A DNA stretch of 64,000 nt from assembly GCA_036785375.1 (NCBI GenBank), contig JAWMAR010000346.1:248001-312000 (forward strand), in the 5' to 3' direction. Positions 1 to 64,000 of this stretch are shown here, in pieces; the stretch's first letter is position 1, and each line of letters opens with the position of its first letter. A program made the translations under genes and the position numbers. Source of the stretch: Leucoraja ocellata (lineage: Eukaryota). The notes beneath the pieces were generated by a model. It saw nothing but the letters and a program-made list of their open reading frames with translations. It was not told the DNA's origin and did no database searches.

Positions 1-90
1 CAGGTCAGTCAATATTCTCTTACCAGGAAGAGTCTAGGTGAATTCAGGTTAATGATACCCAATGAAAACGGAAACAAACAATGATCCCCA

Positions 91-173
91 GGGACACAAA
101 AATGCTGGAGAAACTCAGTGGGTGCAGCAGCATCTATGGAGCGAAGGAATAGGCAACGTTTCGGGCCGAAACT
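91..173 (-). mobile_element. Short PLE-tail insertion, subfamily B
   Basis: 12-bp TSD caatgatcccca at 79-90 and 174-185. Confidence 0.8.
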
Positions 174-807
174 CAATGATCCCCATTTCGACAGAGCATT
201 CAATGTATCAAAAAACCTCCAGATGCTTGATAGGTGCATGATAACCAAAGGCTTAGTCACTAGAACAGCTTGTAAGAAGCAGACCAAGATTAATAGCCCT
301 GAGATGACATAGTCCAGTTGAAGGTAAAGCTGTCGAACAATGAAGGGATTCAATGCAGCAACCAAAAATAGGCCACAATTAAAAGAGTGCAGATTGATCA
401 AGCTGCTTATAGTGCTGTAATTAATTATCAACATTCGAAAGGCTAAGACAATGGAAGATTTTGAAAAGGAGCTTGAGACTCGCTCCTTTTAAAGAATAAT
501 GTGTTTTTTGTGATTAGTTCTAAAATAGATGGCCTCACATTTTCACATAATACTGCGATTACCAATTTTCTGCCCACTCAACCCATCTATTATCCTTTAG
601 CAGGCTCCTTGTGTCCTCTTCACACCTACCTATCCATGTATCATCAGCAGATTTGGCTGCAGTGCTGCACTTCATCCCTTCATCTAAATCACTAATGTAG
701 TTTATAACTGATTAAAGCCCAGCACAGTGGCTGTGGTACCACACAGGTTACTGATGGCAATCCTAAAGTGACACATTTATACAAACTTTGGCTCTTTCTA
801 AGAGTAA

Positions 808-1021
808 TGCCCGTCACACTTAGAAAACCTGAACGGAAACCTCTGGAGACTTTGCGCCCCACCCAAGGTTTCCGTGCGGTTCCCGGAGGTTTTTGTCATT
901 CTCCCTACCTGCTTCCACTACCTGCAACCACCTGCAACCACCTGGAACCGCACGGAAACCTTGGGTGGGGCGCAAAGTCTCCAGAGGTTTCCGTTCAGGT
1001 TTCCTAAGTGGGACAGGGGCA
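808..1021. mobile_element. Palindromic MITE (CCTGTCCCAC-end family, Harbinger-like)
   Basis: About 75-bp inverted arms ending aagtgggacaggggca, flanked by taa / tta. Confidence 0.78.
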
Positions 1022-1761
1022 TTAGCCTTTCAACTACACATGCCGAGATATTACTCACAAGCACAGAAACCATCTTGTTCTGTAATCTTTGATGTTGCTC
1101 CTTGTACAATGCTTTCTGGAAATCCTCCCAATTATTGCAAATAAACTTAAAAGGGTCACAAACTAAAGAAAAACTCTGAAATAACCAGGATCATGAAGAG
1201 ACAGTTAGGAAGCTTGGTTTATTTATATAATATGGTTGACTTGTCAAATTAATGATTTACCAGGCACAGTTTCATTAGAGTTATGATGCATATAAAAATA
1301 TCCCATATATAAATAAGAGGCTGGAGTCTGGAATTTATCATCCTCGGGACAGTTGTAAATTCATTGAATTTAAATGTAATGAATGAACACCGCCTCCAGT
1401 CATGAGCTGTTTATGACTAATATTAGTTACTGTCTTGGCCACCGTTTAATTGGAGACACAAGAGACTGCAGATGTTGGAATCTGGTGTGAAGAAAGCATG
1501 CTGGAGGAACTCAGCAGGTCAAGCAGCATCTATGGGGGAAACACGATGATCAACATTCTGGTTATAACCTGCTTTAAGTCCTGATGCAGGATTTCAATCC
1601 AAAATGGACATCACCATTTTGCCTCCACAGATACTGCATAACCTGTTGAGTGCCTCAAGCAGTCTGTTTTTTTTTGTATGAGTTTAGTTTAGTTTTGAGT
1701 GTAGTTTTGAGATACAGCATGGAAACAGGCCCTTCAGCCCACCGAGTCTGTGCCGGTCAAC

Positions 1762-2337
1762 CAGGCACGTGCCGTCATGGTAGGCAAGGTAGGCAGTGCC
1801 TACCGTGACTAAAATTATAAAATGGTAATTATTAAATATAAATAGTAAAGGCATTGATCTCCGAGGTAGGCATAACTCTCCCGTGCCTTTCATCCTCAGT
1901 AACACGCGAAAGTCTGTGCAACTCACGTGCCGTCGACCCTGCTTCAAGCCTTCAATGACAACGGTCTATAAAGGCAGCTGAAATTCTGCCTTTGCACCAT
2001 GGATTGCGTGCATGTGCAGCGCAGCGTACCGCGTATGCGCAGCGCAAGTTTCTTGGCGGGTTTTTCAAACATGGATTGTCATTAACTTAAGAGTATCTTA
2101 AGAAACAAAGAGAGAAGAATGGAGTTCGTGCACAAATCTTGTTGTAAGTAAATTTCTTGAGCTATATGTTTTAAAAAATACTTTATTAAGAGATAAGGCT
2201 TTTGAAGACAAATTACTTTATAAAAATCGACTGACTGCCTACCGGAGGGGAAAACAATCTGCGCATTCACGGTTTTTAAGATTTTTAAAAAGTCGACTGA
2301 CTACCTACCCTGAGTAATATCTCACGGCACGTGCCAG
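1762..2337. mobile_element. Non-autonomous hAT-like element inserted in a SINE tail
   Basis: TIRs caggcacgtgccgt / acggcacgtgccag, decayed 8-bp TSD cggtcaac / tggccaat, subterminal (G/A)CCTACC motifs. Confidence 0.7.
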
Positions 2338-2739
2338 TGGCCAATGATCCCTGCACATTAACATTATCCTACACAGGATCATTAAGAGTCATACAGCATG
2401 GGAAGAGGCCGTATGGTGCAAATTGTCCATGCTGGCCAAAATGCCCCGTTACATTAGTCTCATCTGCCTGTGTTTGGCCCCCTTTGTGAGAAAAGCTTTG
2501 CCACTCTGGTTCCAATTACATCTTTCCCCTCTCACCTTAAACCTCCGACATCTGGTTCTTGATTCCCCTACCCTGGGTAAAAGACTCTGTGCATCTACTC
2601 TGATCTTATACATCTCCAAAAGATCACCTCTCATCTCCTACGTTCCAGCATGTCCAACCTCTCCCTATAACTTACGCCCTCAAGTCATGGCAACATCCTC
2701 GGAAATCTTTGAACGTTTTCAAGCTTAACAATATCTTTC

Positions 2740-3203
2740 GGATACGAAGCGGAGTTCACGCGACGATCGCGCTAAGTTCGCGCGTGACGTCATTTGCGTC
2801 ATGCTTACCAATCAGCTGGGCAGCAGGCAGGCCGACTAAATTTGGGCGTTGCACAGTGTCGGGCGGTGACATCATCACGCAACGCCACGCCGGGTAGTGA
2901 CGTCATCGCACAACACCACGCGCTAGGCATACGCCATCAAGACGCTGCGTACGCCGTCAAGACGCTGCCGTCAAGACACTGCGTACGACCGCAATGCGCC
3001 TGCGTGCCGACAGGCCGTTGGCACCCGAAGATTTCGGCCCCTGCAAGAATTTCGGAGCCCCACGCGATGTTGGGACCAGCCCCGTACAACTCCGCGCTTC
3101 TAAGTGGGTCCGGCCCCGTGCGGCCATACGGTGCCCGTACGTCTCAAGCGACCACGAGGTCGCGTAATTTGCGAGCCAAGGTCGCGTAAGTGGGACAGGC
3201 CCT
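2740..3203. mobile_element. CpG-rich MITE fragment of the same terminal family
   Basis: Ends aagtgggacaggccct-tta. The left end was not found. Confidence 0.65.
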
Positions 3204-3404
3204 TTATTCTCTACCGAAAGTAGACACAAGATGATGGAGTAACTCAGCGGGACAGGCAATATATCTGGATAGAAGGAGTGGATGATGTTTCAGGGTGAGA
3301 CCAGAAATGCTCTTGTCCTTCTGAGTTACTACAACATTTTGTGTCTGTATTCAGTGTATAACCAGCATCTACAGTTCCTTCCTACACACTTTTAAATGTC
3401 TATA

Positions 3405-3762
3405 CGCAGAACACCAGGAGACTGAAGAGTGATCTTACCGATGTATAAAGTCACGAGGGGTGTGGATAGGCTGAAGGCACACGGCCATTTTCAATAACAG
3501 GAGTGCCTGGGTTTAAGGTGAGTGGAGAAAGATGAAATAGGAACCAGAGGGACAACTTTTTCACAGAGGTTGATGTCTATATGGAACGGGCTGCCAGAAG
3601 AGGTGGTTAGGCGGTACGATAAAATATATTTGGATAATTACATGGGTTGGAAAGCTTTGGAGGGGTATGGGCAATGTGGGCAAATGTGAATAGTGTAGAT
3701 GGGCATCTTAGTTGGCATGGATGAGTAGGCCAATACTGTTTCCATACGGTATGAATCTATGA
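3405..3762 (+). mobile_element. Old CR1 3' end
   Basis: Decayed RRLRGDL / FFTQRV coding and CR1 3' UTR. Confidence 0.7.
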
Positions 3763-4377
3763 CCAGCTTAGTGCTATAATTTTGATGTTGGGAAAGACAG
3801 GAAAAGACGCCCAGTCACAAAATGAGCACATAAAATAACCAATAAAATGTCTACAGCACGATGGTCCAGTCCTGAAAATACAACAACCTAAATCTCAGAA
3901 TTTTACAGATCACTTCCTCTGATGTGGCCGATAGTCTGATTGAATTCTCTTCACAGACGTGGCATTCATCATAATTATATTTTCAATGAGATGAAACAGA
4001 AACAACTTATTTTCTGATCATTAGTTTTACTACTGACTACCAATTTTGAATGATTTTTTATCATTATCAGTTCAGCATTTTACAATGTGCCCTCAAACAC
4101 AGCATCAATGTTTTAGTTCATGTGAGCATAAATAAGGTCATTTTACAGCCATTAAATGATTAGTTGTCAGATGCTGGCTATTCACTCTAACAACAACAGT
4201 CTTGAAAAGTAGAGCTAAGTCTTAAACTATTTGCAATTAGTGCAGACTTCTCCTGCCAATAGTGAGGTCCAAAAACAGTGGCGTGGTCCACAACAGGGCA
4301 CCGTGCCTGTGTGTGATTCAAAATTGCACCAATCCACAAGGGACAGAGATAGAGTAAAACTGTGATAAATGTCAGAT

Positions 4378-4560
4378 ATGTGTAGGAAGGAACTGCAGAT
4401 GCTGGTTTAAACTGAAGATAGACGCAAAATGCTGGAGTAACTCAGCGGGACAGGCAGCATCTCTGGAGAGAAGGAATGGGTGACGTTTCGTGTCGAGACC
4501 CTTCTTCAGACTGAAAGTCACGGGAAAGGGAAATGCGAGATATAGACGATGATGTAGAGA
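4378..4560 (-). mobile_element. Short PLE-tail insertion, subfamily A
   Basis: Full tail with near-intact hammerhead core at 4482-4509. tcagatatgt occurs on both flanks. Confidence 0.78.
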
Positions 4561-5418
4561 GATATATGGAGATATAGTGAGATACATCAGATATGTTTAA
4601 TGTATCTCAGCAAATATTCAGGTCAGCTGCCAGACATGCTGGAAACATAGTGGGTTAAACATGTGGCATAAATTTTAACTACATCTGTAAACAAGTCAAT
4701 GCATAATCTATAAAAGCAGATAAATAGTCATATTAAGGATGGATGGGCATTTAACTGTTGCCCTTGTGGATAACCATTTCCAGTTGTCGTGAAGTGTTCC
4801 CAAAGAGCCTTAATTCTGTCTCTCCGGGGTCCATTTACTAATCCTTTGCTTGCACTATCTAATTATTGGGCAAACTATTATAGATTTATCAGGCCACAGC
4901 CATTAAGAATGCCACTTGTTCACTTCAGTTCAATAACACTGGTTTCTTTCATTCCCAAGTATAAATGTACAAAATACTGAACCCTCAGGCAAGGTTGGAG
5001 ATTACATATTAAGGAAAACAATTGGAACTGTTGCTTTTGACATATGAATCTTGAGGAGAAAATGATAGGGGTTTGCGATGAAAAGACTGACAGCATGAAT
5101 AAGGAAAATTTGTTTCCACTTGGAGGAGGTTTTGTAACAAAAATGCACCAATCCATTGTAAACAAATGGAAGGCAAAGGAATCAGAGGTAACACAAGGAA
5201 ACAGTCGATCACATCATGATGACAACATCGATTCAGTGAATTAGATAAATAATTATAAATTTGATGTCTAACCGTGAAGTAAATCTATGATGTTATGTAT
5301 AGGAAGATAGACTGAAAAAGCTGGAGTAACTCAGTGAGTCAGACAGCATCTCTGGGGAAAAGGAGTAGGTGATGTTTCGGGTCGAGACCCTTCTTCAGAA
5401 TATTCAGAAATTATGTTA

Positions 5419-5704
5419 TAATAATAATAATAATAATAATTTTATTTATAGAGCACTTTAAAAACAAACATAGCTGCAACAAAGTGCTGTACATCACTAA
5501 TCATTGACAAAAAAGTTAATACACACCAAAAATAACAATCAAAAGAAATAGTAGGAAAAGACATGTAAAATAAAGAAACATCAAAAACACCACAAACAGA
5601 AGCAAAGCTTCAGGCATGGTCAAAAGCCAGGGAGTACAAATGCGTTTTAACACTGGATTTGAAGATGGACAGTGAGGGGGCCTGTCTGATGTGCAACGGC
5701 AGGG
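5419..5704 (-). mobile_element. L2 LINE 3' end, near-identical to 18578-18855
   Basis: Same 3' UTR and (TTA)n tail with few substitutions. Confidence 0.9.
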
Positions 5705-6787
5705 GAAAGACTAGTAGAGGTGGACTAGCTTGGAACTTTCAGTGTTGTAATATTTTATGTGTAGGAAGGAACTGCAGATGCTGGTTTAAACCAGAGAAAG
5801 ACACAAAATGCTGGAGTAACTTAGCGGGACAGGCAGCATCTCTGGAGTGAAGACTTTCTCGCTGAGTTACTCCAGTATTTTGTAATATTTTAAGATTATT
5901 ATACAGAGGACAGTGAAACTCCCCAAGATCCAACTCTGACTATAAAGGAGGACTGTATCTAACCCTGCGAGGAAGGAGGTTGAAGCAGGTTTTCTCCATC
6001 AGCATTGCTGGAGTGGATGGGCAGAATGTTCTGAACTGAACTGAACATCATCCCCAGTGATGGATGGCACTTGCTCTGCAAATTCCACGTCTGAAATTTG
6101 GTTCAGAATGTGAAAATCAAGCAACATACAGCCACCATCACACTGCTCTATGGAGCGCAACAACATCTGGCCACAGCTGGCTCATGTGCAAAAAAATAAA
6201 CTGCTGCGGGAATTCAGTGGGTCAGGCAGCATTTGTAGAGGAAAATGGACAGACAACAGTTTGAATCGGGATCCTTGTTCAGTACAATGTTCCCCTCAGA
6301 CCTATCTCAATCCTCATGCATCAGTAGGTGTTTTGTGACAGCTGACAAGAAAATAGTATTTTTTACAAAGGGGACCATCGCTGCCCAGCCTGGCCAACGT
6401 GATTACCTCTCACAACCTTCTCATGCTTGACCATCCCACTTCCACCCATGCCCACGGCATGGTTTGTCCAAAGCATCAGAGGTAAACCATTTTGTTTTAA
6501 GACAAGATTGTCTATTTAGTTGTACGTAACCGTGGTCAGGCAGGTGTGGTTCTCACAAAGCCTCACAATCTTCAACCACATACTTGAAGTCTGTTTCTCC
6601 TTCTCCCTCTGCAAATAAATGTTTCTTCAAATGCAAAGCCGTCACAACATAAATAACATTTGAAAATCCAACGAAGGAGGGGGGTATGAATTAGTAATTC
6701 AAAGCTTCAAATTATTGTCCGTCGCTTTCCAATATTACTAATTGTTAAGTAACTCCCTCACCAGCACACAATTTTAAAGGAGTCTTA

Positions 6788-7125
6788 GAGTGATATGGTT
6801 TGGAACCAGGCCCTTTGGCCCAACTTGCCCACACCGGCCAACATGTCCCAGCTACACGAGTCCCACCTGCCTGCGTTTGGTCCGCATCCCTCCAAACATA
6901 TCCTATCCATGTGCCTGTCTAACTATCTCAAACGTTGGGTAGTCCCAGCCTCAACTACCTCCTCTGGCAGCTCGTTCCACACACCCACCACTCGATTTGT
7001 GTGAAAAAAGTTACCCCTCAGATTTCTATTAAATCTTTTCCCCTTCACCTTGAACCTATATCCCTTGGTCCTCGATTCCCAAGTGATTTTGTGCATCCAC
7101 CCGATCTATTCCTCTCATGATTTTA
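6788..7125 (-). mobile_element. CR1 3' end
   Basis: Reverse-complement similarity to the 53845-54125 copy. Confidence 0.82.
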
Positions 7126-8589
7126 TGCACATTCATCTCCAATATCGCTAAAGTATTATTCAAAATTTCATAACGTGACTAATCATGCTTCAGGACTGAA
7201 ACTTTCAAAGCCCCCGGTCAGCTCAGTGCTTTCACCATTGTTACGTCTATTAAGGGGATTGGAAAATGACACACAAAATCTATGCAAGGCTCTTTACAGT
7301 GTGAAATTATTCAAACTTAAACTAGCTTCACAAAGCCCCTGGCATCATTCCCCTATCCCAGGTCTGGTCCCCTGCACCCCACCCCAAGCCTTCCCAGAAA
7401 ATCTTTCCAGCTTCTATACTAACAAGGAAGTGCAGATGCTGCTTTATACCAACGCAAAATATCTGGAGTAATTCAACAGGTCAGGCAGCATCTCTGGAGA
7501 AAATGGAGAGGTGACGTTTCGAGTCGGGGCCCTTGTTCAGTCTGATAGTCATGGAAATTCCGAACCAAAGCTACTGCACTGAATGTAATGCCACATCAAT
7601 AAAACACAGCCTTGGGTCAAAAGTTGTACAACTCCTGAAATAACACACTAGAAACTGTCACATCGCAGACTGCCACGAACTCTGCCACTTTCCAGTTCAT
7701 TTCATCATCCTCACAATGAGCATCGAAGCAATGCTTCCTCACAGCTGGGACAACCAGTGGGGTCCCTGGCTCAATTAGCAGCTGTGCTGCACAGGGGCCG
7801 ACTATTAACTGTTCTGCATAATTATCACACCCTCCAAAGGCCGGGATGTTGTGCAGAACCTTCTTAAACTCCATGAGAAAATGTAGCCTTCAATCGCCCG
7901 TACCTTAAGTACCAATGCGGTAATTCAACCGGAGAGTCTCAATTGCCCTCGACTTGTTATGTTAAAGTATTCACAATTATTGCCCATCATGAGAACTAAA
8001 ACTGCATGCGGAGAACTGGGCCACACTGCAATTGGCCCAACTGCTGGCGTCTCCATGGAGAACCAGCCACTATTTTACCCTTGCTTCAGTTTGTCACTAA
8101 TCTACCTCGCTACATTTTGCTGGCACGACTAACCTCTCAGTCGACCTCCTAACTCACCAGCCACAATCCAGCGCCTGAACAAAATGGAGGGAGGCTCTAA
8201 GGCGTTTGACAATGATGAGTTGCCACAGGGCCATTAGAATATTCAGAGGCCAAAACCACCGGGCCTCTTCCTGAAACCAAATCAGCACTCATGGCCCAAC
8301 CTACACGATACAATATGGAGGCTGGGGTCAGCCAACCCTCTGTGTCATGAACAGAAGAACCTGGAAACAGCAATAGGCCACTTTCCCCTCAAGCATGCCA
8401 CAGCATCCCATAGGATCATGATGGACCCAACAACAGCCTCATCTCCTCCTCCATGCTTTTCCTATTGCATCCAATTCCCATTTCTTCTCCTTTAAAATCC
8501 CTGCAATGGTTGAGTCTCCAAACCCTTTCCTGCTGGTTATCCCAAGATTTACCACAACACAAGTCCCTCTTACAAACTTCAGTTTTAAA

Positions 8590-8982
8590 ACGATCATCGC
8601 AAATCTTGCATTGATGTAATGTACATTACCTGTAATTTCATGATAGGACAACCCTCTCATTCCACAAATTGGCTTGGTGAAAGTCTTTTGTACTGCCTCT
8701 AGTGACAGTATATATATTCTTAAAACAAGGCGATCAAAACAGCGCTCCGAATGTGGTCTCACCAGTACCCTGTACAATTGTAACAACACTTCTTCACCTT
8801 TAAACTCCAACGTCTTGCAATGCAAGCCAACATGCCATTTACATTCTGCACTAGCTGCTGCATCAGCCTACTAACTCTTTGTGGTTCATGCACAAGATCA
8901 CTTGGATCCCTCTGTACTTCACTCGACTGCAATTTTTCTCCATTTACACAATAAGCAGCCGTTAGAATCCTCCTACTGGAGT
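8590..8982 (-). mobile_element. Older CR1 fragment interrupted by the young CR1 (continues at about 10099-10200)
   Basis: ORFs 8439..8825 and 8759..8989 are CR1 RT-like (VLLQLYRVLVRPH). Confidence 0.8.
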
Positions 8983-10098
8983 GAAACATAGAAACATAGA
9001 AACATAGAAATTAGGTGCAGGAGTAGGCCATTCGGCCCTTCGAGCCTGCACCGCCATTTAATATGATCATGGCTGATCATCCAACTCAGTATCCCGTACC
9101 TGCCTTCTCTCCATACCCTCTGATCCCCTTGGCCACAAGGGCCACATCTAACTCCCTCTTAAATATAGCCAATGAACTGGCCTCAACTACCCTCTGTGGC
9201 AGAGAGTTCCAGAGATTCACCACTCTCTGTGTGAAAAAAGTTCTCCTCATCTCGGTTTTAAAGGATTTCCCCCTTATCCTTAAGCTGTAACCCCTTGTCC
9301 TGGACTTCCCCAACATCGGGAACAATCTTCCTGCATCTAGCCTGTCCAACCCCTTAAGAATTTTGTAAGTTTCTATAAGATCCCCTCTCAATCTCCTAAA
9401 TTCTAGAGAGTATAAACCAAGTCTATCCAGTCTTTCTTCATAAGACAGTCCTGACATCCCAGGAATCAGTCTGGTGAACCTTCTCTGCACTCCCTCTATG
9501 GCAATAATGTCCTTCCTCCGATTTGGAGACCAAAACTGCACGCAATACTCCAGGTGTGGTCTCACCAAGACCCTGTACAACTGCAGTAGAACCTCCCTGC
9601 TCCTATACTCAAATCCTCTTGCTATGAAAGCCAACATACCATTCGCTTTCTTTACTGCCTGCTGCACCTGCATGCCTACCTTCAATGACTGGTGTACCAT
9701 GACACCCAAGTCTCGCTGCATCTCCCCCTTTCCCAATCGGCCACCGTTTAGATAATAATCTGCTTTCCCGTTTTTGCCACCAAAATGGATAACCTCACAT
9801 TTATCCACATTAAACTGCATCTGCCAAACATTTGCCTACTCACCCAGCCTATCCAAGTCACCTTGCAGTCTCCTAGCATCCTCCTCACACCTAACACTGC
9901 CCCCCAGCTTAGTGTCATCCGCAAACTTGGAGATATTGCCTTCAATTCCCTCATCCAGATCATTAATATATATTGTAAATAGCTGGGGTCCCAGTACTGA
10001 GCCTTGCGGTACCCCACTAGTCACTGCCTGCCATTGTGAAAAGGACCCGTTTACTCCTACTCTTTGCTTCCTGTTTGCCAGCTAGTTCTCTATCCACA
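8983..10098 (-). mobile_element. Young 5'-truncated CR1 LINE (RT C-terminus, 3' UTR, microsatellite tail)
   Basis: [49 protein letters not shown]. One in-frame stop at 9836-9838. (TTTCTATG)n tail at 8983-9010. Confidence 0.97.
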
Positions 10099-10474
10099 TG
10101 ACATCGCACTTCCCCATGTTAAACTTCCATTGTACCAAGTTTTCACCCATCCTCTCAACCCATCTGTGTTGAGTTGTTGGGTCCAAATATCCTCATTGGA
10201 ATAGTTTACTCTGGGTGGGTAGCCACAACCGGTGGTCAGTTCAATTAGAAACACGTCTAGCCAAGTTTATTGATGACGCAAACATAGGTGGCATTTACGA
10301 TGATATTAATTGTTTGAGATTGATTAAGTGAATGGTAAGAAATGTGACAAATCTGATTTTAATGAAAAAGTGACCATCTTTGGGCAGAAAAATCAAACAT
10401 GCAAATTAATTTGCAAATATTGAAAAGGAGGTTCACGGATATAAGGAATCATTTGCATTTGAATTTGAATCAGT

Positions 10475-10502
10475 CTGAAGAAGGGTCTCGACCCGAAACG
10501 TC
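10475..10502 (+). ncRNA. Minimal hammerhead ribozyme core (PLE-type), subfamily A consensus copy
   Basis: CTGAAGA-A-GGGTC(TC)GACCC-GAAA-CG-TC: CUGANGA box, stem II hairpin, GAAA box, minimal stem III and GUC site. Confidence 0.7.
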
Positions 10503-11267
10503 ACCTATTCCTTTTCTCCAGAGATGCTGTCTGACCCTCTGAGTTACTCCAGCTTTTTGTGTCTGTCCTAGAAACCATTTTGGTCTTGGGTAAATAAAGA
10601 AATTAATCAAGAAAGGTTATGACGCCATATCAATGCTGCAACAAACCCTGTTGAGACTAGGGCTGGAGTATTGGGTTTTCAGCCGTGAACCTGAGGAGGT
10701 ATGGGATGTGTACAACACGGGTTCTCACGCACATCACTTCCACTGTAGGGGCTAAATTATGAAGAGAGATGAAACAATCCCTAGATTTTTGAATAGTTCG
10801 AGCATGATTTGATCAAAGATTGTATGAGGCTAAGGGTCATTACCAGGGTACATTGAAAGAGACAATTCCTGTTGGGTGGAGAACATAGCTCAAAAAGCAT
10901 CTGCAATTTATTGTGCAACTTAAGTCCCGGAGATATGGTTTAAAACTTTGAATTGTCCTTTCAGAAGTAAGTAACAGATTTAGTTTTCTAAATTTAACTA
11001 GCACTAGCTTTAAATTGTAATTTTCAAATTGCACCTACACTAAATGAATTGGTCATTTTAAAATCTGTGGATGATGTACTTTAACACCTTAAAAATCGGA
11101 AAGAATCTGACATGTAAATTTATCTCTCAAAGCACCCATAACCATATTGAAATGGCAGATCAAGCTGGAGGTTCCTTGCGCAAGTCACTAACTTTTGCAC
11201 AGACAAGTTTATTATCAGTCTCTTTCTCACAGCAGCTTCTTAATGCTGAAAATTCATCATTTAAGTT

Positions 11268-11566
11268 GGGCAACACAGTGGTGCAGCGGTAGAGCTATTG
11301 CCTTATAGCGGCAGAGACCCGGGTTCAATCCTGACTACGGATGCTGTCTATGCGGAGTTAGTACGTTCTCCCTGTGACCTGCGTGGGTTTTCTCCGAGTT
11401 AGTCGGTTTCCTCCCACACTCCAAAGACGTCCAGGTTTGTAGGTTAATTAGCTTGGTATCAATGTACCAGTGTGTGGCGGGTAGTGTTAACATGCCGGGA
11501 TCTCTGGTCAGCGCAGACTCGGTGGGCTGAAGGGCCTGTTTCTGCGCTGCATCTCGAAACTAAACT
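11268..11566 (+). mobile_element. HE1-like tRNA-derived V-SINE, full length
   Basis: A box tggtgcagcgg, B box ggttcaatcc, V domain (gtacgttctccc...ctcccacactccaaagac), CR1-like tail and (aaact)n. Confidence 0.9.
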
Positions 11567-12212
11567 CAGAAAGAAAACAGAGAAACACTGGCAAAAGAGT
11601 AATGGTGGAAAAAGAGTAGAAAAAAGAGCCAGAATCAGAGAGAAACAATCAAGGTCGTCTCATTGCAATGGACCAAGACCAGTAAATACCAATTGAACAC
11701 TTGAATATCAAGATATTTAAAATGGATACAAAAGTTAATTAACTCCTAGTAAAATCTGTGCTGTGTTTTTGTTCAAATACATGGCACTGACATTAGGAAC
11801 GGCACAGGGGGAGCTTTGATGTGCATTGTGTCTATGCTGACTCTTTAAAAGAGCAATCCTATTAATAATACTCCCATATGTAATGTTTATAGCAATTATA
11901 TATTCCAGGAACAATATCTTTTTCTGGCCACCTTGTTTAAATGTTTTGAATCAGCACCGTGTCCAAATCACTGTTCCCCACTGTGCACTCTTCTGATGCT
12001 GTTTTATCTTTTATGATCTTTGCTCTTTCATTTGACATCTGTTTCTCCTTCCCTCTCAGTAAATGCTTACCATCACTTTTCCACATTTAAGGGACACTAT
12101 AAATGAAAACTATGCTGATGACAACACGGGTCAAACCAAATATAATCCTTGTTTGCACAAATCCTCAATGTAATTGAGAATGTTAACTCGAGTTATGCAA
12201 TGGAAAAGTAAA

Positions 12213-12500
12213 GGGCAACACCATGAAGCAGCTGGTAGAATTACATCCTCACCGCGCCAGAGACTGACCTTGGGCATTGGCTGTGCAGCAGTTTGCACGT
12301 TCTCCATGTGACTATAGGGGTTTCCTCCAGCTGCTTCGGGTTTTTCCCCTACCCCAAAGAGTGGCCTTTCTAAAATTGCCCCAGTGTTTAAGGAGTCGGT
12401 GAGAAAGTTGTATAATATAGAACTAACGTGAATGGGTGATCAGTGGCCAGCATGGACCCAGTGGGCTGAAGGTCCGTGTTTTCATCCTGTGTCTCTAAGA
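12213..12500 (+). mobile_element. Degenerate HE1-like SINE
   Basis: Same head, V domain and tail order. Confidence 0.75.
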
Positions 12501-12503
12501 TCA

Positions 12504-12662
12504 NNNNNNNNNNNNNNNNNNNNNNNNNNNNNNNNNNNNNNNNNNNNNNNNNNNNNNNNNNNNNNNNNNNNNNNNNNNNNNNNNNNNNNNNNNNNNNNNN
12601 NNNNNNNNNNNNNNNNNNNNNNNNNNNNNNNNNNNNNNNNNNNNNNNNNNNNNNNNNNNNNN
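12504..12662. other. Assembly gap (159 N)
   Basis: Run of N. Confidence 1.
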
Positions 12663-13035
12663 CCCTCTTTACATCATGCTCTCAAGTCAGTACGACTAGA
12701 ATCTAATCACTGCTGCTCTTAACATCTACTTTGCAAAATCTTTGACTACTGGTAATTAAGGACATTGAGAGCACATTAAAACAATGACTATATGTATGAA
12801 GGAGCATTTCAATAGCAGGATATGTTATGTCAGCAACATTTGTTTACTGAAGAATATCTGTTTTGCAAAGGGTGGGACCCAAAGCTAAAATGAAGATGTA
12901 CGATGGGTCTGTATCTGGGTCTGTATCAGAGTTATTGAGGCTGCAAAGGCACCTAAACACCTTTTTGTAGCAGCAGCAACCAAAAAATGACCTCCAACTC
13001 TCGGCATACTTTGCTCCACGTCAAACCTTAACTGA

Positions 13036-13147
13036 TGTTTAAGAAGGAACTGCAGATGCTGGAGAAGGGTTTCGGCCCGAAACATCGCCTATTTCCTTCG
13101 CTCCATAGATGCTGCTGCACCCGCTGAGTTTCTCCAGCGTTTTTGTG
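13036..13147. mobile_element. Short PLE-tail insertion, subfamily B, internally inverted
   Basis: aaaccttaactgatgttt is duplicated at 13023-13040 and 13148-13165. The extreme 3' end is on minus, the remainder on plus. Confidence 0.8.
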
Positions 13148-14289
13148 AAACCTTAACTGATGTTTGTCATTTCCTTTGTTTATTCCAGCCTCTGCCAGTT
13201 TGGAAAATCACTTTAATTGTATGTTGAAAATATTCTGTTAACCATGCCAAGAAAATCTGCAGGCTGGTTGTTTCTGAGCTGAGTTCCAGAGCGCTTATTA
13301 ATTTACTGGGTGGTCAAAATGAATAAATTGCTGCGTTTACTGCACCATGGGAGCACCTCTACTCAGGGCCTTAATGACCTCACTGTAAGGAGATCCAAGA
13401 GATTACATCAGGCCAACATCATTAGTCCTTCCACTCATGCTCTGCAGCAACAATCCTTTAACACCATCAGCCCTCTGAGAACCAAAACATCCAACATCAA
13501 ATCAGCCTCACAGGTGACACATGACATTGAGAATTCTTTGTGAATGTGCCTAATAGAATAGGTAAGGAGAAACCAGTAGATCAGGAGCACTTGAATTTCC
13601 AGTAGGTTTTCAAATAAAGTTCTATTCAAAAGGTTGGTGCACAAGGTTAGAAGGTCCACAATTCCTAGTAATGCACCAACATGCATTGGCAATTAGTTTA
13701 GGAAAGAACTGCAGATGCTGGTTTACACCGAAGATAAACACAAGAAGCTGGAGTAACTCAGCGGGTCAGGCAGCGTCTCTGGAGAAAACAAATAGATGAC
13801 CTCTCGCGTCGAGACCCTTCTTCAGGCTAAGCGTCAGGGGAGAGGGAAACTAGAGATATGAAAAGGTACAAAGTGTAGCGAGAGAGGGTGTTGCAGAACT
13901 CTCATTGGAGAGAGGAAGGGGAACTTCTTCAAAGTTGGCATACCTTGAGGAGATTCTGCACTGGATTGGGACAAATGTGTAGGAAGAAACTGGACTGAAA
14001 GCAAAGATTGGAATAAGTAGATCATTCTCAAGATGGCAAAATATAATTAATGGAGACCTCACACCAGGGGTGGGAAGAAGTGGAATTATTTACAAAGAAG
14101 AATCAAGACGATTCCTGACATTAACTGTTAATTAAATACTTGGAATGGAGTTTTGAAATTGGGAAGAAGAAATCGCCTGGTGGCAGAAGATGTAAAACAC
14201 CATCAAAGATATTGGCCTCTAAACACTGCAAACTCAGCCCTCACCTACATAAAGCCAGCGGCTGTAGCAGCACCCAGGTCTTGGCCAGT

Positions 14290-14317
14290 CTGAAGAAGGG
14301 TTTCGGCCCGAAACGTC
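14290..14317 (+). ncRNA. Minimal hammerhead ribozyme core, subfamily B
   Basis: CTGAAGA-A-GGGTT(TC)GGCCC-GAAA-CG-TC. Stem II is retained through G-U pairs. Confidence 0.68.
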
Positions 14318-15252
14318 GCCTATTTCATTCACTCCATAGATGCTGCTACACCCGCTGAGTTTCTCCAGCAATTTTGTGTACCTTGGCAAAACATGACTTG
14401 TTTGGACATCAAATTGATTTCAGACGATTACTGTGTGAGTGGTTGGGGTCCTGGGGGTGATTGTGAGAGAGCAGTGATGTTTATGTGATTTCATCTTTCA
14501 TCGATTTTGTGGTTTTTGACTGTTATTGGATTAATTTCCCTCCTGGGATAAATAACGTTTTATCGTATCGTATCGTATGCACAGTGGATGAGAAATGCAT
14601 TTAAATCCATATAAATGAAGGGTTAAAATCGGCATCTTCCAGTCTATACCTTTATTAATCAATTATTAGAACAACCCGACCCAAAATGTCACCCTTCCTT
14701 CTCTCCAGAGATGCTGCCTGTCTCGATGAGTTACTCCAGCATTTTGTGTCTATCTTCGGTATAAACCAGCATCTGCAGTTAGTTCCTACACACTCGATCC
14801 TGGAAACACTTGGAATGGTCCAGTTGATAATGTAGTTATTGAGCCAAGCAGATGGGAAACAGGCCCTGCGGCCCAACTTGCCCTTACGGACCAAGATGCT
14901 CCATCTAGGCTACCTGCCTGCATTTGGCCCATATACCTCTAAATCTTTCCTGTCCATGTACCTCTCCAATTATATTTTAAATGTTATTATAGTACATGCC
15001 TCCGCTGGCAGCTCGTTCCAAAAGATCCTCACCTTAATATTTAGGAGACACAGTCATTCATTGGCACAGTAGCAAAATGGAGTAGCAACATGATCTTTCT
15101 ACCGTGAAATCAACAACTGAATCTGTGGAGAAACTTGCATGAAGCAAGTCACGGTTTACAGCTGCGAATATTAGATCAGAACTTTTTCTACCTTTCAGAC
15201 ACAACATAAGGACGCAGCAGTACAAGGCAGTACACGGTTTACAGCTGCCTTG

Positions 15253-15608
15253 AGGGCCTGTCCCACCAGCATGCGACAAGCGCGACCAAACTGGAAGCGG
15301 GGGCTGCGTGGAGGTCGAGTGAGTGACGTGAAGTTCGAGTGACGTCCGCGGGAAGTTCGCGCGTGACGTACGGCGTCGAGACGCTGCGCACGCCCGTCGA
15401 AGTGGCTGCGGGCCGGCAGGCCGATGCGCGCGTAATTTTTGAACACAGTCAGTTTTTCGGAGCTCCACGCGATGTCGGGGCCAGCTACGCACAACTCCAT
15501 ACGGCTCCGGCGATCAAAGTGGGACCGGCCCCGCGAGGCCGTATGGCTCAAGCAACCACGTTAGGTTGTGCTTGACGCATGGAGTCGCACGCTCATGGGG
15601 CAGGCCCT
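15253..15608. mobile_element. CpG-rich MITE of the same terminal family
   Basis: agggcctgtcccac ... atggggcaggccct. Internal similarity to 2740-3203 (aagttcgcgcgtgacgt, cacgcgatgt, gggacc). Confidence 0.72.
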
Positions 15609-16149
15609 TTACAGCAACTCTACCAGAGTTCTAACGTTCTCCCCGTGACCGCATGGGTTTCCTCCGAGATCTTTGGTTTCCTCCCACACTCTAAAGGGCC
15701 TGTCGCACTTGGGCCGACATTTACACGGCAGGCCGCACAGCCGTCTGGAGCGCGATGCTGAGATCTTCCAACAATTCTGTCTTTTATTTTACATGTAGAG
15801 GCAGGGGCAGCGCAAACATGTGATGCAGAGAAAGTCTCTGAGAGAAGACACTGGCAAGTGGTCAAGAACACAGGGCCCACCAGGATCCCAGGATGGAGTG
15901 ATTGCTGGTCCTGTCAAATAGAAACGGCACAATGATAAATGGCTTTCAGCACTTGTGCCACAAAAATGATATCAGCACCACTGGATACTGATGCCTGTGA
16001 GAGTCAAGAACAAAGAATAATGATGCTGAACATCCACTGGATGCTGCTGCCCGTGTTAGCCGACAAAAACCGCGGCGCTCAGTCAGTGTCAAGAGTGAAT
16101 TCCGAGGTTATCAGCAACTCACAGCTCCGACTGTGCCACCTGGAGCAGC

Positions 16150-16165
16150 GGTTGCCATGGCAACC
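16150..16165. promoter_or_regulatory. Perfect RFX X-box palindrome
   Basis: GGTTGCCATGGCAACC, a 16-bp perfect palindrome containing consensus GTTGCCATGGCAAC, in TE-free intronic DNA. Confidence 0.6.
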
Positions 16166-16635
16166 TATAGTTTGCCTCCACTGAAATGGAGCGTGACATC
16201 GGAAACACAAATGACAAATGTTACCATTACCGTATTAAGCTCCATGTGTCCTGTCATCACACAGTGGTCCTCCACTTTGACAATCCCCATTTGCAGCAAG
16301 CTCCTCTGATGCTACATAAACACTGCCAGGTAACAGTTGACATTACAGCTGAAATCAATAGCAACGAGGCATGGGAACTCACACGCTGCTAGAAGCACCG
16401 CACAGCTGGAGGTTTATCCCTTGGCACCAATGCAACAGAAATCCTGTGTATCTTCCCATCGCAGTGGGATAACATGCATTAGTGGGTAGAGCCATGCAGA
16501 CCTGGACAATTTCACTTACAATTTGGTTGGATATCCTTTCATTGTTTTTCCTCCCCAAAAGTGCTAAGGTGAGCAAAAGCCTCCTCATATCTTTAATGTG
16601 AAACTGCTTCTGCCAAAACCAATCAACTTTATAAT

Positions 16636-16925
16636 GTGTTTAAGAAGGAACTGCAGATGCTGGAAAATCGAAGGTACACAAAAATGCTGGAGAAACTCAG
16701 CGGGTGCAGCAGCATCTATGGAGCAAAGGAAATAGGCAAGGTTTTGGGCCGAAACCCTTCTTCAGACTTATGGGGGGTGGGGGGACGAGGAGAAGAAAGG
16801 AAAAAGGAGGAGGAGCCCGAGGAGACAGCAAGGGCTAACAAAATTGGAAGAATTCAATGTTCATGCCCCCAGGATGCAGACTCCCCAAGCGGAATATGAG
16901 GTTCTGTTCCTCAAATTTCCGGTGT
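16636..16925 (-). mobile_element. PLE 3' fragment, subfamily B
   Basis: Minus strand encodes EEQNLIFRLGSLHPGGMNIEF, followed by the subfamily-B hammerhead tail. ttataatgtg is duplicated on both flanks. Confidence 0.8.
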
Positions 16926-16939
16926 TATAATGTGGCCTG

Positions 16940-17250
16940 CTTAGATTAGTTTAGAGATACAGTGCAGAAACAGGCCCATTGGCCTACCGAGTCCGCACCA
17001 ACCCATGCACATTAACACTATCCTACACACACTAGGGAGAATTTACACAGACACCAAGCCAATTAACCTACATGCCTGTACGTCGTTGGATTGTGGGAGG
17101 AAACTGAAGATCTTGGAGAAAACCCACTCAGTCACGGGGAAAACGTACAAACTCCATACAGACAGCACCCGTCGTCAGGATCGAACCTGGGTCTCTGGCG
17201 CTGCAAGCACTGCAAGGCAGCAACTCTACCGCTGCGCCACTGTGCCACCC
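16940..17250 (-). mobile_element. HE1-like SINE
   Basis: Reverse complement of the 11268 element, with B box ggttcgatcc. Confidence 0.88.
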
Positions 17251-17929
17251 ACATGTTCCACAGCAATGGGAACGGAGCCACTACTGTAGAAGCACTAAAT
17301 ACAAATCACACTTGTGTGAGGCCTGTGTGTGCGATGGAACAGGGAATTTTATAAAACAAAAAAAAATCTATATCACTGCCGTCATATAATTTGTCTAACC
17401 ACAGGAGTCTGCCCCTCTGAGAAAAATCCTTTCAAAATCCTTCACTCCACTGAATGTCACTTTTCATTAAGATTGTGGGAAAATAATTTTCCTGTTTGCA
17501 CTACAGAAAATAAGGTAGGAATAAATCACACCACAGCCAATACCTCAACATTCAAAAACCGCTGACAGACAACTTGAGCTTTGTCCTATGATTTATGGCA
17601 GCTCTAACACAAATAATTATTACATACAATAAAAGCACTGCCTTTGAGAACTCTGAAAGTACATCCACTCCTCATGGTATAGCTTAAACAATACAAACTG
17701 GTAGGATTCGGATTTACACCCCACTAAATGTTGCCAGTTTAGTTTTTAAGCATTGAAGTAATCTGTCCTTACAATTTATACCCTACATTATTCGCGACAT
17801 TACTGCTCAACGTTTCTTTTTCTCTTTTCTCACTTTTTGAATCTCGCTTGCCCTTAAATAAATTTACAGTGACATCATTCTCATCATTCTACGGTGACGT
17901 TACTATGGAATTTTCCACAATGCTTACCT

Positions 17930-18490
17930 TGTATTTATGAGCCCAGGTAAAACCACCTGGTCACCCCATTACAGGAGGAATGTGAAAGCTTTGCAGATAA
18001 GGTTTACCAGGCCTGAAGAAGGATCTCGACCTGAAATGTTACCCATTCCTTCTCTCCAGAGATGCTGACTGACCCGCTGAGTTACTCCAGCTTTTTGTGT
18101 CTATCTTTACCAGGTAGTTTCCTGGATTGGACGTTATTAGCTAAAAGGAGAGGGTGGATAAACTTGAATTATTTTCTCTGGAGCACTGAAGGGTACGGAG
18201 AAACCTAATCAAACGTTGTAAAATTATCAGAGGCACAGACAGGGTGAAAATGTCATATACTAGAGAGCATAGATTTAAGGTGAGAGGGGGGGGGGGGATG
18301 TAAAAGAGATATGCAGGGCAGGTTCATTTACACAGGGAGCAGTGTCAAGTTTAGTGTTGGAAGCAGATCAGCAGTAGTGTTAAAGACACTTTTAGATCGG
18401 CACATGAATATGCATGGAGAGGGGATATGAATCACATGTACACAGGCAGGATTTATTTATTTGATGTGCTTCATCCAGTGCTGTGCTATT
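17930..18490 (+). mobile_element. Old CR1 3' fragment with nested PLE-tail copy (about 18012-18105)
   Basis: Decayed RT C-terminus. tttaccagg is duplicated around the nested insertion. Confidence 0.7.
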
Positions 18491-18577
18491 CTAAGATCTA
18501 TCCATCCCTTCCAGGTCTATCTCATCATATCCTTCGAATCTAGGGAACCCTGCTGACCACACATTTTTGTAAAAAAG

Positions 18578-19145
18578 TAATAATAATAATAATTTTATTT
18601 ATAGAGCACTTTAAAAACAAACATAGCTGCAACAAAGTGCTGTACATCACTAATCATTGACAAAAAGGTTAATACACACCAAAAATAACAATCAAAAGAA
18701 ATAGTAGGAAAAGACATGTAAAATAAAGAAACATCAAAAACACCACAAACAGAAGCAAAGCCTCAGGAATGGTCAAAAGCCAGGGAGTACAAATGTGTTT
18801 TAACACTGGATTTGAAGATGGACAGTGAGGGGGCCTGTCTGATGTGCAATGGCAGGGTGTTCCAGAGTGCCGGAGCAGCAACAGAGAAGGCTCTATCCCC
18901 TCTGAGCCTCCGACTAGACCTCGGTACCTCCAGGAGCAGCTGACCAGCTGACCTGAGAGACCGGGCAGGAGCGTATGGGTGGAGCAGCTCAGAGAGGCAA
19001 GGCGGGGCGAGCCCATTCAGAGATTTAAAAACAAATAACAGTATCTTAAAATGAACTCGAAAGTGCACCGGGAGCCAGTGGAGGGAGGCCAGAATTGGCG
19101 ATATGTGCTCCCTCTTTCGAGTCCCTGTTAAAAGGCGAGCAGCAG
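18578..19145 (-). mobile_element. Young L2 LINE 3' end
   Basis: HWLPVHFRVHFKILLFVFKSLNGLAP...GDRAFSVAAPALWNTLP...FKSSVKTHLY, intact. (TTA)n tail. Confidence 0.93.
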
Positions 19146-19250
19146 TAATGATAGATTCTACCTTGGTTCTGCAGCATATCCAGCAGCAGCATCAACCTCA
19201 GCATTATATAATATGGAGAATACAACTATGTACAGTATTCTGAATGTGAA

Positions 19251-19335
19251 GGGTTTCGGCCCGAAACGTTGCCTATTTCCTTCGCTCCATAGATGCTGCC
19301 GCACCCGCTGAGTTTCTCCAGAACTTTTGTCTACC
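19251..19335 (+). mobile_element. Short PLE-tail insertion, subfamily B
   Basis: 13-bp TSD ttctgaatgtgaa at 19238-19250 and 19336-19348. Confidence 0.8.
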
Positions 19336-19634
19336 TTCTGAATGTGAACGCTACACCATGACTTTGTGCTCTATTTGTCCACCTTCAATCTTCTTTACTA
19401 TGGAAATAATTTCCAAGGAGAACATGATTGTATTCTTCCCACCAAATGTAATGTCGCACACTAATCCATATTGAAGATTGTTAGCCCATTATCTGCCCAT
19501 TATCCATGTTTATTAATGTTTTCCTACAGTTTGGAGCATCTTTCACTACGTGAATGATGCCCAAGTAATACAGCATGGAAACAGGTACTTCAACCCATGC
19601 TGACCATCAACCTCTCATCTAGACAAATCCTAGT

Positions 19635-19975
19635 TCATAAGTAACAGGGGCAGAATTTGGCCATTCGGCCCATCGAGTTGACAGCCATTCAATCATGGCT
19701 GATCTATCTTCTCCTCTCAAACCCATTCCCCTGCCTTCTCCCCATAACTTTTGACACCCTTATTAATCAAGAATCAGCCTATCTTCTCTTTAAAAATACC
19801 CTATGACTTGGCCTTCACAGCTGTCTGTAGCAAGAAATTCCTCCTCATCTCCTTTCTAAAGGTACATCCTTGTATTCTGAGACTGGTCCTCGACTCTCCC
19901 ACGAGTGGAAACATCCTCTCCACATTCCCTCCAACCAGGCCTTACACTATTCTGTAAGTATCAATGAGGCCCCCC
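19635..19975 (-). mobile_element. CR1 3' end
   Basis: ggccattcggccc...atcatggctgatct 3' UTR plus RT C-terminal remnant. Confidence 0.75.
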
Positions 19976-20959
19976 TCTTTACTTTGTCACGATACTTTGG
20001 ATGGCACTTGTGACTTGAGCAATTTAGTCTGCAGCAGGGGTGGAGTTCTAACTGGAACATCTACTGCACAGTTCAGTTTAAGCAGTACTGTACATTTGGA
20101 AGCTAATGGCAGCTATAACTGTTTAACTGAATAGCCGCGTTATAACTTACAACTAGTAATATATTATTCATAAGATATGTGGTAAAATTGACTGCTCCAT
20201 CATTAAATATGACAGATATTATGGATGAATGTTTGGGCCCTTTCAGATGCATTTAGAAGCAATTGGCATCTTGCCCGATGGGAGTCTTGCCTGCTGAAAT
20301 AAACTACAGAATATGGACTTGTGTCATTGTCAATTACATTATTGGACACAAAGACCTTTATATTCTCAAATATGGAAGATTTTCACATCTCTGCTATTTC
20401 ATTCAAACTGTCAGTGGCAAGTCATTTTATGGGAATTACAATGCATGTATTAAAGCATCAATAATGATCACAACATCTCTGAATGTGAGAGATGATGCAG
20501 GAATACTACTGAAGAGCAGTCACTGTTATGATATAAGTTTACATACAAAGGATCCATTGAATAGCAATGATATAATCAAGTCCCTGGAGAGTACCTCTAT
20601 TTAAAACAGTGAAATGGGATCCCTCACATCCATCTAGAGGAGATTGGCTTGGCAAGTGCTTCACATCTCATTTGAAAACATCATCATGGACAGGAGAGCA
20701 TTCTCCTAGTAGTCAGCTCGGAAGAGGATTTGAATAAAATCATCAATCGACGGAAATAATTTTATCAACAAGAAACCTCCAGTTGATCGGCAATTTAGCT
20801 GTTAGCATGTCCTGTGCAATTGATGAATGGCAAGAAGTACATTTTCATCCAGTACAAGTCAGACCCACGTTGTCAATAACCAACCTTTACATACAAGGGA
20901 GCAATTGGTGGGAGGAATTTCCCAGACGTTATGTGGCTGCAGGTGACTGTGATAGAATC

Positions 20960-21290
20960 ATAGGGTCATTGACTTATGTAGCACGAAACAGGCCCTTCAG
21001 CCCACCTTGTCCATGCTAACCATTGGTATTCTGGGATTGTCCCTTTTGCCTGCTTTTTGCCCATAGAGCTCCTAATCCTTACTATCCAGATATCTGTCCA
21101 ATTGTCTTTCAAAGTCATAATTTTATATGCTTCTAAAACCCTCTGGTAGCTTATTCTAGGCCCCTAAGGTCCCTTTTACATCAAACCCTCTCATCCTAAA
21201 TCTATGTCCTTTATTTTTTATAATCCTCTATCCTGGGAAAAAGACTGAGTATTTACTTTACACATGCCCCTCGTGACCTTGTATTCCTCA
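20960..21290 (-). mobile_element. Old CR1 3' end, continuing at about 22200-22790 beyond the foldback element
   Basis: CR1 tail aaacaggcccttcagccc and RT remnants on both sides of the inverted repeat. Confidence 0.65.
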
Positions 21291-21292
21291 AT

Positions 21293-22163
21293 AGGGTGAT
21301 TTCACGAAAGGTCACTGGAGCGTAGATCCGCACCCACGTGACCGAAAATCTGAAGTGGAGTACATGCTATACATCCGGTACATGTTAGTGAATGGGAAAA
21401 CACGCACTTTCACACCTGTTAAAAACATCGAAAACGGCCAGTTTTTGAGCTGCAATTTACTGTGCCAGTCGGGGTGACCGTGAGGCACAGCTACCTAAAT
21501 TTACAGTCCAAAAAAAAGATAGAAACTAAGGTAAATTCAAGAGGGAGCTGAAGGTGCAAATCCAGTGGAAGTGAACAGCGGACATTTGCCGTGGAGATTT
21601 AAAAATCCAAAATATCGGGAATTATCGCGTTTGCTCGCTGAATTTCATCAAAAGTAAGGCATTATTGACTTTTTTATCTTTATTCATTTGTTATATGAAA
21701 AGTTTTAAAAGTGAAAAATCCGTCAGTAAAATTGCAAAATCGCCCATGGTTCTCAGGTGGGTTTTAACATGCAAAATGAAAACGCTTCTGAAGCTACATT
21801 TACCATTTAAATAATCGTAAACTATCAATGAATAAAGATAAAAAAGTCAATAATGCCTTACTTTTGATGAAATGCAGCGAGCAAACGCGATAATTCCCGA
21901 TATTTTGGATCTTTAAATCTCCACGGCAAATGTCCGCTGGTCACTTCCGCTGGATTTGCACCTTCAGCTCCCTCTTGAATTTATCTTAGTTTCTATCTTT
22001 TTTTTGGACTGTAAATTTAGGTAGCTGTGTCTCACGGTCACCACGACTGGCACAGTAAATTGCAGCTCAAAAACTGGCCGTTTTCGATGTTTTTTAGGGA
22101 TGTGAAAGTGCGTGTTTTCCCATTCACTAACATGTACCGGATGTATAGCATGTACTCCACTTC
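21293..22163. mobile_element. Foldback / long-TIR non-autonomous DNA element
   Basis: Inverted arms 21352-21688 and 21827-22163 (337 bp each, highly similar) around a 138-bp spacer. The left arm has about 60 extra terminal bp. Confidence 0.85.
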
Positions 22164-22894
22164 TAGTCCGTGCCGAACACGTATTCTCCCCTAGTCCCAT
22201 CTACCTGCACTCAGACCATAACTCTCCATTCCTTTCCCGTCCATGAAATTACTCCTCAGCTTCCTAGGTTCTAAAGAAAAAATCCCAGCAAATCCAACTG
22301 CTCTCTGTAACTCTAGCCTACATGCAGGAATGATAGCTTGGTGAATCTCGTTTGCACTCTTTCCAACTTTGTAACATCCTTCCTAAAGTTGGGTGACAGA
22401 ACGGCACACAGTACTCCAAGTATGATCTCACCAACGACTTGTACAGCTGCAGCTTTTGTACTCAATAACCTGACTCACCAGCTCTCTGTTCTATAGTACT
22501 ACCATTTACTGCCCGAGTCCTACCCTTGTTTGACATTCCAAAGTGCAACACCTCACACTTGCCAGAGTTAAATTCCATTTGCTATTCCTTGGTCGACCTT
22601 CCCAATTAATCTAGTTCCTGTTATAAACGTTGATATCATTCCACACTGTCCACTATACCACCAACTTGGGTGTTTGTACATTTTCTAACAATGTTGACTA
22701 CATTGTCACCCAAATCATTAATGTAGATAACAAATAACAGTGAAACCAGCCCCACTCCCTGCGACAGACCACAGACCTCCAATCAAAAATAACATTAGCA
22801 TGACAACTGTTCATGGCAACAGCTGGAATTTTGTCACATCAAACTCATGACGATTTCAATCCAATTAACTTGTTGATGTTGATTTTGCAAGTCC

Positions 22895-23195
22895 AATCCT
22901 CCTCCCACCGCAAATTAGAGGAACAGCACCTCATATTTTGCTTGGGTGGTTTACACCCCAGCGGTATGAACATTGACCTCCAATTTCAGGTAGTCCTTGT
23001 TTTCTCCCTCCTTCCCCTACCCTTCCCAGCTCTCCCTCAGCCCACTGTCTCCGCCCCTTCCTTTCTTCTCCCCTCCCCCCCCCCCCCCCATCAGTCTGAA
23101 GAAAGGTCTCGACCTGAAACGTCACCCATTCCTTCGCTCCACTGATGCTGCCTCACCCGCTGAGTTTTTCCAGCTTTTTGTCTACCAGCTTTTTG
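22895..23195 (+). mobile_element. PLE 3' fragment: GIY-YIG C-terminus followed by hammerhead core
   Basis: RKLEEQHLIFCLGGLHPSGMNID, then a pyrimidine-rich spacer, then CTGAAGAAAGGTCTCGACCTGAAACGTC at 23096-23123. Confidence 0.85.
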
Positions 23196-23504
23196 TGTCG
23201 CTCTTTGGCTAAAGTCCATGTACAAAGGTCCAGGTAGACAATTGAAATTATAATATACTGCACAAATACTCTAATGCATCATTTCAGAAAGAAGCTGGTC
23301 CAAGGTATTACCCGTCTCTGCACCTGCGGGCGATCACAAAATGATCTATTGTATATTTGATGCAACATCCTTATGAGCATAACTTGCCACAGATTCACCA
23401 TCCTCTGACAATAGTCTCTAATTTCCATCATTGACTTTATTGTAAAGTAGAACTTAATCTACACTGACGTGTTTGGCACAAAATTGTGCTGACCAAGCAA
23501 AATG

Positions 23505-24047
23505 AAACTATCCAAATCTGAGGAAGGATGTGCTGGCATTGGAGAGGGCCCAGAGGAGGTTTGTGAGAATGATCCCAGCTATAACATGATACCCAAAATG
23601 ACTGGGTTAACACACATGATGAGCATTTCAAGGCAATGGGCCTGCACTCTAGAATTTAGCAAGATGAGGGGACTCCTCATTGAAACTTACCGATAGTAAA
23701 AGGTCAGGATGAAGTGAATGTGGAGAGGATGTTTCCATTAGTGGGAAAGTCTAGGACCGGAGGCTATACCTCAGAATAAAAGGATGTACCTCTAGAAAGG
23801 AGATGATTATTTCTTCAGAGGTTGGTGAATCTGTGGAATTCATTGTCACAGACTGCTGTGGAGGCAAAGTCAATGGATATTTTTAAGGCGGAGATTGACA
23901 GATTTTTGATTAGTACGTGTGCCAGCGGTTTTGGGGGAGCCGGCAGGAGAATGAATGGGGTTGAGAGGGAAATGTAGATCAGCCATAATTGAATGGCGGA
24001 GTAGACTTGATGGGCTGAATGGCCTTAATCTGCTCCGAAAACTTATG
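23505..24047 (+). mobile_element. Degenerate CR1 3' fragment
   Basis: LEFSKMRGLLIETY remnant, gtgaatctgtggaattcatt, typical CR1 3' UTR. Confidence 0.82.
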
Positions 24048-25219
24048 AAGAAACAGTGCCGGTGAAGAATTTAAAATATGCCAGTGTTTGGGAGGGCTGT
24101 GTGGACAGGGCAATGCCATGGGGCTGGTCTGCAGGCACGCAAGCACACATTCATGTTGCATACATTTTAGTCTCATTATTATCGGTAGAAGGCTTTGCAC
24201 AAACTCCAGACTGCACATCTCACTTTTTTTTCTGTCACATCAACATCTTAAGTTGCAATCATTATTTTGCTTCGAAGTTTGAAATGTTGTCTCTCGTTTA
24301 GCAAACGTGTTGCACAGCATTTAAAAGTTTTTACCGCTGGGGAGTCTGCACAAGTGTCTATATTGAACTGTGGGTGCAGAAAAGCCCACATTTCATGAGG
24401 ACTTTACACAAAAGGCCATGGGTTGGAAAAGACCCAACTCCAAATAAACACCGCAGACTGCCGATTTTTATCACAATCTATGATCCTGCAAGCGACTGAC
24501 TCTCTGTATAACTCCGTACATGCATCCGGGCTGAACCCTTCCAGAGGCTCAAGAGTCAAAGAGTGTTCGATTGTCATGTATCCCAGATAGAACAATGCCA
24601 TTCTTACTTGCAGCAGCACAACAGAATATATGTGAACATAGTACACTGTAAACAATGTAATAAACGAGAAAAACAAAACTTCAGTGTGTATACGCATAAA
24701 CAGACCACGTAACAACAATCGTGCATTAATAGTCTATGCAGTTCAGAGCTTAATGGGGGTTGTAGCGTTTCATTTGCCTGGTGGCTGCAGGGAATGAACC
24801 TTTGGCAGTGAACTTGCAAAAACAAAATTGCAAGACAGCTTGGAAAACATATGGTTAACATGCTAGAAATAGAATGAACACAGCGGACCGCGTGTGCAAC
24901 ACAGCACCGTCTTTTTAAAAGCATTTACTCTTTAGATCTACACATTCCCGCAGCACATACATTGCAATTATTAGGCTGTTTAGAGACTCCGCGTTCCAAA
25001 ATAATTTATTGGCCTCCAGATAACACTGGGAATGCTAGTCTTCTCAGCGTTTGTTATTAATTTTGAGCCTCCGCACATCAAACTCGTTCCAGCTCTATTG
25101 TCATAGCAACAACAATGTGCTGGGGGTGATTTCACTAACAAGCCCTGGTGCGTTTGCTCCTTTGCAGTGTGTGTGTGAGCGCTGTGCCAGGGTGGACTGG
25201 CCGTGGGAGCGGGACTTAC

Positions 25220-25273
25220 CGTCATGTGGCTCTCCTTGCTCTGTCTTCGCGCTGGAGACCCCAATCCCGGACT
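25220..25273 (-). CDS. GAS7: GAS7 internal coding exon (equivalent of human exon 5)
   Basis: ttcctttaccccccag|AGTCCGGGA...CACATGACG|gtaagt. 54 nt, phase 0-0. SPGLGSPARRQSKESHMT versus recalled human NLGSSSPSKKQSKENTIT (18 aa each). Confidence 0.92.
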
Positions 25274-25306
25274 CTGGGGGGTAAAGGAAGAGCCGTCAGT
25301 ACTCAT
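25274..25306 (-). CDS. GAS7: Putative alternative N-terminus of a short GAS7a-like isoform (in-frame 5' extension of the 54-nt exon)
   Basis: ATG at 25306 is in frame with the exon: MSTDGSSFTPQ|SPGLG. Recalled human GAS7a starts MSNMENSFDDVSCLSPQ|NLGSS using the same arrangement. Confidence 0.6.
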
Positions 25307-25720
25307 CCCGTTCAAGGTGGGGGGTGGTGGGGGTTCTCCAGGATTCAACACCCGTCACTCCCCCAAGCCAGTCCTGCCCCAGTTGCCCTGCCTCGGCTGA
25401 CCCCACGCTGGCCAGACGTCTGCCTCCCGTCTCACAACTAACTCCTCGGAGCTGGCTTTTGAGTCAAAGCAGAGCAGTGCGATCTGTCACTGATCCCCCG
25501 AGGTGCCCATCGGAAGGCCAGCGAATCAGTGCATGTGTCGATGGGAAGTGGGGAATTAACCAGAGTCTTCAACTCACGGAAACTCCCAACCTCACCCAAC
25601 CCATATCTCTTCCACAATACTCCATTAACTCCTTCTGTACCAAACACACACTCGCCAGAACTTTACAACTTAACGCTGTATGGGTCATAAAGAATGAATC
25701 ATTAATGAGTCACATCCCTT
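25307..25720 (-). promoter_or_regulatory. Candidate internal promoter / 5' UTR for the short isoform
   Basis: TE-free, locally GC- and CpG-enriched DNA directly upstream of the ATG. Two AP-1 TGAGTCA motifs near 25460 and 25706. Confidence 0.4.
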
Positions 25721-25952
25721 CCTCCTTCTCCCCCACCCTTTTCACGACTGGATTTATCAAATTATATCAAACTGTGCCAGAGGAGGATGTATCATTATCC
25801 ACTATAACCCTTCCACTCTTTTACCCGTGTGTCATTGTATGCATTGTATGATTGGACTGGATAGCACACAACATTCTTGATTAGAAAGGGGGTCCAGGGT
25901 TATGGGGAGAAGGCAGGAAAATGGGATTAGGAGGCAGAGATCAGCCATAATT

Positions 25953-26123
25953 ATAGACACAAAAAGCTGGAGTAACTCAGCGGGACAGGCAGCATCTCTG
26001 GAGAGAAGGAATCGGTGACGATTCAGGCCTATAGACGGGTCCCGACCCGAAATGTCACCCATTCCTTCTCTCCAGATATGCTGCCTGACCCGCTGAGTTA
26101 CTCCAGCTTTTTGTGGCTATCTT
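25953..26123. mobile_element. Fold-back PLE-tail insertion, subfamily A
   Basis: Two inverted tail copies joined through the hammerhead region. Confidence 0.75.
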
Positions 26124-27127
26124 CTGTTAATTATGCTTTTATTGTCAAATGTACGGTGCAAATGCAATAAAATTATTTTCTTACAAACAGTGCAGTGGGG
26201 TATTGCCATACCTAGGCACAACCCCAATTAACTAAGGGTACAGAAATAGTCTACTGAACGTATATGCAAAAAGGTACATGTTTAGGCGCCATTTTCAAGG
26301 TGACTTTCAAAGTATACGATACGATATGATGTGCACACAGTGAAACAGTCAAAAGAATGCGAGAGCATTTTAAATCTGCAAGGCACTGACACCCATTACA
26401 GATAAACGATCTAACAAGATTGTTACATTAGCAACTCTAGTAAGAGAGTTCAAAGGGATCTGGAATGGACAGAGAGATTTGAGGAGCAAGGAAATACCTT
26501 GTGACAATTGTCCATGGGATAGATACAATAGAAAACTTATTGGAAAAAAGTATTTCCATACCTAGAATTCAAATTTAAATGCAGCTCACTGTATGATGTG
26601 ATGCTTTTATTCTGAATTTCATATTGTAACATTCTGAATTAGTATAGCTCATGTAACCTTTGAACTTTTTCCACCTCAACGAGGTTCTTGCACAGACACG
26701 TTAGGCAAGAATTTTATCAAGACCTGGTCTCACCAAGATAAGGAGATTGAGTATCATTGAAACCAATGAGTCAAACCCCTGCGGTCAATAAGGGGGGTAG
26801 GAGTGTGGCTACCTGTTAGATATCCTAACATCAAAGCCTATGGTTGAACCATAACTATTTATCAATACTTGTCAATAAACCTGAAACTATGTAGCAAACT
26901 CTTCAAGTAATCATTTACATGACAATAACAAAGATTTTAACAGCATGAAGTCACTTATTTACAGGGGAGGAGAACGTTGTCCATGTCTCTGCAGACTGTG
27001 GATTTGCTAAAAGGATTTGGAGAAGTATGGAAAGATCTTTGTCATTGTATATCTCAAGCAGCTCAGACAACCTTCTGATCTACGGAAGATAGGCACAAAA
27101 AGCTGGAGTTACTCAGGCAGCATCTCC

Positions 27128-27476
27128 AGAGCCAACAATATCATGAGAGACCCCTTCCACCCCTGCAATGGACTGTTCCAGCTGCTACGGTCAGGCAAAC
27201 GCCTCTGTTGCCATGCGGTGAGAACGGAGAGGTTGAGAAGGAGTTTCTTCCCAGAGGCCATTCGGACTGTAAACACCTATCTCACCAGGGACTAACTCTA
27301 CTGAACGTTTTTCCTTCCATTATTTATTATGTAAAAGAATATGTGTGTTATGATTGTGTTTATAGTTTGTTTGGTTGTTTGTCTTTTGCACAAAAGTCCG
27401 CGAACATTGCCACTTTCATTTCACTGCACATCTCGTATGTGTATGTGACAAATAAACTTGACTTGACTTGACTTGA
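27128..27476 (+). mobile_element. Rex1/Babar 3' end nested in a PLE-tail copy
   Basis: DPFHPCNGLFQLLRSGKRL...RLRRSFFPEAIR and a (GACTT)n tail. It splits the PLE tail at gcatctc / gagaaggaatggg. Confidence 0.88.
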
Positions 27477-27630
27477 GAAGGAATGGGTGATGTTTTGGGT
27501 CGAGACCCTTCTTCTGATCTGCAGGCTTACACTTACACTTACTTATCTATGTATCTCCCTCTCCTCTGACTTCATTCTGAAAAATAGTTTCAACCCAAAA
27601 AATCACCCATTTCCTTCTCCACAAAGACGA

Positions 27631-27844
27631 TGCCTGTCCTGCTCAAGTCAGCACCTGGCGACAACCTACGACAGCACCTACGTCAGGAGAAGTCAAACTA
27701 CGCTCATTGGCGTCAACCCACTGTCGCCAAACTTTTTTGAACATGTTGAAAATCCAGCGGAGAACAGAAAGACGCTACGAATCTTTGGGCGACTACTCAC
27801 GACCATACAGGTGACACCCCGGCGACCATGTGGTGACATGCCCT
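27631..27844. mobile_element. Degenerate MITE of the same terminal family (related fragment at about 34495-34710)
   Basis: gcctgtcc... gtggtgacatgccct-taa ends. Internal tgaacatgttgaaaatccag is shared in reverse with about 34640. Confidence 0.55.
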
Positions 27845-28199
27845 TAAGAGGAGATTTGACAGAGCTGTGCAAAATCATGGCCAACATTGAAATGATGAAT
27901 AAACAGAAGTGGGATTAAACTAGATCAGTGTAGGAATGGCATATATGGGTGCTTGATGGGCTCCACAGGCCACAGGCCTATTTTGGTGGCATATAATTCT
28001 TCAGCTCTTATCCAATAGCTTGGGCCACACTAATTAACTAGGCTCAAATAACCGCTTTAAACCCTAGATTGCTAGCTTTCTGTTAACCAAAAAACATTGA
28101 GGGATATATCAAAGCAAATCGGAGATCGGGGAAATTTGTGGATTAACCATGATTTTCTGAAATGGTGGAACAGATTGAATAGGGTTAAGTGGCCTATGT

Positions 28200-28460
28200 A
28201 AGGAGGACCTGCATGTGCTGGTTTAAACTGAAGATAGACACAAAGTGCTAGAGTAACTCAGCAGATTGGACAGCATTAGACAGAGGGAAGTTAGAGAAAT
28301 CAATATTCATACCACTGGGTTGTAAGCTGCCCAAGCAAACTATGAGATGCTGTTCCTCCAATTTGCATTTACCCTTACTCTGACAATGGAGAAGGCAGTG
28401 ATCAGAAAGGTCAGTGTGTTTGGCAACTGGGAGATCAGATAGGTCCAGGCGGACTGAGCG
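28200..28460 (-). mobile_element. PLE GIY-YIG C-terminal fragment
   Basis: ORF 28248..28511 contains LPVAKH and KLEEQHLIVCLGSLQPSGMNIDFSNF. Confidence 0.8.
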
Positions 28461-28799
28461 AAAGAGTTCATCTAATTTGGACAGATTAAAAACTGGACAA
28501 AGAGAATGCAAGCATTCCTTTAACTCAGCTGCCTAGCTGCAAGGGCCAAACATGTGGGAGATGAGAGTTGTGTAGGAAGGAACTGCAGATGCTGGTTTAA
28601 ACCAGAATTAGACACAAAATGCTGGAGTAACTCAGCGGAACAGGAAGCATCTCTGGAGAGAACGAATGGGTGATGTTTCGGGTCGAGACACTTCTTCAGC
28701 GAAATGAGAGTTAACTTGGTCATAACTTTTTTTTATGGCTCAATGGGATTATGGAAACCCAGTGCCAAAGTTGGGGTGGAGGGTGAAGATGATAGATAC

Positions 28800-28885
28800 C
28801 TGTGGATCGCTGTTGGTCTTCCTCAATGACACGTGCGAAGGCTCCAAGTGGTGTGACAGACTCCCCGAGGAGTGAAAGCCATTCA
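28800..28885 (-). CDS. GAS7: GAS7 internal coding exon (equivalent of human exon 4)
   Basis: tgtttgtgttgcag|TGAATGGC...GATCCACAG|gtatct. 86 nt, phase 1-0. Joined to the previous exon it gives VNGFHSSGSLSHHLEPSHVSLRKTNSDPQ versus recalled human VNGYHASGTPAHPPETAHMSVRKSTGDSQ (same length). Confidence 0.95.
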
Positions 28886-29654
28886 CTGCAACACAAACAC
28901 AGATACACATTAAACAAATGATGCTCCAATGCACGCCAGCAATCTCCGCCGTTTCTTGCACGTAATCCACTACATTCAAGACATTCAATTGGCCTTTGCT
29001 CTGAGATATTCCACAGAGTACTTCCTTGGAATAATGCATTTGAGATTTTCTATTGCAAGAGACCAAATAAACCCCAAAGTAATGACAACAGATCCACAAG
29101 GCAAAAGGCAGCAGAAATAATCAGTTACCTTCATCAGCTCATTCTGAAACACTCAAACCCGGCTACAAATCTCCCCAGGAAAGAACCAAGCAGTCCTATA
29201 CACTACATTAAGTCTAAAAGCTGGAAGTAGAATCAACCAACTTCAAATAATTCTCAGTCTTTTAAGGCATTTAGTCACATAAAAATGAATTTGAAATTGA
29301 CTGAGAGCATATTATATAACATTATGCAAATTCACATCAGTGATCATATTCCTATTAAACAATTCAGATGAATCCCTGATGGTGCACCATGACTTCAATC
29401 TCCTGTCAGTCATAAATAATAGAGATATTTTGTTGAACTGACTTCTTTGTTCTTTTATATGCTTGGATGTTCTCAGACAGCTAATCTTCAAATCATCATG
29501 TTTGGAGATGGTTGCGCTTCAAGAGTGAAAATTATGTCTAATGAAGCTGTATAATCACTCTCTGCTCAATCCCAAAACTGTTCAGACCAAGGTTAGAGAA
29601 ATGCTTACAATGAGTTTTGCACCTTCACAGACACTCATAGAAAACATCCCACAT

Positions 29655-29990
29655 GGATGTCTTCCCTCTCTCTCCATCCCTCTCCCTTCCCAGTTCTCCG
29701 ACCAGTCTGACTGTCCCCGATTACGTTTTATCTCTGTTTGCTTTGTTGTCACCTTCCCCTCGCTAAAAATGTTCTTTTCAAGATTTTCCTTGATCCACAT
29801 CTCTTTTGATGTCTCATTTTCACACCTTACCCTTCCATAGTTCGGTAGATCCCTCTCCCCTGACTCTGAAACTGAAGAAGGGTCTCGACCTGAAACGTCT
29901 CTCCAGAGGTACTGCCTGTCCCGTTGAGTTACTCCAGTGTTTTGTGTCTATCTTCGGTGAGAACCAGCATCTGCAGTCCTTTCCTACACC
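29655..29990 (+). mobile_element. PLE 3' UTR with hammerhead core, subfamily A
   Basis: Pyrimidine-rich UTR, CTGAAGAAGGGTCTCGACCTGAAACGTC at 29872-29899, conserved tail ending ccagcatctgcagtcctttcctacac. Confidence 0.75.
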
Positions 29991-30477
29991 ACCCAGATGC
30001 ATCACAGCTTGGCAAATGCACTGCTCAGGACCGTAAGGTTCGAGAGTCGTGAACGAGACCCAGTCCATCACACAAAACAACTTCTCCCACCCCACACCTC
30101 CCCGTTGACTCCAGCTATCCAGCGACATGTACCACCAGATAGAAGGAGAGTTTCTTCCCCACTCATCTCATACTCTTCAATGGATATAGACACCAAATGC
30201 TGGAGTACCTCAGCGGGGCAGGCAGCATCTCTGGATAGAAGGAATGGGTGACGTTTCGGGCTGAGACCCTTCTTCAGACTGAGCATCGGAGGAGAGGGAG
30301 TCACAGAGATAAGGAATTATAAGAAGTGGAATATATTGATTCCAGATCTTCCAATCTTCCTAAAAACCCTTACAGTCTTTTTTTAATCTGCATTTTCTCC
30401 ATAACTATAACACTGCATTCTACACTCTGTTTATTTTCTCTTTTGCACTGCCTGGTGTATACATGTAATGTATACTG

Positions 30478-30952
30478 AAGGATCGGCACCTCATAGTCCA
30501 CTTGGGTTGCTTACAAGCTAATGGTTTCAACAATGAATTCTCCAATACTAGGTACGTAATCTACAAAAATCTCCCCCTTTTCTCTTCTTCCTTCCCCATG
30601 TGCACCCTATTCCCCACCAATACACATCCATCTCTCCTCTCAACCCTCCCCTTCCACCTACATTCCTTCCTCTGGCTTCACCATTCCCACACCGTTTGTC
30701 TTTTCATCTCTGGCCTTTATCCAATCATCTACTTATCCAAACTCACCCTCGCCTGTATCCACCTATCACTTTCCAGGCTTGGCCCTGCCCACCTCCTTCA
30801 CAGCTGTCTCCCACTCAGCACAATCAGCCTGAGGAAAGGTCCCAACCCGAAACAACACCCATCCTTGGTCTCCAGAGATGTTGCCGGGCCCACTGAGGTA
30901 CTCCAGCATTCTGCGTCTTTTTTTGGTAAACCAATATCTGCAGTTCCTTGAG
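30478..30952 (+). mobile_element. Older PLE 3' fragment
   Basis: RHLIVHLGCLQANGFNNEFSN (GIY-YIG end), pyrimidine-rich UTR, decayed hammerhead core near 30828. Confidence 0.7.
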
Positions 30953-31339
30953 TCTACAAATGGATGGTATAATTTGCCTGGATAGCATGCAACATAAAGT
31001 ATTTCACTGTACCTCGATACATGTGACAGTAATAAACCAATATGCAAGATATTGGCTGCAACGTGCTGTGTTGGGGCTGAGGCAAGCAGACAACAGTTGA
31101 TGGCGCTAATGTTATTTTATTAAGCCTTCTCTGGGCTATACCTATTTTGAGAGGTGAGGAGGCGATTGGGATGAAGGGAGGTAAAGTGTCTGCATGCCTC
31201 TGCGGCAAATATCGTCTGCAATATTAACCCAGGAAACAGACTCACATCTGAACTTGCAATGTAAAGCAATGCTAGATGCCCTGCTGTGAAGCAGTAACTC
31301 TGAAGAGAATTTATGGAGAACCCAATCTGCTCAGCATAC

Positions 31340-31566
31340 TGTTCAAGAAGGAACTGCAGATGCTGGAAAGTCGAAGGTACACAAAAAAGCTGGAGAAATT
31401 CAGCGGGTGCAGCGGCATCTATGGAGCAAAGGAAATAGGCAACGTTTCGGGCCGAAACCCTTCTTCGGACCATACCAAAGAAGGGTTTCAGCCCGAAATG
31501 TTGCCTATTTCCTTCGCTCCATAGATGCTGCTGTACCTGCTGAGTTTCTCCAGCTTTTTTGTGTAC
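31340..31566. mobile_element. Fold-back PLE-tail insertion, subfamily B
   Basis: Inverted arms meet just 5' of the hammerhead cores. 13-bp TSD ctgctcagcatac at 31327-31339 and 31567-31579. Confidence 0.82.
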
Positions 31567-31886
31567 CTGCTCAGCATACGGATTATTCCGCACAAGAGAC
31601 AGACCAGGCACTTCAGAAAGGATGGTAGACACTAAGAAACAGGAATACACTGGCACCCCACTTAGCTGCATGCTGCAGTGCAGTGACTTGTAGCCCTGGA
31701 ACCCCAACGCAGGTGCGTACCAAACATTACATCCACTTGGACTGCCTGCTGCTCTGTATGGTGTGGAAAGACAGCTTGAGTCAGGTCAATGTGAGTTCAT
31801 TGCCATATGCATGAATATGGTGAGGTGCAGGTAGAAACAAAATCTTGTTTGCAGCAGCATCACAAACACATATAACCATATAACAA

Positions 31887-32386
31887 TTACAGCATGGAAA
31901 CAGGCCATCTCGGCCCTACAAGTCTGTGCCGAACAACCTTTTTCCCTTAGTCCCACCTGCCTGCACTCATACCATAACCCTCCATTCCCTTCTCATCCAT
32001 GTGCCTATCCAATTTATTTTTAAATGATACCAATGAAACTGCTGACACCACTTCCACTGGAAGCTCATTCCACACCGTTACCACTCTCTGAGTAAAGAAG
32101 TTCCCCCTCATGTTACCCCTAAACTTCTGTCCCTTAATTCTGAAGTCATGTCCTCTTGTTTGAATCTTCCCTATTCTCAAAGAGAAAAGCTTGTCCACAT
32201 CAACTCTGTCTATCCCTGTCATCATTTTAAAGACCTCTATCAAGTCCCCCCTTAACCTTCTGCGCTCCAGAGAATAAAGACCTAACTTATTCAACCTATC
32301 TCTGTAACTTAGTTGTTGAAACCCAGGCAACATTCTAGTAAATCTCCTCTGTACTCTCTCTATTTTGTTGACATCCTTCCTATAAT
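31887..32386 (-). mobile_element. CR1 3' end, second subfamily
   Basis: ORF 31947..32333 LGLYSLERRRLRGDLIEVFK...FFTQRVVTVWNELP, intact. Confidence 0.93.
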
Positions 32387-32389
32387 CTA

Positions 32390-32835
32390 CATAGACTCAG
32401 GCAACACAAAAAAACATATTTTATGCAGAAATTACACACATTCTACAAGACGGGAAGAAGGAAAAAGTGCGCAAAACACGTGGCAATAGTGCAAAATGCA
32501 ATGGGAAAGTAATTCCACCGTCGCACAGTAAGCTGTAATATTCCATCGTTGAGGTAGGATTAGGGTTGGGCAGGTTTACGGTTGTTGGAAGAGTAGCTGT
32601 TCCTGAATCTGGTGGTGTAGGTTTCAGGCTTCTGTAATCCCTGCCCAATGGCAGCAGTGAGGAGCGGGCATGCCACAGATGCCAGGGACCCTTGCTGTGG
32701 GATGTCGTTTCCTTAAGGCAGTGCCTCATGTAGCAGCTTTCAATGGCGGGGAAGATTGTGTCTGTGATGAGTCCACCACTCTGCAGCTTTTTGCAATCTT
32801 GTGCATGGGAATTGCCAAACCATGCAACCAGTCAG
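32390..32835 (-). mobile_element. Degenerate Rex1/Babar 3' fragment
   Basis: ORF 32421..32729 SLLPLGRDYRSLK remnant. Confidence 0.65.
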
Positions 32836-33699
32836 GGAAGTTGTGTGAAAGACAGCGGTGTGGTTTTAGGACAGTTGGGGTGCACGTTGCACTGCTCAGC
32901 TCTGGGGCATCAGACTAATGGCAGCACCCTGGAAGCAGGTAAATGCACTGCTTGCAGGAGACTGGATGCAGCTGAGCTACATGTTGACTGACTTCACGGA
33001 TCCTACAGCCTCTCTCCTCACCTCCTGCTGTTACTCCATTATTTTGTCTGGCAGCGCAGCTTCCTCCAGCCCCAACCCGGAGATTTCACCATGGCAACCA
33101 GCTCAACAATGGTCCAAGGCAGCTGAGCTTGTCATTGGAATCTCTGGGCTAAAGAGAGAGCTGTGCAACCTAGCAAAGAGAGGGGAGAGCAGAGTCCATC
33201 ACCCTCCTACAGTAGATGATGAGGCAGACTGTACCATCCAGGCTGTCAGTTAACACATGGAGCAGGACCTGCCCATCTCCACCAATTGCCCACACTCATA
33301 TTGCTGGCCAGAAGCATCAGTGAGTCCCACATTACAGCATTGAGTGGATGAACTGCTTGCCCAGCCCATCCACACTACACCAGCCCTCCAGACCTCCAGT
33401 GAACAAACTTTCTATACATTTTGCTGCTGATGCCATTACCATTCACATGTGTGGTAACACAGCCTGGATGCTAATATCAGTCTGTCATAGAATCTCAGAA
33501 TACTATAGCATGGAAACAGGCCTCGCTGCCAACTCATCCATACCAACCAAGGGGCTTTACGAGCAGTTTGAAGAATGGTCTCGACCCAAAACGTCACCCA
33601 TTCCTTCTCGCCACAGATGCTGCCTGTCCCGCTGAGTTACTCCAGCATTTTGTGTCCATTCCCAATGAATGTCCCCTGCATCCACCCCAGAGCCATCAC

Positions 33700-34480
33700 C
33701 TCCTTTCCATGGTCATGAGAATTGCATAGAATATTCCAACTGAAGTCTGAACAAGGGTTTAGAAAGCTGAAGCATAGCCTCACTACTATGGTATTCTATG
33801 CCCTGTTTCATGCCCATTATTACACATGCCTTCCTAAACAAGTTGTCTGCCAGCATTGCTCCCTTCACAGAGCGATGGATTTGTACTCCAACATCCCTTT
33901 GTTCCTCAATACTCCCTAAAACCCAATCATGATACCTGTCCTTGCCTTATGAAAGATCCCAAAATGCATCACCTCACATTGGTGTGAAATAAACTCAATT
34001 CTTCAGCCCATTTCACCAACCCATGATATTTCTTTGCAGCCTAAGTCTACCGTCCGTACTATCAATAACCCGCCCAATCTTTGTGACATCCGCAAGCTTA
34101 TTGTCTTTACCGCCCCACACATACATGTTTCTTGTAATCAGCAAGGTTCACAGTACTGATCCTCGTGGGACTCTGCTAGTCACAGGCGTCCAATAACATA
34201 AACAACCATCTATCATCACCTTCATTCTCCTTTCACCAAGCCAATTTTGAATCCAGTTTGCCAACTGGCCCAGATCCCAATGGCCCTAACCACTTCAATC
34301 AGTCACCCACATGGGACCTTGTCAAAGGCTTTATTGAAGAGCATCTAAATCAAAACTACTGCCTTGCCCTCATGGGCACACTTTGTTACCTCTGCAAAGA
34401 ATGCAGTCTAATTTGTCAGACAGGGTCTGCCCTTGACAAGGCCAGGTTGGCCATCATTGATTAGTCCCTTCCTTTCCAAG
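33700..34480 (-). mobile_element. Old CR1 RT fragment
   Basis: Decayed motifs, e.g. gtcaaaggcttt (KAFD on minus) and agtactgatcctcgtgggactc (GVPRGSVL). Confidence 0.65.
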
Positions 34481-35057
34481 GGACCATTCCTCAAGCGGGG
34501 TGACGGACGCCTGTATGGTTGTGAGTAATCGCCCAAAGAGTCGTACCTTTACCTGAAGTAGACAAAAGTGCTGGGGAACCTCAGCGGGTGAGGCAGCATC
34601 TATGGAGCGAAGGAAATAGCACCTTTATCTGGTCGCCACTGGATTTTCAACATGTTGAACATGACAGGTGCCGGTAAGTTGCGAAAAAAATCGCGTAAGT
34701 GGGCCAGGCTCCTCAGAATGGTTTCCCGCATTTTCTCATTCGCTGACATTAGGCTCACTGGTCCATAGTCACCCATTTTTCCCTTGCCGCTTTCCTTAAA
34801 AGGAGACCATATTTGCTGTTTCACAGTCATCTGGTACCACACTTGTCCAGGACAGATTGTCTTGTGTCTAAGACTCCAATATGATAGCTGTGGCATCAGG
34901 AATTATGGTGGGAGTTATTTTCTAATATACTTCCTCTGTACATCTGTTATGTGGTCTTCAAGTAAAGTCAATTAGACTAAAATATCAAACAAAAGACTAA
35001 TTGCTGGTGGGAGGGACTCCATAGGTCAGGCAGCATTTGTGGAGGGAAATGGATCTG

Positions 35058-35281
35058 TACAGAGTTTGTACGTTCTCCCCATGACCGCGTGGGTTTTCTC
35101 CGAGATCTTCGGTTTCCTCCCACACTCCAAAGACAAGCAGGTATGTAGGTTAATTGGATTGGTATAATATTCTATAGTCCCTAGCGTGTGTAGGATAGCG
35201 TTAATGTGCGGGCATCGCTGGTCAGCGCGGACTCGATGGGCCGAAGGTTCTGTTTCCGTGCTGTATCTCTAAACTAAACTA
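35058..35281 (+). mobile_element. HE1-like SINE, 5'-truncated
   Basis: V domain and tail ending ctaaactaaact. Confidence 0.85.
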
Positions 35282-35289
35282 GTGTGGCT

Positions 35290-35842
35290 GGTAGAAAGAC
35301 TGGGGCGGAGGTTCACCTTCCAGCAGGCCAACAACCCTAAACATACAGCCAGAGCTACAATGGAGTGGTTTAGATCAAAGCATATTCATGTGTTAGAATG
35401 GCCCAGTCAAAGTCCAGACCTAAATCCAATTGAGAATCTCTGGCAAGACTTGAAAATTGCTGTTCACAGACGCTCTCCATCCAATTTGACTGAGCTTGAG
35501 CTATTTTGCAAAGAAGAATGGGCAAAAATTTCAGTCTCTAGATGTGCAAAGCTGGTAGAGACATACCCCAAAAGACTTGCAGCTGTAATTGCAGCGAAAG
35601 GTGGTTCTACAAAGTATTGACTCAGGGGGGGCTGAATACTTTTGCACGCCACACTTTTCAGTTTTTTATTTGTAAAAAAATTTGAAAACCATGCATCATT
35701 TTCCTTCCACTTCACAATTATGCGCCACTTTCCAGTGTTGGTCTATCACATAAAATCCCAATAAAATACATTTACGTTTGTGGTTGTAACGTGACAAAAT
35801 GTGGAAAAGTTCAAGGGGTATGAATACTTTTGCAAGCCACTG
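35290..35842 (+). mobile_element. Tc1-family transposon, 3' third of transposase and right IR/DR end
   Basis: [11 protein letters not shown]...[17 protein letters not shown]...[12 protein letters not shown]. Terminus gaatacttttgcaagccactg followed by TA at 35843. Inner direct repeat gaatacttttgcacgccac near 35634. Confidence 0.95.
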
Positions 35843-36190
35843 TATATGAGATTGGATATCAACATTTTGTTTAAGAAGGAACTGCAGGTGCTGGAAAATC
35901 GAAGGTAAACAATGCTGGAGAAACTCATTGGGTGAGGCAGCATCTATGGAGAGAAGGAAATAGGCAACGTTTTGGGTCAAACCCCTTCTTTAGGCATTTC
36001 AACATTTATTTGCATTATTCATTTCCATTTTCATTCCAAGCAAATACTTGTCATTTATTTTCTGTCCATTGCGAACATTTGACCTAATGTATTTTTTAAG
36101 TGCACCATTGCAACTTTGTAAATAGTGAAAATGGATTTTATGTTGTGATCAGTCCCCTATATATTTTAGCAGTCTACAGTTTTTCATAAA

Positions 36191-36400
36191 ATAGACACGG
36201 AATACTGGAGTAACTCAACGAGACAGGCTGCATCTCTGGAGAGAAGGAATCGGTGACATTTTGGGTCAAGACCCTTCTTCAGTCTCAACCTGAAACATCA
36301 CCCATTCCTTCTCTCCACAGATGCAGCCTGACCCTCTGTGTTACTCCAGCATTTTGTGTCTATCTTTGGTTTAAACCAGCAGCTGCGGTTCCTTTCTACA
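36191..36400. mobile_element. Fold-back PLE-tail insertion, subfamily A
   Basis: Inverted arms with imperfect TSD tctacagNttttcat. Ends about 20 nt from the GAS7 donor at 36420. Confidence 0.75.
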
Positions 36401-36420
36401 GCTTTTCATGGTCTGTTTAC

Positions 36421-36498
36421 CTGTAAGCATGGAATTCATCTGTGATATCGGACTCTTTGGAGTCCCTGGAGTACTGGTTGGCCTTTCCCAGGTTGTTT
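36421..36498 (-). CDS. GAS7: GAS7 internal coding exon (equivalent of human exon 3; end of WW domain)
   Basis: Minus strand reads gttcttttattccag|AAACAACCTGGGAAAGG...ATGCTTACAG|gtaaac. 78 nt, phase 1-1. Encodes xTTWERPTSTPGTPKSPISQMNSMLT, matching recalled human GAS7 ETTWERPSSSPGIPASP. Confidence 0.93.
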
Positions 36499-39400
36499 CT
36501 GGAATAAAAGAACATCAGTATCAAAGAAGGTGTGTGACATAAATCAGCTCATACAGAATCAAATTATGGAAAACTGCTAAGTACACTTTGACTGACACTA
36601 AAGTCCAAACATTTAACACGTTGCCTTGCCTTTGTTTGTTCAGCTAAAGCTACTGAGGTAATAGATATCCAAGGTCTTGCAAAATATCTACAGTAAACTG
36701 ATCTTCAGTTCAGAATATTTCAATTAAATCCTTGGAATCCCTGACAGCATTTTGTTTAAACAAAGTGCCAAACAGTAGTTTTTTGTCTTCAACATTTAGC
36801 CAAGCTGAGATCCCCTTTCTAAGGCTCAACCTCAGGTGTGAAAGGTTTAGAGGGATATGAATCAAACAGGGGCAAATGGGACGGGCTTAGACGAGGCATC
36901 TTGGTTGGCATGGGCGAGTTGGGCCGATGGGCGTGATTCCGTGCCATGTTGTTCCAGACCTCACGTTTTGATGCCATTTCACAGCAACTGCAGTTGACAT
37001 GTAGCATTTTCAACTTCTGTTCCATTGGGTAACGGCAAGGCTGTACCAGATGATTACCATGGAATGAACTCAAGGCTCTCCCATCTGGAACAGAGAGTCA
37101 TGGTTGAGGAGTTCCATTCAGCAGGTATTGACTGTTCTTCCAACCTTGGGAGTTCAGCTCCATTCTTGACACAGCGCCAGGCCCGTCTCAATTCTACCCA
37201 GGCTAAGGTTACTTTGTTCACAAGCCAGAAACCAGAGCTTTCATCTCAAAGCTCGTCTAGCCTCGTGATATTTTTCGCTGTTCTGTACACCCAGTGTATA
37301 CACTGTCTATTAACCATGTTAAATGTTTTTTTAATTAAAATTCTTTACACTGCGAGCCTGCTTGTCTAGAGAATCAAGCAACAACATTCATATTCCCAGT
37401 GAATGGTCACCTACAAGTCAACAAACAATTTAAGTAATTTTTAATCACAAAAGGAAATATTGCGATACTTGATTGCAGGATAAAAATCAACATAAAAGCA
37501 AATTTGATATTTATACATTATGGTTTTCTAATGGAATACAGAATGCATTTGAACAAGATCAGATTGACGAATCTGTTGGTTTTTCAACAATGATACATGC
37601 ATTTAACGTTGGTGTTCGTATATTTTGTCCTGAAAAGCTTTTGATGAAACCATCAGCTGAATTGTTTGGGAAAATTAATTCAACTTGGTTCTAAAATAAC
37701 TAAAATTAAGTAGAATAAAGTTCATTGTCAAATGTATAAGTACAGCAGAATCACAGGCATGTAGACTCAGACAAAATATAATTATGCAATATTTATACAC
37801 ATTCTGCATGATAGTGTAAAGAAAAAGCTTCAAAAATTACTCATTAGTGTAAAACACAATAGAAACAAGTCTATTTACACACTGAACTTGTTATTCTCAC
37901 GTTTATTATATTGTTGACAGTGTACTATGTTTACATATCTGTTGCGCTGCTGCAAGTAAGAATTTCATTGTGTAAGAAAGAACTGCAGATACTGGTGTAA
38001 ACTGCAGATAGACACACAAAGCTGGAGTAACTCAGCGGGACCGGCAGCATCTCTGGAGAGAAGGAATGGGTGACGTTTCGGGTCAAGACCATTCATCTGG
38101 GACATCTTGACCCTTGTACTTAACATAGACATTACAGCACAGGAATTGGCTCTTTGGCCCATGTTGTCTGTGCTGAATATGATCCCTACTTAAACTACCC
38201 CTGCTGTCTACATACACTCCACATCCCTCCATTCTCCAACATTGACGTGCGAATTTCTTAAATACTACTATTGTATCTGTTTAGACCATCTCCCACACCA
38301 GTGTTCCATGTATCTACCACTTTCTATTAAAAAAAACCTGCCCCGCATGTCTCCTCTAAACTTTCTACCTTTGACCTTATAGCTAAGTCTTCTAGCAGTA
38401 GAGTTCTTCCTGGGACATAGGTTATGACTGTCCATTTCATATCCAATTTCCAAAAGAATGGAGACTTGGAGACTATTTGAAGCAATTTGCTGCATGGAAA
38501 ATGGCCAAGGTGGTGTGTGATATTAGTCTGCCCTCCCCACAACACTTCAGGAAAGTACAATTAAAGGCAGGCAATAAAATCACAGGCAAATCAACGTTTC
38601 TGCATCGGTGACTTAGATTAAATTGATCAGTGAAATTCAGGGTAAAGCAGGAATCTAATTTTGTTATACATGCTTATTAAATTATACATGGTTAAAGCAT
38701 TTGTTGCTGTGTGAAATCAGAGTACTCTTTGGATCTTATGTAATAGTTCACAGTATGTTCTTAAATTAAACAATTTTGGTTCAGAACCCCTCAGATAATC
38801 AAATGCCAGAATTGTCTCATCTACTTTAGTTCTGCCTGGTGATTTGAACTTCATGGCTTCAAAGCCGGGTATATTCAGCAAGGTTAATAAATGCAGTTCC
38901 ATCTAAAGGTAAATTACTCACTAATCTCATCTTCAAATGTGACATTTTAAAACTACGTGCTAATGGGATCTGCGTAACATCATTCTGCTCTTCTATTGTT
39001 CTCAGTATTTTATCATTCATTGTGTCTATTTACCCCTTCGAATAGAGAACTAGCTCACTCATTTGGTGCTATTCCATCTTCTCTTTATTGCCGACTTAAC
39101 CAATGTATGAGTCTGAACAGTACACAGCTTTTTTCTTTATTTTCAACCACATGAATAATTTGTGAATACTCTGCAATAGTATGAATCTTGCTCACTATAG
39201 TTAAGTCGTAAGTAATCGAGGGTTTGTAGTCTTCATCATAGTTGAAGGTAGTCTTCATCATAGTTGAAGGAGGTCTTCAACATATCTTGTTTCAAACTCT
39301 CCTAAACTCTTCCAAACCCGCCAATTAGGTCGACAGTGGGACAGCCACTTTCCTTCACTCCAAAATTTCAACTTTCGGATATGATCTTCCCTGAACAAAG

Positions 39401-40428
39401 CCACATTGATCGTCTTATATTAATCCTCATTTTTCTAAAGAACTGTTAATAATTAAAAATGTTTTCCAGCAATATCTCTGCCTACTAACCTGGCATATAC
39501 TTTGGTTTATTTCTTTGCTGCATGAGCCATCAGTTGTGATTAGTAAATGCTTTCATTTTGTGTGCCAATCTGGGACACCAATTCACCGGGTGATCAATCA
39601 GGAACCAAATGCACACCTTTAACTGTGTGGGAATTTACAATATGATTCCCACATGCCCGACAGCATTAGTGCATAAACAGGCATCACATCGTGTCAAGGA
39701 TGCAACAGTAATCAGCAGAATAGTCCCACATTGATATATCACCTTGTAGGTAGGAACTGCAGATGCTGCTTGACCAAAGATAGACACAAAAAGCTGGAGT
39801 TTCTGGTCAGGTCTCGACCCGAAACATCACCCATTTCTTCTCTCCAAAGACGCTGTCTGTCCCGCTGAGTTATTCCAGCTTTTTGTATCTATCTATGAAA
39901 TATCACCTCCCCAGTCCCATAAGCAGTATGCCAGAACTCATGGAGGAAACCCCAGCTTCCCAATAAATGGCAGATTGGGCGACTATGGACCTCAGTCAGA
40001 ACCAATCCACAACAGCAACTCTATTTATTTTCATCAGTGGATAGAACTAACCTTCATTGTGTGACCTTATTAAAAGCCTTATGAAAATCCAAACAGACAA
40101 TGCCCACTGGTTCTTATTTATCAATTCTTCCCGTTATATCCTCAAATAACTGTAATTGGAATTGTGTTTGGCAAATCATTATTTTATTAATTCATGTTAA
40201 CTTTGTATAATTGATATATATTTTTCTGAATGGCCTGTAATCACATCCTTTCACACATTTTCCCTACCACAGCTGCTGTGACTCCACAGATTCTCTACCT
40301 CATTTCTTAGAAGGTTATAATGGAACCCTTGCAATTTTTCTGTGCCCCCCCCCCCACCCCACCCCCGCCCTAGTCATCATACTAGTTTTACTCTCATCCT
40401 GTTGTTCCTCTGTCCTTATCACCTAACC

Positions 40429-40760
40429 CAGTGATTCCCAACCTGGGGCGATGGCAAATTTCAGGGGGGGCCACAGACAAATGTTGGGATTTAGGGGGCC
40501 ACAGGTTCAATGAAAGGGGCCACAGAGCTACCACCCTGTTGCCTCCTAAATTTCAGTTCTAATAAATTTATATCTATGTAGTTGAAATATTTTTGATGTT
40601 TGTGGAATAGAATATGTGTGCAATTAATAGACACTGATATTTTTATGGAAGGTATTACAATATTGAAGTACTTTTTTTCCGCTAATAATGTCGGGGGGGG
40701 GCACAGAAAAATTAAAAGATCCCAAGGGGGCCATGAGCTAAAAAAGGTTGGGAACCACTG
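40429..40760. mobile_element. hAT (Charlie-like) MITE
   Basis: TIRs cagtgattcccaacct / aggttgggaaccactg. Perfect 8-bp TSD acctaacc. Confidence 0.92.
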
Positions 40761-41359
40761 ACCTAACCCACAGTCAACACTGGCCTATATTGTGTACCTC
40801 ATGTTGCCATGATTATCATCACTTTTTAACATATCTTCTAATAATTTAGTTTTAGTTTTAGAGATACAGCATGGAAACAGGCTCTTTGGCCCACTGTGTT
40901 CAGGCCGACCAGCGCTCCCCATACATTAACACTATCCTACACACACTAGGGTCAAATTACATTTATACTAAGCCAATTAACCTACAAACCTGCATGTATT
41001 TGTCCTAAGTGCCTTCTATATCTCTCGTTCCCCTTTCCCCCGACTCTCAGTCTGAAGAAGGGTCTCACCCCGAAACGTCACCCATTCCTTTTCTCCAGAG
41101 AATCTGCCTGTCCCGCTGAGTTACTCCAGCGTTTTGTGTCTGTATTCGTTGACATACATTTTTGCCATAACTGTAGGTTCAGATATTCTTCTTATTCCTT
41201 TGCTTTTGTTTTTCCACATTTGTTTTTTTGCTGGTTTTGGTTCTCCTTTCTAATTCTCTTGTTCCATCTTTGATGCTTTTTCTAAAAATATTACTCTTGC
41301 ATAGAGGTGGATACTTACTAAGTGGTAGGTGTAGAGCTGTACACTTGTTTACATGGACC

Positions 41360-41637
41360 GTCTCCATGGCAACCACTTAATCTGTGACTACAGTCATGTT
41401 CATCCCCTCTGTTTTCTCAGCAGGGTTCTCACTGTATGGCATTTCCAGCTCCAGCAACAACACAAACCTGACCTTACTTCGACCCCCTGACATAGCTGTT
41501 GAAAACCATTGCAGGTACAAATTGCTGGTGTGGGGCAGTAAGTTGCTAATGTTGCTTTGCGACAGAGGAAGGCTTCACTTCCACAACGCCCGATACTCAA
41601 TTACAAAATCACGACTGTGTGCGGTTTCCATAGTGAC
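41360..41637. promoter_or_regulatory. Pair of RFX X-boxes
   Basis: GTCTCCATGGCAAC at 41360-41373 and GTTTCCATAGTGAC at 41624-41637, in unique DNA. Confidence 0.5.
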
Positions 41638-42021
41638 ATGATGGGACACAGGTGGCAGTTAGTTTCCAAGGTTACTTGACTATAAAAAGAGCCATGATCG
41701 TTTTTCAAGGCTGCAATGCCAGAGTTGCCCATTTTGTGAACGTATGCCTCGAGATATTATCTCCAAATACACCCGTGCCACTGGTGCAGAATTTGCTGGG
41801 TTTAATCAGCAGTCCTGCACCCAACTGCCAGCACTTAACAAGTGCCATTAACTTCCAAGTTGAGCTCTGCTGGTGATGTAGCCACGCTATGCTGCTGCAT
41901 TCCAGAGGAACCCAGCAGTAAAGCTGGAACGTGTCCAGGTTCCCCAGCATCTGTGCTTCCAGATCTTGCACGAGGTCAAACGTGCCACAGGATCAGTGGG
42001 CTTGTTGTATTTTGAATGGTT

Positions 42022-42352
42022 TTGGCAGAGTGGCACAGCTGGTGGACCTTCTGCCTCCCAGCTCTATTGATGAGTTCAATCCTGACCTCTGGTGCTGTCC
42101 GCAGTTTGCAAGCTCTCCCTGTGACAATGTGGGTTTCCTCTGGATGCTCTGACTTCCTCTACATGAGCCAAAATAAATTGCCCCCAGTCCATAGGTGATA
42201 GAATCTTCTCCCTGTCTAGAACACAAGTCCTCGAGCGTTGATTGTATTGTGTGGAGAATAAAATAAGATTAGTGCAAAATTAGTGTAAATGGGTATTTAA
42301 AGATGATCACGGGCTCTGAGGCCTACATGGCTTTTTTTCAATTTCTATGACT
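42022..42352 (+). mobile_element. Old HE1-like SINE
   Basis: Decayed A/B boxes, V domain and tail. Confidence 0.65.
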
Positions 42353-42698
42353 CTGGGCAATTTAACGCCAATGGAAAATAAAGAATAGGGTATCATTTCT
42401 TTATAAAAACATTTGATTTATGATATTAATTTAAAATATTTGAGTGGCTTCACTGGATTTATTTTTACATGTTCCAGAATATCATGATGTACTGTATAGA
42501 AGAGACTTGACAGACCCAACTTGAGAGGAATGTAGGAAGCAGGAATTAAGTCATTTGCAGACCCCACACTACAGAAGGCTCGCCACTAGGTGGGAAAACC
42601 ATCGGGAAATCCCAAAGGGTGTATGCTCTAATATTGACAATTAGTGTGTATGCACTAATATATTTGCTGAGCGCATTAATGTGCTGAAGTCTACAATG

Positions 42699-43430
42699 AG
42701 CCAAGGAGCTCATTGTAGACTTCAGGAAGTCCAGAGGCGGCACGCACACCCCCATCCACATTAACGGGACGGAGGTGGAACGTGTTTCTAGCTTCAGGTT
42801 CCTGGGAGTCAACATCTCCGATGACCTCTCTTGGACCCACAATACCTCTACTCTGATCAAGAAGGCTCATCAGCGTCTCTTCTTCCTGAGGAGACTGAAG
42901 AAGGTCCATCTGTCTCCTCAGATCCTGGTGAACTTCTACCGCTGCACCATCGAGAGCATCCTTACCAACTGCATCACAGTATGGTATGGCAACTGCTCTG
43001 TCTCCGACCGGAAGGCATTGCAGAGGGTGGTGAAAATTGCCCAACGCATCACCGGTTCCACGCTCCCCTCCATTGAGTCTGTCCAAAGCAAGCGCTGTCT
43101 GCGGAGGGCGCTCAGCATCGCCAAGGACTGCTCTCACCCCAACCATGGACTGTTTACCCTCCTACCATCCGGGAGGCGCTACAGGTCTCTCCGTTGCCGA
43201 ACCAGCAGGTCGAGGAACAGCTTCTTTCCGGCGGCTGTCACTCTACTCAACAACGTACCTCGGTGGCTGCCAATCACCACCCCCCCCCCCCCCCCCCCCG
43301 GACACTTATTATTTTTTATTCAAATCGTTTGCTATGTCGCTCTTGAAGGGAGATGCTAAATGCATTTCGTTGTCTCTGTACTGTACACTGACAATGACAA
43401 TTAAAATTGAATCTGAATCTGAATCTGAAT
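42699..43430 (+). mobile_element. Young Rex1/Babar LINE 3' end
   Basis: KELIVDFRK...VERVSSFRFLGVNISDDLSW...QRLFFLRRLKK...FYRCTIESILT...LLPSGRRYRS...NSFFP, uninterrupted. (TCTGAA)n tail. Confidence 0.95.
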
Positions 43431-43984
43431 GGGGGTTGAAATCTCCCATTCACTGTTGAATTAGCCCTCGGTCCCCATAGTTTTAAACAGTGGGAGATGT
43501 ACATTATTTGTACATGTATAATATGCAGCTAACATTAGTTGACTGGAAGAATGGGCTCCAGACGGTGAATGTGATGATAATTTGGATCCTAACATCAAAA
43601 GCATGCAACAATAAAGTGTTATTTGTGCACATGATTAAGACTGTTTTATTTTCATAATTACTATGTTTGTGTAATGGAAGAGCTGTATCATTTTTGAGGC
43701 AAGCATGATTCAAAGATATTACTGAAGGTGCTTATTGGTCTCGGATGAAATATTTGCCTCATTGCAGGTTCATGATATTGTGGCAATGTTTGTGTTGAAA
43801 ATGAATTGATTTTTCCTGTGTGAAGATGTGGGTCGCCGTAGTCTTTGTTTTTATTCCATTGATCACATGTGTATATACTTGGCACCTTGACAAAGAACAC
43901 ATTCATGATGTTGATGGGAGCTGGACGTACATTCATAAAGGGCAAAACGTAGACACTTCAAAACCCATCTCCCTGGTTTATTAA

Positions 43985-44173
43985 GTGTTTAAGAAGGAAC
44001 TGCAGATGCTGGAAAATCGAAGGTACACAAAAATGCTGGAGAAACTCATCGGGTGCAGCAGCATCTATGGAGCGAAGGAAATAGGCAACGTTTCGGGCCG
44101 AAACGTTGCCTATTTCCTTCGCTCCATAGATGCTGCTGCACCCGCTGAGTTTCTCCAGCATTTTTGTGTACCT
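43985..44173. mobile_element. Fold-back PLE-tail insertion, subfamily B (near-perfect 157-bp palindrome)
   Basis: Palindrome 44019-44175 centred on tttcgggccgaaa. 15-bp TSD tccctggtttattaa at 43970-43984 and 44174-44188. Confidence 0.88.
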
Positions 44174-44899
44174 TCCCTGGTTTATTAACATGGATTAATA
44201 TACAGGCCAAAACTGTGGAATTTACGATCTATCATTTTAAATTGTTGATATTATGAGAGAATTTAATATTTGTAGCATTAAGCTTCTGCCTATTGCTCAT
44301 TATAAATGTATCATGACAAGTGCCCTATTACTTCCAACCTACACATTAAAGTGCTAAACATATTGATGGCATGAGAGAACATCCACATTCATTTGCTAAT
44401 TTACACACAAGATAATTGCAGATGCTTAACTGCTTTTCCGTATGCCTTGTGCAGTGTTTCTGCTTTATATGCTAACATAAAGTGCTTAAGGTGCTTTGGA
44501 GAAAGAAGCACATGGAAATAAATATACCAATATTGCTGTGGGTATGTGCGATTTTGTAGTATTACAATGGATTCTTTTCTGTTGTCAGGTATAAGTGCAG
44601 AATCATTTCGTTGGGTGTAGCATGAGGAAGGTCTTTTAATCCTTGTGGCTTTCTAGGTAAACCTCGTGCCCAGCCAGTCAAAAAAAAAAAGATCTTGTCT
44701 CCTGGCACAGATATCATCACATTAATGATGCAATTTACACATCATTGCACATCAACAATGCATTGCCAAGCTTGAGATCATTAAAAACAGCCCTCCTTGA
44801 ATGAAGACATGGTTGCTTTTTGAGCACAGCTCTGTGGGTACTGGCTGGCCAGGTTACAGCTTCAACGGCAAGGATGGAAAATGAATTAGTCAAACACCT

Positions 44900-46450
44900 C
44901 ATTGTGGCTGAACAGAAACTGGAAGAGTGAGAGAGTTATTGCAGTCCATGTTGGAATAAATGACATGGGTAGGACCAGACTGGTAACTCTGCTGAAAGAA
45001 TGTCAAGAGTTAGACTCTGCATTAAAAGGTAGTATCTTGAGAATGATCATCGCTAGATTATTCACCAAGATACTTGGAAATTGATGCAGCTGCCATCGGA
45101 TCATAAGAATGAACGAGGCTAAAAGGCTGGTGAGGAAAGAGAAGATCTTAACAACTGCCTAGCAAAGGATGGAAACTCACCTGAACAGCAAAAGGAACTG
45201 TGTCCTATTGGGGCAATTATATTAACAACATTTAAAATATTCCCATATTTATTTATTTTTTTACAGAGTGAAGGGCAAAGCAGGCAAACATAAGGAAGCT
45301 TGGATGATGTGGGAAACTGAGGCTCTTTTCCAGAGTAAGAAGGATGGATGGACAGGTATAGGCAGCTGGGATCAAGTGTGTACCTGGAGGAATTTGGGGA
45401 ACTAAGGAGCAAAGTAAGACAATAAATCTGATGGGCAAAAAGGGGACGGGAGATTGGGGCAAGTTGGGGTAAGGCTAACATTGAGGGTATGAGGAAAAGT
45501 CTTGCTCAGGTTGATTGGGGAAAAGGAATATCAGCCAAGTGGGATGTTTTTAAAAGTGTGATGACAAAAGCTCGGGATATGCATGTCCCCATTAGTGTGA
45601 TGGGCAAGGCAGGTAAACGTAAGGAGGCTTGATTGATGACAGAAATTGAGGCATTGGTCAAGAACAAGGATGCATGGGACAGGTATAGGCAGCTGGGATC
45701 AAGCGTATATCTGGAGGAGTTTCGGGAACTAAGGAGGTAGCTATGGCAGATAGCATTACGGGCAATCCCAAGAGATTTTATGAATACATAAAGGGAAAAA
45801 AGGTAGCTAGAGAGAGAGTGGCCCCCCTTAGGAATTAAAGCGGTCACCTCTGTGTAGAGCCACATGCAAAAGCCACAATGATTATTCCTCCTCTGCAGTT
45901 ACCATAGAGAAAGACAGAGGAACTTGGGACAGTCAATGGAAGTGTCTTGAGAGCAGTCAGTGCCACGGTCTAAGAGATGCTAGAGGTCCTGACGTGTTTG
46001 AAGGTAGACAAATCTGCAGGGCCTGATCAGATATATCCGAGGACACTGTGGGAAGCTAGAATGGAAATTGCGGGAGCCCCGTCTTAAATTTACACGTCAT
46101 CTTTAAATACAGGAGAGGTGCCGGAAGACTGGAGGGTGTCAAATGTTGTTCCTCTTTTCAAAAGGGGTTGCAGGGAAGGGCTGGGAACTATAAGCCCGGT
46201 GAGCTTAACATCTGTAGTCAAAAAGTTACTGGAAAGTATTCTGAGGTATAGGATATACAAGCATTTAGAGGGGCAAGGGCTGATTGGGGATATTCAGCAT
46301 GTTGTGTTGTGTATGTGGGAGGTCATGTTTCATGAATCTAATTGAGTTTTTTGAAGATGTGATCAAAAAGGATGATGAGGGCAGAGCTGTAGATGTTGAT
46401 TGATTGAAGGGGCCGAATGGCCTAATTCTGCACCTATCACTTATGACCTT
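44900..46450 (+). mobile_element. Degenerate CR1 with ORF1 esterase-like remnant and ORF2 central region
   Basis: VIAVHVGINDMGR resembles the CR1 ORF1 SGNH motif VHVGTND. ORF2 PEDWRVSNVVPLFKRG...PVSLTSVVKKLLESIL. The segment 45270-45410 is repeated (diverged) at 45600-45737. Confidence 0.82.
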
Positions 46451-47534
46451 AATCCAAACATATATGCTTCATCAAAACATTGTGAAGTTCGTTAACTAAA
46501 TTAATCTTCCAGCCTAACTTCAGCCAATGTAGTCCATGCCAGACTCATTAATTAGAGCTAATTCCAAGCTCATTAGGCCAATGTGCATTGCAGGCATGTG
46601 TACTGTTGTTAATATAATTACTTCATCAGTGCCAGCAACATCCCTTTAGTGCTTGGGTACTCCAAGAGAAGATCTGCGGGATGACGGTCGTTTATTTAGT
46701 TTTAAAATGTTCTTTATTTAAAATATACATCTTCAGAGCTCCTTAAATTATAGTTATGGCACTCATGGGGAAAATACCGTTGATAACCCACTGGGACTTG
46801 GGATGTCTTGAAGAGCGAAATGCTGGGAACATTTAGCAGATTAGGCAGAATCTGTGGAAATAGAAACAGCTAACATTTCAAGTTACCATCTGAAATATTG
46901 GCTCTCTATCAATGATGTTGCCTTTCCGCCCGCAGTCTGGAGCGGTATTTTCTGCTTTTTCTATCAAATTTTCCGCATCTGCTTTGTGATTTTCAAGACT
47001 TGGAACTTATTTGACAATTAGTCCCTGGAACCATATTGTGGCGATGCAGATCTACTTGGCATTATGCAACATTAAAACAAACGGACAATTTTATCTAAAG
47101 CAAAAGTCTTTAAACTCTACCAAGCTGCCGTGCGATACAAGCACAGCTGGCACAGACATGTAATCCTTTAGGAGTTAACATATTGTTACCTTAGAGAGCC
47201 TTTAGGCAAATATTCTCTTTTAACTTCCTTAACCCTTAGGATGTTACAAAATAAACCAGGATTGCCTAGCCAACGTGAAAAACACTAATCCACTCCCGCT
47301 GTGCCTGATGCATTCCAGACATCCATCTTCTTCCTCTTGCCTCCAGATACATACAGCAAACTTCTGCTTCAACCATTCATTCCCAGAACTGACTGAACCT
47401 CATCTGCTTAGAGGCATCAATACTACATGAGCACCTTTACCCCAGTTATTCAACTACTTCTCTCCAAACGCATCTGTTCACACCCTAGTCTCTGAAACCA
47501 CTTCTCATTAAACTGCAAACCAAATATCAATTGA

Positions 47535-48610
47535 CATCTATTAGAAACCTACTGACTCCCACAGCTATGTCGACTATGCTTCTTCCCAGTTTACTTCCTG
47601 CACAGACTCTTTCCCAATTCATCCGTTAACGCCGCATCTGCGCCCAAGATGAGGTGTTCCATACCAGGACATCCGAGGGATTCCCCTCTTCCATCATAGA
47701 TGAGGCCCTCACACATGTCTCCTCGGTACCCCACAGCTCTACTCTTGCTCCCCCTCCCCGCAGTCACAACAGGGACAAGACTTTCACCCCATCAGCCGTC
47801 GCATACAGCACATAATCCTCCAACATCTTCAACACCTCCAACAGGATCCCACCTGTAGCCACATCTTCCCATCTCCACCTTCCGCAGAGACTATTTCCCC
47901 CGCAACTCCCAGGTTAACTCATCCTTTCCCACCCTAACCACCAAGGTACCTTCCCCAACAACTGCAAGAGATGCAACACCTGTCCCTATACCTCCTCCCT
48001 CGACTCTGTCCAGGGATCCCGACAGTCCTTTCAGGTTAGGCAGAGGTTCACTTGCACCTCCTCCAACCTCATCTACTGTATCCACTGTTCCATGTGTGGA
48101 CTCCGATACATCGGGGAGACCAAATGTAGACTGTGATCATTTCACTGAACACCTTCGCTCAGTACACGTAAATCTACCAGATCTCCCAGTTGCCAAACAT
48201 TTTAACTCCACTTCCCATTCCCACATTGACCTTTATGTCCTGGGCCTCCTCCATTGTAAGAGTGTGGCCAAACGCAAATTGGAGGAACAGCACCTTGTAT
48301 TTTGCTTGGGCAGCTACAACCCAGTGGCATGATAATAGATGTTTAAGAAGGAACTGCAGATGCTGGAAAATCGAAGGTACACAAAAAAGCTGGAGAAACT
48401 CAGTGGGTGCAGCAACATCTATGGATTTCCTTCGCTCCATAGATGCTGCTGCACTGGCATGATAATAGATCTCTCTAACTTCAAGTAACCCTGGTATTCT
48501 CTCTCTCTCTATCCCTCCCCATCCTAGTCGATGTACAAGTTTCACCTTCGTCCAGGTGAGTTTTATTTTCTGTAACTCATTGGCACCTAGCCCACACCTA
48601 ACAATGGCCT
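47535..48610 (+). mobile_element. Penelope-like element (Neptune-type), degenerate RT C-terminus plus GIY-YIG endonuclease
   Basis: Translatable remnants KPTDSHSY, CKRCNTCPY (linker Zn motif), FTCTSSNLIYCIHCSMCGLRYIGETK, HFTEHLRSV, PVAKHFNS and RKLEEQHLVFCLG. Frameshifted. Confidence 0.9.
48341..48454. mobile_element. Subfamily B tail inserted into the older PLE endonuclease fragment
   Basis: 16-bp TSD tggcatgataatagat at 48325-48340 and 48455-48470. Confidence 0.82.
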
Positions 48611-50139
48611 GTTTCCTTTATAATCAATAGACGATAGACAATAGGTGCAGGAGTAGGCCATTCGACCCTGAGCCAGCACTGCCATTCAATGTGATCATCG
48701 CTGATCATCCACATTCAGTGCCCCGTTCCTGCCTTATCCCCATATCACCTGACTACGCTATCTTTAAGAGCCCTATCTTGCTCTCTCTTGAAAGTATCCA
48801 GAGAACTGACCTCCACTGCCCTGTGAGGCAGAGAATTCCACTGACTCACAACTCTTGCTAAATTCAGGGGGCATAAATGTTTTTGCCCCTGTGAATGGCT
48901 GGATATTGTTGTTCAAATGGTACCCAATTCATTCGATCTTGAAATGGGATTTCCAGCAAATGTTGATGCTCACATCATCCCATCTCAATCTCCAATTGTG
49001 ACTATCAAACATGACAACATGCACTGGAGTAAAGATGTGGCCAAACACTGCAGTAGACCAATGTATGTGGAGAGTTTTTAAACAGGTTCATAACACTCTA
49101 GGAATATTACAAATGGAGACTTGCATCCATTCCAGTTGTGCAATAATCGGCAAAACGTCACCCCTTTTGTTTCTCCAAAATGCAGTTGAATTGTGCCATG
49201 AATTCTGCATGAAGTCTAAATTTTGGATCTAACTGCATACAGCCAATACAGCTTTCTCATCTACCCAAACATTGCTGGTAGGATAGACATTAAGAAGATA
49301 TTGTTATTGTAATTACGGTAGGTTACTTTACATTCAAGGTAGTGGAAGATATGTCCTTCTTACACATTTTTTTTTAAAAGCTTTGAAAGTATTGTAGTCA
49401 TTGTGCCAAGAGATTGAAGTACTCCTTATTAGAATTGCTTTCTATTTACAACAGTGGATGCCACAAGGCAGAGCTGTCAGGCACAATCTGCCAGAATGAA
49501 GAGTCACCCTCTTTTAACTCAGCTGTAAAAAGCCACAGTCACAGCCTGAGAGCAACAGTTCCGAGTTGAGTGCTTCATTTTCCCACACCAACAAATATGT
49601 GTTCCCTGAGTAAGATTGGCAATTTAGGCACAGTCTTGGCTAGTGTCCATAACGAGAGATTAAAACTCATGCCATGCAATAATTTCCTCTAAAGAAAACC
49701 CCACTGTACTTAGATTCTCACATTTTATAACAGAATTGTTTTTAACCCGGGATAATTCCAAACTTACTGGCACTGAGTAGGGTTTCACATGCAGCATCTG
49801 AGAGAGAGAGAGTGATTCATTTGGTTTGGATGTGCATGAAACAACTTCAAAGATTTGTTTTGTTCTATTGATGAAAAGGGATGAATTTCGTTTTCTTGCT
49901 TGAGCACGGCAGTCTTTCTATTTTTGGCCTTGATAACAATTTCCTGAACAACTATATGCAACCATTTACAAAGACAACAAAAAGATTTTATCATTGATAA
50001 ATCTACAATAATCATACCGTTTGTTGTTCATCCATGTTGCTAACCTTGTATAACAATCCTTGTGCCAACTTTTTTTAACAATTCAATGAACAGGCTATAT
50101 ATCTTTCCTCTCATCTCTGGAATACTCTGATTATTCTTA

Positions 50140-50614
50140 TAGACATAGACATAGAAATTAGGTGCAGGAGTAGGCCATTTGGCCCTTCGAGCCTGCAATT
50201 CAATATGATCATGGCTGATCATCCAACTCAGTATCCCGTACCTGCCTTCTCTCCATACCCTCTGATCCCCTTAGCCACAAGGACCTCATCTAACTCCCTC
50301 TTAAATATAGCCAATGAACTGGCCTCAACCACCCTCTGTGGCAGAGAGTTCCAGAGATTCACCACTCTCTGTGTGAAAAAAGTTCTTCTCATCTCGGTTT
50401 TAAAGGATTTCCCCCTTATCCTTAAGCTGTGACCCCTTGTCCTGGACTTCCCCAACATCGAGAGCAATCTTCCTGCATCTAGCCTGTCCAACCCCTTAAG
50501 AATTCTGTAAGTTCCTATAAGATCCCCCCTCAATCTCCTAAATTCTAGAGAGTACAAGCTGAGTCTATCCAGTCTTTCTTCATAAGACAGTCCTGACATC
50601 CCAGGAATCAGTCT
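50140..50614 (-). mobile_element. Young CR1 3' end, same subfamily as 8983-10098
   Basis: ORF 50228..50629 is nearly identical to the C-terminus of ORF 9086..9820. Confidence 0.95.
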
Positions 50615-50802
50615 GCCTAAAGTGTCCATTGCCTAAACTGCACTTGCCTAAAGTGTCCATTCCTTCTTATATCTTACATATCGACACGCGGACCATTCTG
50701 CCCATCGGGTCTACGTCAGCTTCCAGTGGAGAAAATCTATTAGTTCCATTTCCCTCCTCATTTCTCTGCCTGTTCATGCCGAACATCTTCTCTTAGATTA
50801 AA

Positions 50803-50960
50803 TGTGTAGGAAGGAACTGCAGATGCTGATTTACTCTGAAGATAGACACAAAATGCTGGAGTAACTCAGCGGGACAGGGACTTAATGGGCGACGTCACCT
50901 ATTCCTTCTCTCCAGAGATGCTGCTTGTCCCGCTGAGTTTGTCCAGCATTTTGGGTCTAT
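50803..50960. mobile_element. Fold-back PLE-tail insertion, subfamily A
   Basis: Inverted arms with imperfect TSD tcttctcttNgattaa. Confidence 0.72.
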
Positions 50961-51807
50961 CTTCTCTTTGATTAATTTTGTCTTTAACCGACACTAAGTG
51001 GTAATTTACAGCCACCATCTAACCTTGCAGCACATCTTTAGGAAGTGGGAAGAAGCTGGGGTACTAGAAGGGAAACACACACGGTCACAGAGAGAATGTG
51101 AAAACATTGCACACACAGCACCAACGGCCAGACTTGAACTCAGAACCCGGAGCAGTGAGGTAGCCACTTTGACAGTATCCACAGTTAGAATCAAACTAAG
51201 GTACCTGGAGCTCTGTGGCTATGCTGTCAGTCGTCCTACAGTTGAATCGTGTCGTTCCTGCTATCTCATTACATAACGTTTCACATCTAACCTTAATTTA
51301 CTGCAGTCACATGAGAACACAGCTTCATATTGACAGAATTGAGCACAATGTGATTTTTCCGCTGTTTGTGCCTCCTTTGGGCTTCCTAATGCTGACCCGA
51401 TAGAGATCAACTAATTTGACAACAGCTTGGTTCCAACCAAATTCCATTCTGAGCCGTGTATCCGAGTGCAGACTTAATCAGAACAGTGAGTTTCCATTTA
51501 CAAACTCTGTTTCACTGTCATGATGAGGAACGATGGAGATTGATTCTCTCATTCATAGCATTCAGTTCATTCCAGATATTTCCAAAACACACACATGTAC
51601 CAATAAAAATTATACCACTTAAGTGGTGAAGATGGATTTTAAGTACACAAATTGTATGGAATTATCTGCTACATGCGGCAGCTTTATCGGAAACTATTCT
51701 GCTTTTATTGAGAGAATGGTCCCTAATTTACAGATCTTCCATTGATTGATGAGATTGATTCTGTGTAAATTGTCTATTGGTTTATAGTGTGCTGTTTGGT
51801 GATAAAC

Positions 51808-52245
51808 ATAGAATATGAATAGGCCCATCAGCCACGATATCTGTGCCGAACACGGTGTTTACTTGAAGTAATTTACTATGCTTGCACGTTTATCCATATC
51901 TCTACAAACCTGCATATTCATGAAAACTTCTTAAATGCCATTATCGTATCTGCTTCCAACCTCACCACAGGCAGCATGCTCCAGGCACATACAACTCTAT
52001 ACAATAAACTAACTCAGCACATCTCTTTGAAATGTTCTCTCTCTCACCTTATCGCTAGGCCCTCTAACACTTGACATTTCCACCCTGGGAAAAAGGTTCT
52101 GATTGTCTACCATATCAATACTTCTCTTAATATTATAAACTTCAATCAGCTTTGCCCTCCGCCTCCAATACTCCAGAGAAAATAATCAATGCTTCTTTAT
52201 CCTCTCTTTATAGCCAAAACTCTAATCCAGGCAGCATCCTTGTAA
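51808..52245 (-). mobile_element. Old CR1 3' end
   Basis: Decayed CR1 3' UTR and RT C-terminus. Confidence 0.65.
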
Positions 52246-52559
52246 CTCCACTCCAATTCCAACTCATGGGCTGGGCCCAGATTGGAATATATATCCTAAA
52301 TTTATGAGCAGTAAATTCTATGTTTCAAACTATTACCAATTTCATTCATGTTCCACCATGCAGTATTGTTGCCTGAAGTATTTATCATTCTGCTACTTAA
52401 CGTTCGCGATCAACATTGGAGATTGTTGCATTTCAGGTGTTAGATTTATTTGACCTTGCTTTTAACTCTTTTGTATTGAGGCTGGATAAAATGGTTTGTG
52501 TGTTCCTGTGACCACCCCTTTTGTAAGATGAGTTCACCTGCAGGATTACTCAAGTTAAA

Positions 52560-52930
52560 NNNNNNNNNNNNNNNNNNNNNNNNNNNNNNNNNNNNNNNNN
52601 NNNNNNNNNNNNNNNNNNNNNNNNNNNNNNNNNNNNNNNNNNNNNNNNNNNNNNNNNNNNNNNNNNNNNNNNNNNNNNNNNNNNNNNNNNNNNNNNNNNN
52701 NNNNNNNNNNNNNNNNNNNNNNNNNNNNNNNNNNNNNNNNNNNNNNNNNNNNNNNNNNNNNNNNNNNNNNNNNNNNNNNNNNNNNNNNNNNNNNNNNNNN
52801 NNNNNNNNNNNNNNNNNNNNNNNNNNNNNNNNNNNNNNNNNNNNNNNNNNNNNNNNNNNNNNNNNNNNNNNNNNNNNNNNNNNNNNNNNNNNNNNNNNNN
52901 NNNNNNNNNNNNNNNNNNNNNNNNNNNNNN
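52560..52930. other. Assembly gap (371 N)
   Basis: Run of N. Confidence 1.
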
Positions 52931-53072
52931 GTGTGCGCGCGAGTGTGTGTGTGTCTATGTGCGTGTGTGTGTGCATGAGTGTGGCCATGTGTGTGTGTGC
53001 GTGCATGTGTGTGTGTGCGTGCGTGAGTGTGTGTATGTGTTCGTGTGTGTGTTCGTGTGTGCGTGTGTGCGT
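52931..53072. repeat. Imperfect (GT)n microsatellite abutting an assembly gap
   Basis: Directly visible. Confidence 0.95.
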
Positions 53073-53844
53073 ATATCGGCACATTTTGTCTACCAGAAAA
53101 GCACTGGGTAGGGGACTATCTACAGATTATAACTAAAAAACAAATACTAGCCAATGCCTCACTCCAGTCCAATACAATTACTGCCAGTTCTGCACAATGT
53201 GGATTTAATATGGAATATTACAGACAAATTCACCTTGCACGAGCAGGTCATAAAAATACACAAATCATTTTACATTGCCCACAAGGGAGTTAAGACGGAC
53301 ATTAAAGAGACTTCCTACTGCAGCAGCAGTGAGATAATGATAAGTCAGTGTATATCATGGAGCAATTTAAACCTTGATGATAGAATAAAGACTTATTAAT
53401 CAAAGATATTGATTCCCACCAGCCAATGAGCTGGAGGCAGGGCAGAACATGGCCTTTACAACAAAGTGGCTGTTGAGCAGAAAAGCATAAGCAGTCATCT
53501 CCCCCAAAACGTGAACACAGTGAAGGGCAGTTATTATAAACTTCAACCATAGTGCTGTGTGGTCGGCAAGCCTGATGGACAAGGCTATTATTAAAGCCTC
53601 ATCTCTCTGCTTGGTGATAATGTTGTCAGTGTATCCATCTTCATTATACTTGTGACTTAACTGTAGGATGCAAAGTGATGCAAGCTTCCACAGCAGGGAT
53701 TCTTTGGGATCGGTGGGTGAACGTGGGTAAGAAAAAGATTCAGACTGGCAACATCTATCCTCATCGCACAAGGTTGAAGGAAGGTCAACATTTATTTCTC
53801 TATCTGATGCACAGAGTCTCTTGCCCAGAGTAGGTGAATCGAGG

Positions 53845-54125
53845 ACCAGAGGACATAGGTTTAAGGTGAATGGGAAAGATTTAAAATGAATTTGAGCGGT
53901 AACTTTTTCACACACAGGGCGGTGGGTGTATGGAACAAGCTGCCAGAGGAGGTAGTTGAGGCAGGGACTGCCCAACATTTAAGAAACAGTTGGACAGGTA
54001 CATGGATAGGGCAGGTTTGGAGGGATATGGGCCAAATGTCGGTAGGTGGGACTGGTGTAGCAGGAAAATTGTTGGCCGGTGTGGGAAGTTGGGCCGAAGG
54101 GCCTGTTTCCACACTGTATCACACT
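53845..54125 (+). mobile_element. CR1 3' end
   Basis: NFFTHRAVGVWNKLPEEVVEAG and tail gggccgaagggcctgtttcc. Confidence 0.85.
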
Positions 54126-54857
54126 ATAACTCTATCTCTATTACAGTGGCAAGTCTAGAATTGTCTGTGACAGTAAATAGCATACAAATAGCTAAAGGCA
54201 GACAGATATTCCTAGCCAACACAAGAACACTTATGCCTTCAATATACGTGTGCTGCTTACACAAGATACTGTAAACCAATTAGTTAATCCATACCACACA
54301 AGGCTGAGTTTCAATTGTGTTACATTCAGCCATGTAAAAATAATTTAGCAACTGATTGAATAGTTTTTACAGCAAGGTTCAATTTGTTCATACAAAGAGC
54401 TTGTACACAGCATACAAAATCCAATCTCAAGTGTGTTTTACTTCATTCAAAATGAAGAAAATAAAATCACTCACTCGCAACTGAACTCTCACCCATTTTA
54501 ATACAGGTAGTGCCTTTTCAACTCCCACTATGACCTCTTCCTTCCTCTCCCGCCCTAATTATTGTAGCCTCCTCAATTATTCAACAAGATATCTGCATTC
54601 CTCCATTTCTGCCAGATTGAAATGGTTAATCACTGCAAATATATCTGTAACAGTCTTGGCCCAAAACACAGGGACTCTCTCGGCTCGAAAACACTTCCCC
54701 TGTAAAATGTAATCCTTTAGTCTGAAGAAGACTCTCAACCCGAAACATCACCCTCTCTCCACAGATGCTGCCAGGCCTGCCAGTTTACTCCAGCATTTTG
54801 TGTCTATTTTTAACCAAGATTTTGTTAATTTGCCTAAAAACAACTTTTGGAGCACTC

Positions 54858-55640
54858 AGACAATGGACAATAGACAAAAGGTGCAGGAGTAGGCCATTCG
54901 GCCCTTCGAGCCAGCAGCGCCATTGACCTCCACTGCCTTCTGAGGCAGAAAATTTCACAGATTCACAACTCACTGTGTGAAAAAGTTATTCTTCATCTCC
55001 GTTCTAAATTGCTTATCCCTTATTCGTAAACTGTGGCCCCTAGTTCTGGACTCCCCCAACATCAGAACATGTTTCCTGCATCTACCCTGCAAACCATTAA
55101 TAATCTTATATGTTTCAAAAAGATACCCTCTCATCCTTCTAAAATCCAGCCACTCCATTCTATCAACATATGACAGTCCCGCCATCCCGGGAATTAACCC
55201 TGTGACCCTGCGCTGTACTCATTCAATAGCAAAAATGTCCTTCCTTAAACTTGGACACCAAAACTGTACACAATACTCCAGGTGTGGTCTCACTAGGGTC
55301 CTGTACAACTGCAGAAGGAATTCTTTGCTCTTATACTCAACTCCTCTTGTTAGAAAAGCCAACATGCCATTCGCTTTCTTCACTGCCTGCTGTACCTGCA
55401 TGCTTACTTTCAGTGACTGATGAACAAGGACCCCCCAAATCTCGTTGTACTTCGCCTTTTCCCAACTTGGCATTCAGATATTAATCTGCCTTCATGTTTT
55501 TGCCACCAAAGCGGATAACCTCACATTTCATCTGCCATGCATTTGCCCACTCACCCAACCTGTCCAAGTCACTCTGCATCCTCATAGCATCCTCCTCACA
55601 GTTCACACTGCCAGCTTTGCGTCATCTTCAAATTTGCTAA
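54858..55640 (-). mobile_element. CR1 3' fragment
   Basis: ORFs 55219..55473 and 54970..55185 are CR1 RT C-terminal. Confidence 0.92.
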
Positions 55641-55854
55641 TCAAATGCTTTCTGAAAGCTTGGGACATCTCATTGCGTATCCTCAACCAATGCACATTGA
55701 TGATGTGGAATCCCGTACATGGATTTGCTCATGTCCTCAAGCCATAGTATTGTTCAATCAGATATTATGCACTCAAACATGTGCAACATACATTAGTGAT
55801 TACAGCAGTGATCAATGATACTCAACCAAGACGGTTCATAAATGTCCATGGCCA

Positions 55855-56020
55855 GAGTGAGCACCACCTGTAATTGGAGGAGCAGCACCTCATATTCCGC
55901 TTGGGCAGTCTGCACCCTAGCGGCATAAACATTGAATTCTCCAATTTCCGGTAGCCCTTGCTGTCTCGTCTCCTCTCCTTCTCAGCTCTCCCTCAGCCCT
56001 TGGGCTCATCCACTTCCTTT
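55855..56020 (+). mobile_element. PLE GIY-YIG C-terminal fragment
   Basis: LEEQHLIFRLGSLHPSGINIEFSNFR*. Confidence 0.75.
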
Positions 56021-57174
56021 TTCCTTCTTAAATACAAAACGCTAATTGTTTCTCTTTCCACACCTGCTGCCCAAGTGGTGACGTTTCTCCAATACGTTTC
56101 TCCATGTTTTCTATCAGATTTCCAGCACCAGAATTGTTTTTAAACTTCCATTTTAAGTAGGTGTATAGAACAAGCTGCTGGAGGAAGTAGCTGGGCCAGA
56201 GACCATCATAATGTTTGAGAAACATTCAGACAGGTACATGGATAGATAGGTTTAGAGGGATCTAGGCCAAATGCAGGCAGTTGGGACCAATGTAGATGGG
56301 GCATGGTGGCAGGAGGAAGTTGGGCTGAAGGGCCTGCTTCCACGATGTATGACTCTTTGACTCTGACCGTCCTTGTTATCTTTCCTGTTCGTCACCAGTG
56401 TTACAGTCCAATGCCGCTCTGATCCACGTAACTCTTCACTTTGTGCATAATAGGAAAAGAGCTGCAGGGGATACAACTAATTTACAGATGCCTTTCCGCT
56501 TTAATTCTCAGTGCATCTGTTTTTTTGTGTTATAACTCGTTCCATATCATCAGTCAAAAATGGTTTCACACCCCATAAAAAAACAATCCAACTCTGTGGC
56601 CTCAAATGCTTTCCATCTTCCAGTCTACAGACAAATTAATGTGACCAGCACCAGTCATATCTTGGACCAGGGCCACAGAATGGACAATAATGGAACAAAA
56701 CCTTTTTAAAAATCCTTATTATTCTTCCAACTACGCAACCACAGTTTAATCTTAGCCAATGACTAAGGTGTCAATTCGCAATTCACAACTCACTACGAAC
56801 ATGACCGCAGAGAACAGGAAGTTTGCAGGTTCCTTTCACAGTTCTGGCCAAAATTTACTGACTATTACTTGGATGGCAAAATATGCTGGGGTAACGGTTT
56901 CTCATTATTTTGTGCCTTTGCCTGGTTACTTTACAGCTCATCACCCAAAATACAAGATCACCCCCCTGACCCAATTCACCAGTTGAGTGTCTGGCTGACA
57001 CTCGATAAAAGTCAGTACGATTTTGCCAAATGCTAAATAGAATTTAGGAATTGTTGATGCTGTGCGGTGGAGAGCAGTGGCCAGTGGCATCGGGAAACCT
57101 TACTTAACTCCAAAGAAACACACAAGAAAAGAAACCACCTTCACTCAGGGAAGTGGTGACCATCGATTCAGGGA

Positions 57175-57840
57175 TATACAGCACAGAAACAGGCTCTCAT
57201 GGCCCACCTCGTTGGGATGCCTTTTAATACTAATTCCACTTGCCCACATTAGACCTGTATTCCTCACCACCATTCATACCCATGTACTTATCCAAATGCC
57301 TTTCAGATGCTTTAATAGTATCCGTCTCCACGCCTTCTCTGCATTTCTGCAACAAATGCATTTCGTTGTCTCTGTACTGTACACTGACAATGACAATTAA
57401 AATTGAATCTGAATCTGAATCTGAATCTTCTCCCAGCAACAGAAACCAAATATTCACCAACCTCCGTGCGGAATAAACGTACCCCTTCGATCTCCTATAC
57501 ATTTCTCCCCTTTCACCTTAAACTTGTGCCATCTAGTTCTGAACTCCTCTGCACTGGGAAAACAATTCTGCCTACGTATCTATCTATGTCCCCCATAATT
57601 TTGTAAACCACATTCAAACCACTCCTCAATAACTCTGAATAAACTCAGCCGATCGAGTCTCCATAGCTGCAGCCCACCATTCCAGCCAACATCTCTTTGT
57701 ACTTTCCTTTTGCTACCACATCCTTCCTGGCATGTGGCGACCAGAACTATGCACGATATTTTAAGTACGGTGTAACCAATGTTTTGACCAACTGCAACAT
57801 GACGCCAAACTCTTATGCCCGATGCCACAGCCTGTCAATG
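57175..57840 (-). mobile_element. Old CR1 3' fragment with nested Rex1-type tail (57352-57427, + strand)
   Basis: CR1 remnants. The nested aaatgcatttcgttgtc...(ctgaat)n is identical to the tail at 43358-43430. Confidence 0.72.
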
Positions 57841-57929
57841 CAAACATTCGTAGTGTTCTTCAAGAGGCTAAAAATGGTTCGGGTCAAGACCTTTCTTCAG
57901 ACCAGCATCTGCAGTTCTTTCCTACAAAG

Positions 57930-58912
57930 CAGGAACGCGTCCCCTGGTTGCAGGTGGGTGTAGTGGGGGGCTGGTGGGGGGGGGGGGGGGGGGAAGCGGC
58001 CTGCAGCTGGGGGAGAGGGATAGCTTCAGGCGGGGTCTGTCAGGGGCCGAGGGGGGAGGGGGGAAGCGTCCTGCAGCCAGGGCAGGGCAGGCTTCTGGCG
58101 GGGACTGTAGAGTGTCGCAAGGCAGGACGGGTCACCCCTGGAGGGAGGGCCTCTCCAGCGCTCACGGTGAATGACGAGTGGTGGTGGCTGCCGGCGCCCG
58201 AAGCCCTGCGGCCGCACGCTACACGGTAGGGAGGGTGGTGCCACGGGCCGAGGCCAGGGACTGGGCCTGGGCTGGAGCTGGAGTGAGGGCCGAGCCCGAG
58301 GCTTGGGATAGGGCCGTGACCGAGGCTGAGAAAGAAACCGCTGCCGGAACCAAGGACGAGCCTGCATCCTGGGTCGGGGACGAGTCTTGAGATGAAGTCG
58401 GGGCCTGGACTGGGCTGGGCGAGCCTGGTGCTGGAGTTGGCGCAAGGGCCGAGCACGAGGCTTGGGATGGGGCCGTGACTGAGGCTGAGAAAGAAGCCGC
58501 CGCTGGGTCTGAGGCCAAGGACGAGCTCGGAGATGAAGTCGGGGCCTGCACTGGAGTCCAGGTGGCGGCCGAGCTGATGGCTGGAGTCTACAGCCAGGGC
58601 CAGGCTGTGTACATAAACCAGGCCAAGTTCTCGGCCCTGGGGCTGCTCTACTACCTGGGTAGATGCTGGGGCAGAGAATGGGAGTGGGGAGAGGAGGATG
58701 AGGGAAATGAGGAGGAGGGAGATGGGGTGGTAGAGGGACATGGAGGGTAGTGGAGGAGGGAGATGGGGGTGGAGGAGGGAGATGGGGAATATTGGAATAT
58801 AGCATTGGGGGAAACGGGTGAGTGGTGGAATATTGCGTTGGGGAACAGGTTGTGTTGGGGGGGGACCAGGCCTCCTGTGTGACAGGGACCCAATGGGTCC
58901 CACTTAGTCTAG
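57930..58912 (+). mobile_element. Probable non-autonomous Helitron, GC-rich
   Basis: 3' signature GGGACCC-aat-GGGTCCC hairpin (58885-58901), 7 nt, then CTAG (58909-58912) followed by T. Abrupt GC shift. 5' end not defined. Confidence 0.65.
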
Positions 58913-60185
58913 TATATATATAAATGTGAGTATGTGTGTATATATACCCACACTGAACTTTTTTTCCTCGTTTAGTACATTGTTTACAGTGTACTATGTT
59001 GCCTTATGCTGTTCCTGTGTGCTGCTGCAAGAATTTCATTGTTCTACCTGCGACATATGACACTAAAACACTCTTGACTCTTCCACAGAGGCTGAGTTTT
59101 TCCACCATTTTCTATTATACTTAGGATTTCCAACATCTGCAGTTTTTGTTCCAGTTGCGTGAGCTCTGCCTTGAAGCAATACATTGCACAGGAAATATAT
59201 TACGACTACAAATCTGATATGGAAGTGGGAGGGAGGGCAGCTGAAATAATCACATTTAACAGCTCCATACGGCAGTACTTGCATTATGCTGATGTCATGC
59301 AGCAACAATGAGGAGCAACCAACACTGTCTCCTTTTCATTAGTTCAGTTCAAGTCTCGTTCTGTGGTGGAAGTAGCATTAACTAGAACCATATGGTTGTT
59401 TTCACAGATTGTGCTGCAAGTTTTATTTGGTCAGAAGAATGATGGAAACATTGATGAATGTCGACGACACACCCTTTTTGTCTTGTTGTTTAGGCATCTT
59501 TCTCCACGGCAACCATAACCCGCAGGTCACAAGGCAGTTGAAGCCAGCTCAAAAACAGCTTTTCATGTGTATATCTTTCATTCTCAATTGCTTCAAGAGA
59601 ATGAACATGGTGCAATACGTTATCCCAAAACTTCACTGTGGGAAGACAGATGTGCCAACAACATAGTACTGAATCAACAGCTTTTGTCAGCATAAGTGGA
59701 AATACTCTGGGGGAAGAGTACCTGTGAAAACATTTCAGTTTTTTTATCGACTTGTGGACAGACGAATGTGGCAGATGATGGATCTCGCTGGAAGAAAAGT
59801 ACATTGACGGAATATAATAAATAAAAGGCAAAAAGTTTTTTTTGAAAATAGTTTCGCGGAATGTTCATAAAAATAGAGATAGACAGAAAAATCTGTTCTT
59901 GTACAAGAGGCTTTGAATAGTAACATCACTATCTGACTTCTGGTGGAAAACAATCATTTTATCAAAGTTATTTTAAGCATGGGATGCTTAGCTAAAAATG
60001 TGCCAACTTCAAAGGAACTTTGTAAAGGAATCTCCTTGGAATTTTCAGATAGTCGTGCATTCCATTGGCAGTATATAAAAGATGTGTGGGAAGGAACTGC
60101 AGATGCTGGTTTAAACCGAAGGCAGACACAAAATGCTGCAGTAACTCAGCGGGACAGGTAGCATCTCTGGAGAGAAGGAATAGGT

Positions 60186-60213
60186 GACGTTTCGGGTCGA
60201 GACCCTTCTTCAG
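60186..60213 (-). ncRNA. Minimal hammerhead ribozyme core, subfamily A, sense to GAS7 pre-mRNA
   Basis: Reverse complement is CTGAAGAAGGGTCTCGACCCGAAACGTC, within the PLE tail copy at about 60083-60235. Confidence 0.68.
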
Positions 60214-60283
60214 ACTGAAACGTCACCTATTCTCCAGGGATGCAGCATATAAAAGAGTTAGACATGTTACACTTTATCCTTGA

Positions 60284-60545
60284 GGTGGAACAGCAGTGCA
60301 GCTGGTAGAGCTGTTGCCTCACACCCTGTGACGCAGGTTCGATTCTGACCTCAGGTGTTGCATAGAGTTTGCATGTTCTTCCAGGTGCTCTGGTTTCCCG
60401 CCACGTCCCAAAGACTTGCGGGTTGGTAGGTTCATTGGCCACTATAAATTGCTTCTAGTGTGTGGGTGGGGGGTGTCTGTCTAAAAAATTGGATCATGAT
60501 GGTCGACATGAACTCAGTGGGCCGAAGGGCCTGTTTCCATGCTAT
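60284..60545 (+). mobile_element. HE1-like SINE
   Basis: B box ggttcgattc, V domain, tail gggccgaagggcctgtttcc. Confidence 0.78.
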
Positions 60546-61011
60546 ACAATTATGATACTTCATGACAGATTATCCAGAACAATGAAAAATTATAATAATC
60601 AGTGGTTGTTTTGCTAGGGAAATGGTCAGAAAATCCGTGATGATTAGTAAACCTCTGCAGATTGTGGAAATGGAAGACAGTAGAATTTACTAGAAACAGT
60701 CAGACGAAGGATCTGTGACCTGAAACATTGACCTGTTTCTCATCCCATAGATGTGGCTGACTTGCTGAGTACAGCCAGCATTTTCTATTTTCCATCAAAA
60801 AGACTTCTCATGAAGGTCCTCCAGTGTCATGGCGTAGGGAGTTGGGTCTAGAAATTGGATCATATGAGCGAGTGTGCCAGGCACGTTAGGAGTACTACAT
60901 GTGTAGGAGGGAACTGCAGATGCGGGTTAAACTGATATAGACACAAAAAGCTGGAATAAATTAGTGAGTATGGCAACATCTCTGGAGAAAAGGAATAGGT
61001 GACGTTTAAGG

Positions 61012-61292
61012 CAGTGGTTCCCAACCTTTTTTTGGCCATTCCCCACCTAATCACCTCTAAAATCCTGATGCCCCCCCCCCCCCCCCCATGTGGTGATATA
61101 TAATTCTTAAATAAAAAATTATTTACTCAAAATAACATCTGAAACATAAACTACATATGTTTACCTGATGGAAAATCCCAAAAAATAAAAATCGAAAATT
61201 TGGACCCAGACCTCCTCAGTCACGCTCAATTGCCCCCCTTAAAAATCAAATTGCCCTCCTGTGGGGCGTACGCCCCACGTTGGGAACCACTG
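61012..61292. mobile_element. hAT (Charlie-like) MITE inserted into a PLE fold-back copy
   Basis: TIRs cagtggttcccaac / gttgggaaccactg. 8-bp TSD gtttaagg / gttcaggg. Confidence 0.88.
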
Positions 61293-64000
61293 GTTCAGGG
61301 TCTATTCCTTTTCTGCAGAGGTGCTGTCTGACCCGCTGAGTTACTCCAGCTTTTTGTGTCTATCTCCAAATTAAGAGTGCTGTTAGCCCCAATACGGACT
61401 GTGCCCTCTCATTCCAGATAGTTGTGCACCACATCCCACAGAAGCTACAGTCTACTGAATGTCTTCTGAATGAACCTACTTGAAGGTCCAACACAAAATT
61501 GTTTTGTGCCCAAGCACAGGATGCTTCAGGCAGTCAGTCTGTGCTCAGTTTAGTCAGTGGCATAGCAATAAAACAACAGTCCTTCAGGGGATCCCTGGTA
61601 GCTGCCAACAAAATAAAAATGTACTGGGTCCCAGTGAAGGAAACAGAGGTGTATTCAGGGGTGTAACCTGAACTGACAGTTTGCGGACAAGCAGTAATTC
61701 AATTTCTTAAATGCACATTGCTAATTGAGAAGCAATTGGGGCCAGGGGGCAGAGTCGTGTTCCAATTATAGGAGAAAAACGAGGCCAAATAAAATTCCAT
61801 CTGCACGTATTCCTTCAGCAGTCATATCAGATTATTTTTAATATGTGTAGCAGGAGTGAATTATGGTGTAGTGTGAATGCCAAATCAACCAACTGAAGGT
61901 AGATATGGAACCAGAGAGATGCTGCATAGGATAAATACAGGGTCCGTGCATTCATCCTGTTTGGTGGGGAGGGGGGGGGGGGGGGGGGGGGGGGTTATTA
62001 AAATCAAGGGAACAAGAAGAGCAAAGCATTCAGTCCCTGGAGCTCATTTTAACTTTCAACAAGATTTTACCTGATTTTACTATGGATGGCCACCTTTTAA
62101 CTATAACTGATTAGCAAAAATCCATGAATCCTGGATTTAAGATGAATTAAACTGGCATTGGTTGTCATTTAGTGACCAAGCCACAAATCTATTTTCATTT
62201 TTAACCTCTGAAAAGCCCAGTCGAACTGTGGCCCTTCTCCTAAATCAAAGCAAGTTTCCTTCTATCACTTTCTCCTAATAGCTGAAGACAACAATCTAAT
62301 TCTTCCTTAACCTGGTGTGTATAATCTACCCCTATAATTTAATCCTTCGAGCCAGCACAGCCATGATCACAATGAATGGCGGTGCTGGCTCGAAGGGCCG
62401 AATGGCCTCCTCCTGCACCTATTTTCTATGTTTCTATAGATAGATAGATAGATCCTTTATTGTCATTCAGACCTTTCGGTCTGAACGAAATTAGGCTACA
62501 TTCTGGTAAAATGATTCTGTAATCCTACATGTGTGGTGCTCAGAGACTTCCTGGTGTTATCTAACCAGGATTTTGCGTTGTTGAAGTTGTCACCACGATT
62601 TTTCAGATTGTTTGGGTGTAAAGACCATCCATTTACTGGTATAGAAAAGTCAGAACAACTAATGACATTTTAACGATCGATGGACTCAACCACAACTAAA
62701 CCATATCATTTCTGACCACCACTAATTTTAGTTTGACACTAGTTAAACTGCACTCATCACAATTATATGTCACATTAAAATTGCCTTTGGAAGCTAGTTC
62801 AAGAAGATGGGATCAGGAGCAGACACGTTGCATTAGCAGAAAGAGAGAGATTTGGGGTGTGTGGAGAAGTATTTTGTTTGGGGCAATGCAGGTTCATCCT
62901 ATCCTGAACCATACCACCACAACCATAGAGAAGTCCTGAACTACTATTCATCTCATTGGTGACCCTTGGACTATCCTTGATCGCACTTTGCTGGCTTTAC
63001 CTTGCACTAAACGTTATTCCCTCATCATTTATCTGCACACTGTAAATGGCTTATAATCATGTATTGTCTTTCTGCTGACTGGATAGCACACAAGAAAAGC
63101 TTTTCACAGTACCACAGTACACGTGACAATAAACTAAACTGAAAGGGTCAGTTGTCACCTGCCCCATAAACTAGACAAACTCCACAATGATGACAAGCAG
63201 AAAAGACAACGTTGTTCTGTAGCAACAAGACAAATGCAAGCCTGGGGTAAAACACTTCATCTTCCACTTTGCAGCCTCCGTCAAACTCAATACTGAATTC
63301 TCCAGTTGGCTAACAAACTATTTATTTCTACCTACACCAGAACTTGCCATTTCTGTTTGCCATCGTTTCTATTTTTGGACACTGTCCTCTTTGGCAATGG
63401 AGGAAAATATATACCTGGACAGGTGTGTATCCACATAAATCAGGTCATATACCATGTCCAGCCAGGCCTTTCATCCACTCCTCTACTGAAGAAATAAAAT
63501 GCCTGCACTTGCATGCAGCCTTGCAATTTCCTCAGCACATCTCCGAAGATCGTTCCACTGTTTCCACCAAAGTTGGTGTGTAAGTAATGAAACTTTCCTG
63601 CACACAAATGATAAGTGATGGCAATCACTGTTCACCCATCACAGTCACCTGTGCAACCCCTGTTCAGCTAGAAAAAGCAACAAGGAAGTAGAATGTGCCG
63701 CAAACTGATTAAACCAGTCTAAATAAATCAAAGGAAGCTTATTCAGGAGCTCTTTAAAGGTGTAAATATTACATACATCTTTGTTGTGAGTCCATCAGAA
63801 AAGTCAGCCTCAATGTCAGAATGCACCAAGCTGCTCACTTGGATAGATGGAGGAACAACACATCATAATTTGCATGGGCAGCATACAACCCAATTTCTCT
63901 AACTTTGTGACCCTCGCTTTCCCTCTCTCTCCATCCCTCCAGTTGTCACTGTCCTCCTGATCAATTTTACTGATTGTATGCCTCGTTGTCACCTTCCCCT

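Follow-up and report, generated by a model that had tools for sequence, protein, structure and literature searches.

The density of short, hammerhead-bearing repeats in a 64-kb stretch of the Leucoraja ocellata genome (the window) raises the question of whether these units are cut out by their own ribozymes or are by-products of a larger element. Two questions about Penelope-like elements (PLEs) still await an answer, namely how their inverted and tailed insertions arise and what role their hammerheads play (PMC8557442, PMC11167929); with about one insertion per 1.5 kb, a genome such as this permits breakpoint statistics at scale. A profile search with nhmmer gives 65 matches to the unit, with none in the reversed window, and these merge into 48 loci covering 6,576 bp (10.4% of non-N bases). 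The first-pass annotation is correct in reporting more than 30 copies of the unit, but not more than 30 hammerheads, as the core is spanned by 22 of 48 arms. Setting aside 6 ORF-only and 8 old or weak arms, and joining two pieces parted by a later insertion, leaves a curated set of 50 young arms, organized as 22 solo insertions and 14 head-to-head pairs (36 insertions). There are two young subfamilies (A and B) as well as older ones, and most insertions lack ORF sequence and are SINE- or MITE-like in appearance. Three minus-strand exons place the window in GAS7, as first suggested; flanking GAS7 exons were not found within the window, and positions 1-25213 and 36506-64000 are presumed to be intronic. 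Coordinates of representative features are listed in the table.

Table. Representative units, head-to-head pairs, PLE remnants, and GAS7 exons in the window
Coordinates	Strand	Feature	Remarks
10470-10567; hammerhead 10473..10504	+	Subfamily A solo, tail-less	Intact: 2-bp stem I, 4-bp stem II, ACGU palindrome
14286-14384; hammerhead 14288..14319	+	Subfamily B solo	Intact minimal hammerhead
30184..30311; intact hammerhead 30248-30279	-	Subfamily A solo, tail-less	GAS7-sense orientation
18012..18107	+	Solo A, 9-bp TSD	TSD sets 5' end at first core base
28569..28699	-	Solo A with tail, 12-bp TSD	TSD sets 5' end at first core base
35868..35993	-	Solo B with tail, 12-bp TSD	TSD sets 5' end at first core base
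89..172	-	Solo B, 12-bp TSD	5' end within stem II
60082..60246	.	Head-to-head pair: tail-bearing arm with intact hammerhead 60184-60215(-), plus short inverted arm	15-bp TSD encloses both arms
31340..31568	.	Head-to-head B pair, one tail	13-bp TSD encloses both arms
43985..44175	.	Head-to-head B pair, one tail, 15-bp TSD	Palindrome centre is stem II
13035..13147	.	Head-to-head B pair: one arm tail alone, other arm body	TSD of 18 exact bp
36189..36400	.	Head-to-head A pair, one tail	15-bp TSD
50802..50964	.	Head-to-head A pair, one tail	17-bp TSD
5757..5883	.	Head-to-head A pair, one tail	13-bp TSD
39745..39894	.	Head-to-head A pair, one tail	13-bp TSD
60899..61368	.	Head-to-head A pair	Parted by later ~290-bp insertion with terminal inverted repeats
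22881..23190	+	GIY-YIG C-terminus, pyrimidine-rich spacer, intact hammerhead 23094-23125, tail-less 3' end	
16636..16924	-	Subfamily B: GIY-YIG C-terminus, spacer, hammerhead (G12 mutated), tail	10-bp TSD
30469..30949	+	Older copy: GIY-YIG C-terminus, ~280-nt spacer, decayed hammerhead, tail	
28195..28478	-	GIY-YIG C-terminus fused via internal deletion to subfamily A 3' end, tail	
47512..48530	+	Longest PLE remnant: RT thumb, cysteine linker, GIY-YIG; frameshifted	47512-48323 matches stingray proteins from RT thumb to GIY-YIG
36422..36505	-	GAS7 coding exon	Approximate borders
28800..28890	-	GAS7 coding exon	Approximate borders
25214..25312	-	GAS7 coding exon	Approximate borders

The units are the 3' ends (pLTR fragments) of an EN+ PLE, located downstream of its GIY-YIG ORF. 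A stingray PLE protein matches the window by tblastn at 22882-22980(+), 16841-16918(-), and 30475-30552(+), and further at 28287-28478(-), 55838-55951(+), 63814-63906(+), and 47512-48323(+). The GIY-YIG C-termini previously placed 5' of the unit at 22895, 16636, and 30478 are therefore real, although they do not adjoin it directly, being followed by a pyrimidine-rich spacer of ~70 to 280 nt. Subfamily A is tied to the PLE ORF because the copy at 28195..28478(-) joins both. The longest remnant is broken at 48340-48454 by an inverted pair of B type, and its linker motif, CKRCNTC, aligns to CKRNKCYTC of protein P0002 (CxxxxCxxC type). A Zn-finger-like cysteine motif in the RT-EN linker is a mark of Neptune and Nematis (PMC8557442), and the putative Neptune-type assignment rests on this motif rather than on a tree. 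The stingray homologues have weak Pfam GIY-YIG matches, and their full-length relatives have an RT domain and, in some, also GIY-YIG, so that the PLE origin originally proposed is supported; no Pfam matches were obtained for three degenerate PLE frames of the window, and no full-length or partial-tandem PLE is present within it.

The motif itself has a minimal type I hammerhead core, as had been described, with a palindromic ACGU where stem III would stand. Both consensus sequences (A and B) have the invariant core (CUGAnGA / GAAA / UH), as do 12 of the 26 copies spanning the motif, and 5 of the 26 have a fully intact hammerhead. Stem II falls within 3 to 7 bp with G10.1-C11.1, an extra base follows A9, positions 15.2-16.2 are palindromic, and the 4-bp stem II is paired in 86% of cells. 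All eight copies singled out earlier are where they were reported; five (10475, 14290, 23096, 30250, and 60186) are fully intact, those at 41052 and 4482 have one stem II mismatch each, and that at 29872 has a 13-nt deletion immediately 3' of the core. The two computational checks recommended for the hammerhead both came back empty: an Rfam covariance-model scan returned 19 matches at E<=10 with no hammerhead family among them, and the published PLE minimal-hammerhead descriptor (stem I of 3 to 7 bp) gave 0 matches, rising to 6 once 2 bp were permitted. With no stem I requirement there are 9 matches in the window versus 0.12 by chance. Each of the 6 descriptor-positive copies has just two stem I pairs, a G-C together with a U-A or U-G, and because of this short stem, published descriptor searches undercount such motifs. 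The descriptor paper itself accepts 2-bp stem I variants (PMC4209133), and the skate motif is a variant hammerhead rather than a descriptor match.

Metazoan PLE minimal hammerheads, as described in PMC4209133, are otherwise similar, with CUGAnGA, one extra base, a G10.1-C11.1 stem II, GAAAC-GU-H, no stem III loop, and a pLTR location, and occur mostly as single dispersed motifs of truncated elements with some opposite-strand pairs; the skate motif differs in its 2-bp stem I and 4-bp stem II, and the descriptor (at least 3 bp) misses it. The same source reports solo minimal hammerheads by the thousand in coelacanth and Xenopus, dispersed and derived from truncated PLEs, and there are no chondrichthyan names in one of its supplementary files or in 44 of its alignment rows.

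All 11 invariant core bases are identical between the A and B consensus sequences, and the four differences inside the motif are all tolerated (a loop base, H17, and two U-A to U-G changes); downstream of the motif, 16 of 101 positions differ. Pairing of the stems is kept in 83% of cells, and some of the changes are two-sided, but 17 to 37 of 500 shuffles reach these values, and covariation is weak. G12, a CpG site, is mutated in 7/33 copies compared to 31/153 downstream CpG positions and decays at the neutral CpG rate, and non-CpG core positions are mutated in 6/252 cases compared to 135/2,671 downstream (P = 0.06), a hint of possible constraint. Core-spanning arms are oriented 13 sense and 9 antisense relative to GAS7, with no depletion in the sense direction. 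Folding predictions do not favor the active form: for the five intact copies the cleavage-competent dimer is predicted to lie ~11 to 14 kcal/mol above the cofold minimum, and the predicted stem I pairing probability is <=0.15 across all folds tried. A stable conserved fold of the unit was considered and is unconvincing (z-scores of -2.2 to +1.9 in 7 copies). Self-cleavage by these copies looks doubtful because of the 2-bp stem I and the neutral loss of G12. A stronger proposal, to which we give a minority weight, is that the hammerhead was already catalytically dead in the A and B source elements and is kept as a relic or protein-binding signal; the low predicted stem I pairing is consistent with this, as is the shrinkage of stem I to a U-A or U-G pair beside the G-C in 6/6 copies, since the 2-bp cases among the 44 published alignment rows have two G-C pairs each (PMC4209133). 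The shared core bases, tolerated differences, and largely kept stem pairs speak against it, as does the Anolis hammerhead, which cleaves only with its own protein (PMC11167929).

The organization of the insertions points to the PLE machinery. Two 3' ends lie ~37 nt apart and define an optional tail, with 22 tail, 24 body, and 4 other ends among the 50 arms; these alternative ends, the head-to-head pairs, and the 2-bp stem I had been overlooked initially. Exactly one tail is present in 12/14 pairs and two tails in 0/14 (P = 0.012), both arms are of the same subfamily in 14/14 (P = 3e-4), paired arms have 9 non-consensus bases in common versus 3.3 expected (P = 0.003), and 9/14 pairs lie inside one TSD. 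In 7/11 one-tail pairs, each arm has sequence absent from its partner. The TSDs noted earlier are genuine, with scores of at least 8 in 7/20 solos and 9/14 pairs (16/34 loci tested) versus 7/500 mismatched flank pairs; they are 9 to 21 bp long and 68% AT. TSDs of pairs at first seemed longer than those of solos (P = 0.002), but this was dropped as a finding, with P = 0.09 after removing overlap with element ends.

PLEs are structured with an inverted pLTR and an optional tail (PMC3846280, PMC8557442), and inverted pLTR copies, the optional tail, and TSDs all occur in the window. Neptune-clade EN+ PLEs share a C-terminal GIY-YIG after the RT, the cysteine linker, strong 5' truncation, a head-to-head inverted copy, and a 30- to 40-bp tail at one end with a TSD enclosing the whole, although the skate insertions differ in being mostly ORF-free, at such high density, and in having 5' ends clustered at the hammerhead edge. 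The Anolis Poseidon element PAc cleaves and extends both strands from two internal sites, and hammerhead cleavage is unneeded in vitro (PMC11167929). Similarities include two 3' ends downstream of the hammerhead, an AC-rich tail end, AT-rich targets, and priming on either strand; PAc is from another clade, however, and its ORF begins within stem II, whereas one A and one B copy, each read in its three forward frames, show no PAc-like ORF start inside the unit.

We therefore consider that the units are probably dead inserts of very small size, left behind by integration of an autonomous Neptune-type PLE, because PLE protein ends precede the unit in several copies, because of the bimodal 3' ends and the one-tail, same-subfamily pairs with shared variants and common TSDs, and because G12 is lost neutrally with no GAS7-sense depletion. 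By analogy with PAc biochemistry (PMC11167929), a mechanism carried over to the skate element by inference, the PLE RT/endonuclease would nick both DNA strands, and reverse transcription would start internally on uncleaved RNA at two sites ~65 and 105 nt 3' of the hammerhead cleavage site. Priming of one strand would yield a solo copy, and priming of both, usually one per site, an inverted pair with a single tail. Synthesis of cDNA would halt mostly in the hammerhead or slightly ahead of it, and the hammerhead would ride along through its proximity to the priming sites and decay after insertion, without cleavage defining the unit. One-tail pairs with shared variants could also arise through fold-back self-priming followed by asymmetric deletion, or through gene conversion between arms.

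Integration by the PLE does not by itself predict where the 5' ends fall. In bins picked after inspection of the data, and with hand-curated ends, 18/48 fall within the 15 nt at -5..+9, where the hammerhead core begins (2.8 expected), with none at -6..-16, forming a sharp edge in the sorted ends. A smooth distribution of truncations, which the first-pass annotation had held to speak against independent mobilization, is not seen, and the clustering is upstream of the core and not at the cleavage site (+28|+29), around which 2/48 ends fall at +25..+33 versus 3.0 expected. The cluster accounts for 5/9 TSD-fixed solos, 13/35 TSD- or junction-fixed ends, 5/11 tail-started arms reaching +9, 13/17 tail-less arms, and 12/21 and 6/7 arms in the two subfamilies. 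It follows position and not length because it is present in tail-started and tail-less arms and in both subfamilies; length-based drop-off is disfavored, although three tail-bearing pair arms are exceptions to the common stop, ending at +30..+45. Simulated constant-hazard truncation attained the all-arm peak in 0/4,000 runs at each of four rates.

A tentative variant compatible with integration by the PLE is that the RNA 5' end lies a few bases upstream of the core, for example with a TCAGT start, such that internal priming 95 or 135 nt from it would give fixed-length cDNAs; many units would then be complete copies of the RNA 5' end and not random truncations. The sharp edge, its persistence across TSD-fixed, tail-started, and tail-less arms and both subfamilies, and the simulations favor this, as does the TCAGT upstream of the core, which fits an initiator consensus. 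In addition, TCA(G/T)T(C/T) is seen by eye just 5' of 6 of 44 PLE hammerheads in alignment rows of PMC4209133. However, 10/48 arms reach further upstream, so longer templates are used too, the clustered ends spread over 15 nt and trail to +24, the bins are post hoc, and solos alone give P = 0.018 in a scan test at the highest rate tried. The start site in D. virilis, ~120 nt upstream of the hammerhead and ahead of an intron, is unlike this model, and a similar pattern would result from RT stalling where the hammerhead is folded or bound by protein, or from trimming by the endonuclease. A fuller scheme, which is speculative, is that the PLE protein primes at these two positions on its own RNA and a dimer couples priming of both strands, one per site, making the units "strong-stop"-like run-off cDNAs. 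It is improbable that splicing shapes the boundary instead, with the AG two bases 5' of the core serving as a splice acceptor, as happens in D. virilis Penelope, where the intron runs up to the 5' side of helix I. Most long copies do have a pyrimidine tract and then YAG just 5' of the core, but copies ending at -1/+1 share no first-exon sequence upstream, TSD-fixed copies among them have the TSD within 1 to 2 bases, and the ends of several others, at -4/-5, would lie within the intron.

Of the two origins first put forward, short products of an autonomous PLE fit the data, whereas a ribozyme-processed, retrozyme-like RNA is unsupported. That the units are non-LTR retrozymes, excised by hammerhead dimers, circularized, and mobilized in trans by a PLE, is very improbable. 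Non-LTR retrozymes are likewise small, non-coding, hammerhead-bearing, and related to pLTRs in vertebrates (PMC7229834; bioRxiv 10.64898/2026.07.22.740005), and the latter reports tandem retrozymes from one chondrichthyan genome and proposes a pLTR origin; the skate units also have uniform small size and TSDs. Retrozymes in these sources, however, form head-to-tail tandems, have circular RNAs, and mostly carry canonical type I hammerheads, whereas the skate units occur singly or as head-to-head pairs and have a minimal motif with a 2-bp stem I. None of the 29 tandem-repeat rows of the window is an array of the unit, the nearest same-strand descriptor-positive copies are 3,815 nt apart, no circularly permuted copies are present in the alignment, and the one-tail pairs are PLE products. 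The 5' boundary away from the cleavage site and the predicted energetic cost of the active dimer also weigh against retrozymes.

The window data thus argue against a cleavage-defined inserted unit, favor coupled two-strand priming, and show a position-specific 5' boundary; the pile-up just ahead of the hammerhead may reveal how the element copies itself. If the RNA does start there, an autonomous PLE would mass-produce SINE- or MITE-like copies of its RNA 5' end without the need for a distinct non-autonomous partner. Batoid genomes would then preserve, as fossils and in very large numbers, intermediates of PLE integration together with a hammerhead variant, overlooked so far, whose stem I is 2 bp. 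A host function of the units is not indicated, no convincing Pol III A/B boxes are seen by eye against the consensus, and the family may already be catalogued in Repbase or Dfam. For annotation, the copies count as PLE debris; they are neither SINEs nor MITEs nor miRNA hairpins, and inverted unit pairs account for the Rfam miRNA matches at 31406-31537 and 44046-44147.

The dense population of units that the first-pass annotation tied to Penelope-like elements (PLEs) is real, and the PLE link is correct. A search of the window for the pattern CTGAnGA...GAAAC returns 12 occurrences, among them all eight copies that the annotation had named, and a profile built from 13 copies gives 65 matches (0 on the reversed window) that collapse to 48 loci covering 6576 bp, or 10.4% of non-N bases. 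The curated set holds 50 young arms, each one copy of the unit, organized as 22 solos and 14 head-to-head pairs; 6 ORF-only matches and 8 old or weak arms were left out, and the two pieces of a split arm were joined. The arms fall into two subfamilies, A and B, distinguished by 16 of the 101 positions that follow the hammerhead motif. Target-site duplications (TSDs) of 9 to 21 bp surround 7 of the 20 solos tested and 9 of the 14 pairs, compared with 7/500 in a mismatched-flank control. Older, more diverged relatives lie at 1460-1669, 6194-6282, and 60697-60792; in two of these an A-U pair occupies the stem II position that is G-C in A and B, and the relative at 1571 may once have had a 3-bp stem I.

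The coding remnants point to the same source. A GIY-YIG-like peptide at 48150-48329 matches skate and stingray proteins with 57 to 66% identity in a protein search; these homologues have weak Pfam GIY-YIG matches, and their full-length relatives (650 to 1010 residues) carry a reverse transcriptase (RT) domain, with GIY-YIG also listed for 3 of 21. Aligned back to the window, one stingray protein spans the RT thumb, cysteine linker, and endonuclease at 47512-48323 and also matches six shorter pieces of the C-terminus; three of these continue through a pyrimidine-rich spacer of 70 to 280 nt into a hammerhead. We tentatively call the element Neptune-type from its cysteine linker rather than from a tree; this linker is described as a mark of Neptune and Nematis PLEs (PMC8557442). 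General background on PLEs was taken from PMC6765202 and PMC2377424.

The annotation's claim of a minimal hammerhead holds for the core, which is complete in both consensus sequences, but no hammerhead match appears in an Rfam scan of the window, and the published descriptor of minimal PLE hammerheads (PMC4209133) finds none as it stands. The A and B consensus sequences have all invariant core bases, an additional A following A9, a stem II of 4 bp that opens with a G-C pair, and ACGU where stem III would be, the same layout as that described for minimal PLE hammerheads (PMC4209133). However, the descriptor asks for a stem I of at least 3 bp, and that of the unit is only 2 bp; relaxing it to 2 bp raises the matches in the window from 0 to 6, compared with 0.01 in Markov-simulated sequence. 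Differences between A and B inside the motif are confined to tolerated places, and stem covariation over 22 copies is weak. The core is kept in 12 of 26 motif-spanning copies, of which 5 are fully intact. G12, which lies in a CpG, is mutated in 7/33 copies, similar to downstream CpG sites (31/153), and mutations at core sites outside CpGs are slightly less frequent (P = 0.06). Predicted folds do not favor the active form, with a stem I probability of ≤0.15 and, for the five intact copies, an active dimer 11 to 14 kcal/mol above the cofold minimum. Core-spanning arms show no depletion in the GAS7 sense direction (13 sense versus 9 antisense). From these sequence patterns, the source elements probably kept the putative hammerhead under some constraint, and it appears to decay in inserted copies.

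The unit's 5' boundary falls at the upstream edge of the core rather than at the cleavage site, because 18 of 48 ends lie at -5 to +9 (against 2.8 expected; P = 7e-11 with the bin picked post hoc) and only 2 of 48 lie at +25 to +33, near the cleavage site (3.0 expected). Positions are relative to the first core base (C3 = +1), with cleavage predicted at +28|+29, and the 48 arms exclude two that are cut by a later insertion. Ten of the other ends are at +10 to +24, none are at -6 to -16, and ten are further upstream. In a scan test, simulated constant-hazard truncation produced no peak as high as that of all arms (4000 runs, four rates), and solos alone give P values up to 0.018; the cluster persists in TSD-fixed solos (5/9), both tail classes, and both subfamilies. 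A smooth spread of 5'-truncation lengths, which the annotation had named, together with a lack of unit-length RNA, as refuting independent mobilization, was thus not seen. One candidate explanation is run-off at an RNA 5' end that would coincide with an initiator-like TCAGT. By eye, a similar motif lies upstream in 6 of the 44 published PLE hammerheads inspected from the alignment of PMC4209133. Two further candidates are trimming by the endonuclease and stalling where the hammerhead is folded or protein-bound. A splice acceptor is reported at a comparable place in Drosophila virilis Penelope (PMC4209133, PMC2377424), but the copies share no first exon, and this explanation is disfavored.

The 3' ends are bimodal (n = 50), with 22 arms reaching at least +120, and so carrying the optional ~37-nt tail, 24 ending at +86 to +103, and 4 elsewhere. 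Exactly one tail is present in 12 of 14 pairs and two tails in none (P = 0.012), both arms belong to the same subfamily in all 14 (P = 3e-4), and paired arms have 9 non-consensus bases in common compared with 3.3 expected (P = 0.003). Among 11 one-tail pairs, 7 have sequence in each arm that is missing from the other. The pairs match the published PLE structure of an inverted truncated pseudo-LTR, an optional 30- to 40-bp tail, and one TSD (PMC3846280, PMC8557442). For PAc, a Poseidon PLE of Anolis, both strands are reported to be cleaved and extended from two internal start sites, one on each side of the tail, and insertion is from uncleaved RNA (PMC11167929). The simplest account of our pairs would be that priming happened twice, once at each site and on opposite strands. 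One-tail pairs could instead arise by fold-back priming followed by asymmetric deletion, close to a proposal in PMC3846280, or by gene conversion between arms. Most tail-bearing arms (17/22; P = 0.017, one of several tests) are on the minus strand, which is sense for GAS7, and tail-less arms lean to the plus strand (19/28), a difference that could reflect a transcription- or replication-linked asymmetry, or chance. A short inverted piece at 14247-14265 lies just upstream of the copy at 14286 and has an unusual base in common with it; it may be another arm, with priming outside the standard sites.

The annotation had also suggested a retrozyme-like mobilized RNA. By definition, retrozymes consist of units that are arranged head to tail and have complete hammerheads (PMC7229834; bioRxiv 10.64898/2026.07.22.740005); the window contains no tandem array of the unit, its descriptor-positive copies on the same strand are at least 3.8 kb from each other, and on this evidence we reject membership. 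The population belongs to a known PLE type and is not a new ribozyme element. Coelacanth (~4,000) and Xenopus (~9,000) are already reported to have solo minimal hammerheads, dispersed and derived from truncated PLEs (PMC4209133); PLEs are reported in every vertebrate surveyed (PMC4350176), and retrozymes in one chondrichthyan (bioRxiv 10.64898/2026.07.22.740005). A literature search including few subscription papers, and so weak evidence of absence, found no description of a skate PLE hammerhead or of the 5' cluster, and the little skate genome paper nowhere contains the word Penelope. The features deserving attention are the stem I of only 2 bp, the coupled pairs with one tail, and the 5' boundary at a specific position.

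The host gene is GAS7, with the Pfam GAS7 linker in two minus-strand frames and skate GAS7 as the best protein match (91% identity over a short stretch). No GAS7 exons other than the three mapped were found in the window, and its outer parts are therefore inferred to be introns.

GAS7 exons and other elements in the window
Feature	Position	Strand	Remarks
GAS7 exon	~36422-36505	-	mapped exon
GAS7 exon	~28800-28890	-	mapped exon
GAS7 exon	~25214-25312	-	mapped exon
Inverted-repeat element	21352-22163		337-nt repeats, 97% complementary, 138 nt apart; not related to the PLE unit
GC-rich elements	810-1017, ~2740-3205, ~15250-15610		related; terminal inverted repeats are short; 810-1017, a near-perfect palindrome, gives a spurious miRNA match
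Tc1/mariner	35273-35845		transposase C-terminal fragment (Pfam DDE_3) and its terminal region
LINE 3' fragment	42700-43430		presumably L2 group; gives Pfam ALKBH8_N match; 6-bp repeat at end
Truncated LINE 3' ends	8983-10095, 31860-32400, 50140-50632, 54870-55600	-	taken to be CR1-like; 8983-10095 ends in 8-bp repeat
MITE-like insertions	61012-61300, 40428-40760		~290-330 bp, terminal inverted repeats; 61012-61300 splits a PLE pair
GC-rich block	58026-58900		internal repeats, long minus-strand open frames; no Pfam match

In the GAS7 exon with the lowest coordinates, the open frame runs ~33 nt upstream of the skate isoform X2 junction, which suggests an alternative acceptor.
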